Source of the DNA: a virus
Taxonomy: Duplodnaviria > Heunggongvirae > Uroviricota > Caudoviricetes
Length of the DNA stretch: 58,026 nucleotides
IMG/VR virus record: IMGVR_UViG_3300032167_000002
Location: 280,286-338,311 of that record
Strand: one strand, 5' to 3'
Under the pieces are notes generated by a model. That model searched no databases. It saw only the letters and a list, made by a program, of their open reading frames with translations, and had not been told where the DNA came from. Shown one piece after another: positions 1-58,026 of this stretch; positions within the stretch are counted from its first letter, which is position 1; every line of letters starts with the position of its first letter. Position numbers and translations under genes: made by a program.

Positions 1-1
1 A

Positions 2-3000
2 GTTACAACTTCTATCGCAATGTGGCAAATTACTTTAATTGCAATTGCAATTGCTGCTTTAATTGCTGGTATTGTTCTTTTAATTAATCATTTAAATGTC
101 TATGGACAGACGTTAGATAATGCTAATAAAAAATTAGAATAGGCTTCATAGGATGCTGAGAACGCAGCAAATGCTATTGATGATGCAAAGAATGCATATC
201 AAGATTTAACCGATACAATTGAAGATTATCAAGGTGCAAAAGATGCCTTAGATACTTTAATAGAGGGTACAGAAGAGTTTAAAAATTAGTTAAAAGAGGC
301 CAATGACTATGCTCGTGAACTAATGGACACATATGGCATAAAAGGTTTATATAATGCTGAAAGCGGATTATGGGAAATCTCTGACGATGCATTAGAGAAT
401 GGAATGGCTGAATATAATAAAAAATTAGAACAAGCTTATATTGATAATGCAGTTGCTCAAAATGCACTCGCCGCGGCAAAAAATCATCAGGCTTTTGCTA
501 AGTTAGCAGCTGAGGAAGATAAAACTTAGGGTGAGTTTTTATTAGAAAATATGGATAATCAATATTATAATAATAGTATTGGTACATATAGTGATCCTTC
601 AGCAGCGGCTGGAGCTGCATTAGGTAATTTAATTTATTCTTGGATTGCAAGTTTTGGTGATATTCAATAGCAAGAAGATCAAAATAAATAGCAAATCGGA
701 ATTTTAGATGAAGTTTTAAAATATTGGGATAGTTATGATGGTAATCTTAATAAGATTGTAAGAGAATTAAGTCTTGAAGGTATTGATTCTAAGGATGATT
801 TATTAAACGCCCTAGGAATGACTGAAGCTGCTTTATAGGACTTAATGAACACATTATCTTCAAATACATAGGCAATTCTTGAAAATAATAAGTTTATTAT
901 TAATAATGCTTGGAAAGATAACGAAGTATATAGTGACTCAGAGCATAAAACAGCATTAAATAATTTAGCTGCTGCAGAAATGATGACTGAATCACAGCGT
1001 ATTCTTGACTAGTATGACAAATATGATAAGAAACAAAGGGAAAATTTATAGAAGTCGTACGCCAAAAAGAAAGATTTAACTTTTGTTTCTGAAAAAGATG
1101 GAATTGTTGAATTTTTAGATACTGCTGGACAAACTATTAAATTCTCTAATGACAGTATTAAAGCTTTTATGGCTCAAGAGCAAGCTTTAGAAAATGTTGG
1201 CATATCTTTAGAAACTTTTGCAAAGAACTTAGATAAATTGTCTGAAAAAAGTGAGTCTGGAGATTTGACTGGAGCCTTAGCATATTCTCAAGCTTCTGGA
1301 GGAGATATCTCAGATGTTTCAGTAGGATATGCAAACGGTGATATTCAAACTTTTAATACTGTTCAAGATTTACAAGATTATTTAGATATAGATGATAAAG
1401 CTTTTGAAGCTCTGTGGAAATCAAAGGGTTACATGAGTGCAGAGGCTTATTTAGAATCTTTCAATACACAAGTTTCTAGTTTTAAAGATCAAGTAGATAA
1501 GTTAGATATTGCAAAAGGCTTATCTGTTTTTGATGACTTAAGTTTAGGAATTGCTCAATCAATTGAGGCAGCTGCAGATAAAATGAATTTGGGCTCATTG
1601 GGATTGCAAGCTGGTGATCAATATATAGAAGGCCTTAATTCTATGTTGTCATAGATTGATGAAGAGGATCAAATGACTGCATTAGAATAGTTATCAAGAA
1701 TTGATTGGTCTTCTTGGGATGCTATGGAACAAGCTCAAACTATTTTAGCAAGTTTTGGTAAATAGATTAATACCACTGATTCTTACTGGAAAACTTTTAT
1801 TGAAAATATGCGGATAGCTAATGGAGCTTTTCCAGATTTTACTAAATTGCAAACAAATTTACAAGAAATAAGTGCAATTTTAGGTTCTTTAGATTTCGGT
1901 GATGTTATTAAAGACGAAGATTATGAGAAGTTAGTTGCTTATAATCAAGAGTGGGAAAAATTCTTTATTTTACAAGCTGATGGAACTCGCAAATTTATTG
2001 GCGATTCCGCAGAAATGTTAAATGCTACTAGAGAAAATATTGCGACTCAACGTGAAGATTTAGCAGTAAGAAAAGGATTGGTTGAGCAAGTTATTGATTC
2101 TGAAGCTGATTGGAAAATTTCTGCTACGTCCATTGATAAACAATATGGCGATGGTAAAGACGGTAAGCTAAGTAATCAGAATGGTATTAATCATGGCTAC
2201 AAGAGCGGCGAAGATATGATTAATAACATTATGGCAGATCAAACTAAAAATTTAATTGATAATAATGCTGCAATAAAAGAAATTTTAGATAATAATAATT
2301 ATGATGAAACTACTATTAACACTATCCTTCAGGAAGCTCGAGATGGTAATAGAGAGCGTCTTGAGACAATGCTTACATATGTTGATGATTATATGACTCA
2401 AAATTTAGAGACCTCTGAAGAATAGTTAAATGAAATGATGGCATCTACTGCTACTTCTATTTAGGATTTATAGAATTTATTTAGTCAAGGATTAATTGAT
2501 GAAGCTGCTTATGATAAACAATTAACAGTTTTAGCTAATTAGGCTTCTTCTTTAGAAGAGTTAAAACAAATCCAATCTGTTGGTTTAAGTGAAGAGTCAG
2601 GACTCGATACATATGAATATGGCCAAGCTCTTTTAACCTTAGCTGAGAATTATAGTAATTGCACAGAAGAAGCAGAAGAATATTCTAAAGCCTTACTAAC
2701 TGGCAGTGAAACAGAGATTAAAGTTGCTCAAAGCGCATTAGAGGCTGCTGTTGAAGTGGGTGAATTGGCAGAAAAATATGATTTAAATGCAGAAGAATTA
2801 GAAGATTATACAAAAAGATTAAAAGATTTACATAAAGATTCTAATTTAAGTATTAAAGATGCTACAAAATTAGCAACTGCTAATATGCGTTTAGATCGAG
2901 GCGTAAGTAATTTAAATGATAATTTAAATGATTATAAAAAAGCCTTAAATACAACCAATAAAGGTAGCGCTGAGTGGTCTAATACTTTATCAAATTTAAA

Positions 3001-6000
3001 AACAGATTTAGCTGATATAGTAAATGTCGCAGATGGGTCAATGTTAAGTGATCAATTTGCAGAAGATGCTTTAGCTTCTGAAGATTTAAAGTTGGCGCTT
3101 GATGGCGATGTAGATGCGATTTTAAGATTAAGATTAGCCGCAGCAGATGATATTATTGCTAATTTAGATATTGAAGGCGATGAAAATATTCAAACAGTTC
3201 AAACGTAGTGGGAATATTTAAAAGCAAATATGGCCGAAGGAGTATCTGCGGGTAATGTAGATCAATCTGCTTTAATTGATTCATTTAATGAAATGATTAA
3301 AGCTGGTAACATGACTAAAGAACAAATTGAAGCTGCATTAGCTGGATTAAATGTTAGTGCTAATGTTAAAACTAATTATGTTTAGCAAACTACCTCTGTC
3401 CCAACTACTATTACTGATGAATATTTAGAAAAACGGGGAGAACAAACTTATACAGTTGGCTATTAGGAAGATGGTACTCCAATTACAGCTCAATTACCAA
3501 TGTATCGTAAATATACTTAGACTTATAGCGGAGAACCAGTAGAAGTTAATGGATGGGTTCCTCAATATACAATTGAAGGTACTGAAGGTGATGGAGATGT
3601 TACTACAGCTTTTACTTCATTACCTGCTCCTCAAGTAAGTCAATCTTCTACCACAACTGGCAAATAGAGTGGAGGTTCTAAACCAAAGAAAACTTCAGAG
3701 GCTCGCCAAAAAAAATCTGATACGGTTGAACGCTATAAACCAGTAAATGATAAGCTTGATGATATGGCTGATGCTTTGGATGATGCATCTAAAGCGGCCG
3801 ATCGTTTATGGGGTACTGCTCGTATTAATCAAATGGAAAAGATTAATTCGATTTTAGAAGATGAGATTGAATTAATTAAAGAAAAAAGGTCTGAGGCTGA
3901 AGCTTATTTAAAGATTGATAGAGATGATTTAAATGCGGCTGCCGCTGATTTAGGGATTTCTTTCAATTATCAAGATGGCAATATTGCTAATTATGAGTCT
4001 CAAATGACAAAATTGTATAATGAGAGAGAAGCTCTATTAGACAGTTTTGGTGAAGAGATTGATGATACTGAACAAGAAACATTAGATGCTTTTGATAAGA
4101 AATTAGATAGACTTAAAGAAGCTATTACTCAATACGATGAAACTCGTGAATTAATTGAAGATTTAGAGAATGAAGAATAGGATAAACGCAATGAAATTCA
4201 GGATAATAATTTTGAAAAATTAAATTATGCTCTAGAAATTGAAATACAGTTTAATGAAGATGATTTGGCTATGATTGAATATCATATGAATAAAATGGAA
4301 GACGATTTCTATTTAATGGCTGAAGCTTACGCTAAACTTAGTGAATCTAGTTCTATTTATGAAGAAAATCTTCAATTACAAAGACAATACGTTGCTGACT
4401 TAGAAGAAGCTTATAAAAATGGTGAAATCTCTCAAGCAGCTTATATTGAAGGATTGCAAAATGCAAAAGATGCCACTATGGAAAATGCTCAAGCACTAAT
4501 CGACTTAGACCGTCAAATGATAGAGTATTATGGAAATACTTTAGATGCGGCAAATGAAGAGCTAAGTAAATATACTGATAAAATGGAACATCTTACTTCT
4601 GTTTTAGATCATTATTCCAGTATTATGGATTTGTTAGGTAAGAAACAAGATTATGCAGTTATGGGTTCTATTCTAGAGGGATAGGCAAAAACTACTCGTA
4701 ATGAATTAGAAGTAGCACAGGCAACATATGCAATGTACGACGCTGAGGCAAAGCGATGGAAAGAGCAAATGGATAGCGCAATTGAGGGCTCTGATGCTTG
4801 GAAAGTATATAAGGCCAATTGGGAAGCTGCGCAAACTGCAGCTAATGATGCTCAAGATAATATGCTTTCAAAAACTGAAGCATGGATTGAAGCAATGAAA
4901 GCTGTTGTTGAAAATAATATGGCTGAGTTAAATCAAACTTTAGAAGAGACTTTAACAGGAGGCTCTGATTTTGATACGATGCTTGAATCTATGGAGCGTG
5001 CAAGCAGTCTTCAAGAAGAATATTTAACTACTACTAATTAGATTTATGAAACTAATAAATTAATGCGTACCGCACAACAAGAAATTGATAAAACTCAAAA
5101 TACTGTGGCAAAACGCAGATTAACTCAATTTATCCAAGAGACTGAGCAATTATAGAATCAAACTAAATTGAGTAATTATGAATTAGAAATTTAGTAGGCG
5201 AAATATGATTTGCTTTTGGCAGAAATTGCTTTAGAAGAAGCTCAAAATGCAAAATCTACTGTTCGCCTATAGCGTGATGCTGAAGGTAATTTTGGTTACG
5301 TCTATACCGCAGATCAAGATAAAGTTGCTTAGGCTTAGCAAGAGCTTGAAGATGCTCAAAATTCACTATATAATATTGGACTAGAAGGTGCAAACGATTA
5401 TAGCTAGAAATATGCTGAAACAATGCAAGAAATGTATGATACTTTAGCAGAATTGCAATAGGCATATTTAGAGGGTGAAATTGCTAACGAAGAGGAATAT
5501 AATGCTAAAATGGCTGCAGCAAAATAGCATTATTTTGACAAGCTAAAAGATTATTCTAGTCTTTATCAAGTGGCTTTAACCACTGATAGTAGAGTAATAA
5601 ATGATGCATGGAGTTCAGATTTTAATGATATGATTTACAAAACTGGTGAGTTATAGAATGCTGTAAATCAATATACTAAAGATAGTGCAAATACTTTATT
5701 GGGATGGTCAACAACTGTTAAAACTGCGCTAGATCAAACTGGTTTAGATAAAGTTGATAATCAAGTATTATCTATTACTATTGAAAGTGATAAATTAAAA
5801 GAGTCTTTAATTGGAAAAGATGGTAAAGGTGGAGTTGTTAATGCTATTTAGGCTGAAATTACTGAAGTTGGTAATTTAACAGGTGCTTATGCATTAGTTA
5901 GAGAACAAATTCAAGGATTAATTGGAGACCATGAACTATTAATAGGCGAAATTAATTAGACTCAAAAGGTTGAAGAAGAAGCTGCTAAACAAGCAAATGC

Positions 6001-6652
6001 AAATGCTGAAAATGCTACTGACAATACTACTACAAATTAGCAAACACAAAACGATAGTGCTGAAAGTGAAAATAGTGCAGCTAGCTAGTATGATACAAGA
6101 ACTAAGGCAGGAGTCGCTTTAGCAATTATTAGAAATGCAACTGCGGCCGGTTGGGGTAACGGTTCTACGCGAAAAAAGAATCTTGAAGCTAAAGGATTTA
6201 GTTATAATGAAATTCAAGGTTTGGTAAATACTTATTTTGGTAATTCTTAGGCGTTAATTGCTGCTAATGGTATTAATTGGCCTAGCGATTATAGTAAGTA
6301 TATTTTCTCTCGTTTTAATACTGGTGGATATACTGGTTCTTGGGGATCTTATGGTAAACTTGGTATCTTAGATGAAAAAGAATTGGTTTTGAATTAGGGC
6401 GATACAGCTAATTTCTTGGCTAGCATGGAAGTTTTAGAGCGTATTTTGTAGGTTATTGATTTACATAGCATGAATGCGCAACTGGGTGGATTATTATCTA
6501 GTCCTTCTTATGGAGGAAATAATAATGAAACTACAATTGAATAGAATGTTCATATCGAAGCTAGTTTCCCTGGCGTCAGTGATAGAAATGAAATCGAAGA
6601 GGCATTTAATAATTTAGTAAATCAAGCATCTCAATACGCGAATCGTAAATAA
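2..6652 (+). CDS. Tape measure protein, 5'-truncated by the window edge (>2216 aa, code 15)
   Basis: ORF-track fragments 323, 1169, 1808, 2756, 3764, 4265 and 4733 share one frame. Read by eye, the frame has about 43 TAG and no TAA/TGA until TAA 6650-6652. Ala/Glu/Gln-rich helical protein, hydrophobic stretch at the window start, C-terminal FNTGGYTG..ELVLN motif typical of TMPs. Confidence 0.88.
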
Positions 6653-6657
6653 ATTTT

Positions 6658-6691
6658 AGGGTGGGTTATGAAAACATAACTCACCCTTTTT
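6658..6691 (+). terminator. Intrinsic terminator after the TMP gene
   Basis: AGGGTGGGTTATG-AAAA-CATAACTCACCCT 13-bp stem (one G-U) followed by a T run. Confidence 0.85.
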
Positions 6692-6713
6692 CTATTTGGT
6701 CTAAATAAAAAAA

Positions 6714-6742
6714 TTGACTTTTCTAAATTTTTATGATATAAT
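6714..6742 (+). promoter_or_regulatory. SigmaA/sigma70-type promoter with extended -10
   Basis: TTGACT (6714-6719), 17 bp spacer, TG-A-TATAAT (6737-6742), then an AAAGGAG RBS and ATG at 6772. Confidence 0.8.
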
Positions 6743-6771
6743 AGATTAAGGAGAGAAAGGAGATTGGTTAC

Positions 6772-9700
6772 ATGGACAATAATCATACTGATTATTTAGA
6801 GCAGTTGTTTTAGGGTGTAGATATCCTTATTGATCGAAAGCTCAAAGATATATCATTTGATACAACTATTATTTGTACTATTGTTGATGCAAGTGATAGT
6901 AAAAATGGTAGATATCAAGTAACTGATGGTACCGTTCGTTTTGAAGCATATAGTGATAATGATAAATACAAAGTGAATGATTAGGTTCGTGTTTCTATTA
7001 TTAAGGGTGATCTTACAAAAAAGAAATTTATTGTTGGTAAATATGTAACTGATAATTACACTTAGCCAATTACATATGTATCACCTTTAAATACAGTAGT
7101 TAATATTACAGGTAATTTAATTCCAAATGATAAATAGGGAATGAGCATTATTGCAAATGGAAAAATTACTGAAGATGATCCTGACCCAAAACATCATTTA
7201 ATTTGTTGTATTCCATTAGCTGATGGTGCTTTTGCTGATCTTCAAACTAATGGTATTTATAATACAATTACTTTAAAAGCAGATTTTAAAACTTTTTTAC
7301 ATAATTATAATGTAAAATCTGGTACATATGGTTTATAGTTAGATTTAGTTGTAAAACCAAACAGAAATAGTACACGCAAACTTTTAAAAACTGCTTATTT
7401 AGAAAGTTCTGAAATGTTTGGTAATCCATATGCATTTTCTATTGCTACTTAGTAGACAAAAATTTTTGATATTGGAACAGTTGGTATTATTACAGATATT
7501 TTACTGACATTATATCAAGATGGTAATTTTTTTGATATTAATGGAAATAAAATTGAACCTGCTTTAATTGGCAATATTACTGTAGAAAATATTGAGCTAG
7601 GATTTGGTAGCGATTTAGTTGCAGTTGGTGATAACACTTTAAAAATTTATACTGAAAGTGATCCACAATATAAATATTATGGTCATAATCCATATCCCTA
7701 TGATAAAAAATTAGGCTATCCTAATGAAATTAATAAAGTTACTAATGAAAAGCGATTGGGTTTATTGTGGTATAATAAAAATGATTTAAATGAATATTTA
7801 GGTTTTAGTGACGGATTATATGACCCTGATTATGATGAAATAGAATATTTGAATTTAGCAAAAGAAGATACTAGATTAACTGCTTAGATGGGTAGAGAAG
7901 GTATCCCGACAGACCGAGATAGTTTAAATCTTGCTGCTAATCTAGAAGAAGCTATTCCTTTAATTACAAAGGCAATGAAAGTAGTCACTTAGGATTTAAC
8001 AACTACTTTAAGAGCTTTGCGTTCTTAGGTAGAAGGAGTTACTACTTTTACAAATGAAATTGATAAATTAATTGCGCTTGCGGCCGCCGGAGGGTCCGAT
8101 TCTTTAGCTGCCCTTGCCGCAGATATTGATGACAATCTTGAGCTTTTGGAAGCACAATATAAGGGTGTATTAGCACATGGTGTAAAAACTCAAAATCTTG
8201 AATGGGCTAGCGATAGTGAAAAAATAAATAACTGGAATAGTAAATGGGATATTCACTATGGAAATAATATAAAGATTGCTTTTAAAACTGTGCGACAAAA
8301 GATTGAAGCGTTATTAAATAATGTCATTAAACCAGGAGTGTATGGAGATGCTGCCGCATATAGTGGATATGCAGGAGTTTATGACACTTATAAAATACGA
8401 TTGGAACGAGTGCTAAATACTTTGGAAGAGTATTTAGATCCAGAAAGTAAATATGATTTTCCAATTGATGTTTTTAATGGTGTTGATTATAATACTTTAC
8501 AATCTTACAAAAATACAAAAACTCAATGGAAATCTTATATTAAGAAAGATTTAAGTGCTTATGATAATAAGTATTGTATTTATTGGTTTAGATATGATAA
8601 AGATTATGTTAATAATGAAGTTCATTAGTTTTTATCTAACGGTTGGCGTAGATTAACTGAACTTCCTCGCAATATAGGTGTTCCTGGTAAAGGTGAAAAA
8701 ATTGATGGTAAAACTTATAATGCAATTAAACTCGCTCCAGGAGAGGGATTAATTGATGTTATAATGAGATTTAATGAATCTGAAGAAAAATACAAAGCAG
8801 TATTATTTTATAATCATGCAATGTATGAAAGCGATGAGTTAATTTTTACTAACGAAGATCGGATACCCGAAACCGCAAATATTGAAACAGGAGATTTATT
8901 AATCTTTGAACATATTGATAAATCTCGCAATGATTATCAATGCTATAATTTAACTAATTATTTAATGGATAGCGCTGACGCAAGCCATTTACGACAAATT
9001 CGAGTTAAATATGATGGTTTATTATATGGTGATGAAATCCTTGCTAGCGGAGGTATTTATTGGTACGTTCCTATTACTTCAACTATGTTAACTGTTAATA
9101 TTGATGAGCTTATCGCTCATGGATTTGTCACTGATTATGAAATGAATCCAAAACCACCTTATTCAAAAGCTGGATATATTTGTTTTTATAAATAGATTTA
9201 GGGAGAAAAAGATGAGTCTGGTAAATGGACTTTCTTGGATGGTAATGGATTTGATACAAGAGATTTTTGGTATAAAATTAAACCGTACTATGATGCTTCC
9301 GCAAGTATTAATTCTATTAAATGTGAATTTAGAGCTGCTACTGATAATGATATTGTAAGTGGCGAAGAATTTTTTAATTTTGGAGTAATAGGTAGCAATG
9401 GTACTAAATATACTTTATCTATTAATCCTGCTACAAATTAGGTAGCAACTTTACCCACTAAAAATTTAATTTTAGATGTATCTTTAAGAGATTTTAATAA
9501 TGAAGAAATTGATCTCAGTATTGGAGCTAATGGAGTCGGATAGACTTCTGAATTTACTTCCTCTTGGTTGTTTAAATTAAATGGCAATGCTCCTACAAAA
9601 ATTGAAGATGGAAATAAAGTTATTGGTTTAACTGCTTTTGGTGGAAGTTGTGGTATTGTTAAGGCAAGTACGAAATTTCAGTTAAGTGCGGCCGGGGCTG

Positions 9701-12700
9701 CTGAGGAGACTGCAGGAACAGTGAAATATCGTACGGTAACACTAGAGACAGTGCGTGCAATACCAGCGGCTGCAGGAGATTATTATATTTCTGGACCAAC
9801 TTCTATTGTCTATAATAGTTTTGGTACTATTGATAATAGAAGTATGTTTGATAATCCTTATAAGTTATTTGCAATGAAAAAAATAACTTTAGGATCTAAG
9901 ACTTATAATCCCAATGATCAAATTGATGTTAATTGGGATATTGAATATTATAACGCAAATGGTGTACAATTTACAGATGAAAACAATAAAGAGTATTAGT
10001 TTTATCGTAATTATATGCCAATTATTAATGATGCGGGTGGTTTAACTCCAGCTTCATTATATTTGGATAATATTGATTGTTATGCTGTTGTAAAAGCATA
10101 TTCTGCAATTACAAATGATTTATTATGGTCTCAGCCTATTGTAATTACATAGAATCGTTTTGCATCTTCTGTACTCAATGATTGGGACGGTAGCTTGACA
10201 ATTGACAAAAAAAATGGTACAATATTATCATCAATGGTAGGTGCTGGACGGAAAACTGAAAATAATACATTTCAAGGTGTGTTGATGGGTGATATTGGCG
10301 GTAATGCTGGTATTGATCTTGACGCAAAAACTGGATATGGTGTATATGGTTTTAATGATGGTGCCTAGAGTTTTGGATTTAATATTGATGGCACTGCTTT
10401 TATTGGTAAAGCAGGTCGTGGTCGTATTAAATTCGATGGCAATAAAGGTGCGATTACAAGTGCTTCTTATGAATAGACTCGGTTAGATCGTAGTGAACAA
10501 GATGGCGCTATTATTTATGATATTCCCGCAGGCATGAAAATTGATTTGAATGACGGATATATTGATATTCGTGGTGCAAGTTTAGGTTCTGATGGGAATA
10601 GATATAAGTATTATGAAACTGTTTACAAAGAAGATGGCACGACAGAAGCTATTAATAATACTATTGCTAGTAGATATGCAAATCATATTTTATTAAGTGC
10701 TACTGGAACGAACGGATCTACTAATACTAATTAGTATTTTTTAATTGAAGTTCCTTGGAATAAGGATTCTAGTGGTATTGAAGGTGCTTGGCAATTAAAA
10801 CCATTGATTTCTATTGGATTAAATAATTATTTCTTATAGTCTCGAAATTATCGGTCTGGTACCTATTGGATTACTGACGGAGTTGCTAATGATCGAGGTG
10901 AAGGTACTTATTTTGATTTAGTTAAAGGCTATATTGATGCTTTTAATTTTAAATTAACTTCTAAAAATGTAATGATTGATTCTAGTGATGGAGCTACTGC
11001 ATTTTTAGTTGTAAAAAATAATACGAGTGGAAATAATTTAATTTATATTGGTTCTGATGGATATTATTTAAAATCTGATGATTTTGATCCAATCGGAGCA
11101 AATGGCGTACCCGGTGCTGGTATGAAAATTGATTTAAGTACTGGTCACATTCATGCATTTGATTTTGAGTTACGTTCAAGTAATATTATTATTGATGCAT
11201 ATGATAATGATGGAGCAGGCTTAATTACTTTTACTGGAGATAGTGGTACTAATACTTTATCCATTACGAATAATCCTAATGGAATACCAATTGAAATTGG
11301 TAATGCTTTTAAAATTAAATGGGATGGTAGTATTTAGGGAGGATCGACATCTCCCTGGTCTATTGATGCGGCTGGTAATGCTAAATTTACTAATGCTGAT
11401 TTATCTGGTAATATAAATATTAGTGGTAATCTTAATGTTAGTGGCACTGGTTCTATCGGCAATTGGAAAGTTACTTCAGATGGTAATTTATAGAGCGCTA
11501 ATAATAGCGTTATTTTAAATGGTAGTACTGGAGCTATTAGTGGTTCAGCCATTTCTGGTGGTACTATTTCTGGTACTAATATTTCAGGTTCTAGTATCAA
11601 AGCAGGAGAGACATTTAATGTTACTTCAGGAGGCAAATTAACTGCTACTAATGCAGAATTAACTTCTTTAACGGTTCATGGTACATTAGCTGTTAAAACT
11701 ACAGGTAAATTTGAATTAAGTGGTGAAGGTTGGATTTCTGGTCATTTAAAAATAGGTTAGAGTAGTTATAATAATGATTATCATTTATATGTAAATGGAA
11801 AATCTTATTTAACTGGACACGTAGGAATTGGTATTGCTCCAAATGATACATGGGATTTACGAGTTAATGGAAAAACTCGAATTGGTGGTCATACTGGTAT
11901 TGGTACTGATCCAGTTGATGATTATGTATTAAAAGTGAGTGGAGACACTTATATTACAGGAAATTTAGGAATTGGAATTGAGCCAGATAATAATTATGAT
12001 TTAAGAGTTAATGGTAAAAGCTATTTTTCAGGCACTTTATATTTTTCTGATGCAGATACCTATCTTTTGGTAAACAAAGATTCTGGTGGCGGAATGTGGT
12101 TTTATGGTTCGACAATTACTTTGGCTACAAATAAAGTACAATTGGGAGTAGGTAATACAGAATGTTCTACTCTTATTTATCACTATTTAGAAATTCCAGA
12201 AGATACTCATATCCGTGTGGGTAATGTAACATATACATTGCCAAATTATATTGCTGAGTTTGGCGGAGGATTTACTTTAATTGGAGATAATAAAGTAGCA
12301 ATTGCAAATAGTGCTTTAACTTTAGCCAATGGTTCTGGTACAAAATATAGTGTTGGCAGTACTAATTGGCCGGTATACTTTTCTGATGGTATACCTGTTG
12401 CAATTTCTGTAGGATCTGCAGGTCAAGTGTTAGCAACTAATAGTGATGCTACTGGATTAGAGTGGAAAACAATATCATAGGGATCCACTTATCCATATGC
12501 TCCAACATCTAAAGGATCTAGTGGTTACGCTTGGATAGGTAATGGTACTGGTGCCAATGACAGTGGGCCATCTTGGCAATCTACTTATCATAGACATTCT
12601 ATTACTTTATATAAAAGTAGTACTGGGATATTATATGCTGCGTAGAATAGTAGTGGCACTCTCGAACAGGTTACTATTTATACTGGTTATTCTTATGTAT

Positions 12701-12702
12701 AA
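6772..12702 (+). CDS. Large tail/baseplate-associated protein with C-terminal fibre-like repeats (1976 aa, code 15)
   Basis: Fragments 7141, 8146, 8764, 9235, 9568, 10534, 10972 and 11935 are in one frame and joined by about 26 TAG. RBS precedes ATG 6772, TAA at 12700-12702. Contains GVLMGD..GVYGF..GTAFIGKAGRGRIKFDG and Gly/Ser-rich beta repeats. Confidence 0.8.
11740..12030 (+). repeat. Four tandem ~24-aa repeats (G.xGIG..P...Y.L.VNG) in the C-terminus of the 6772-12702 protein
   Basis: GHLKIGQSSYNNDYHLYVNGKSYLT / GHVGIGIAPNDTWDLRVNGKTRIG / GHTGIGTDPVDDYVLKVSGDTYIT / GNLGIGIEPDNNYDLRVNGKSYFS. Confidence 0.85.
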
Positions 12703-12753
12703 TTAGTTAACATAAAAAAAAATAAAAACTGAGATAAAGGAGATTTTTTTCTT

Positions 12754-13122
12754 ATGAAAATGACAAATAATGAAATTTATACTTATACTCGTCAGTTAAT
12801 GGATGCATTCCAGGATGGCGAACAGAAGTTACCTATTAAGATTAACTTCTATCTTCAGAAGAATAAGAATACTCTTCTGAGTTTGGCACAGGATATTGAA
12901 AAGGCTCGTTTAGAAATTGCTCAGACTTATGGTGTATTAGATGAGTCTGGCGAGCAATATCAGATTCCTAATGATAAGCTTGCTGAGGCTAGCAAGGAAT
13001 TAGAGGATTTGTTTAATTTAGAGCAGGATGTTAATATTTCTAAGATTAGTGTCGATGCTTTAAGTGATGATTTGACTCTGACTACTGCTCAAATGGAAGC
13101 TTTAATGTTTATGATTGACTAA
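12754..13122 (+). CDS. Hypothetical protein, 122 aa, acidic and helical; possible tail assembly chaperone
   Basis: AAGGAG RBS, ATG to TAA, no TAG. Function inferred from position only. Confidence 0.75.
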   Translation: MKMTNNEIYTYTRQLMDAFQDGEQKLPIKINFYLQKNKNTLLSLAQDIEKARLEIAQTYGVLDESGEQYQIPNDKLAEASKELEDLFNLEQDVNISKISVDALSDDLTLTTAQMEALMFMID

Positions 13123-13129
13123 TATATGT

Positions 13130-13161
13130 AGTAAGGTGTCAGAAATCTGACACCTTACTTT
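13130..13161 (+). terminator. Perfect hairpin, probable (leaky) intrinsic terminator
   Basis: AGTAAGGTGTCAGA-AA-TCTGACACCTTACT followed by TTATT. Confidence 0.7.
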
Positions 13162-13188
13162 ATTATAAGGTGAGAAAGGAGAACTAAA

Positions 13189-15741
13189 ATGGCAGTTGTA
13201 AAATTAAATCCGCCACTTATTGATGGCGTTATTGTAGCTCAAAAGGGAGATACATTACGCATTCCCTTTCAAATGAATCGCTCTGTTGCTAAAGGTGATG
13301 TGGTAAAAATGAGAGCGATTATTAAATCTGTATAGACTAATGTTCAAATTACTACTGCAACTTGTGAAGTGGATTAGTGGTATTATAAGAATAACCAATG
13401 GATTGCTTTATTTCCAATTAATCAATCTGATTTTTCAATTGGTTAGTATTATAAAGTGCAATTAGCATATGTCAATATGGATGGTGAAAATGATAATGAT
13501 GGTTTCTATTCTTCAGTAGGAACTTTTAAATATACTTCATAGCCCTCTTTAATTATAAAAGATTTAGAGGGTGGTATTAAAATTAATACAAATATTTATA
13601 ATTATACGGGAGTTTATGAGAATGCATTAGACCCATCAGAAAAAGTTTATTCTTATTGGTTTAATATATTTGAATTAGGAAAAGATACTCCTGTGTAGAC
13701 TAGTGGAGAATTATTGCATAATTCTTCTACTGATGAATTTACTGATAAATCATAGGATACCTGGACAACAAGATACGGATGTGATGGAGATTTTACTATT
13801 CAATACTGTGTCAAAACAATTAATGGATTAGTAGAAGAAAGCCAAAAATATCGTATCACTGATAATCAAGCAGTTGATACAGATATTTTAAAATATTATC
13901 AATTTGTTGCTAGAAATGATGCGGCCGGCGCATACGTGGAGCTTTCAATTGAGCCTCATAGCACGACAAAACCAGAAGACCGCAAATTTATTAATGGACA
14001 ATTTTTATTGCTTCGTGCTTCTAATGAAGATAACTATCAAAGTTGGTATTAGTTAACTGAATTTGTTTTGGCTAATTGGGATAGTTAGTCCCGTAGGTAT
14101 TTATGTCGAGATTACTGTGTATCTCAAGGAGTATCTTATAAATATGCACTACAAGCTTTTAATGCGGCAGGCATTTATTCTAAGCGTATTGAAACTGATA
14201 TATTAGACGTTGATTTTGAAGATATGTATTTAAGTGATGGTAAACGCCAATTGCGTATTCGCTACAATCCAAAAGTATCTTCTTTTAAAAATACTATTCT
14301 AGAATCTAAAATGGATACTATTGGCGGAAAGTATCCTTTCTTTTTCCGCAATGGCAATGTAAAATATAAAGAATTTCCAATTTCAGGTCTTATTAGTGTA
14401 TTAACGGATGAGAATAACGAATTTATTGAGGGGCTTCAAACTATAGAGCCTTATCGAGTAAATACTCCATTTATTAATTCAGAAGAGTATCGCGGTGATT
14501 TAACTAGTAGCCATACTGATTTGAGCGCAGATAATTTTCATAAGGAACGAGAATTTAAAATGGAAGTCTTAGAATGGTTAACTAATGGTAAACCTAAACT
14601 TTTCCGGTCTCCTGGCGAGGGCAGTTTTATTGTGCGTTTAATGAATACTTCAATGAGTCCTAATGATACTTTAAGTCGTATGCTTCATACTTTTACAAGC
14701 ACAGCTTATGAAATTGCAGATTGTACTTTTGAAAATTTACGTGCTTATGGTATGCTTATGGAAGAAAAATTAGAAACTCGTGATTTAGAGTTTATTCAAG
14801 TTACTTTAAGTGATATTCCAAGTTCATAGTTTGGTATTTGGAGAGGTAACGCTGTTATGGCTACGATTATCGGGTAGCCAAATATTCGTTTTTATTATCA
14901 ACTACAAAATGATAATATTAAAGAAGCTGATTTGGGTGTAACTGGTATTTATGAATTTGATAAATATTTGTTAGCTGAAAATCCGCTAGTATTTTTATAG
15001 GCTAGAGCTTAGTCTTCTGCCTCTTGGAGTAGCGCTGTATTAACTTATGCGCAATATACTGAAGCTACTATTGAGCCTTTCAGTATCATTGAAGATGTTA
15101 AAATTGAAGACAAAATTGATACATGGATTGGTTAGAATCGAGATGAGATTGAGGCTCATTTAGATAAAGGTATTTATAATTCAGTGTTTAATCTTGCTTC
15201 TCCATTAAGAGAAAGCATTGGTAATGTTTATTATCTTAAAGTTCAGGAACGACCTGTTATTACTGTATTATCAGTTACTGCTATTGAAGGTGGTAAATAT
15301 CGTTTTTGGGATGGTAGCAAAGAATATCATCCAACTATCGATGTTATTGTAAAATGTGATGATAAATATTATGATGGATGGACTAGAAAATTAATTGGTT
15401 CTTCATTAGATTTAGATTACACATTTGATATTACCAATAACAAGACTAAGGAGGATGGTAGTTTAATTTCTGGTCAATATAGTAGTATTAGAACTGCAGG
15501 TCGTATGATTTTAACCAATTTATCCGATATTAAATATATGTATTTAGGTAATGCTTTATTTGTAGATATTGTATATCAATTAAATACAAAATATTATACT
15601 TTTGAAACAGGTAAACTTTTATAGTGGAGACAAGATTGGGAAAAAGACCCTGAGAATTATAGTTTATTTGAAAAATATTATCGAGCTTTGATTTCGACAT
15701 ATGAAGCTACTATAGGAAGGGGGAGCATAAATGCTATATGA
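13189..15741 (+). CDS. Putative baseplate/distal tail protein (850 aa, code 15)
   Basis: AAAGGAG RBS before ATG 13189. About 14 in-frame TAG join fragments 14224 and 15184. Ends at TGA 15739-15741, overlapping the next start. Confidence 0.75.
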
Positions 15742-18178
15742 TAAAGATTTTTTATTAAAATTAGATAAATCAAAAAATAAAATTATTTATGCTCGTATTA
15801 CTGCTCTTACTTTTCAAGAGCTACCCATTGAAACTATTGAAGGACGTGTTACGCAGGGGTCTATTAATATTGATGGATCCTCTGCGGTCCGTCGTACCTG
15901 TTCTCTAACTATTGTGGCACAAGATTTTAAATATAATGATTTTTATTGGGGTTTAAATACTAAATTTAAGTTAGAAGTTGGTGTTGAAAATACTATTGAT
16001 ACTAAGTATCCTAAAATTATCTGGTTTAATCAAGGTATTTTTTTAATTACCGTTTTTAATACTTCTCGTAGTACGAATAATTTTTCTATAACCATTCAAG
16101 GCAAAGATAAAATGGCTTTATTAAATGGTGAAATTGGAGGTACATTAGAATCTTCAATTGATTTTGGCTGTATTGAGGAAGAAAATGCTGAAGGTGTATG
16201 GACTCTTAGAAAGATTCCTATCCAAGATATTATTCGTAATGCAGTTCATGTATATGGTGGAGAACCATTACATAATATCATTATTAATGATTTAGATACA
16301 TACGGTTTAGAATTGCTAGAATATAGATATGATATTCCAATGTATTTGTATAGAAGTATTCATGATTAGTCTTATCGTAATGCTACCCTTGATGGAAAAA
16401 AAATCTGTAGGGTCCAAAAAACCGGAGAGACGAAGACTCTCGATCGTTTGCGGCCAGAGGAATTAGAAATGTTAGTTGATCCATTTACAGGAACTTTAAC
16501 TAATGTAATTATTGAAATGGACGGTCAAGAGTGGTATGTAGCAAAAGTTGAGTATGGTTAGACTGCGGGCTATAGAGAAACTGATTTAGTATATGCAGGA
16601 GACTTAATTGCGAATGTAGGTGAAAGTTTAACTAGCGTATTAGATAAAATTAAAAATATGTTAGTTGAATTTGAATATTTTTATGATATAGATGGAAGAT
16701 TTATTTTTTAGAAAAAATAGTCCTTTATTTCTACAATGTGGTCACCTGCGGCCACAACTTCAAATGCACCTATGAGCCAGGCTCTAGCGCTCGCTTCAAC
16801 ACATTCATATATGTTTAGTGGTAGTGAGTTAATTACAGCATTTAATAATAATCCCAATTTATTAAATCTTAAAAATGATTATTCAATTTGGGGTGAACGT
16901 GAAAGTGTGAGTGGAGCAAAAATTCCAGTACATATTCGTTATGCTATTGATCGCAAACCAAAACAATATACAAAAATTTTTGTAGAAGATAATAATAAAG
17001 AGTTACAAACTTATAATAATAATTATAAAGTAAATGTAAAAGGATAGGAATCTTCTACAATTACAGCAGATGAATCAGATTGGCGTGAAGTAATTTATCA
17101 AATGGCACTTGATTATTATAAATATAATTTTTTAAGCGACTTTGAATTGCGAGTAGCCAAAGCGAATGGAGATTTATATCCGACTGGCCGCACAGGATAT
17201 GAAATTTATTATATTGACTTACAAGGCTTTTGGAGATAGCTATATTATCCAGAATTGGATGAACAATATCAAGAGGCTTTAAACACATAGACTAATTTAC
17301 AACAATAGGTAGACACTTTGACTGTGATTGTTTTTGGAGAAGAAAATCCAAATACCGATAATCGTATCGGAGGACTAGAAAACTATTTAGCTGCAATTAA
17401 TAACGAATTATCTGATGATGATCAAACAGAAGCCAATTAGATATTAATTCAATTTAAAAATTAGTATCCACAGTATGCTTCTTTGTTTATTAATGTTTCT
17501 GATCCTTATATCGCAATGGGAATTTTAAACGATTTATATTTTAGAGAAAAAGATCGTTTAGAAAATCTAAATTATGAATTAGATAAAATTACTATAAAAG
17601 TAGAGCAACTAATTGAGGACAGAAATGAAAATTATTATTAGAGCGGAGATCATAGATATTGGAACAAGGCCGTATATAAAAAACCTGAAACTTTAAACTT
17701 TTGGTTTGATTTTTTAGATGGTTCACATGAAGATAAAAAGAAATCTAGTGAATTATCTAAATACGATGTAAAGAACATTGGCGCACGGCCAAAAGCAATC
17801 AATGACTCTAATGTAAAGTCCATTTACTTTAGAGAAACTCCTAATGTTATTTATGCGGCTCCCGGTGAGACGGGCGCTTTACCTGGTTTTCGCTATATTC
17901 AATGCGCTGAGATTGATGGTATGTTTTCAATTAGCGCGCAAGGTAAATCCGCAAAAGAGCGATTAGATGAGTTATTATATCAGCACAGTTATTGTATTGA
18001 AAGTGCTACAATTACAGCTATTCCAATTTATTATCTTCAACCAAATACTCGTATTTATTTACATGATGATGATACAGGATTGGATGGAGATTATATTGTA
18101 AGTAAAATTACTTTACCATTATCTTATAATGGTACAATGTCTATTACTGCGACAAAGGCCGCAGAGAATATTATATAA
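15731..18178 (+). CDS. Baseplate hub / Tal-like tail protein (815 aa, code 15)
   Basis: Fragments 15731, 16736 and 17921 joined by about 11 TAG. N-terminal GRVTQGSINIDGSSAVRRTCSLT and C-terminal IPIYYLQPNTRI..DGDYIVSKITLPL..GTMSITATK resemble gp27-like hub termini. Confidence 0.75.
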
Positions 18179-18191
18179 GGAGGGATGAGAT

Positions 18192-18542
18192 ATGAAACGA
18201 ATGATGTAGTTCCGCTATCATGGTCCTGGAAATGAAAATAATTATCCATCTGGCTCATTGGCTGAACGAGATTGGGCAAATAATTTATTTTATAACTATG
18301 GAGCAGTATCTCATCTTGGTATATAGGGCGAACCGGGGGTTGTTTTCTATTTAAATGGAGGAAACAACCCTATTACTATTGGTAATACAGGTATTTATGA
18401 ACTTGATTTAGAAGGTGTTGGTCGTATTACCGGTTTGAGATTTGATGATAAGGTATTAACTAAAACTTATAATAATAGTGAAAGCATTAATCATAGACTC
18501 ATCGTGGATATAGTGTATGATGGACCGGAGGTATATGTATGA
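18192..18542 (+). CDS. Hypothetical tail-module protein (116 aa, code 15), absent from the ORF track
   Basis: MKRMMQFRYHGPG...LGIQGEPG..FYLNG..ITIGNTGIYELDL. TAG at codons 6 and 45. TGA overlaps the next ATG (ATGA). Confidence 0.8.
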
Positions 18543-19354
18543 GTTTTTATGGTTCTATATATTATCAAGTTGCGCAATCTTTTGCAAAAATTTTATTTAA
18601 AAATTCCGGTTGGGATTCAAAACAATTTTTAACTAATAAGCCATCTAATGGCTCTCTCGAGGCCGATAGCCGCACAGGTGTCTTTGGTATTGATAGTGGT
18701 AACCGATGGATTCAAATTTAGCCTGATAATGAAGGTTGTAAAATTTGGCATAGTTTACCAAATACTATAACCCCAACTATTATTTAGGGGATTGAAAAAA
18801 GTGAATCTCCTCCAGCGCCATCTTCAGTTACTGAATTGGCTTCTGGAGATTATTTTAAAGTTCCTATTATTCAATATGATGAAGCGGGACATATTTTACC
18901 CGCTTCTAATGAAGCAGTTTATTATCGCATGCCCGTTATTGATATTATTAGTGATATTGATAATTTGGAAACTGCTGTAGATGAGCTTGAAGAAGTTACT
19001 AGTACAATGAATAAAGAAATTAAAGACAATGCTCAAAGTATTAATAAATTAAATGATTAGGTTAATACTTTAGATGATACCATTGGGGATTTTAGTTTAG
19101 TAACTGATGATAGTGATGAATCAATTAGTGAAATTATTGGCAATGTAGATTCATTTCGAATCCTTTTAGAAGATGAAGATATTACATTAACATAGTCAAT
19201 TTTAAATCTAAAAGATTATACTGAAGCTCAAATTGGTACGTTGTCTGCTAGTATTTAGGGCTTAGTTCAAACCACTGGTTTATTATCTGAAAATATTAAA
19301 TCCTTACAAGAGCAAGTAAAAACTCTTGAAGAAAAAGTTAATTCTTTAGTATAA
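18539..19354 (+). CDS. Hypothetical protein with C-terminal coiled coil (271 aa, code 15)
   Basis: Fragments 18539 and 18836 in one frame, 5 TAG, TAA at 19352-19354. Confidence 0.78.
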
Positions 19355-19414
19355 TTTCTTTCTTTTTGAGGGAAGTTTATATATAATAATTTTGAAAAGA
19401 AGGGAGAGATTATT

Positions 19415-20875
19415 TTGGCTAATTATGTAAAATTTAGACGAGGTACAACTGAAGCTTTTAAAGCATTACCAAAAGATCAGCTTGAATTAGATACTTTGTA
19501 TTTTATTTATGATAATGATGCTTCAACAGCTGATTTGTATTTAGGTTCTAAGTTAATTTCAAGCGGTGCCAATGATGAATCTATTGGTGCTACTTCATTA
19601 GCTAAATTAAGCGACGTTGTTATCAATGCAGGTCTTGCTAATAAAGATCTATTGATTTATGATCCTTCCGCAGGCACTAATGGCGCTTGGGTAAATAAGC
19701 CTTTAGCAGAAGCCATTAGCGTTATGATTGGAGCTAATTCAACTTCTGATGGACAAGCTGGTCTTGTTCCAGCCCCCGCCGCCGGAGATGTAAATCGCTA
19801 TTTACGTAGTGATGGTAAATGGGTGGCCATTACAGCTCAAGTGTTTGAGTTAGAGAATGTTGATAATGTTGATCATATTGAATTAATTGGTAGCAACACT
19901 ACTGGAAAGACTTTGGCAATTGGCGACATAGCAATCGTTAAAGATATTATTGTCGAAGGTAATTATCAACATACTGCCTACGTTTATGACGGTTTAGAAT
20001 GGGCGGCGATGGATGGTAATTATAATGCTGAAAATGTCTACTTTGATGAAGATTTTATTTTCACTAAAGCATTAGGCACTGTAACCATTCCTTCTTCTGG
20101 TAGTACCACTGTAAAAGCAGCAGGCAAAAATTTGAAAGAATTTTTTGCAGGCTTATTCGCAGCTGAGCAGAATCCATCCGCTACTAAACCTAGTGCATCT
20201 ATTGCTTTGTAGAGTGCTGCTAGTGTTGAGGCTGGAACTTCCTATGAGCCAAGTTATGCTATTACTTTTAGTAAAGGCAAATATACTTATGGCCCTGACA
20301 CAGGTATTACTGCAACATATGCTGTAACCGACACCAATGGTGGATCTAATGATGTGGCATCTGGTAAATTATCTACTTTTATTGTAGATGATACTACTGA
20401 GTATAAAATCAGTGCTACTGTTAGCTATACTGAGGGTGCTGTTCCTGTTTCCAATTTAGGAAATCCAGTAGAAAGTAAAAAGATTGCGGCCGGCACTATT
20501 GATTTAGTTACTGATGCAGTAAAAGGTTATCGCAATGCTTTCTATGGAACTTTGACTGAAAAGAATACTTTAACTTCTGATATTATCAGAGGTTTAAATA
20601 AAACTAATGCCGATGTAACTGCAGGTTCAGTTATGACTGTTAATATTCCAGTAGGAACAATGAGAGTTGTTATTGCTTATGAAGCAACTATTCAAGATTT
20701 AACAAGTGTTTTGGATAAGAACGACTCTAACGCGAATATTGTATCTGGTTTTGGCGAACCTCAAATTATTGCAGTTGAAGGCGCAGATCATCACAGCGCT
20801 ATTGATTATAAGGTTTATGTAATGGATTTTGCAAATCCTTACGATGCAGCAAATGTATTTACTGCTACTATTTAA
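19415..20875 (+). CDS. Putative tail fibre/adhesin (486 aa, TTG start, one TAG)
   Basis: GGGAG RBS. Fragments 19415 and 20354 joined by TAG 20210-20212. N-terminal VKFRRG..TLYF module, SLAKLSDVVI and GQAGLVPAPAAGD..YLRSDGKW fibre motifs. Confidence 0.75.
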
Positions 20876-20892
20876 TAAGGAGGTAAAGATTT

Positions 20893-22251
20893 ATGGCTAT
20901 GAACTTTGGTAAGGGCAATCGCTCTGTAGCTTTTAATCCTACTTCCGCTTTCCCTCTTGATGCACGAAGCTATTTTGAAAGTTATGATGCTGCGCTTAGT
21001 GCTGCAGCATTGGCAAAAGAGGTTGGAAGCTCTGAGTCTGTTTATTATTATGGTCAGACTTTAGTAGTAGTTGAAGATAATAAAGCTACTTTATATGTAA
21101 TTCAGCCCGATAATAGTTTAGCTCCTATTGCGGGGGAGTCTGTAGAAGAGTTCGTTTTAGTTATTGATGATAAAGCTTTTGTAGTTGATTCTGAAACTGG
21201 CGAACTAAGTTTAAAGGGATTAGAAGGAGCGGCCGCAGGTACGGTATTAACTGTTGCATCTGATGGCTCAATCTCTTGGAAAGCTCCTGTTGATGCTTAT
21301 ACTAAGGCTGAAACCGACGCGAAGATTGCGGCAGCTGCTCATTTAAAGAGAAAGATTGTTGGTAGTGTAGCAGATATTGAACAGTATATGGCTGAAAATG
21401 CTGATGCTGAACAATATATTTTTATGGTACCTGCCGATGAAATTTTTGATACTGATAAGTATGATGAGTATATGGTTGTCACCATTGCTGGTACTCAAGT
21501 GGTTGAAAAAGTTGGTTCTTGGGAAGTCGATTTAACTGATTATGCTAAGAAGAGTGACTTAAACAAAAAGGTTGATAAAGCGGATGGTGAACGTTTAATT
21601 ACAGCTGCTGAAGCTGAAAAATTAGAAGCTGTTAATGTAAATGCAGAAAAAAATATTATCAATTCTGTATCTAATGATTTTGAAGTTGTTAGTGAAGAAG
21701 GTATTGATAGACAATTAACTTTAAAACCTTTTACTATCAATAAAGTTACTGGGTTACAAGATACTTTAAATAGTAAGGTTGATAAGATCGAAGGTTGGAC
21801 TTTATTAAGTCCTACTGATTAGGGAAAATTAGCAAAGCTAGTTATTGATGAAGAGACTGGTAATGTTGGTATTTCTGGTACAGTTAATGTTGAGAATGTT
21901 CAAGGCTTGGAGGATTGGTTAAATAAAAATGCTGCTACCACCCCTGGACTTTCTGAAAACAATTTAACTGATGAAATGTATAATAAGCTATTAGATGCTT
22001 TGTTTATTAAAACCGTTGACACTAATCAATTAAATGTTGAAGATGGTCATTTGTCTATTAAGGCAATTGATTATTCAAAAGTTACTGGTCTTGATGAGGT
22101 TTTAGCACTTAAAGCTGATGCTTCTACTGTCACTGCGGTGAGCAGTAAAGTAAGTGCTTTAGAAACTTCTATTAATGATCACGTATCCGCTGCTAATAAT
22201 AGATTTACAGCAATTGAAGATCGTTTAACTTGGCACGGATTAACTAATTAA
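20893..22251 (+). CDS. Putative tail fibre protein (452 aa, one TAG)
   Basis: AGGAGG RBS. Fragments 20893 and 21907 joined by TAG 21820-21822. PLDARSYF and DKYDEYM..EKVGSWEVDLTDYAKK segments are typical of gut-phage fibres. Confidence 0.72.
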
Positions 22252-22271
22252 TTTAAAAGGAGAGTAATATA

Positions 22272-24638
22272 ATGGCTAATTTGAATTTTAAATGGGGTTC
22301 TCATGAAAATCTAGTCAAAATGACTACTTCTGAAGTTGGTGCAATTTATTTCACTAAAGATGAGGGCTCTTTATATTTAGGCGTAGACGCAGAAAAAGCT
22401 CCTAAGAGAATTCAAGGTGTTGTTCAGTTCTATGAAAGTACTACTGCTTTTGCTGAAGCAACTAAGCCACCTTATTCTACTGATGTAATTTATTACATTG
22501 CGGATCAGGGTGCTTTAATCCGTTGGGATGATTCTACAGATAAGTTCTTGGTTATTAACGTTACTGCAGCAGAATTTACTGCTAAATCTGCTGAATTGTC
22601 TGGCAACATTACTGCTAATGCTAATGCTATTAGTGGTTTGCGCGGCGAAGTTGGTACCAAGGAAACTGACGAAAAAGCTGCTTTTGTATGGTTGAGAGAT
22701 TTGCAAGATGCTGTCGATGCATTAAATGAATTAACAGGTCTAGGAAGTGGCGAAGGCGCCTCTTTGACTGAGCAGTTAAATACTTTAGTTGGCCGCTTAG
22801 ATGATGAAGGTGGTTTGGTTGACCGTATTGAAGCTTTAGAGTCTTGGAAAACTGATGCTGCTACTGATATCTTAGATCATGAGGGTCGTGTTACTACATT
22901 AGAAACCAACATGGGCACTCGTGCTGAAGGTGAGGCTGCTGTTTATCCTTGGTTAAATAGCTTACAGGATAGTGTAGACGACCATGAGACTCGTTTGGAC
23001 GCTATTGATGGTGAAAACGGTAGCATCGCTACTGCTAATAGTCGCATTGATGGCTTGGCTTCTAGAACTACTGCAGTAGAAAATAAAGCAAACACTAATG
23101 CTGAGGATATTGTTAAGTTAAAGGCTGCTGATACCACTACTAATGCAGCTATTGAGGCTTTGCAGGGAGAAGATGGCTTGGCTGGCGTAAAGAGTCGTTT
23201 GACTCCTTTGGAAACTGCCAAGACTGATCATGAAACTAGAATTCAAAAGTTAGAGAATGCTGATACCGAGATTAAAGCTGATGTAAAAGCAATTAATGAT
23301 GAATTACCAACTATTAGACAAGATATTTTAAATGCTGCCAATTCTGCAGCTGCTGCTAATGGTGCGATTGGTGATGCCAATACCGCAGGTACAGTAAAAT
23401 ATGATATTGCTCAATTACAAGCAAAAGACACTTTAGTTGATGCTGATATCGAAGCTTTAGAAGGCCGAGTACAAGCTAATGAAAATGCTATTGGTAATGA
23501 TGAAAAAGCTGATAGTATTAAGGGCCGTTTGAAGGCTACTGAGACTGTTGCAAATCAAGCTAAGGCTGATATTGTTACTATTAATAACACTTTAAGCGGC
23601 AAGGCTGATCAAAGTACTGTTAATGGTTTGAGTACTAAGGTTGGTAATTTAGAAACTGCCGTTGGTGCTCCAAAGTCTGGAAGCACTGCTGCTTCTGGTT
23701 TATATGCAGAGACTGCTAACAATGCTGCTGCTATTGATTTAATTAATCAAAATATTGGCACTAAGGGCACTGCTGGTTCTACTGTTTATGGTGCTATTAA
23801 AGAAGTCGATGAAAAGACTCTTGCAAATGCTAATGAGATTAGCGCAGTAAGTGGTGTTGCTGATGGTGCTGCTGCTAAAGCCGCTGCCAATGAGGGCGCA
23901 ATCAATGATATCAATGATGAAATTGATGCTTTGAAGAAAGTGGATTCTGATCAGGCTACTACTAATGCTAATGTAGAATCTCGTTTAAGTACTGCTGAGG
24001 GTACTATTAAGACTCATGGTACTGATATTCTTGCTTTGCAGAATGCTGCTTCTACTTATGCTAAGCAGGCTGATCTTGATAAAGAAATTGAAGATCGCGA
24101 AGCTGCTGATACTCAATTAAGAACTGATTTAAATGCTGAAATTGAAAGAAAAATTAATGCAGCTAATTCTTTAACTTATATTGATGGTATTTCTACTGCT
24201 GATGAGTGGGATGCTGTAAAAGTAAAAGATGCTCATATTGGTGACACTTATGTTGTTGCTGAATCTAATTTAGCTTTAAATCTGGATTTGGACAATAATT
24301 CTAGTACTGCTGCAGTAAAGTGCTATGCTGGTGATTTGTTAATTGCCACTGCTAAAGAAGACGCTGTTGAAACTGAGGGTGTTTTGGCCGCTGCTGATAT
24401 TGAGTGGGTCCATGTTCAGTCTGGTTATAAGGCAGAATTGCAGGGTAAGTTGAGTGTAGCTGATGTTGCTGGTACAGCTTCTGCCAATATTAACTTAACT
24501 TCTTTGAATGGTAATGGTACTGCAGGTGACTTAGGTCAGATTACTGTGACTTCTGCTTCTTCTAATTTGACTATTGAGGCTTCTGGCAACACTATGACCA
24601 TTAATATGGTTTGGGATAGTTTTGATCCAGCTACTTAA
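22272..24638 (+). CDS. Long coiled-coil tail fibre/whisker protein (788 aa, no TAG)
   Basis: AAGGAG RBS and uninterrupted ORF. Heptad-rich core (RVTTLETN, RLTPLETA, KVGNLETAVG). N-terminal FKWG..GAIYF..LYL module. Confidence 0.82.
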   Translation: MANLNFKWGSHENLVKMTTSEVGAIYFTKDEGSLYLGVDAEKAPKRIQGVVQFYESTTAFAEATKPPYSTDVIYYIADQGALIRWDDSTDKFLVINVTAAEFTAKSAELSGNITANANAISGLRGEVGTKETDEKAAFVWLRDLQDAVDALNELTGLGSGEGASLTEQLNTLVGRLDDEGGLVDRIEALESWKTDAATDILDHEGRVTTLETNMGTRAEGEAAVYPWLNSLQDSVDDHETRLDAIDGENGSIATANSRIDGLASRTTAVENKANTNAEDIVKLKAADTTTNAAIEALQGEDGLAGVKSRLTPLETAKTDHETRIQKLENADTEIKADVKAINDELPTIRQDILNAANSAAAANGAIGDANTAGTVKYDIAQLQAKDTLVDADIEALEGRVQANENAIGNDEKADSIKGRLKATETVANQAKADIVTINNTLSGKADQSTVNGLSTKVGNLETAVGAPKSGSTAASGLYAETANNAAAIDLINQNIGTKGTAGSTVYGAIKEVDEKTLANANEISAVSGVADGAAAKAAANEGAINDINDEIDALKKVDSDQATTNANVESRLSTAEGTIKTHGTDILALQNAASTYAKQADLDKEIEDREAADTQLRTDLNAEIERKINAANSLTYIDGISTADEWDAVKVKDAHIGDTYVVAESNLALNLDLDNNSSTAAVKCYAGDLLIATAKEDAVETEGVLAAADIEWVHVQSGYKAELQGKLSVADVAGTASANINLTSLNGNGTAGDLGQITVTSASSNLTIEASGNTMTINMVWDSFDPAT

Positions 24639-24707
24639 TTGGACAAAAAATAATCATTAATTTATAAAAAAATTGAAATCTCTATGAGAGATAAAATATA
24701 AAGGCTT

Positions 24708-24743
24708 AAGGGGCGAAAGAGTTATCTCTTTCGTCCCTTTTTT
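24708..24743 (+). terminator. Intrinsic terminator
   Basis: AAGGGGCGAAAGAG-TTAT-CTCTTTCGTCCCTT stem (one G-U) followed by a T tract. Confidence 0.85.
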
Positions 24744-24788
24744 CTTTTATACAAAAAAAATTATTTGAGAGAAAGGAGAACACTTCAT

Positions 24789-27700
24789 ATGAATACACCT
24801 TTCATTCCTATTTAGGGTAAGCGTGATACTATTCAAGCATAGGCAATTATTGAAGGTAATTTATATTTTGCTACTGACACTGGTGAAATGTTTTTGGATA
24901 CCGCGAGTGAGCGTATTCCAGTTGGTGGTGGTGGAGTTTCTGTTCTATATGCAACTGCCGCAAGTGTTAGTCAAGATTTAACTGATTTAAGTTATATCAT
25001 TTATTTTGCTGATTTAGAAGATCAAGACGCTTCTCCTAAAAAAGACGACTTAATTATCAATTCTAATGGTACTTTCTATAAAGTTCGTTCTTATAATAAA
25101 AGTGCTGGTATTTTGAAATGTAGTCGTATTGCTGTTAGTGGAACTGGCGGCGGAGGGGGTTCTGGTGGTGGCGGCGGTGGAGACACTGGCGATGGTAAAT
25201 ATGTAGAATTGGCTTGTGAAGGTACTGCTCCCAATGCGCAAACCTACATTTTTGAATAGCCATAGTTTATACATTTTTCTGTCGGTGCTTCACATGATTC
25301 TGTTTTAATTTTAAATTATCATGTTACCAATGTCGCAACAGAACAATCTAACACTTATTCCTTTTCTGTCCGTTCAGGAGAAACTCATAATTTTGATCTG
25401 GGTAGTGTGCTTGGTAAAGGTTAGAATACATTAGTCGTAGAGGCAATTGGTAGCAACTCTGGTACCAATCAACTACAATATGGTTCAATTTCTTGTATTG
25501 AATTAGCATTAAAAGAAAGTTCTAATTTCAATCCTTTAAAATATGCCTATAACTCTGATATGAGTTTTCATTTTATTCCAGTAGGCACAGTAAAGAAAAG
25601 ATTAAATGTATATATTGATGATGTTTTGGAAGAGAGCGCCTGTAAGGATTTACTTGCAACAGATAATGAACAATCTATGTCTGTAACTATTCCAAAAAAG
25701 AAACATGGTGTTTACACATTGAAGGCTGAGTTAACTTATAATACTGGTGTTACCACTATTGCAACAAAACCTTTGATTTATCAAATTGTCTTTTTGGAAC
25801 CTAATAATGATGCTCCTGTTATTTGGTTTAATAATGTCCCAGAGAAAATTACTAACCATGATAAACTAAATATCCAATATATGGTTTATGATCCAGCATC
25901 TCCTGATCGTACTTCAATTCGTAGATGGATTAATAATAATGAGATTGCTAGCTTGGATAATATCGCTCATAGTGAAACTACCTGGTTAAATTGGAATATT
26001 TCCAATTATGAGGTGGGCGAAAATACATTTACTTTAATGTGTGGCACTACCTCTGCTAGCGTATCTTTGTATGTAGAAGAAGATGAATTACGAGATTTAG
26101 ATATTTTAACTAGTGATTTATATTTAAATCTAACTTCTGTTGGTAGAAGTAATTCAGAAAACGAGACTGAACGCCAAACCTGGTTCTTTGAACGTAGTGA
26201 TGGAACAAAGTCTGTTGTTAAGTTTAATAATTTTAACTGGTATAACAATGGTTGGGTTAATGATTTGGCTACTGGGGATTCAGTATTAAGAATTAGTAAT
26301 GGTGCTTCCATTGAAATTCCTGTTAGTGTTATGAATACTCGTGATTTGGATACTAACTTAACTTTTGAAATTCAATTCAAATTAAGAAATGTCCAAAAGT
26401 ATGAAAATTTAATTGAGGTTACTTCTGAGGAAATTAAAGACGCAGAAGGCAATACTGTAGAAGTTAAAGTTACTAAAACTGTTAAATCTACTGACGGTGT
26501 ATGGTGCAATTATTATGATAATGAAATTGGCATGTGCTTAGGAACTCAAGAAGGTTTCTTTAAATCTAAGCAGGTTATTGCTTCTGGTCGTTATAAAGAA
26601 GACGAAATTTTAACTGTAAGTTTTGTTGCTGAAAAAGCTGCTGCAACCAATCAATATCCTTTGATTTATATGTATATTAATGGCATTATGAGTTCTATTA
26701 TTAATTATGATAAAACTAGTGATTCTTTTGCTAGTGGCGTAAAAACTTTAGTAATTAACTCAAATTATTGTGATGTTGATTTATATAAAGTTCGTATTTA
26801 TTAGGCTGCTTTATCAAGCGCTGATGTGGTTCATAATTATATTGCCGATCAAAATAGCGCTGAGCTATATGATATGAACCAAATTATTGAATTTAAAGAT
26901 AATATCCCATCAATTAGTTATACTAAGATGAGAGATTATAATGATGCACATCCAGAAAGTCCATTATAGGCTTATGCAGTGTTGGAATGTGTAGATAAAA
27001 CCGAGGATTTATTACCTTATATTAAAGGTGGTAAAAAGAAAGTTAATGTAACTTTCGTCAACCCTTCTTTGGATTATGCCTATAAAAATAAATTAATTAC
27101 TGGTGCGCAATACTTAATGGGATGTCCTAGTTATACAGCTACTAATATTGAGTTTGACGTTCAAGGAACATCTTCTCAAGGTTATCCTCGTCGTAATTAT
27201 AAAGGTAAATTCAAGAAGAAGGATGATAATTCTTGGAAATATACTGATGGCCCTCTTGCAGGTAAAGAAATCGGTGAAAAGAACGAGTATGAAGGAGTAG
27301 AGTATAAAGGATTCTATATGGATAATCATTACTCTGAAACTACATTTACTTGGAAAGCCGATTATATGGAAAGTTCTATGACTCATAATACGGGCTATGC
27401 TAGTTTTGTTAAGACTTTATATAGTAAACATCCTTTGCAAGATTATGATCCTGATATTGATGTAACTGATCGCCGCACTACGGTTTATGGTTTCCCAATG
27501 ATTGTTTTCCAAAAGAAAGCAGATGGCAGCTATGAATTTATTGGTCGTTACAATTATAATCTTGATAAAGGTTGTAATAATGTTATTGGATTTGAAGATG
27601 AAACTGCTCATCCTTATGTTGAAGGCAAAACTTTTAAAGATGTTGCTGAATGCTGGGAGCTACTAAATAACCAAGGCGGCCGCACATCATTTACAGTCAC

Positions 27701-30700
27701 TAATTTTGATGAAGTAGATGATGAGGGTAAATTGGCTGTATTAAATGATTTTGAATATCGTTATCACGTTGATGAAGATGATATTGATGACGCTCTGGAT
27801 AAGAAAAATGATTTTGCTAATAAAACTTAGACTGAAATTAACACTTTCTTATTGAGTAAATATGATAACCTACGTAAAGTGGCTGAGTGGTTAGAATCTA
27901 CCAATTCTTTGGCACCAACCAATGAACCTATTGAACCTTATACTGCTGGTGGTTAGACTTATACGACAGACAGTGCTGAATATCGTTTAGCCAAGTTTGC
28001 TAATGAATTTGATAAATGGTTTGATTAGGAATATTGTGCAATCTATTTTATTATGACTGAAATGTTACTATTATATGACTCTCGTGGTAAGAATATGATG
28101 TTGGCTACATGGGGACCTCAAGAGGTCGGTGGTAATTATATCTGGTATCCTATCTTCTACGATATTGATACTCAATTAGGTGTTAATAATTCAGGTGTAC
28201 CTTCTTGGGAATATGATGTCGAACCATCTCCTATTGTTAATACCGAAGGTGGTATTTTCTCTACCGCAGGTAGTGTATTGTGGTATAATTTTGAAAAATG
28301 TTTCTTAGATACTGCAAAATCTTACTATCAAGATATTCGCAAGAATGGCTTAAAATATGAAAAATTAAAAGGTTATTATGACTATGATGCCAATGTAAGT
28401 GGATCTTACGCTATGATGGGTCATCGTCCCGTTAATATTATTAATGTTGATCAATATTGGAAATATATTGCTCCTACTTTTAGTGGTTACATTAATACTA
28501 GTGGCACTATATCTAAAGATGAGGGTAAGCGCTTCTATTGTTTATAGGGTAGTCGTCAATTACATCGAGATTTATTCTTGAGAAATAGATTTAATTATAT
28601 TGATAGTAAATGGTTGGGAGATACTTATGCTTATGAGGGCGCAGTTTCTCAATTACAGATTCGTTGTAATGCCAACTATGGTGGTACTTCTGATAAATAC
28701 TTAAATCGAGAGATTACTGCTGAAGATACAGGTTTTGAACAATATACTTATCCACATCCACTTGATGCGGATTTAACTTTTGAAGTTACTCCATATTTAC
28801 AATAGTACAATTCTTTATGGTTTGATAAAACTATGATGACATTCCCACAGAAGTGGGATGGAAAAAATCCAAATAAATTACAACTAACTGCGGAAAAACA
28901 AACTGCTGTTGAAACTTATAAAGGTTTAACTCAACAGTTATTCTATATTGGCGGTGGCGAATACATTTCTTCTCTTGGAGATTTGAGTTTAAAGTATCCT
29001 GATGAATTGTATTTAACTGCTTTAAAGCGCTTAAGAGACGTACGCGTGGGTAATGATACTCCTGGTTTTTATAATGGTATTTTAAAAGTCTTTACTTTAG
29101 GTGCTAGTGCTTTAAATCCAGATGGTACTCCTAACGAGAATACAAAAGCTCTACTTGAGCAAGTAATTTTAACCAATGTTCAATCTTTAACTGGCGCTAT
29201 TGATGTTACTGGTGCAGAAAAATTAAAAGAGTTCCGTGCTCTTGGAACAACTATTACTGGTGTATCATTTGCGGACGGTGGTCAAATGGAGATTGTACAC
29301 TTGCCTAATACAATCGCACACTTGACATTTATTGAGCCAATTAAATTAAAAGGTTTAATTCAAGGTGAGAGCGATTGGAAAGATGCTAAGGGTAATTTTG
29401 TACCTGGTCTTTATATTCCTGGTATCACTTCCACAGGTAATTTAAATGCTTCTACTGGTATTGAAAAATTGCAAGTTGTTGGCGGCAATATGGGATATAG
29501 TTCTTATCAATTAATGAAAAATTTAGTTGATATTAAGAAAACTATGCAGACCTCTGCTGAATTTACCAATGCTCAAAAGAATATTTCTATAGCATTAGAA
29601 AAAGTTTTATGGTCTCCTTATAAATTAGTTGAATCTGGAGTAGCTAAAAATAATGAGAAATCTTATGTTTTAAAAACTGAGAATTCTACATTTGTTCCTT
29701 ATACTCCCACAGATGCTGATTGGGATCAAAATACATTAAATGCTTTGGTATATGAAGTATTGCCTGATGCTTTAAATGATCAAGATTGCTTAACTGATTT
29801 AAGTTTAATTAACTTATTTATTGGCGAAGAGAATTTGGCAAATCGTGATACTAACTATTTTAGAGATATTACTGAATATGGTGATGACCGTCCAACTTAT
29901 CCATATTTATCTGGTGATATTTTTATTAATAACCCAAGTACTTCAAAAATTTCTGAATTTGAAATTAAATAGATTATGGATACTTATTATCCCGATTTAA
30001 ATATTTTTGTTGCGAATGTTGATCCTGCATATACTCTAAAAATGGTTGAAATTGTTACTGATGCAGAGGCAGGTACAAAACAAACTATTGAATTGCAATC
30101 TGTAAAGTATGATAAGAGTTCAACTACTCCTATTAAAGTGACAGATATTAAAGCAAATCCGTCTAGACTACATCACTACTTTAAGGGTTGGAGCCTAACT
30201 GAAGATGGAGAAGTTTTAAGTAATGAAGAAATTGAAGCTTTAACATTTAGCACCTCTAAAATGACTCATATTTTATATGCAGTATTTGATTGGGATAGCT
30301 ACACTGCAACATTCTATAATGGTGATGTTGAATTGGGAGAAAAGCCAACAGTCATTTATGGTCAATATTTCTATGAGCCTGCTGAAGTACCAAGTAGAGA
30401 GGCGGATGAAGAATCATTGCCATTAACAGAGCGTTTGGCATTCTATGGCTGGTCTGATAAATATCAAACTAACCCTGTGGCGCCTTCTGAGGAGGCGGCC
30501 GCCAAGTTGGTAATTGATGTAACGGCAGTAAAAGCCATTGAAAATAGAAACTTCTATGCTGTCTTTGTTCAAGAGAATGTTTATAGTAAAGCAACTGATG
30601 AAAAATATTTTGAATTTATTGGACCTGTTACTGTAAATAACGTAGAAGGTTATTAGATTAGAACAAGTAGTGCCTATGATTTAAAGGGTAAAATTACTAT

Positions 30701-31466
30701 TCCTGCAACCCATAATGGCTTACCTATTGTTTCTATGGGATATTTTACTAGCGCTTTAAGAGCTACTGGTATTTTCTTTATGGATAACATTTTCTTCTAT
30801 GAAGTTGGTACTGAGGCATTTAAAACTGATATGCATAGCGCTGATATTAAATTAAAAGGTGTATATTTACCAGAGTCAGTTATGTATATTAGAGACAGTG
30901 CTTTTAATGGTGTTCAAGGATTGGAACATGTAAGTGAGCAATATGCGAAAGATGGTATCGTAGGACATTTGAGTGATAATCTTGTGTATATTGGAACGCG
31001 TGCTTTCTATAACACTAAGGCTCTATATGTTGCCAATTTACCTTCTAAATTGACTATTGTAAAAGATAGTAGCTTCTATGGAGCAGGAAAGAATGTAACA
31101 TTATCTGCCTTACCAGATAATATTACAAAAATAGAAATGGCAGCATTCATGCAATGTCCTAATATTCAAATTACGAATTTTGGTAAGCAAGCTAATGAAA
31201 TTGGATCCTCTTCTGGATTAAGTTATATTGGTACTTATGCTTTCGCTAATGCGGGTTTAACTGGTGCTCATTCTTCTATTAAGAGTATCTTTATTTGGGA
31301 TACTGTTACATCCATTGAAGCAAATGCTTTTATGTCTTATGGATCTAATATAACTGCCTATACTTCATTTGCAGAAGCTCCTACTGGATGGACAGATGTT
31401 GCAATTAACGGCCCCTCTGCTCTTGGATTGGCTAATATTGAGTATAATTATACTGGGGAGGTATAA
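24789..31466 (+). CDS. Giant multidomain virion protein (2225 aa, code 15): fibre N-module, LamG-like domain, CotH-kinase-like domain, LRRs, InlB-B-like repeats, BspA-type LRRs
   Basis: Fragments 24888, 25560, 26979, 28053, 28578, 28833, 29976 and 30735 in one frame with about 14 TAG. CotH-like motifs YGFPMIVF..FIGRYNYNLDKG and LLYDSRGKNMML..WYPIFYDIDTQLG. BspA-like repeats LPESVMYIRDSAF, LPDNITKIEMAAF, IWDTVTSIEANAF. Repeats ending in FKGWS and FYGWS. Confidence 0.82.
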
Positions 31467-31469
31467 TCT

Positions 31470-31682
31470 ATGACAAAATAGAAATTATATAAATATATCG
31501 GCTATAATGGAACTATTACTTCACCAGTCTTATTGCCTGGAATTGATCATTTGGAATTAATTGAGCTTCGAGCTGATGGCGATAAATATTTAACAGATGG
31601 AGAGCGTAAAGTGTCTTCCATTGTTGTTCCTGCCGATGAAGTCGATAATTGGACCGAAGAAGTTCGGGGTATTGTTGACTAA
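31470..31682 (+). CDS. Small tail-fibre-associated protein (70 aa, code 15), absent from the ORF track
   Basis: GGAGG RBS. MTKQKLYKYIG...ELRADGDKYLTDGE..DNWTEE, TAG at codon 4, TAA at 31680-31682. Confidence 0.75.
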
Positions 31683-31703
31683 TCTTATTTGAAAATTTTT
31701 TAT

Positions 31704-31735
31704 AATCCAAGAGGAAGGAAACTTCCTCTTGGATT
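31704..31735 (+). terminator. Perfect 14-bp hairpin with GAAA tetraloop and weak U tract
   Basis: AATCCAAGAGGAAG-GAAA-CTTCCTCTTGGATT followed by TCATTT. Confidence 0.55.
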
Positions 31736-31762
31736 TCATTTATAGAAAGGAAGGTATATAAC

Positions 31763-33673
31763 GTGGTTACTATTTTGAATAAAAATTCATCCGTTGAACT
31801 ATGGGAAAAATATGCCAAGTTATTTTCTAAGGCTTATGATGATTTAGTAAAATTAGGCAAGGTCGAGGCGGGCGGTCGTTTTACCAGTTTGGATCAATAT
31901 TTTGCCCATATGGGTGATTTATTAGAAACTAATAAGCCAATGTATATGTTGTTACCTTTGGATGAAGCACCTTTCGCTGTTAATGCAAATGCAAGATCTG
32001 TTACTATTCCTGCTGAGTTCGCTAAATGTGGCGCCGTTAAAGGAGATAATTATTGCGAGATTGCTACTTTTGTAATTGACAGATATTTTGATTATAAGGA
32101 TTTGGCAGAAGCTAATATTGCTATTCAATGGGTGAATGCCAACAATGAAGAAGGTATTTCTCATATCCAATTAATTGATTTAGAAAGTGAAGAAGGTAAA
32201 ATCCGTTTCGGTTGGCCTTTAGTTGAGAATATTACTAAATATCCTGGCCCAATTAAATTCGCTATTCGTTTCTTTGTTCCAAGTGAAACGGAAGCTAATA
32301 AATTTGATTATTTGTTAAACACTTTACCAGCTACTTTAACAGTTAAGGATGGCTTAAATGTTATTAATCCTAAGCATATTCATGAGAATGATTATAATGA
32401 ATTTAAGTCTTTTGTTAAAAACAGTCAAAATCCTGCTTATATTACTCCTGTATCCCCATTTTTTACAGAAGTAAATGGTGGCATTGATTTGGATAAATAT
32501 GCTGCTATTGATCTTGACACAAATGAACTTAAATTTGAAGCTTAGGCCGTAACTTCTGATTTAGGCGATATTACTTATAAGTGGTTCTACATTCCTTCTG
32601 GCTCTACTGAAAAGCGAGAGGTTGTTGGTGGAGACGGAGTTTATGAAGTGAAATTAACTGACTATGTTAAAGTTGATTTAATCACCGATGAAAACGGTGT
32701 AGTTACTAACAAAAAAGGTTTAGATAAGTATTGGGTAAAAACTGGTAGTGATGAAGCTGCAAGTTATACTCTATATACTGGTGATTGGCCACCTGCCGCA
32801 GATGCAGAACTATATGAAATTGTCACGTCTTTATCTTTTGAAGATAGCGAAGTTGATGTAGTTGGTGAGTATTGGGTTGAAGCGGTAAATACCATTGGTA
32901 CTAACTCTGTAAATCCTGTTCCCAGCACTCATTGTATCGTTCCTGCTCCAAATGCTATGGTTTATACAAAAGATTTAAAAGCTCATGAGTTCGCAGTAGC
33001 CCCTGCCGCAGGCCAAGCTCCTAAGGCAGATTTAGCAATTGAATTAAAAGCAGATGGTAATAATCCTACTATCACCTACGCCTGGTATAAGAGCACTGCT
33101 GGTGCAGATGGCGATTTCGGTGAAGCTATCCCTGGAGCAGAAAGCGCCACTTATAGTGCTGCTGAGGCAGGCTGGTATAAAGTTGTTCCCGTTGCTCGTT
33201 TAAATCGTAAGATTGAAAGTGAAGAAAGTAATATTTGTAAAGTTACTATGCTGCCTGCTGAACCCGTTATTCAGAAAATGTCTTATAAATTAGAAACTGC
33301 AACTGATTATACAGAATTACCATCATTGGCGGATGGCGGTACTATGTTTGATGTATATAAGTTCGGTAACATTATTAATTTAAAAGTTGAAACTGATTTA
33401 GATAACGCTGCTGAATTAGGACTTTTATCTGAAGGTTTAACTTATGTTTGGTATGTTCAAGAACCTGATACCAACCCTCGTCAATTAACTGCCAAAGATA
33501 TTGGCTCTAATACTTTATTAGAAGTTGGAACTAATTTAAATAGTGGCGAAATTAAAGTTCGATGCGTTGCTGATGGTGCTAAATATACTTATTTTTGCGA
33601 TATTATTAATACTATTCAGGGAGCAACTGCCAAAGTAAAGAGTTCTTCTTATAATACATTTACTATTGCTTAA
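31763..33673 (+). CDS. BppU-like baseplate upper protein with Ig-like domains (636 aa, GTG start, one TAG)
   Basis: Fragments 31763 and 32648 joined by TAG 32543-32545. IDRYFDYKDL..IAIQW..IRFGWPL..PGPIKFAIRF pattern. C-terminal TYAWYKS..GEYWVEAVN Ig-like strands. Confidence 0.7.
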
Positions 33674-33694
33674 TAAGATAGGGGGTAATATCAT

Positions 33695-34312
33695 ATGATT
33701 ACTACCTATGAAGAGTACAATAGCAATCTTCATTTAGTAAATAATGCTAATCCTCCAATCTATGCCATGCTACCCTCTGCAGAAAATATTTATAATATTG
33801 ATGCGTCCACTCGTGAGGTGGACGCACCAAAATTCTTATCTGTAGAAAAAGACCATAAATCTGAAACTATATATTTTATTGTTGATAGATTTGTTGATTA
33901 TATGGACTTAGCTACTACATGCTGTGTAGTAACATATACTAATCTTACAGCAGGGATTTCTCGTATTTATCATGTACCTTTTTATGATATCTATACATAT
34001 GCCAATGAACAAAAAATGTTACTTCCTTGGTGTTTAGATGCTAATGTAGCAGTAAAAAAAGGTAAAGTTGAATTTGCAATTCAATTTTATAAAGTTGGAG
34101 AAGTTCCTGATGAAGAAAATGGTGGAACTAAAAAAGTTTTAACTTATAGTTTAAATACCATTCCCGCACGTAGTGAAATATTAGCAGGTATGGAAGTTAA
34201 AAAAATGGATAGTAGCTATTTATTAAATGCTAGTCAATATCAAGATTTAGATGATCGTTTAAAAAGATTAGAAGATCCTGTTAAGGCTGTCTATTGGACT
34301 ATTCTTGATTAA
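33695..34312 (+). CDS. Second BppU-N-like protein (205 aa, no TAG)
   Basis: LSVEKDHKSETIYFIVDRFVDYMDL..LPW..KGKVEFAIQFY, parallel to the N-terminal half of the preceding gene. Confidence 0.7.
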   Translation: MITTYEEYNSNLHLVNNANPPIYAMLPSAENIYNIDASTREVDAPKFLSVEKDHKSETIYFIVDRFVDYMDLATTCCVVTYTNLTAGISRIYHVPFYDIYTYANEQKMLLPWCLDANVAVKKGKVEFAIQFYKVGEVPDEENGGTKKVLTYSLNTIPARSEILAGMEVKKMDSSYLLNASQYQDLDDRLKRLEDPVKAVYWTILD

Positions 34313-34317
34313 TTTAC

Positions 34318-34359
34318 ATGGAGGATGTAATTGTAAAAATTATATCCTCCATTTTTTTT
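34318..34359 (+). terminator. Intrinsic terminator
   Basis: ATGGAGGATGTAATT-GTAAA-AATTATATCCTCCAT followed by T7. Confidence 0.85.
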
Positions 34360-34447
34360 ATTGAGGCCAAAATAATATAAATGTTCTATGAAGTTTTTCA
34401 TAATGTATAGATGAAAAAAATATATGAGGAAAGGAGAACATTTTTAA

Positions 34448-36649
34448 ATGGCTACAGATTTAAAATTAAAAACTGGTACCATTAGTAATTATAATAATAT
34501 TACTACAAAAGAAGATGGTACCATTTATTTTGCGACTGACACTGATGGTCGTGCTTATATATATTTAAATGGAAATAATATTGTGCCAAAGTTAGCTGAT
34601 CTTCGCAATGGTGGATTGGGTGTTGATTTAACAAATGCCGCGGCTTATTCAGTTCTTCTGCGCGGTAATGGTAGTTACGATACTACTTATGCAGCTCCCA
34701 CTTCTGGTGCATTTTATACTGATTCTACAAGCAATAAGCCAAAATTTGGTATATTACCCGTCGCTTAGGGTGGTAGTGGCGTAACATCTATTCCTAAAGG
34801 TGCAATTCTATATGGTAATGTTTCTAGTACGACAGGAGCAATTTCTACATTATCTCCGACTACCAATGGTTATATTCTTGTATCTACTGGCGCAAATAAA
34901 GCTCCAGCTTATGTAAAACCAACAATGAGTTGGACTAATGGTTCTACTGCAGGACCTATTTTTAATTTTACATTTAATACTAAAGAAGGTGCTGAAGTAA
35001 AATTTGCTGGCGTTGCAATTCCAAAAGCTAGTGATTCTATTTCTGGTATTGTTACTACTGATGGACAAACATTTACCGGCGAAAAAACATTTATGAGCAC
35101 AACATATGCTTCTAGCATTTATCCTAGAACAAGCGGTAGTTATAGCTTAGGTTATTATACTAGCTCTAGTGATTATAAGCTTTGGAATTAGATTCATGTT
35201 TAGCATTTAAATGTCTATGGGGCAGAAAATAAATTAATTATATAGTCTAGTGAAACTGAAACAAATATCAGCTATGAAGATAAAGGAAACGCTATTCTAA
35301 CTATTGGTAATACTGGAGATGGAACTTCTCTAGGTGATAAGGATGGTATGCTAAGATTAGCATATGGAACAGGCTATGCTTCATTATCTGCTGTTGGCAC
35401 TGGTACGTATACATTGCCAAGTAGCGGTGGTATGATTATGGTACGAACCGGTGAAGTCAATAATACAACTGCTCAAACTTGGTATATTCCATTTTAGACC
35501 TCTATGTCGGTATTTGACGCGGCTTATGGCTACAATGATGGATTTAGATTATATCATTAGAATGGTACTACCTCGACGACTGCGGGAAAATCTTATTTAT
35601 ATTTAGGTAATAGCACTAAAGTCGGTCTTGCAGGGAATAAGGAAGGTCGTATTTTATTATACGGAGATAATACTGGATCAACTACTATTCGTCCAAATTA
35701 GTCCAATAGCACTTCAACATACACCGTATCTTTACCAGCAGCTTCTGGTGAATTAGTTTATCATACTGAAAATTCCGCACAAGGTGGTTCTGGTCGACTA
35801 ATTTCTGTATCTGCGGCTGGTCAAGTTGTTGCAGATACTACAACTGATATCGCTAGCGATATTAAGTTAATGTATTTGAAAGATGGTTTATTAACTGCCT
35901 CTGCCGCAACCAAAGGTTCTGGCGTTAAATTAATACATTTGTCTAGCGGTGCGATTACTGAATCAACTTCTGATGTCGCCTCAGGCACTGAACTGATATA
36001 TTTAGCTAGTGGTACATTAACCAAATCTACTTCAGGAGTTGCTGGTTCAAAGCAACTAATGTATTTAGCTAGTGGTAAATTAACTGCTTCTGATGCAAAT
36101 GAGGGTAATGGAACAAGACCTGTTTATTTATTAGATGGTGTTATTACTGCTTCTACTAGTAGTGTTGCCACCAGTACTCAATTAATGTATATGAGTAATG
36201 GTACTCTTACTCCATCTACTGCTAATGTCGGTAGCGCAACACAACCTGTTTATTTACTTGATGGTGTGGTAACTGCGGCTGGCGCTTACTCGTCTCTATT
36301 GACCGCATTCAGTGGTGCTGATAGTGCAAGTGATAATACAATGTCTATTACTGTGGGTGGTACCACAGATACGGCCACTATCATTGGCGGAGTGTCTAAT
36401 ACTTGGACAAATGGCACTACAAATGGTCCCACTTTAAGCACTACCGTTAATGGTATTACTGGTACTGCAGCGTAGATTCCAAATGCTTCTTATAGTTATT
36501 CCGGTGCAGTAACTACAAGTACATAGACATTTAAAGGTGTAAAAACTTTTGGTGATGGTATGAAAGTTTCTGCTGCTGGTTCTACTACTGACTGTGCGAC
36601 ATTTACTTATGATGCAAGTACAGATACTTTAACTATTAGTTTCCCTTAA
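34448..36649 (+). CDS. Tail fibre protein, Ser/Thr/Gly-rich (733 aa, code 15)
   Basis: AAAGGAG RBS. Fragments 34448, 34925 and 35870 joined by about 9 TAG, TAA at 36647-36649. N-terminal GTIYFATD module, 21-aa repeats. Confidence 0.8.
35861..36280 (+). repeat. About seven tandem 21-aa repeats (xLxYLxxGxLTxSxxxVxxx) in the tail fibre
   Basis: KLMYLKDGLLTASAATKGSG / KLIHLSSGAITES / ELIYLASGTLTKS / QLMYLASGKLTAS / RPVYLLDGVITAS / QLMYMSNGTLTPS / QPVYLLDGVVTA. Confidence 0.85.
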
Positions 36650-36659
36650 TATAATTTTT

Positions 36660-36696
36660 AAAGCGAGATAGATATTTTATCTATCTCGCTTTTTTT
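36660..36696 (+). terminator. Intrinsic terminator closing the tail module
   Basis: AAGCGAGATAGATA-TTT-TATCTATCTCGCTT followed by a T run. Confidence 0.88.
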
Positions 36697-36867
36697 GTTT
36701 TAATTAAAAATACCTAAAAACATATTTTTTAGGTTTCCTAAAAAACCTCTTAAGGTCCCGAAGTGGTGGACGTTTGGACAAAAGAGGGTAATTTTCCCAT
36801 CCTAATTTTCATAATACTATGAGGGGATGGATAAGAAAATTTTTTGTATGGAGAGGAGACCTTACAT

Positions 36868-37311
36868 ATGTATTCAAACTATAATTATTATCCACAGCAA
36901 CCCGTGCAACAGACCCAGCAAATCACCCAATAGCAACCAATGTACCAAGTACCGAATTACTTACGGCAGGCGCCGCCGCAAGTAAATTTAAAAGGTAGAT
37001 TAGTTAGCTCATTGGAAGAGGCCCGTGCAACCTCTATTGATTTCGATGGTTCTGTATTCTACTTCCCAGATTTGGCGAACAAACGAATCTACACAAAACA
37101 AATAAATATGGATGGCACTGCTTCACTATATGTATATGAATTAAGGGAAATGCCCGTTGAAGAAGAAAAAAGCAGCTTAGTTCCATCCGTTGAGAAATTT
37201 GTTACGCGAGAAGAGTTTGAGCGGGTCCTGGCGCAATTATTGCCCCAGAAGCCAACCGAGCCGGCCGCACCCGCCCCGCAAAAAGAGAAAGTAGAACTTT
37301 TATCATTCTAA
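36868..37311 (+). CDS. Conserved hypothetical protein with Gln/Pro-rich N-terminus (147 aa, code 15)
   Basis: GAGGAG RBS before ATG 36868. The TAG sits inside QQTQQITQ(TAG)QPM. Core VSSLEEARA..FDGSVFYFPD..IYTKQINMDGT. Confidence 0.82.
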
Positions 37312-37321
37312 GGAGGTATGA

Positions 37322-37576
37322 ATGATGTATCCAGTAGATCCCAATGTTTTAATTTCAATGATTAGGTCTGGTAAAAACCCTCAATAGTTAATGTTATCCG
37401 TGCTTTAGGGTCAGGCCTACAATAATCCCCTCGGAAGAAATCTCCTGAGTTTAGCTCAACAGGGTCGCACTGCGGAACTAGAGAAAGTAGTTCGCAATAT
37501 TTACGCTCAATAGGGCGGTTAGGATTTCGACTCTGAATTTGAAGCCTTCAAACGTGCATTAGGCTACAACAACTAA
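37322..37576 (+). CDS. Conserved hypothetical protein (84 aa, 4 TAG), absent from the ORF track; start may be 37325
   Basis: AGGAGG RBS. MMYPVDPNVLISMIRSGKNPQQLMLSVLQGQAYNNPLGRNLL...QQGGQDFDSEF, TAA at 37574-37576. Confidence 0.82.
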
Positions 37577-37596
37577 AATTTAAGGAGGAAAAAATT

Positions 37597-38304
37597 ATGT
37601 TTAATGGAAAAGGTTACAATTTATCTGACATCGCCGCTGTAACTGGCCGCAATGGTGACGGTATGTTCGGTGATAATGGCTGGTGGATCATTTTATTGTT
37701 CTTATTTGCTGGTTGGGGCCGCGGTGGATTCGGCGGCTTTGGCGGAGGCGTAGAAGGCGTTCCCGCAACCCAGGCTGATGTAAGAGCAGCTGTCGATCAG
37801 CAGACTTTGATTTCCAAATTGGATAATCAGACTTATGGCTTGGCAGATAGCACTTACGCTTTGAATAACTCTATTATGAGTGGCTTCCATGGCGTAGATA
37901 CTGCTGTTTGCACTCTTGGCTATAATATGCAGAATGGTTTCAATACTATTGCTCATCAGATTAGTGATTGTTGCTGCGAGACCGGTCGCGCAATTGAGCG
38001 TGGCTTCGCAGACACCAATTACAATTTAGCAACTCAAGCTTGCGACACTCGTCGCGCTATTGCTGATAGCACTCGTGATATTATTGATGCCAACAATGCA
38101 GGCGTACGCTCTATCTTAGACTTCTTGACTAATGATAAGATCGCTACCTTGCAGGCAGAGAATCAGGGCTTGCGCTTTGCCGCATCTCAGGCCGCACAGA
38201 ACGCTTACTTAGTAAACGAATTGCGTCCATGCCCCGTTCCCGCCTATACTGTACCTAATCCCTACTGCTGCAATACCTATTATGGTGGCTGCGGCGCATT
38301 CTGA
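37597..38304 (+). CDS. Conserved hypothetical protein: Gly-rich hydrophobic segment, coiled coil, Cys-rich tail (235 aa, no TAG)
   Basis: AGGAGG RBS. YNLSDIAAVTG..WWIILLFLFAGWG..SDCCCET..PCPVPAYTVPNPYCC..GCG. Ends in TGA. Confidence 0.88.
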   Translation: MFNGKGYNLSDIAAVTGRNGDGMFGDNGWWIILLFLFAGWGRGGFGGFGGGVEGVPATQADVRAAVDQQTLISKLDNQTYGLADSTYALNNSIMSGFHGVDTAVCTLGYNMQNGFNTIAHQISDCCCETGRAIERGFADTNYNLATQACDTRRAIADSTRDIIDANNAGVRSILDFLTNDKIATLQAENQGLRFAASQAAQNAYLVNELRPCPVPAYTVPNPYCCNTYYGGCGAF

Positions 38305-38320
38305 TAAGGAGGTCTGATTT

Positions 38321-38743
38321 ATGGAAATTATTGCTAATGCTGTATAGACTGTCCCAGCAAATCAAAATGTTTATTTCACAGACACCGTTATTTGTGGCAA
38401 TATGTCCATAGGTCATAGAGACGATTCTGGTTTGGTGACTCTTCGCGGAGTCACCAACTCCCAGTGCCGCGCTCGTTTTATGGTGACTTTTGGCGGCAAT
38501 ATTGCTGTTCCCACAGATGGAACTGTCGGCCCAATCTCTTTGGCTATTGCTATTGATGGTGAGCCCGTTCCTGCTACTACTATGATTATTACCCCCGCCG
38601 CAGTTGAACAGTTCTTCAATGTGAAGTCAAGTGTATTTATTGACGTTCCTCGCGGATGTTGCGTTAGTGTTAGCGTGAAGAATACATCTACTGACGCAGT
38701 AGTTGTTCAAAATGCGAACTTAATTGTTACTCGTGAAGCATAA
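38321..38743 (+). CDS. BclA C-terminal-domain-like beta protein (140 aa, TAG at codon 9)
   Basis: AGGAGG RBS before ATG 38321. ANAVQTVPANQNVYF..HRDDSGLVTL..VTFGGNIA..SLAIAIDGEP pattern resembles the BclA CTD / TNF-like jelly roll (recognised by eye). Confidence 0.65.
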
Positions 38744-38757
38744 GGAGGGGTGACTGT

Positions 38758-39396
38758 ATGAGCCATGAAAAATTAAAATGGATGAAAGATTCATTAATTT
38801 GTGTAGTTGAAAATCAATTATGTAACCTTAGCGAAGTAGATACCGAAGAGCTTGGAGAAGCTATTGATATGATTAAGGATTTGGAAGAAGCTATCTACTA
38901 TTGCACTGTTACTGAAGCGATGAATCATCAAGGCAAAGAAATGAAAATGAAAAATGGCGACCATCATCAGAAGCCTGAGGATGATCGCATGTATTATAGT
39001 GGTGGCTATCCTGCAATGTATGCGGATGGCGGTCGTAATCGTCGCGCAGATGGCACTTTCTATGCCGATGGTGGTCAGAATCATATGGGTGGTACCCAGA
39101 ATTACGCTGATTCTGGCGACATGAGTGGTACTAATAGTTCCAATGGTCGTAACTACTATGACGGGCCTATGTGGCGCGACGAGCGCGAAGGCCGCAGTTA
39201 CAATAGTCGCAGAATGTATATGGAAGCCAAGGAAATGAAACGAGATAAAGCTTCTCAATTACGTGAATTGGAGAAGTATATGCAGGAGTTGTCTCAAGAC
39301 ATTACTGAAATGATTGCAGATGCCTCTCCAGAAGAAAAGCAGTATCTTGAGAAGAAAATTACCGCACTGGCTTCTAAGATCGGTCAGATGAAATGA
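38758..39396 (+). CDS. Conserved hypothetical protein: acidic helices and a Tyr/Gly/Arg-rich middle (212 aa, no TAG)
   Basis: AGGAGG RBS. ELGEAIDMIKDLEEAIYY..MYYSGG..EGRSYNSRRMYME..LEKYMQELSQDITEMI. TGA overlaps the next ATG. Confidence 0.85.
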   Translation: MSHEKLKWMKDSLICVVENQLCNLSEVDTEELGEAIDMIKDLEEAIYYCTVTEAMNHQGKEMKMKNGDHHQKPEDDRMYYSGGYPAMYADGGRNRRADGTFYADGGQNHMGGTQNYADSGDMSGTNSSNGRNYYDGPMWRDEREGRSYNSRRMYMEAKEMKRDKASQLRELEKYMQELSQDITEMIADASPEEKQYLEKKITALASKIGQMK

Positions 39397-39704
39397 TTAT
39401 CAATGGAGTTGTCTGGCGAGTCCGATTGGTCTCGCCAGCACATCCTTTGTTACTAACTCCGTGGAAAACTCATGCTCTTGGAGTCTGTGATAAAGTCACT
39501 CAGACTATTTGCGTTGATAAGACCCTTTCCCCTCAACTTTTAAAAGAGGTCTTATGTCACGAAATCGTACACGCATTTATGTATAGTTACATGATTGACT
39601 TGTCCTATAGCGAGGAAGAGTTAGTGGCAGAATTGATGTCATAGTATGGAGAGGATATATTGTTAGAAACGAATGCAATTTATAATGGAATCAAAATGAA
39701 ATAA
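39393..39704 (+). CDS. Small zincin-like metallopeptidase (103 aa, one TAG)
   Basis: LCHEIVHAF (HExxH) and downstream EEE. Reads through TAG 39642-39644 to TAA 39702-39704. Confidence 0.72.
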
Positions 39705-39750
39705 AAAAAGGCTAGTTATGATTAATTTCATAACTAGCCTTTATTTTTTT
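39703..39750. terminator. Bidirectional intrinsic terminator
   Basis: A run, AAAGGCTAGTTATGA-TTAATT-TCATAACTAGCCTTT, T run, between convergent genes. Confidence 0.88.
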
Positions 39751-40331
39751 TATGATGAAGGCACCCACGATGAGCCATTCCAAACATAGGGCATTGCCTA
39801 TATCCATGATGAACCATTCCAAATATAGGGAATTGCACTAACCCAAGAAGAACCATTCCAAATACGTACAGCTCCTGCGTCGCTCACTGATCCTCCATAA
39901 TATGAAGTTCCCCAAGTACCGGCGCACAAAACAGCAGTACTCCAATTGGGTATTCTAAATGTCATTTGTACATATACAGTTGCTCCTGGATTAACTAAAA
40001 CAATATCATTAAAAGTCCATTCACATTTTTTCATATTGTCATAAGTGGAATTATAACTAATATTATTTATTGTAATTTCACTAGAGCTAACAGTTTTACC
40101 TGTACTATCCGTAATGGAAGCTGTGATATAATATGTATTACCATTACCTGTCATACCTCCATATGTGCCGCTACCAGTACTAAAATACATAAAACAACTA
40201 TTAATTTTTACTGGCTTGCCAGTGTCATTGTAATAGACAATCATTTGTCCACGAGTGGTAGAACCGGCTGCGGGAACCCAATAACTAAAATTACAACCGT
40301 GACCTTCGGTGCTTACAATAGACCATCCCAT
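39750..40331 (-). CDS. Hypothetical beta-rich protein with three C-terminal WNGSSW repeats (193 aa, code 15); possible tail-tip/receptor-binding accessory
   Basis: AGGAGG RBS. Reading through TAG 39798-39800 adds the third repeat AMPYVWNGSSWVPSS, then TAA 39750-39752. Confidence 0.8.
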
Positions 40332-40361
40332 AGATATCTTTCCTCCTTTTTCTCATTTTAT

Positions 40362-40451
40362 CTATATAGATATAAAAAATCTAAATAAATTATTATTATA
40401 TTTTGGCCTAAAATAAGAAAGAATAATAATAAAAAATTTAATATTATATAG
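40362..40451. promoter_or_regulatory. Putative back-to-back phage promoter sharing the palindrome GGCC (40405-40408)
   Basis: On both strands GGCC is followed exactly 38 nt later by TATAG (+ 40447-40451; - 40366-40362), each upstream of an RBS and a gene. Confidence 0.55.
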
Positions 40452-40494
40452 AAATATAACTCTTTTTATTTTGAGAGAAAGGAGATTTTAATAT

Positions 40495-42231
40495 ATGGGA
40501 ACTTTGAAAGTTAATGGTAGTGTAAATATTTAGGATTTACTTACTTTAAAAAGTGGCACAGATGCTTACACCACACCTTCTATTGCTTTTGGAACTGATG
40601 TACGAATTGGTTGTGGTTCAAAAAATTTTGGTATTTATTCCAGTAATAAAATTTATTTTAGACCAAACAATGGAACTTTAGGCTATTCTGATGGCATTGA
40701 ACTTTCTACTACATCGTTAATTCCTACAAAAAATAACACCGTTACATTAGGTGATTCAACGCATAAGTGGTCTAGTATATATGCAACTACATTTCATGGA
40801 AATTTAAGTGGTAATGCTGATACTGCAAGCAGATTGCTTAATAAATACAATATTAGTGGTGATAGCCATAGCTTAGCCTTAAAAGCCGCATTTGATACTT
40901 ATAAAAATTCAACCCCAAAAGATGAGTTCTTAACATATTATTCTTCAGCTTATAATAATGGTAGTATGTATATGGGATATTTTATTAGCGGATATGATTC
41001 CACTCCGTATGGAGGCTTTTATGTAGCTCATTATAATACTCCTTATTATGTTGGTATCTAGTATGGTAATTATGAACAATAGACTATATTAACTAGCTCT
41101 AATTATGCGTCTTGGTGCGCCCCTGCATCACATACACATAGCTATTTACCATTAAGCGGAGGTACATTAACTGGAGCTGCAGCGATTAATTTTCCAGCGG
41201 GGTCAGTATCTGTTTCCGCAAGCACTCCAATGTCTTTATCTTACGGAAGATTAGCTTGTTATGGTACTTTATATATTAACGCAAATACTGATAATAGTGG
41301 AGATGAATATGTCGTCATTACTGCGGGAAAGGGATTAAGTTCTTCTAATAGTGATGGTTTGGCTATCGGCTCTTCTAGCCTTACTTGGTAGGGATCTACT
41401 GTTTTAACCACCGGTAATTTTCCATCTTCAAGTTCTTTGGCTCGGTAGACAGACATGTGGATTAGTGCAGCTAGTTTGGATGTAAATACTTATTATCCAG
41501 TAGTAATTTCTTTACCAGCAAATGGTTTAAATAGAATTAAATTGGCAGTACAATTAAATAGTAGTACAAGACCTTCTTGGAGTACGCACAATAGAGGATT
41601 TACTTCTAATATTGATGTAGAAATTATTTAGGCAGGATGGGGAACAGTTAGTCCATTTAGATATTTACTTCGTCAAGATGATTATAGCTTTGCTAATGTG
41701 AAACCTGCTTATTTTGCGGGACAATTAAGTAATGCAAGTTTAGCTGTTTTTTATGTACGGGGTGGAGGATCTTATAGATTTATTTGTGACTGGGCAGATG
41801 CATCTATATCGTTGAGAACGTCATCAACAGATTATAATGGATAGACAGTGGCACCTACAACGAGCACTTCTGTATTCCATAGCGGATCTAAGTCTCATTT
41901 GTATTGTAATGTTGATTATGCTTCAGGCGCAGGTAATGCTGATACCTTGGATGGAAACCATGCTTCTGCTTTTGCATTAGCTTCTCATTCTCATTCATAT
42001 CTTCCGCTGAGTGGTGGTACAATGAGTGGAACTATTATTACCCCTGGTAATGATAGTTCTGTTATTCGACCACCTAAAAGTAATTATGATCAAATTGGAG
42101 CTTCTGACTATTTATTTTGGAAGATGTTCGCTACATACGGTTATTTTAACTATGTTGTTACAACAAATTATGGTACTAGTGCTCCAACATCAACTTCTTT
42201 ACCTGTCGGTACTATTTATTATAAAATTTAA
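40495..42231 (+). CDS. Tail fibre / receptor-binding protein (578 aa, code 15)
   Basis: AAAGGAG RBS. Fragments 40834 and 41848 joined by about 7 TAG. Motifs FHGNLSGNADTA, HTHSYLPLSGGTLTG, NADTLDGNHASAF..HSHSYLPLSGGTMSG, C-terminal YGTSAPT..GTIYYKI. Confidence 0.85.
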
Positions 42232-42245
42232 TTATAAAAAAAAAT

Positions 42246-42286
42246 AAGGGCGAGACATTGATTAATTTCAATGTCTCGCCCTTTTT
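42246..42286. terminator. Bidirectional intrinsic terminator
   Basis: AAGGGCGAGACATTGA-TTAATT-TCAATGTCTCGCCCTT flanked by A and T runs, at the + / - strand convergence. Confidence 0.88.
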
Positions 42287-42292
42287 GCTATT

Positions 42293-42733
42293 TTAGGGTC
42301 TGGGAGGTAATTGAATACATTGTTCATAATAAATCTTTGCCTATCCGTTGCCACCTAATCCGGTATATAATTTATAGAATTCATCTAATTGAGTTCTTTG
42401 CTCCATTGTAATATATCCTTGAGCCAAGAATCCTTTACATAACTGAACTAAACGGAAACGATAAGAGGCAATAATTAGATTCATATGAGATTGCTCAATA
42501 TTCTTTGCATCTCGAATATGCTTTCTGATTTCTTCCAGCTCTTCATAAATTGGTTCTAATTTGATTTCAATAGAGTTTTCAATCTCTTTCTTTTCTTTTT
42601 CAGCAGCCAAATCTTTGGCACTTTGTAATTCTTTTTTCAGTTTATCACCATGCCACTTGGCCCAGCCCATAACGGCTGCACTAATCAAAGCAAATAAGAT
42701 CTCTAAACCCCATTCTGCTAATAAAGCTTCCAT
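42293..42733 (-). CDS. Holin-like membrane protein of the LGGNG family (146 aa, one TAG)
   Basis: One N-terminal TM segment, coiled coil, and C-terminal YKLYTGLGGNG-Q(TAG)-AKIYYEQCIQLP. The holin call rests on recalled family resemblance. Confidence 0.6.
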
Positions 42734-42743
42734 AAAAAACTTT

Positions 42744-42792
42744 ATCCCCCTTTCTACTTCTCTAACGATACTAAAGAAGCAGATAGGGGGAT
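42744..42792 (-). promoter_or_regulatory. 18-bp mRNA hairpin whose 3' arm contains the RBS of the holin-like gene
   Basis: Minus strand AUCCCCCUAUCUGCUUCU ... AGAAGUAGAAAGGGGGAU (one G-U, one mismatch), ending 10 nt before the ATG at 42733. Confidence 0.65.
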
Positions 42793-42799
42793 TATCTCA

Positions 42800-43294
42800 T
42801 TAGGACCAATCGAAGACATTACTTATGTCATAGTAATACAACGCAATACAAAGTGAGTCAGCCTCGTCTTCGGTGCATTTAATTCCGTATTCTTTTAAAA
42901 CATATGCTTGTGCCATTTTCTTTTCTTGCGGACGGCCTTTTCCAGCAATCTTGAAATGAGCCTTCCATTGAATTGGCATAGCGATACTATATGGCATTTT
43001 AATTTCTGTTAATGTCTCGTGAACTACTCCGAAAGCTTCTGCTAAAATTTTAAATGTTTTAACACCTTTTTCTTTACTGCCATTTACATCTTGCAATTGA
43101 ATATCTTCAAATACAACTTCATCAATGTCATATGTATCAATTAATTCAAGCACTTTTTTTCTTAGCTGTAATAATCTATCACCAAGGTCGTCACCGATAC
43201 ATTCAAAATGACTAACCTTTACAATTTTTCCGTCATCAAGAACGGTATATCCAGTAGTGCGGGAAGATTGATCTAATGCTAAAATTTTAGCCAT
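42800..43294 (-). CDS. ruvC: RuvC-like Holliday junction resolvase (164 aa)
   Basis: MAKILALDQSSRTTGY, VVFEDI, and DEADSLCIA acidic catalytic motifs. Start moved from 43336 to 43294, overlapping the dUTPase stop. Confidence 0.82.
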   Translation of the reverse strand: MAKILALDQSSRTTGYTVLDDGKIVKVSHFECIGDDLGDRLLQLRKKVLELIDTYDIDEVVFEDIQLQDVNGSKEKGVKTFKILAEAFGVVHETLTEIKMPYSIAMPIQWKAHFKIAGKGRPQEKKMAQAYVLKEYGIKCTEDEADSLCIALYYYDISNVFDWS

Positions 43295-43826
43295 TGGTAG
43301 ATCCGAAGCCGCCGACGCGTTCACCAGAAGACACATCGTCTTCAGTTACGCCATAGGGTAAGATAATACCCTGTCCAATTGCTTCGCCTTCATGGATTTG
43401 AATATTGAAGGGAGATAGATTATAAATCTGTAAGAAAATTTCACCCTCATTATCGGGATTGTTATAATAGTCAGCATCAATAATGCCAACTCCATTAGCA
43501 AGCATAAGCCAGTATTTCAAAGGAGAAGAACTGCGTACACTCAACTGCAAGAAGGTGCCAGGATCGAGCTTACACTTCATTCCAGTAGAAACTAAAGTGG
43601 GTCTATACTTAGTCAACTTAGTAAACTCAGCCATTTGATCGAGAGTAACATACTCTTCTTCCCCGACAGTCCATACTTCCTCAGCTTCTCCAGCAAGTTG
43701 AAATACGGAAGGAATAATATAATCCTCTGCGGCGACCAGGTCATATCCTGCGGATTGACTGGTCTTGCGCACGGGCATTACGATTTCTTTGTCTGCATAA
43801 CGGGATACTTTCTCGAACTTTGCCAT
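43287..43826 (-). CDS. dut: Trimeric dUTPase (179 aa)
   Basis: All five motifs present: SAGYDL, VRSS, GIIDADY, GEAIGQG, RVGGFGST. Confidence 0.95.
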   Translation of the reverse strand: MAKFEKVSRYADKEIVMPVRKTSQSAGYDLVAAEDYIIPSVFQLAGEAEEVWTVGEEEYVTLDQMAEFTKLTKYRPTLVSTGMKCKLDPGTFLQLSVRSSSPLKYWLMLANGVGIIDADYYNNPDNEGEIFLQIYNLSPFNIQIHEGEAIGQGIILPYGVTEDDVSSGERVGGFGSTNG

Positions 43827-43830
43827 ATTC

Positions 43831-44073
43831 TTAGCCCCTCTCGTAACTCACAGTGAAGACATCTTCAGGGTCTTTCTCTGCCGTAAAAACCTTGGTGGCT
43901 TGCACGACCATATATTCCTCAATAACTTCACCCTTAGCTTTGATCTACTTCACTTTATAACTGAAGCCAACAAGATCAAATGCGGGATCGTTTAGAAGCT
44001 CTTCATGCAGGACTTCTACAGCTGCCTCATCGGGTACTCTGTAAGTATCAACAGCTTTCAATAAATATCTCAT
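43831..44073 (-). CDS. Hypothetical protein (80 aa, one TAG), absent from the ORF track
   Basis: MRYLLKAVDTYRVPDE...YKVKQIKAKGEVIEEY..; TAG at 43945-43947, TAA at 43831-43833. Fills the gap exactly. Confidence 0.75.
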
Positions 44074-44074
44074 A

Positions 44075-44344
44075 TTATTTTACCTCAATCACAATATTAT
44101 TTTTATGACTATAATTCATTTTAGAATACGCCAAAATGTCTTCTGACACCATGTGAGCGTAAGATAGATTGCCGCCTAGATGTACATTCGGAATACCGGT
44201 TTCCGCACATACCGCATTGATTACTTCTGGTAACTCTTCAATAGTAGCAATAGCAACACATTCTAAACTACCAGTTTCAGTATCATATACATAAATTTTT
44301 TGACTTAAGTCAAAAATATGTAAATCACAATATATTTTTTTCAT
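44075..44344 (-). CDS. Hypothetical protein (89 aa)
   Basis: GGAGG RBS places the start at ATG 44344 rather than TTG 44359. Confidence 0.72.
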   Translation of the reverse strand: MKKIYCDLHIFDLSQKIYVYDTETGSLECVAIATIEELPEVINAVCAETGIPNVHLGGNLSYAHMVSEDILAYSKMNYSHKNNIVIEVK

Positions 44345-44345
44345 C

Positions 44346-44804
44346 TTATCCTCCAACAACTTTTACATCATTTGCAATGGGACGTAAATAAAGTACCAAC
44401 TCTTTTTCATCTTGTTTAGAAATTAATGTAAATATAATTTCTTCGTTATTATATATAATTTCACGAACATATCCTAATTCTTCTAATGCTTTAATAACAC
44501 CATCTGCGAGAGTATTATAGTCTTTCGGATAATGTATTGCAATAGAAGTAAATATATAATAATATTTTGCATTTAAACCGGTCATAATAGAATCAGTTAA
44601 AATGTATATGGTACCATTTCGAACTTTAAAATTATTAATATTAATCTTTGCCTATTCTAATTCTTTTATATCATCTAAGAGACCTAAAATTGAACTAGTA
44701 GAACGATTAATTTCTTTATAGTGTCCAGTATTGCCAATTTCTTCAAGAGTTACTTTCTAATACTTAACACCATCGTAAGTTGTAATTGTTTTTGTTTCAG
44801 CCAC
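44346..44804 (-). CDS. Hypothetical protein (152 aa, GTG start, 2 TAG)
   Basis: Extends the 44346-44585 fragment upstream through two TAG to a GTG abutting the previous stop. Confidence 0.62.
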
Positions 44805-44806
44805 AA

Positions 44807-45301
44807 TCACTCACCAACCTGTACAATTCCCATGTCATAGGGGAATAGGTATAAGCAAGTGGGTTCATTCTCATATATAACCCAAACTTCAATAGCATCA
44901 GTAGCTTCAGTTAAATCGATCGCTTTCACTATACCAATATTTTGAATTACATCAACTACTTCACGAGCAAATGCGATATGCTCTTTAATCTTAAATACAG
45001 TGAAATAAGAAATCTCCTTACCGTAAAGCATATAATAATCATTATGCCAATCAGTGTCAAACTTTGTCAAAGTTTCAGACACTCGATCCCAGTCGGTCAA
45101 ATCGGGTAGCTGTGCAATAATTTGCTTATTCATATCGTAAAGTCCCATTTCTACACCAGAACTTTCCATTTTGAATTCATGCCAATTATCATTATGCCAG
45201 ATGTAATATTTGCCATCAGTAGCATTTTGCATAATTTCACCTTCAATGGGAATAAAATTCACTTGAGACAAATCCATCTTTTTGATTTTTTGTTTACCCA
45301 A
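44807..45301 (-). CDS. Hypothetical protein (164 aa, TTG start)
   Basis: AAGGAGG RBS, intact ORF ending in TGA. Confidence 0.75.
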   Translation of the reverse strand: MGKQKIKKMDLSQVNFIPIEGEIMQNATDGKYYIWHNDNWHEFKMESSGVEMGLYDMNKQIIAQLPDLTDWDRVSETLTKFDTDWHNDYYMLYGKEISYFTVFKIKEHIAFAREVVDVIQNIGIVKAIDLTEATDAIEVWVIYENEPTCLYLFPYDMGIVQVGE

Positions 45302-45334
45302 ATTATAACCCTCCTTTATCTCATTTATATAAAT

Positions 45335-45363
45335 ATTATATCATTTTTTTTCGGATAAGTCAA
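45335..45363 (-). promoter_or_regulatory. SigmaA-type promoter
   Basis: TTGACT, 17 bp, TG-A-TATATA, overlapping the end of nrdG. Confidence 0.65.
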
Positions 45364-45823
45364 TAATACGCTGATTTCGTGAGCCTCTCATATTCAGTGT
45401 AATATCTCGCTCTTCTTCAATATATGGACCATCAATTAAAACATCAGCTAATTCTAACGCTCCGCGCACTTGCGGATGGTTGCGATGTTGTAATTCTTCA
45501 TAGGTATATCCGCTCCATATATACACCTTGACTCCTGGCACCTTATCTTTGACCTCTTTGATGACTAAATAGGTAAGAAAGGCGTTTTCGTCACAAAGAG
45601 GCTCGCCGCCCATGATACACAGATCACGCTGGATACCTTGGGCGGTGAGGCCGGTAATAATTTGATTTAGGGTGTCAGAAGTAAATTCTTTGCCTCGACC
45701 AAACTCCCAAGTCTCTGGGTTGTGACAACCCTTACATCTGTGGGGACATCCCTGTACGAAAAAGCTCACACAAAGACCGGGGGCCGCAGTAATATCATTC
45801 AAAATGAGACCACTGTAATTCAT
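45341..45823 (-). CDS. nrdG: Anaerobic ribonucleotide reductase activating enzyme (radical SAM, 160 aa)
   Basis: FVQGCPHRCKGCHNPETW (CxxxCxxC), GGEP, DVLIDGPY, RGSRNQRII. Confidence 0.95.
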   Translation of the reverse strand: MNYSGLILNDITAAPGLCVSFFVQGCPHRCKGCHNPETWEFGRGKEFTSDTLNQIITGLTAQGIQRDLCIMGGEPLCDENAFLTYLVIKEVKDKVPGVKVYIWSGYTYEELQHRNHPQVRGALELADVLIDGPYIEEERDITLNMRGSRNQRIIDLSEKK

Positions 45824-45872
45824 ACGAACTTACTCCTTTCTAATAGCGTAGCTAATTCGTAGTTAGCTACAA

Positions 45873-48077
45873 TTAGGAAAATTGTGAATGTTTGACTCTA
45901 TGTTCGACCTCTGACTGTTTTCCCTTGTTGAAATGGCGATAGTCAGTAGTCAAATAACCAGTTACACGACGCAACTGCTGAATATTGTGGCTGCCACACT
46001 CGGGACAAGCATCATTGAACTCACCCTAGAAGCCGCAATCTAAGCAGGAGTCAATGGGGAAATTGAATGCTAAATAAGGAATATCTAACTCCTTGAAAGC
46101 ATAATCAATAATCTGTTCGATAGCCTTGGTATTCTTTACGAAAGTGCTATCAAGCTCGACATAAGTAATACATCCACCAGTAGGATACTTACAGAATGGA
46201 GCCTCAACCGCAAGCTTATCGAAGATACTAATCTCATGCCATACGGGTACATGGTGGCTATTGGTTAAGAACTCATGGTCGGTAACATTAGGAATAACTC
46301 CATATTGCTTACGCAGAGCCTTTGCAGCGGTGTGGCATAGACCTTCCGCGGGGGTAGCGTAGCAAGAGAAGTTCAAATCATGACGCTCAGAAGCTTCCTT
46401 AGCATATTCATTGATACGCTTTACAACCTTCAAAGCGAACTCGTGTACTTTTGGATCTTCGGCATGATTCTTACCAAACAATGCTTGACACATTTCGGCA
46501 ATACCAATGTAACCCATAGCCAAAGTTCCGTGCTTCAATGCTTCGTAGTTAGATACTCGGCATTTCTGGGCGTCTTTCATAGTACCATTTTGATACATGA
46601 AAGGACCAGCCTCAGGAGGCTGATTTACCATAATATCAAAACGCTCCAAAAGACCCTGTTCGCATAACATCAATAAATCCTCGAATGCAGACCAGAAGCC
46701 ATCTAAATCCGGGGTCTCACGCTTACCTAAACAGATACCATATTCGATACCTAACTTTGGTAAAATCATAGTATTGGGGCACAGGTTACCACGACCAACG
46801 CGGTTGTAGGAATCAGTATGACGGTCATAACCTAACATTGTGCGGCAGCCCATTGTGGCGAAGTATGTGTCGGGATCATTAGGATCTTCGTGCGCCTGTG
46901 AAAAATCGCAGTTGACGAAGTTAGGATAAATTCTCTTACTCAAAGATTCGATAGCTAATTGCTTCAAATCGTAGTTTGGATCTTCTGGATTAGCATTACA
47001 TCCTTGTTTATACTGGAAAATACTAATTGGGAAGATAGGAGTTAAATGGTGCTTACCAACGCCAGATAAAGAAGCTCTTAACATCTTCTCACTTACAAAA
47101 CGACCCTCGGTAGAAGTGTCACGACCGAAGTTGATAGAAGTGAAAGGAACCTGGCTACCCGCACGAGACTCCAGAGTATTTAAGTTATGATACAAAGCTT
47201 CACTTGCCTGGATACCTTCACGCTCTAGCTGACGCATAGCAAACTTATAAGCAGGAGTATCCTTAATTGCTTCATTGTCAATTACGCAAGGCTCATACTT
47301 AGCCTTTAATACAATTTCAGCATCTTCCTTAGACAAGCCTTCAACATCAGTGAAGTAGTTACGCATATGCTTGTAGAAGCTCTTGGCAACATATGGAGCC
47401 AAGTCATAGTCAGCATGGACTGTACCAACGCCACCAAATTGAACCTGGGACTGGCATTGGAAAATAACTGCATATTGCTGACAAGCAGTATCATATTTTG
47501 ATGGTGGACGCACATCGCCGTTGCGAGTTACGAAACCATCAGTAAAAATCTTTTTGAAATCAACGAACAAGCAGTTATGTTCGCCAATATTTGTTTTCTC
47601 ATTATCGTGTTGATATAACAACATATCCTTATGAGCTTGCGCTACTTCGGGGGATAGAGTATAATCCAACGCAATTATCTTCTAAATGTCTGCGGAAGCT
47701 TCCTTCTCACGACCGGAGAAGCTCTTCTCATCAACATTCGCATTGGAATTTTCAACAGCAGTAGCTTCAGTTCTACGCATAACTGCCTTTAATAATTTAC
47801 TTTGACGCATACGAGCCTTACTGCGCTCGTCACGATATAAAATGTAAGCCTTGGCAACTTCTGGATATTCACTCTTCATCAAATATCCTTCAACCAAGTC
47901 TTGAATTTGTTCGACGGACATATCGACACCGCGACTACCAATTAGATCTGCGATTTCTTCAGCAGTATCGGATTCATACACGGAGCCGTATGCGCTAATC
48001 ATAGCCTTATTGATGGCATTTACAATCTTATCGGGATTGAATAGAACTCTTGTACCATCTCTTTTAATTACATGCAT
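45873..48077 (-). CDS. nrdD: Class III anaerobic ribonucleoside-triphosphate reductase (734 aa, 2 TAG)
   Basis: N-terminal ATP cone (VIKRDG..FNPDKI), ENSNAN, MGCRT, ATPAEGL, TNSHH. CxxC..CxxC and RRVTGY are only reached by reading through TAG 46026-46028. GGAGG RBS gives the start at 48077. Confidence 0.95.
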
Positions 48078-48098
48078 ACTAATTACCTCCATTATAAA

Positions 48099-48146
48099 AT
48101 ACTATATCTTGTGGAGAGCGTAAAAACTCTCTACAAAATATAGCGT
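48099..48146. promoter_or_regulatory. Tandem NrdR boxes upstream of nrdD
   Basis: CCACAAGATATAGTAT (-, 48099-48114) and CTACAAAATATAGCGT (+, 48131-48146) match acaCwAtATaTwGtgt and are 32 bp apart. Confidence 0.78.
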
Positions 48147-48164
48147 TTTATCTTGATCTATTAA

Positions 48165-48752
48165 TCAATGTCGTCCTTGCGCGAGCATGTCCTCGATCTG
48201 GCCTGCAATCTGCTCGGCGTTCGCATAGAAATCGTCAAAAGTCTCGTTGACAACTTCGGTGTAGTCAAAATCAATATCAGCAAAATCTTCTTCATCAGCA
48301 TTGAAGCGACGAACAATCTCTTTAACGTCGGGATTTTCCTCTCGACTAAGCTGACGATATAAGCGCTGTTTATCAGAAACAGTTACCCAATAAACAGTGA
48401 CTTCACAATCCGGCCGGTCAAGCAACTGCCGCACACCCGCAGGATTGAAAACACCGATATTGATAATGCCATCGCTGCGTACAGACTCATAACTAGTACC
48501 ATACCACCAATTGTTGAAATTAGTAAATTCCAACATTTCATCATTCATAATTTTCATTGCAAAATCATCGGGATGATAGTAATAGTAATTGATGCCGTGA
48601 GCTTCGCCCTCTCGCATTGGTCTACTGGTACAGCTTACGATCTCGTGGACCTCAGAAATAATTTTCTTTTCAGCGAGTAATTTTAATACCTATTTCATCA
48701 ATGAGTCTTTACCAGCGCCGCCTTTACCCATAAAAAGAACTATTTTATACAT
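48165..48752 (-). CDS. gmk: Guanylate kinase (195 aa, TAG at codon 21)
   Basis: P-loop GKGGAGKD upstream of TAG 48690-48692, then SCTSRPMREGEAHGINYYY, LEFTNFNNWWYGT. Confidence 0.88.
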
Positions 48753-48966
48753 TTTCATTGTCCTCCTCAAACTCATATTGAATTTTTCCGGGGACTTCAT
48801 GCGCCCAGAAGGTAGCACGACCATCGCAGTCGGGGTTACTGCAACGGAATGGGTATTGCTCGGGGTAGGTAGAATATACCATCCCCGTGCTCACCATTTT
48901 ACTACCACACTTATCGCAGAACGCTTCTAATACATATGCTTTTTTTACATATCTCTTAGTCAACAT
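48745..48966 (-). CDS. Small zinc-ribbon protein (73 aa)
   Basis: CDKCG and CSNPDC pairs, GGAGG RBS. Confidence 0.68.
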   Translation of the reverse strand: MLTKRYVKKAYVLEAFCDKCGSKMVSTGMVYSTYPEQYPFRCSNPDCDGRATFWAHEVPGKIQYEFEEDNENV

Positions 48967-51900
48967 CTTCTGCAGTGCCTCCTTGATAACGACTATCTTG
49001 TAATACTAAGTCACCATTATCCAAGATCTCATTGATACGATATAGCTGATGTCCGCCAGTAGAAGCATACTTCTTAGAAACAAAATCATCACCGCTGCGG
49101 ATTCCCGTTACGACGATCATATTACCGCGGTTGAACCAACTCTTCTCAACGACGTGCTTGACGCCATCTGCGCCACGCTCGGAGATCTGCTTATCGAACA
49201 TCGCAAAATATTCTTTTCTGAATTTGACATTTACAACACCTGTTGTTGTCAAAATGGTAACTGTACTCTTAGTCTTATTCTTTGCAATACAAGTTCCGCA
49301 AATACGATTCAAATGAAAGATATGAATGTCTTTGCCTCCCTTATGGAATGTCTTTTCAATGATCGGATCTTCTGGCAATAGGTTGAAATCAACAAAGCCA
49401 TATTTATCATTATTGACATTTTGCAATTCGTGGTCATGATAATAGAAGCACAAGACTTCCATCTCCCACGCAGAGATAGTACCCTTCGCATATTTATTCC
49501 AATCTTCCATGAAGATTTCTGTATTCAGCGCATTTAAGATTGTATCTTTTTCTGCGGCGATCCACTTTCTGAATACATCCATATGCTTCTGGTATACATT
49601 ATCCCAAGCCTTAGTTTTTATATACCAAGACACATTATCTGTTGTCATAAGATTTTCGCAATCAATCTCCTGCAAGAAAGCGATTGCTCTCGTATCAAGA
49701 CTATACATATCCTTATAAGCATACTTATCAGCCTTAGTAATTGCCTTCAAATATCTATTGAACTCATATACTCGACGAGCGAGAATTTGCTCTTCAGTTT
49801 TTTCAGGCAATAATCCGTGCTTGATAAGTCCACCCATATTTTGTAAGGTGATACGACTCTTCTTATCACAAGTCTCCCAGATATACCAAGCCATTACAAA
49901 TTGACGCTCTTCCATATCGTCAAATGCGCCACCCTTGATAAGGGCAATCATAGCTTGCTTACTGGGTCTAACTCTATTCAAGAAATCTTTTGGAGAGCTA
50001 TAAGGTCTGTTTTCAATAATGCTGGCAATCAAATCATCGCCCACATTCAACATACCTTTCAATCCAAAAAGAATTCGATTATTTTCTACATCTGGAGCAA
50101 ATCCAAAATCTGATTTATTAATGTTTGCCAAGCTAACTTTAATTCCTGCACCAGTGATATCACCGATTGCTTTGGCAATTTTTCCATAATCAGTTGAACC
50201 TCCTGCTTCTTCATCAGTTGCACCACTGTTTACAATCAAACAAGCAGTATTCCAATAAATTGGATTGAAATTCATAACAAAGTAAATTGATTGAATACCA
50301 ACAAAAGAATAAGGCAGAGAGTGGTTCAGACTAAATGCATATCCTAACTGGGGTGCAATTGCATTTTCCCAGAAATAATTTGCCGACTGAACCCGGTCAA
50401 ATTTACTATAGACCTGTTCGCGCAATTCCGGAATCTTACTCATTTGCTTCTTACCAACAATCTTTCTCGCATTATTGGCTTCACCTAATGTGAAATTTGC
50501 AACATCCATAAGTAATTCCATCATCTGCTCCTGGATAGCACAACAACCCCAGTATTGGTCACAATGCTTATGCATTAGCGCAATCATATTTTGATCCAGA
50601 CCAGCTTCGTGCATTTCTCGATCAAATTCTTCCAATCCTCGCTTTTGGATACGAACATATCTATCTTGCTGAGATTCCTTGCCTTTTTCAGACATAAGTC
50701 TCATCATTGCGTTCGCCGCAGTCATCTCCATAGGATTCTTTGGTTTCAACTTTTTTGCAATAGCTAATCCAACGCCAGTGCTGAACTGGAACACATCCAG
50801 AACATCACCGGCCGCAAGATGCTCCCAAATGCGGGGATCAGTTGTATCAATCACTTCTGGATGAATATACTTATTATATAGATTACGCAAACCAATATCT
50901 TCAATTACTTTATCTGCGGTAAGTAATTCAAAACATTTGATAATCTTATCTGAAATTTCAGTTACCAAGAAGTCATACTTGGTATCACCTGCGGCCTCTG
51001 CTTTATGCAGGTCATAGCAGGTAATCAAATCTCCACTTGGAGTTCTCATAAATGCCGCAGTTTCAAACGGGTCACTACCATATAAGATAACACCCGAAGC
51101 GTGAGAAGAACGCTTATTTACTAGTCCTTCAATTGACTGAATAATAGCCAATAGACCAGGATAGTTATTTACTTCTCGAATGAATGGAGCAACGGGTTTT
51201 CTATCTTTCTCCTCATTGCCGTTGATAACATCACTAATCGGCCATAAGAATCCACGCTCTTGGGGGATTAGAGAAGACATGTACTGGGCTTGATCGACAT
51301 CGATTCCATCTGGGAAATCCTCGCTTCGATAACCGCGGCAAGCCGTGAGTACAGCTGATTTCGTTCCTTCTGTTCCGAAGGTTGCGACCTGGATAAGTCC
51401 CAACTCTCCACGCTCTTTACGAATTGCTTCAAAAATTGCGGGTCGTTTTGATGGAGCGAGGTCAATGTCAATATCGGGCAACTCGGCTCTCTCCTTATTA
51501 AGGAAACGCCAGTAAGGTAGATTCCATCTGATGGGGTCGAGCTGCGTGATGCCCAAGAGGTAGTTAGACAAAAATCCTGTGGCCGAGCCTCGACCTGGGC
51601 CAACAATTGAGCCACACTCCCAGAATAGGTCGATGTAATGCTTGAAGGTGTTGAAATAGGCGAATAGACAGTCATCTAATTTCTCTCCAATATCTAAAAT
51701 AACATCAGCTTCGGTTTCTAATCTCTGCCAATATTCAACTTTATCTTGTAAGCCTTTTTCATTTAGGCTCTTCGCGCACTCATATAGCCAATATCTCTCT
51801 TGGACGTTACCATCAACTAACAAATGCGCTAAACATGGATAGAACTTATTTAGGTTCCAATCGATTTCATATGGAATGTACTCTTGAATTTCTCGTTCAG

Positions 51901-52849
51901 AATGAGTTGGCAGAGGAATCTTAGGAATCATCTGTTTACGCTCTAAAGAGTATGAAGTATATTGTTCACCCAATTTACGAGAGTTTTCTAAGATTTCAGT
52001 GACAATATAATCATTTCCAAAGCAATGATGCAATAGTTTATAAACTTCATCATATGACATCAAATGAGCAAACTCATAGAAACTATCAACCTCACGCTCG
52101 CCGCCCTTAGAATTTAGATAAGACTTATGGACGTATCTATCTTCCTTGGTGAGATAGTGAGAGTCAGTACCAACAATCAAAGGAATATCATATGCTTTTG
52201 CAATACGATATAACTTGCGGTTGGTGATACATTGATCCTCAGCGGTTGAAGGCGCACATTCAATATAGAAATCATTACCGAACACATCAAGACAATACTT
52301 GATGAAATCGCAAATTTGATTATAAAACACTCCTGCGGAAATCTTATCATTGACATTTTCAGCGCAGGCCATGTTGTATGCGGCGGTGGATAACTCGCCA
52401 CCCATACAGGCGGTTGAAGCAATTACATGCCCCTTATACTTCGCCATAATGGTTGCCAATTCGTCTTTGGTAATGGGCACGCGCTCCATACCTCGATCGA
52501 CATAGGAATGATACCAAGCAGTTGAGCTCAATTCACGCAGAGCCTTGTGTCCGATTTCATCCTTGGCAGTTAGAATAAAGTGATAATATTTGATACCACT
52601 CTCTCGTTTATCTACTAAATAAACCTCATTGCCTAAAACAATTACAAAATCGGGATACTTCTCCTTTATCTTCTAAGCATACTGATTGACTTCCATATGT
52701 CCGGATAGACATTCGTGGTCTGTAATCGCAATGCCGGAAAGACCCAATTCAATTGCTTTGTCAATGAGGTCCTTAGGTCTATTGATACAATCGAGTAAGC
52801 GGATATTCGAATACATTGTATGGTTGTGAATATTGAAATATGTTCCCAT
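48956..52849 (-). CDS. dnaE: DNA polymerase III alpha subunit (1297 aa, single TAG at codon 59)
   Basis: PHP domain (HNHTMYS, AITDH, GNEVY, HFILTAK) lies upstream of and across TAG 52673-52675. GPGRGSA, PDIDID, RSSHASG, KYDFL, YAFSLNHS, C-terminal OB-like region. Confidence 0.95.
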
Positions 52850-52884
52850 TCGATTATCCCTTTCAATTTGATTTCTTATACTAT

Positions 52885-52913
52885 ATTATACCAATTTTTT
52901 TCTCTATTGTCAA
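52885..52913 (-). promoter_or_regulatory. Perfect-consensus sigmaA promoter for dnaE
   Basis: TTGACA (52913-52908), 17 bp, TGG-TATAAT (52890-52885). The -35 overlaps the helicase stop codon. Confidence 0.88.
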
Positions 52914-54085
52914 CTATCTCGCACGATAACGAGCTTTTCTTTGGCGCGCGTAGCAGCTGTATATAGCCACTCTGCATGGTGTCCACCACGCAAAAATTCT
53001 TCAAAAACAAGAACTTTATCATATTCACTACCCTGCGCCTTATGGGTAGTAATACAATAACCATAGTCGAATTCACGGGGGCGCCAAATCTTAGGGAAGC
53101 GCTTCCAGTTCTGCGCGGTTACGGTCGGCTCACCAGTAGTGAGTAATCTGTAATCCATATTTACACCACGGAAAATCAAATCCTGTGGAGAGTTTTCAAC
53201 ATCATCGTCTGAATAATCATCAGACCAAAAATCGCAAACCATCATCGGCCGCAAATAAGGATTGTTATTCAACAAATCAATCTTAGTAAGTGTGCCAATA
53301 GTGCCATTCACCATTACATCGCCCGCTTCACTCGGATGATCCCAGTCATTCCGCAAACAAATAACCTTATCTCCTACTATTGGAGTCGGATCGTCAATGT
53401 CATGTAAATACTTACGCATAAGATGATTTACCGTACGGCGTGTCTCATTCTTTGCTACAAGGATCTGGTCGGCCCAAGTATACATACCAGACACAACATC
53501 TTTCTTATCAATGATTTGCACTTCGTTTCCTCGGAAGAGTTCGAGAGGTTTGCCGTCTCGAATATCCATAGTCAAACGAATGATTTCACTCTCCTGGGCT
53601 TGGCGCATAATCTCATCCAAGAAAATGTGCGGATGGTCGAGCACTCCATTAGACTCACCAATAGGAGGAAGCTGGCCGGGGTCGCCAAGAGCAATAACAT
53701 GAATACGATGTGAAGTCAACAAATCCCAAATCTCTTTTGGAAGCATTGAAATTTCATCGACAACAATCAACTTATATGGATAGTCCAGAGGTCTACGAGG
53801 TTTGTGATAGAATGTTCCATCATTGCGAGGATAGGACTGATATAACAGTCTGTGTGCGGTCATGGCATTCTCGCATCCTTTTTCACGCAAAACCTTTGCG
53901 GCCTTGCCTGTGAATGCGATATAACAAACCTCTGCGGGATATAGACCCAGCGCTGCAACGATAAACTTCACAAGTGTACTCTTACCAGTACCAGCGTAAC
54001 CGGCGATACAGGTCCAGGGTTCATTGTTCTTATAGCGGGCGACCGCAATCTTTAATCCCTCTTCCTATTTAGCAGTAAGTACCAT
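52910..54085 (-). CDS. Superfamily 1B (RecD2/Dda-like) DNA helicase (391 aa, TAG at codon 7)
   Basis: MVLTAKQ(TAG)EEG Q-motif, AGYAGTGKST Walker A, IVVDEISM Walker B, GDPGQLPPI, RQAQES, TTHKAQGSEY, YTAATRA. AGGAGG RBS. Confidence 0.92.
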
Positions 54086-54356
54086 TTTCATCCTCCTTTG
54101 GATGGGCGTGAACCAGCTGTTCTAATGTCATATAAAAATGCTGCTTACGACCATTCATACGCCGACGCGCGTCAACGGGGTCAATATGATCGGCTCTAGA
54201 CATATACGCAGCCAATTCATCACAGACTTCGGCATATCTAAAATAGATACTATCAAATCCAAAATCTAAACGGTCTTTTACCAATTCATCGAAATCTTCT
54301 CTTGGTAATCTTACAATATCCAATTTTTCTTTCAGACTTTTTGCGTAATCCGTCAT
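54069..54356 (-). CDS. Hypothetical protein (95 aa)
   Basis: Intact ORF with AAGGTG RBS, downstream of a promoter. Confidence 0.7.
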   Translation of the reverse strand: MTDYAKSLKEKLDIVRLPREDFDELVKDRLDFGFDSIYFRYAEVCDELAAYMSRADHIDPVDARRRMNGRKQHFYMTLEQLVHAHPKEDENGTYC

Positions 54357-54379
54357 TTTATTCTCACCTTTTTATTTTT

Positions 54380-54408
54380 ATTATACCAAAATATTTTATA
54401 TAAATCAA
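54380..54408 (-). promoter_or_regulatory. SigmaA-type promoter
   Basis: TTGATT, 17 bp, TGG-TATAAT (54385-54380). Confidence 0.75.
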
Positions 54409-54848
54409 TTCAAAAACATATTGGTCTTGTCTAAGTTTATAATATCATCAGACCAACCAATATCTCCCAAAATAAGAAAATCCTCACTGGGAACAATTCG
54501 ATTTGAAATTTCTAAACCGCCTTTTTGATTTGAGTTTTCGGTCTTGGCGTCCAATGCCGATCGGAGCTCGTCTATTTGCATTTCTACCAAGTCTGTCCGA
54601 GCGCTATTAGCGGCATCCGCACAATCCACATCATACCTCAAATCACTCATTGAATCCTTTATGGCAGTGATTTCAGTAGTCGCCCAATCCATCTGTTGCA
54701 TCAACTCTGATAACTTACGCAGAGCTTCTGTCATTTGCTATGTGGTACAGCCGACTTGGGCCACCACTGAACTCAAACTTATTGTAGCGTCTGATACGCT
54801 TGGTAAGTTTAGCATAATATCATTTTGTATCTATTTCAAAACTGCCAT
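54405..54848 (-). CDS. Hypothetical coiled-coil protein (147 aa, 2 TAG)
   Basis: AGGAG RBS before ATG 54848. MAVLKQIQND...CTTQQMTEALRK extends the 54405-54734 fragment. Confidence 0.68.
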
Positions 54849-54864
54849 CTTTCCATCTCCTATA

Positions 54865-54906
54865 AACAAAAATAAGGGTTATATAGGGGCGAACCCCTAT
54901 ATAACC
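54865..54906 (-). terminator. Intrinsic terminator with UUCG tetraloop
   Basis: Minus strand GGTTATATAGGGG-TTCG-CCCCTATATAACC followed by CTTATTTTTGTTT. Confidence 0.88.
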
Positions 54907-54913
54907 TATTTAC

Positions 54914-55804
54914 TTACCCTACGAAATACTCGTAAGCTCGTCTTGCGTATCCTCTACGAGGCGCTCTATGTCCTTCACCACAACGCTCGAAATAACAAGC
55001 GAAGGCGTAGGCACATTCTTCCGGAGTGTCGGCTTCCATGATTTGCTCGAGTTGCCAATTTGTAACTTGTTTGGTAACTCCATCAGTGCCGTGCAACTCA
55101 TCGTGCATAAAATTGAGCTGATCTTCAATACTTGGATTTTCTCCGTAAATTGAAAATAGTTGACGCTTGCGGCCGCCTAGCCACTGAATCATACCGAAAC
55201 CACTTGAGCTATGTACGTCCCAATCGAGATCGGAAGTCCAGCAACCGCCGCACTCAGCCATCATATTACCCATAATACCGGCGCACACAGTATCACTATA
55301 ACCCAGCTCATTCTTCATATAGAGCCAGACTTGAGTAGCAACTGGATACTCGGCCGCACGCTTCTCCCATTTGAGTTTCTCTTCCCAAATTGAGAATTGC
55401 TCTTGGTAATACTCAACTTCAATTGTTGCATTTTCAATATCGGTTTTAGCTAATACTACTGCGGGATGGTCGTCCGCATAACCGAGAGTTAGGAAACCTT
55501 GATAGATGGTTTCAGTAAGCTCCTGGCGAGCAATAGCTTCTTCCAATAGAGAAGTAGCTTCATCATATGTAGTAGGTTCAACACGCTTGAACTCCACGGT
55601 ATCTAATACAATAACTACCTCTTCTGGTTCAGTAGACTCAGTATCTACTGGAAAGGTGGTAGTCTCAGAAGGGATGTAATCTTCCGAAAAAGTAGCAACT
55701 GGATTGGTGTCTGCGACCACAGTACCTGCTGCATATGCAATAACACTTAGAGTGCTAATAAACATGGCTATAATCAACAATACACCGATAATTTTCTGTT
55801 TCAT
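54914..55804 (-). CDS. Signal-peptide-bearing cell wall hydrolase, phage tail-lysozyme (Phage_lysozyme2-like) family (296 aa, no TAG)
   Basis: MKQK + hydrophobic core + AYA cleavage site. C-terminal AGIMGNMMAECG..GFGMIQWLGGRK..IEDQLNFMHDEL..FACYFER. Confidence 0.82.
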   Translation of the reverse strand: MKQKIIGVLLIIAMFISTLSVIAYAAGTVVADTNPVATFSEDYIPSETTTFPVDTESTEPEEVVIVLDTVEFKRVEPTTYDEATSLLEEAIARQELTETIYQGFLTLGYADDHPAVVLAKTDIENATIEVEYYQEQFSIWEEKLKWEKRAAEYPVATQVWLYMKNELGYSDTVCAGIMGNMMAECGGCWTSDLDWDVHSSSGFGMIQWLGGRKRQLFSIYGENPSIEDQLNFMHDELHGTDGVTKQVTNWQLEQIMEADTPEECAYAFACYFERCGEGHRAPRRGYARRAYEYFVG

Positions 55805-55837
55805 AATTTCCTCCTAATATTACTATCAGGCCGTCAA

Positions 55838-57577
55838 TTAGAAATAGTATTTCTGTTCTCCTACAATTTCGTAATCTTCAATAATAATTTGTGGACTTAC
55901 AATACCATTCCATATGTTGCGTTCACACTTGCCCACAACATTGATGGTTATACAACCAGTTTCAGAGTGTAATTTTTCATACTCCTCTTGTGACGACTTG
56001 AATTTGATTAAACTCGTACCATTTGGTAAGGTTATCTTTAGAGTAGGACTCTTGTCTGGTGACATAAGAACAATATTATCTTTATGTAGATTGATATGTT
56101 CGATGGCAACCAGAGGTTCATCTACTCCTTGGCCCCATAAAGATTTGAGTTCAGCAATTTCCACAATGTCTTTTCCTCTGAAATCATCACCGTGGAAAAT
56201 GAAATCAACCTTATAACAAGGGGTAAAGTCAAAATCTGCCAAAGCGTGATTGGAGTAATTTACAAATTGAGTAAAGTTTGCATCAGTGATACCAACACCC
56301 AATGCGTTGGCGTGACCTTCTGCATACATTACCAATTCACTATCTTTCAAAAACTCACGGAGGTTATCAAATTTCGATTTATCGTATCCTCTTCCTGAAC
56401 CCTCCCAGCCATCTTCTGTCTTATTAAGTAGAAGTACTGGGCGTTGATATTTCGCCATTAGCTGGTTTGCAATCAAACCAGTAAGGTTTTTATCGGCCGC
56501 AAAAGTATCTAATTTGATAGCCAAAATCTTATTCTCTAACAGATTTTTCTCTTTGATTATGCGTTCAATTGTCTCCAAGGCTGCGTCTCTTGCTTTTGTT
56601 TGCCTATTTTTGATGTTAGTGCAATTACGACAAGCCTGTTCTACTCTCGTCTCCTGCTGACCCTTACATCCTCTTTTGGTTGATGGGACTAGTTCATATC
56701 CCCGATAGTCAAGCATAGACTCGAATAGCATGAGCTTTTCTTCCTGCGTTCCCATTCTTATCGTGGCATTTACATAGGGAGCAATATAAAAAGCTACTCC
56801 AATAGGACTGATACCGTCTTTCAACGAATATGCTTGTTTGTCTACCATTCCCTTGAAGTATGGATTGCGAATATTCTCGAGTCCTCGCGTGATAAGGTGT
56901 CTCGTTTCAAAATCGCGTAGATCCATCATGTCGGCCACCATTCCGAGTGCGACCAAATCTAAAAACTGATCTGCATAATCAACATTCATAAGCTCGTCGA
57001 TATAGGAACAGAATTTATATACCATTCCGACACCAGACAAAGACTTAGTGGGATAATCACACAGCTGATTGTTGATAATACAGGCGTGTTCTGAGATACT
57101 ATCTGCTTCGTGGTGGTCAATTACCAGCACATCCACGCCTTTTTCAGCCAATGTCTTATGCTCTTCATAATCATTGGAACTTGAGTCGGGCGCAATCACT
57201 AACTTGACATCTGCGGGAACAGTATCAAGAATAATGCCGTGCTGTTTCCCCGTATGGATACGATAATATACATTGTTCTACACAAAACCGGGGAATAGAC
57301 AATTCAGATAGTTGATAAGGGCGGCCGCACTTGTATAACCATCACAGTCGCTATCAATCTGAATTAGAACTTTGTCATTTTGTGCGATATGTTTGATGAG
57401 AAGTTTTACACCCTCTTGGATATTCATAAGAATTTTTGGGTCTAAAATATCTGCATCAGTAGTATGTAGATAGTGTTCTACATTCGCCGGTACAATGCCC
57501 CGGTTGGCAAGTACCTATTCGACCGCTGTTAGCTATTTCTCCAGCGGGATATTAGGTACAATAAGTTGATACTCCAT
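55838..57577 (-). CDS. recJ: RecJ-like single-stranded DNA exonuclease (579 aa, 3 TAG)
   Basis: IDSDCDGYTS lies upstream of TAG 57288-57290. KQHG, VIDHH, LSGVG, ALGMVADM, GSGRG, GHANALG. AGGAGG RBS before ATG 57577. Confidence 0.92.
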
Positions 57578-57618
57578 AAAGTATTCAACCTCCTTTCATG
57601 TAGATCACCACTAACTTA

Positions 57619-57975
57619 TTATATGAATTTTGCTTCAATTTCTTCATCCTCTCTCGTCCAGTCATAAGAGGAAGGAAGATAAAAACGAAATGATTGATAA
57701 GGCATAGCCTTAGTTGCTGGCTTAATAATGGTGTTGATTGCTTCTTGAGAAATGCGGCGGTCGATATAAGACACATTTGCCGAGTGACCTCGTCCGCTAT
57801 CCGAGGCGCGCACAACTCTCCAAATATCATCATTATCGAATAAAATCCAAGAGCCTGCAGATTTACTAATTACTCGTCTTATTGGTTTAATATCCATTCG
57901 AGCATACTGCTCTTCAATTTCAAGTAATTTTTCATTCGCCCCATCACTTTCATAGGCCCAAATAATTCCTCTCAT
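57619..57975 (-). CDS. Hypothetical protein (118 aa) resembling a degenerate terminase-ATPase lobe
   Basis: Intact ORF. ILFDNDDIWRVVRASDSGRGHSANVSYID..IIKP. Confidence 0.68.
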   Translation of the reverse strand: MRGIIWAYESDGANEKLLEIEEQYARMDIKPIRRVISKSAGSWILFDNDDIWRVVRASDSGRGHSANVSYIDRRISQEAINTIIKPATKAMPYQSFRFYLPSSYDWTREDEEIEAKFI

Positions 57976-58025
57976 AGCTGGAACCTCGGTTTACTACTAA
58001 TTTCATGGCCTTCGGGGCAAATATC
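57972..58025 (-). CDS. 3' end of a gene truncated by the window edge
   Basis: DICPEGHEISSKPRFQL-TGA with ATGA overlap onto the 57975 start. Confidence 0.4.
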   Translation of the reverse strand, partial: DICPEGHEISSKPRFQL

Positions 58026-58026
58026 A

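What the first reader, a model, noticed from the sequence alone, without database searches (positions are those of the whole stretch)
1..58026. TAG is reassigned to glutamine (genetic code 15) on both strands
Seen: same-frame fragments join across TAG into full genes, and every gene I could close ends in TAA or TGA. The amino acid is specifically Gln: TAG occupies the helicase Q-motif (LTAK*EEG), a poly-Gln tract (QQTQQITQ*QPM), NPQ*L, and tandem TAG TAG at 5192-5197 and 7450-7455. Established: TAG-to-Gln recoding occurs in several gut phage clades, often with a phage suppressor tRNA. Inference: the machinery lies outside this window. Standard annotation misses at least four genes outright and truncates about 20.
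Basis: partly seen in the sequence, partly recalled or inferred. Interest (0 to 1): 0.82.

Follow-up and report, generated by a model that had tools for sequence, protein, structure and literature searches.

The report
Phage reads TAG stop as glutamine
This stretch of a roughly 200-kb uncultured gut or rumen phage really does read the stop codon TAG as glutamine, using two suppressor tRNA genes that lie elsewhere in its genome. This kind of code change is already well documented in large gut phages, so it matters mainly for annotating the genes correctly.

Summary

- **TAG is a sense codon.** With TAG read as sense, the window resolves into 39 tightly packed genes. They carry 156 in-frame TAGs and end only in TAA or TGA. 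ORF coverage rises from 72% to 97%.
- **The amino acid is glutamine.** In related phage contigs, the window's TAG columns hold TAG, CAA or CAG. Among the non-TAG residues, Gln accounts for 55 of 112. The log-likelihood for Gln is -233; the next best, Glu, is -408. The helicase Q-motif TAG aligns with the invariant Gln of Dda-type helicases.
- **Both strands are affected, unequally.** TAG makes up 28% of Gln codons in the plus-strand virion genes and 8% in the minus-strand replication genes.
- **The machinery lies outside the window.** The 176.6-kb record has no tRNA. Contigs 100% identical to both of its ends close it into a circle of about 202.7 kb. The 26-kb gap holds an array of 42 tRNAs, including two tandem tRNA(CUA) genes about 70 kb downstream of the window. 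No release-factor or GlnRS/GluRS gene was found in the 176.6 kb.

This matches the known TAG-to-Gln recoding of large gut phages (Borges et al.). The scan had already noted the recoding and the two suppressor tRNAs elsewhere in this genome. It is a new member of a known kind, with modest interest.

The parts
2..6652 (+). 3' 2,216 codons of a 3,133-codon virion protein with a tape-measure-like C-terminus. It has 43 in-frame TAGs in the window (59 in the whole gene), including the tandem TAG-TAG at 5192-5197. CAG is nearly absent (8, against 98 CAA).
6772..12702 (+). 1,976-aa protein of unknown function with 26 in-frame TAGs, including TAG-TAG at 7450-7455. Table 11 breaks it into 8 fragments of 60 aa or more.
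13189..19354 (+). Four virion or tail-like genes of 850, 815, 116 and 271 aa with 14, 11, 2 and 5 TAGs. In relatives these TAG columns are TAG, CAA or CAG.
19415..24638 (+). Three genes of 486, 452 and 788 aa with 1, 1 and 0 TAGs. The 788-aa gene was the anchor used to fetch the related contigs L008-L016.
24765..31466 (+). 2,233-aa protein (LRR_5 domain, phrog_14959) with 14 TAGs.
31763..42231 (+). Further plus-strand genes with TAGs: a 636-aa gene (1), a fibre-like 733-aa gene (9), a 155-aa gene with TAG inside a poly-Gln tract (36907-36942), the 84-aa gene 37322-37576 with 4 TAGs (contains NPQ*L), a 140-aa gene (1), a 103-aa gene (1) and a 578-aa gene (7). The minus-strand gene 39750-40331 lies inside this span. 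Its single TAG is 15 codons from the end, so it is the one in-window case where TAG could still be a real stop.
42293..57975 (-). Minus-strand replication and nucleotide-metabolism block. Gene models and their TAG counts:
- 146-aa gene, 42293-42733: 1
- RuvC: 0
- dUTPase: 0
- 80-aa gene: 1
- 94-aa gene, 44075-44359: 0
- 154-aa gene, 44346-44810: 2
- 164-aa gene, 44807-45301: 0
- NrdG: 0
- NrdD: 2
- guanylate kinase: 1
- DnaE-type polymerase: 1
- Dda-like helicase: 1, in the Q-motif at 54056-54079
- 95-aa gene, 54069-54356: 0
- 154-aa gene, 54405-54869: 2
- lysozyme: 0
- RecJ: 3
- 118-aa gene, 57619-57975: 0

TAG is 8% of Gln codons on the minus strand (this block plus gene 39750-40331), against 28% on the plus strand.

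Best explanation
The window is part of a tailed phage with a circular map of about 202.7 kb. The phage decodes UAG as glutamine (NCBI table 15).

**Shown**
- TAG occurs in frame 156 times in 39 genes on both strands. No gene needs TAG as a stop.
- In related phages these positions interchange with CAA and CAG. The sum TAG+CAA+CAG per gene set stays about constant.
- The phage carries two adjacent tRNA genes with anticodon CUA in a 42-tRNA array, 70 kb from the window. That array also holds ordinary tRNA-Gln(UUG) and tRNA-Gln(CUG).

**Inferred**
- A host glutamine-charging system aminoacylates the CUA tRNAs. Their acceptor ends are Gln-like: U1 is unpaired against a pyrimidine at position 72, the discriminator is G73, and one shares the 5' acceptor strand UGGGGGU with both phage tRNA-Gln.
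- These tRNAs outcompete host RF1 once the array is transcribed.
- TAG density rises from the genes flanking the array (1-4 per 1,000 codons), through the replication genes, to the virion genes (14-19 per 1,000). Suppressor supply would therefore gate full-length synthesis of virion proteins and, more weakly, of DnaE, the helicase, RecJ, NrdD and Gmk.
For: - **ORF structure.** Reading TAG as sense joins the fragments into long genes.
- **Alignments with TAG scored as X.** Window TAG columns against non-TAG codons in five relatives give Gln 55/112, Glu 10, Asn 8, Lys 8. The reverse direction gives Gln 41/69. Log-likelihoods are Gln -232.6 against Glu -408.0, and in reverse -118.6 against Lys -230.8.
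- **Closest relative (98%).** It has 27 shared TAGs and 3 CAA/CAG at window TAG columns.
- **Minus-strand columns.** NrdD 137 and 689 are CAA or CAG in 3 of 3 relatives. Helicase codon 9 is CAA in 2 of 2. TAG131 of the 146-aa gene is CAA in 3 of 3. RecJ 100 is CAA in 2 of 2.
- **Helicase Q-motif.** The TAG aligns with Gln in the solved structures 9kwf and T4 Dda 3upu.
- Over nine genes the counts are 202 (window), 187 and 184 when TAG is included. The relative with only 6 TAGs has more CAG, 51 against 28.
- **Codon context.** The base after TAG is distributed as after CAA/CAG (p=0.55). Real stops are followed by T in 23 of 39 cases.
- **Suppressor tRNAs.** They lie at L020 18773-18847 and 18848-18922 on the minus strand, on a contig 100% identical to the last 12,369 bases of the record. 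They score 48.7 and 50.1 bits against Rfam tRNA.
- **Genome closure.** L026 overlaps L017 over 731 nt at 100% identity.
- **Gln-like acceptor ends.**
- **Conservation.** A related phage has a tRNA(CUA) at the same locus.
- **Strand bias.** TAG is 141/507 of Gln codons on the plus strand and 15/183 on the minus strand, Fisher p = 8e-9.
- **Literature.** The same pattern is described for code-15 gut phages and was validated by metaproteomics in crAss-like phages (10.1101/2021.08.26.457843; PMC9523058).
Against: - There is no peptide or expression evidence for this phage.
- A few TAG columns do not hold Gln in relatives. DnaE codon 59 is Lys in 3 of 3. RecJ codon 15 is Glu in 2 of 2. Gmk codon 45 is Gln, Gly and Ala.
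- Distant solved homologues have Thr/Glu (NrdD), Lys/Gly/His (RecJ) and Lys/Ala (Gmk) at TAG columns. These columns are variable and so uninformative.
- Overall, the suppressor tRNAs are no closer to the phage tRNA-Gln (64.5% for one of them) than to tRNA-Trp (68%) or tRNA-Met (66%). Their charging identity is therefore inferred from the acceptor end only.
- The host, and hence its code and its route to Gln-tRNA, is unknown.
- No RF2 or aminoacyl-tRNA synthetase gene was found to reinforce a switch.
- The temporal order early, middle, late is inferred from gene content, not measured.
Confidence: 0.93

Rival explanations
1. TAG is read through but inserts an amino acid other than glutamine, for example Glu, Lys, Tyr, Trp or pyrrolysine. 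Alternatively, the two different CUA tRNAs insert two different residues, which would make decoding ambiguous.
For: ARAGORN labels the tRNAs 'Pyl', but only because of the anticodon. The two suppressors have different acceptor stems. Suppressor 2 is most similar overall to the phage tRNA-Trp, at 68%. The DnaE TAG aligns to Lys and RecJ TAG15 aligns to Glu in relatives.
Against: The substitution spectrum fits Gln by 175 (window TAG columns) and 112 (relatives' TAG columns) log-likelihood units over the next amino acid. The invariant helicase Gln is encoded by TAG. Both tRNAs have ordinary D and T loops and match the general tRNA model end to end; by my own knowledge, tRNA-Pyl is atypical in these features.
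Confidence: 0.04
2. TAG remains a stop, or is only a leaky stop. The interrupted frames would then be pseudogenes of a decaying element, or proteins made at a low read-through level as a throttle, with no true reassignment.
For: The host presumably uses the standard code with RF1. No RF1 antagonist or RF2 gene was found. One in-window gene (39750-40331, minus strand) has its only TAG 15 codons from the end and could terminate there.
Against: Frames with 59, 26 and 14 TAGs contain no TAA or TGA at all. The genes are conserved and full length across many related contigs of about 185-207 kb. TAG columns exchange with Gln codons, as a neutral synonymous change would. With 59 TAGs in one gene, anything below near-complete read-through would yield essentially no product. 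TAG context does not differ from that of Gln codons. Dedicated suppressor tRNAs are present.
Confidence: 0.02
3. The in-frame TAGs are an assembly or sequencing artefact, or the contig is a chimera.
For: The record is a linear metagenome-derived contig that lacks 26 kb of the genome.
Against: Independent assemblies from other samples are 100% identical over 12-13 kb at each end. A 98%-identical contig shares 27 of 30 TAG positions.
Confidence: 0.01

Closest known systems
TAG-to-Gln (code 15) recoded large gut phages of Borges et al. (Jade, Sapphire and Agate clades; 10.1101/2021.08.26.457843)
   Same: - The genome is about 200 kb (202.7 kb here; the paper lists clade means of 210 +/- 35, 201 +/- 22 and 154 +/- 27 kb for its large clades).
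- It carries phage suppressor tRNA(CUA) genes.
- TAG is concentrated in structural genes and variable in replication genes.
- Recoded modules are spread over the genome.
- TAG usage differs sharply between close relatives.
- Most such genomes also lack RF and synthetase genes.
   Different: Clade membership was not tested, because there was no terminase phylogeny against their genomes. This phage has two tandem, non-identical suppressors inside a 42-tRNA array. The lysozyme gene in the window carries no TAG, whereas the paper stresses recoded lysis genes.
crAss-like phages (Crassvirales) using code 15, validated by metaproteomics (PMC9523058; PMC7886860)
   Same: They show the same reassignment (TAG to Gln), suppressor tRNAs, and recoded late genes.
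   Different: The replication module differs. This phage has a DnaE-type polymerase about 39% identical to Bacillus phage SPbeta YorL and to phAss-1, together with NrdD/NrdG, RecJ and a Dda-like helicase.
phAss-1, a 135,976-bp human-gut phage with TAG in 41 ORFs (PMC10607447; OQ749652)
   Same: It uses TAG as a sense codon, and its DnaE-type polymerase is homologous (38.6% identity over the full length).
   Different: It is only a distant relative and much smaller. No other genes were compared.
E. coli supE-type amber suppression (tRNA-Gln with anticodon CUA), from my own knowledge of tRNA identity rules
   Same: A CUA anticodon sits on a tRNA with a weak or open 1:72 pair, G73, G10 and U35. 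One of the two tRNAs also has G2-C71 and G3-C70. These are the features GlnRS is known to use.
   Different: Here the tRNAs are phage-encoded and present in two versions. They must be efficient enough to read up to 59 TAGs in one mRNA. Charging has not been tested.

Membership tests
Code-15 (TAG to Gln) recoded phage | Conserved genes are interrupted by in-frame TAG but never by TAA or TGA, and reading TAG as sense restores coding density | tested here: met
   There are 156 TAGs in 39 genes. Coverage is 96.9% against 71.9%.
Code-15 (TAG to Gln) recoded phage | TAG columns correspond to glutamine in homologues | tested here: met
   Gln accounts for 55/112 and 41/69 of non-TAG partners. The log-likelihood favours Gln by 175 (window TAG columns) and 112 (relatives' TAG columns) units. 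The helicase Q-motif and near relatives agree.
Code-15 (TAG to Gln) recoded phage | Phage-encoded suppressor tRNA with anticodon CUA | tested here: met
   Two tandem tRNA(CUA) genes lie on contigs 100% identical to the record's ends, 70.4 kb beyond the window end. They are not inside the window or the 176.6-kb record.
Code-15 (TAG to Gln) recoded phage | Recoded codon enriched in structural or late genes relative to early genes | tested here: met
   TAG is 28% of Gln codons in plus-strand virion genes and 8% in the replication block (p = 8e-9). Density is 1-4 per 1,000 codons next to the tRNA array and 14-19 in the virion block. Expression timing itself was not measured.
Code-15 (TAG to Gln) recoded phage | TAG is not used as a terminator | tested here: inconclusive
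   Three in-window genes have their only TAG near the C-terminus. Two are shown to be sense by relatives (CAA or CAG, with the alignment running to the end). One (39750-40331, minus strand) has no orthologue in the fetched relatives.
Code-15 (TAG to Gln) recoded phage | Peptides with Gln at TAG, and a host that uses the standard code | not testable with these tools
Jade or Sapphire clade (Borges et al.) | Placement by large-terminase phylogeny with the named clade genomes | not tested
   The reference genomes were not available in the tools. Only genome size (about 202.7 kb) and architecture agree.
Crassvirales | crAss-type replication and transcription gene set | tested here: not met
   The polymerase is DnaE/PolIII-alpha type and is closest to SPbeta-like phages. 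None of the window proteins scanned against PHROGs (27 of the 39 models) hit a family annotated as RNA polymerase or as crAss-type; the rest of the genome was not scanned.
Lak megaphages | Genome of about 540-660 kb | tested here: not met
   The closed map is about 202.7 kb.

The most novel reading that the evidence does not exclude
Essential replication enzymes each carry one to three TAGs: DnaE, the helicase (in its invariant Q-motif), RecJ, NrdD and Gmk. The code switch would then have to happen before DNA replication, not only before virion assembly and lysis. On this reading the suppressor pair in the early-transcribed tRNA array is a master checkpoint for the whole middle and late programme. 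The fast TAG/CAG turnover between close relatives (6 against 44 TAGs in the same nine genes) would reflect ongoing selection on that checkpoint, and not neutral drift after reassignment.
Probability: 0.25. Interest if true: 0.55.

Novelty: new member of a known kind. Interest (0 to 1): 0.3.

Why it matters
The main value is practical. Under the standard bacterial code about two thirds of the genes in this window are split or lost. These include a 3,133-residue virion protein cut at 59 places and replication enzymes that lose conserved N-terminal motifs. Any annotation, host prediction or protein-family work on this widespread group of phages must therefore use TAG=Gln. The group is large: the 120 best NrdD matches listed are all 87-99% identical, with contigs up to about 207 kb.

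The case also adds a clean, fully closed example to the recoded-phage catalogue. It shows a TAG density gradient, a dual suppressor locus and a near-unrecoded sister lineage, which could serve studies of how recoding spreads.

Tried and rejected
- **IMG/VR search.** Searching with the 788-aa protein found no relative. Relatives came from the protein database plus an exact-protein contig look-up instead.
- **Distant solved-structure homologues.** For NrdD, RecJ and Gmk the TAG columns fall in variable positions (Thr/Glu, Lys/Gly/His, Lys/Ala) and say nothing either way. Only the helicase Q-motif was informative.
- **Database proteins.** All 120 NrdD relatives show Q at both TAG columns. The database had already translated TAG as Q, so I did not count this and went to the DNA instead.
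- **tRNA search in the record.** ARAGORN and Rfam found nothing in the 176.6-kb record. ARAGORN hits with relaxed settings and introns were judged noise.
- **Possible TGA recoding.** The GC-richer arms gave slightly longer ORFs with TGA as sense. I dismissed this because the long frames there have shadow ORFs on both strands and the real genes end in TGA.
- **Metagenome records.** I walked the gap with exact-protein look-ups instead.
- **Special context around TAG.** The base after TAG shows no bias (p = 0.55). The tandem TAG-TAG pairs are ordinary Gln-Gln.
- **Theta or HDV-like ribozymes next to the suppressors.** No Rfam family other than tRNA, ROOL, drum and an OLE-like fragment reached threshold in the array.


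Full report
**What the window is.** The window is bases 54,573-112,598 of a 176,574-bp IMG/VR virus record, which is linear and estimated 92% complete by CheckV. The window is 35.7% G+C.

PHROG matches, plus Pfam hits precomputed for orthologues, show two blocks. A plus-strand block (1-42,231) holds very large virion or tail-like proteins. A minus-strand block (42,293-57,975) holds replication and nucleotide-metabolism genes: RuvC, dUTPase, NrdG, NrdD, guanylate kinase, a DnaE-type polymerase, a Dda-like helicase, lysozyme and RecJ. The polymerase is about 39% identical to YorL of Bacillus phage SPbeta and to the gut phage phAss-1. This is not a crAss-like phage.

**Checking the observation.**
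- With TAG as sense, 35 gene models of at least 100 aa carry 151 in-frame TAGs in 18,291 codons. Their stops are TAA 26 and TGA 9.
- Four more small genes raise the totals to 39 genes and 156 TAGs, which is 22.6% of all Gln-type codons.
- The first gene is the 3' part of a 3,133-codon frame with 59 TAGs and no TAA or TGA. That cannot happen by chance at this base composition.
- Greedy ORF coverage of the window is 96.9% against 71.9%, with 39 models against 75 fragments.
- Twenty-four of the 35 larger models are interrupted. Nine keep less than half of their length in the best table-11 fragment. One (18192-18542) has no fragment of 60 aa or more, and the 84-aa gene with four TAGs would probably be lost as well, though its fragments were not measured.
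'At least four missed' is plausible but depends on the threshold.

**Which amino acid.**
1. I fetched related phage contigs through homologues of a TAG-free 788-aa protein and of NrdD. I then aligned orthologues with TAG scored as X, so that the result is not circular.
2. Across five non-redundant relatives, window TAG columns face TAG, or, when not TAG, Gln 55, Glu 10, Asn 8, Lys 8 and others 31 (n=112). TAGs in the relatives face Gln 41 of 69 in the window.
3. I used the empirical substitution profile of each amino acid from the same alignments. Gln fits at -232.6 against -408.0 for Glu, and in reverse at -118.6 against -230.8 for Lys.
4. True CAA/CAG columns are conserved as Gln at 65%, and TAG columns at 49%.
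5. The 98%-identical contig shares 27 TAGs and has CAA or CAG at the other three.
6. Over nine shared genes, TAG+CAA+CAG is 202 in the window, and 187 and 184 in two relatives. The relative with only 6 TAGs (against 44) has correspondingly more CAG, 51 against 28.
7. The base that follows TAG is distributed as after CAA/CAG (p = 0.55). Real stops are followed by T in 23 of 39 cases.

**Both strands.** The TAG columns of the minus-strand genes behave as follows:

| Gene and TAG codon | Codon in relatives |
|---|---|
| NrdD 137 and 689 | CAA or CAG in all three |
| Helicase 9 | CAA in two |
| 146-aa gene, TAG131 | CAA in three, with the alignment running to the C-terminus |
| RecJ 100 | CAA in two |
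| RecJ 21 | TAG and CAG |
| DnaE 59 | Lys in three |
| RecJ 15 | Glu in two |
| Gmk 45 | Gln, Gly, Ala |

- The helicase TAG is the Gln of the 'LT..Q' motif. It aligns with Gln in the solved structures 9kwf and T4 Dda 3upu.
- The exceptions (DnaE 59, RecJ 15, Gmk 45) are ordinary neighbours of Gln in substitution terms.
- TAG is used far more in the virion block (141 of 507 Gln codons) than in the replication block (15 of 183), Fisher p = 8e-9.
- Only one in-window gene (39750-40331, minus strand) could still use TAG as a real stop.

**The machinery.**
- **No tRNA in the record.** Neither ARAGORN nor Rfam finds any tRNA in the window or in the rest of the 176.6-kb record.
- **Closing the genome.**
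  - Exact-protein look-ups with genes at both ends of the record returned metagenome contigs that are 100% identical to the first 13,045 and the last 12,369 bases and extend beyond them.
  - One more step gave a piece that overlaps both extensions at 100%.
  - The map therefore closes at about 202,664 bp, with a 26,090-bp gap.
- **The tRNA array.**
  - The gap is essentially one minus-strand array of 42 tRNAs. It includes tRNA-Gln(UUG), tRNA-Gln(CUG) and two adjacent tRNA(CUA) genes.
- The CUA pair lies 70.4 kb beyond the window end, which is 74.1 kb before its start on the circle.
- **Features of the two suppressors.**
  - Both match the Rfam tRNA model end to end, at 48.7 and 50.1 bits, and encode CCA.
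  - One has U1.C72, G2-C71, G3-C70, G10 and G73, and the same 5' acceptor strand (UGGGGGU) as both phage tRNA-Gln.
  - The other has U1.U72 and G73.
- **A related phage.** It has a single tRNA(CUA) at the same locus, again with U1.U72 and G73.
- **Reading of these features.** From my own knowledge, an open 1:72 pair, G73, G10 and U35 are what GlnRS uses, so Gln charging is plausible. It remains an inference, because overall sequence similarity does not single out tRNA-Gln.
- **Other factors.** No release-factor domain and no GlnRS/GluRS catalytic domain was found in the 176.6 kb. The 26-kb gap was not searched for these domains.

**How it probably works.** Genes next to the tRNA array have 1-4 TAGs per 1,000 codons, replication genes 2-5, and the virion block 14-19. 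The likely sequence is as follows.
1. The host translates TAG-poor early genes under the standard code.
2. The tRNA array is transcribed.
3. The CUA tRNAs are charged with Gln by host enzymes and outcompete RF1.
4. TAG-bearing genes then yield full-length protein.

Steps 2-4 are inferred. Only the sequence features are shown. This is the model proposed for recoded gut phages by Borges et al. (10.1101/2021.08.26.457843). Peters et al. confirmed Gln at TAG by metaproteomics in crAss-like phages (PMC9523058).

**Comparison and novelty.**
- Genome size, dispersed recoded modules, variable recoding of replication genes, suppressor tRNAs, absence of RF and synthetase genes, and sharp differences in TAG use between close relatives all match the large TAG-recoded clades of Borges et al. 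Clade membership itself was not tested.
- The phage is not crAss-like and not a Lak phage.
- The scan had already recorded the recoding and the suppressor pair on neighbouring windows of the same genome. I re-derived both independently.
- The finding is correct, but it is a new member of a known kind. Its main consequence is for annotation.
- Small additions from this work are the closed 202.7-kb map, the quantitative Gln test, the Gln-codon budget, the absence of a special TAG context, and a sister lineage that has barely started to use TAG in the same genes.

Noticed in passing
L026 7152-7765, 2448-2558 and 13611-13698 (tRNA array, outside the window): The phage tRNA array contains a full-length ROOL RNA (327.8 bits), a drum RNA (78.1 bits) and a short OLE-like match (53.4 bits, just over threshold) between the tRNA genes.
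   Followed up: no
G000 ends plus L017, L019, L020 and L026: The 176.6-kb record is cut on both sides of its tRNA array. Contigs from other samples, 100% identical in their overlaps, close it into a map of about 202,664 bp with a 26,090-bp gap holding 42 tRNAs. CheckV's 92% completeness would imply only about 192 kb.
   Followed up: yes
L013 (relative) against window 13189-34312: A related phage (52-87% protein identity across these genes) has only 6 in-frame TAGs where the window has 44, and has more CAG instead (51 against 28). TAG use therefore differs about sevenfold between relatives in the same virion genes.
   Followed up: partly
window 48956-52849 (-), codon 59; 55838-57577 (-), codon 15: The single TAG of the DnaE-type polymerase aligns to Lys (AAA or AAG) in three relatives, and RecJ TAG15 aligns to Glu in two. 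These are the only repeated non-Gln partners seen.
   Followed up: partly
window 54914-55804 (-): The Phage_lysozyme2-type lysozyme sits inside the replication block and has no TAG. Published models stress recoded lysis genes.
   Followed up: no
L017 18205-18278; L020 16983-17405: The array also holds a tRNA-like gene for which ARAGORN reports a two-base anticodon. It also holds PD-(D/E)XK (PF11645) genes among the tRNAs, as earlier notes of this scan describe.
   Followed up: no
L025 11272-11362 (relative): The single tRNA(CUA) of a related phage is 91 nt long, with an insertion relative to this phage's suppressors, at the same locus.
   Followed up: partly
window 36844-37311 (+): A 155-aa protein starts with a Gln/Pro-rich low-complexity tract in which one Gln is encoded by TAG. 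It matches phrog_21718 of unknown function.
   Followed up: no
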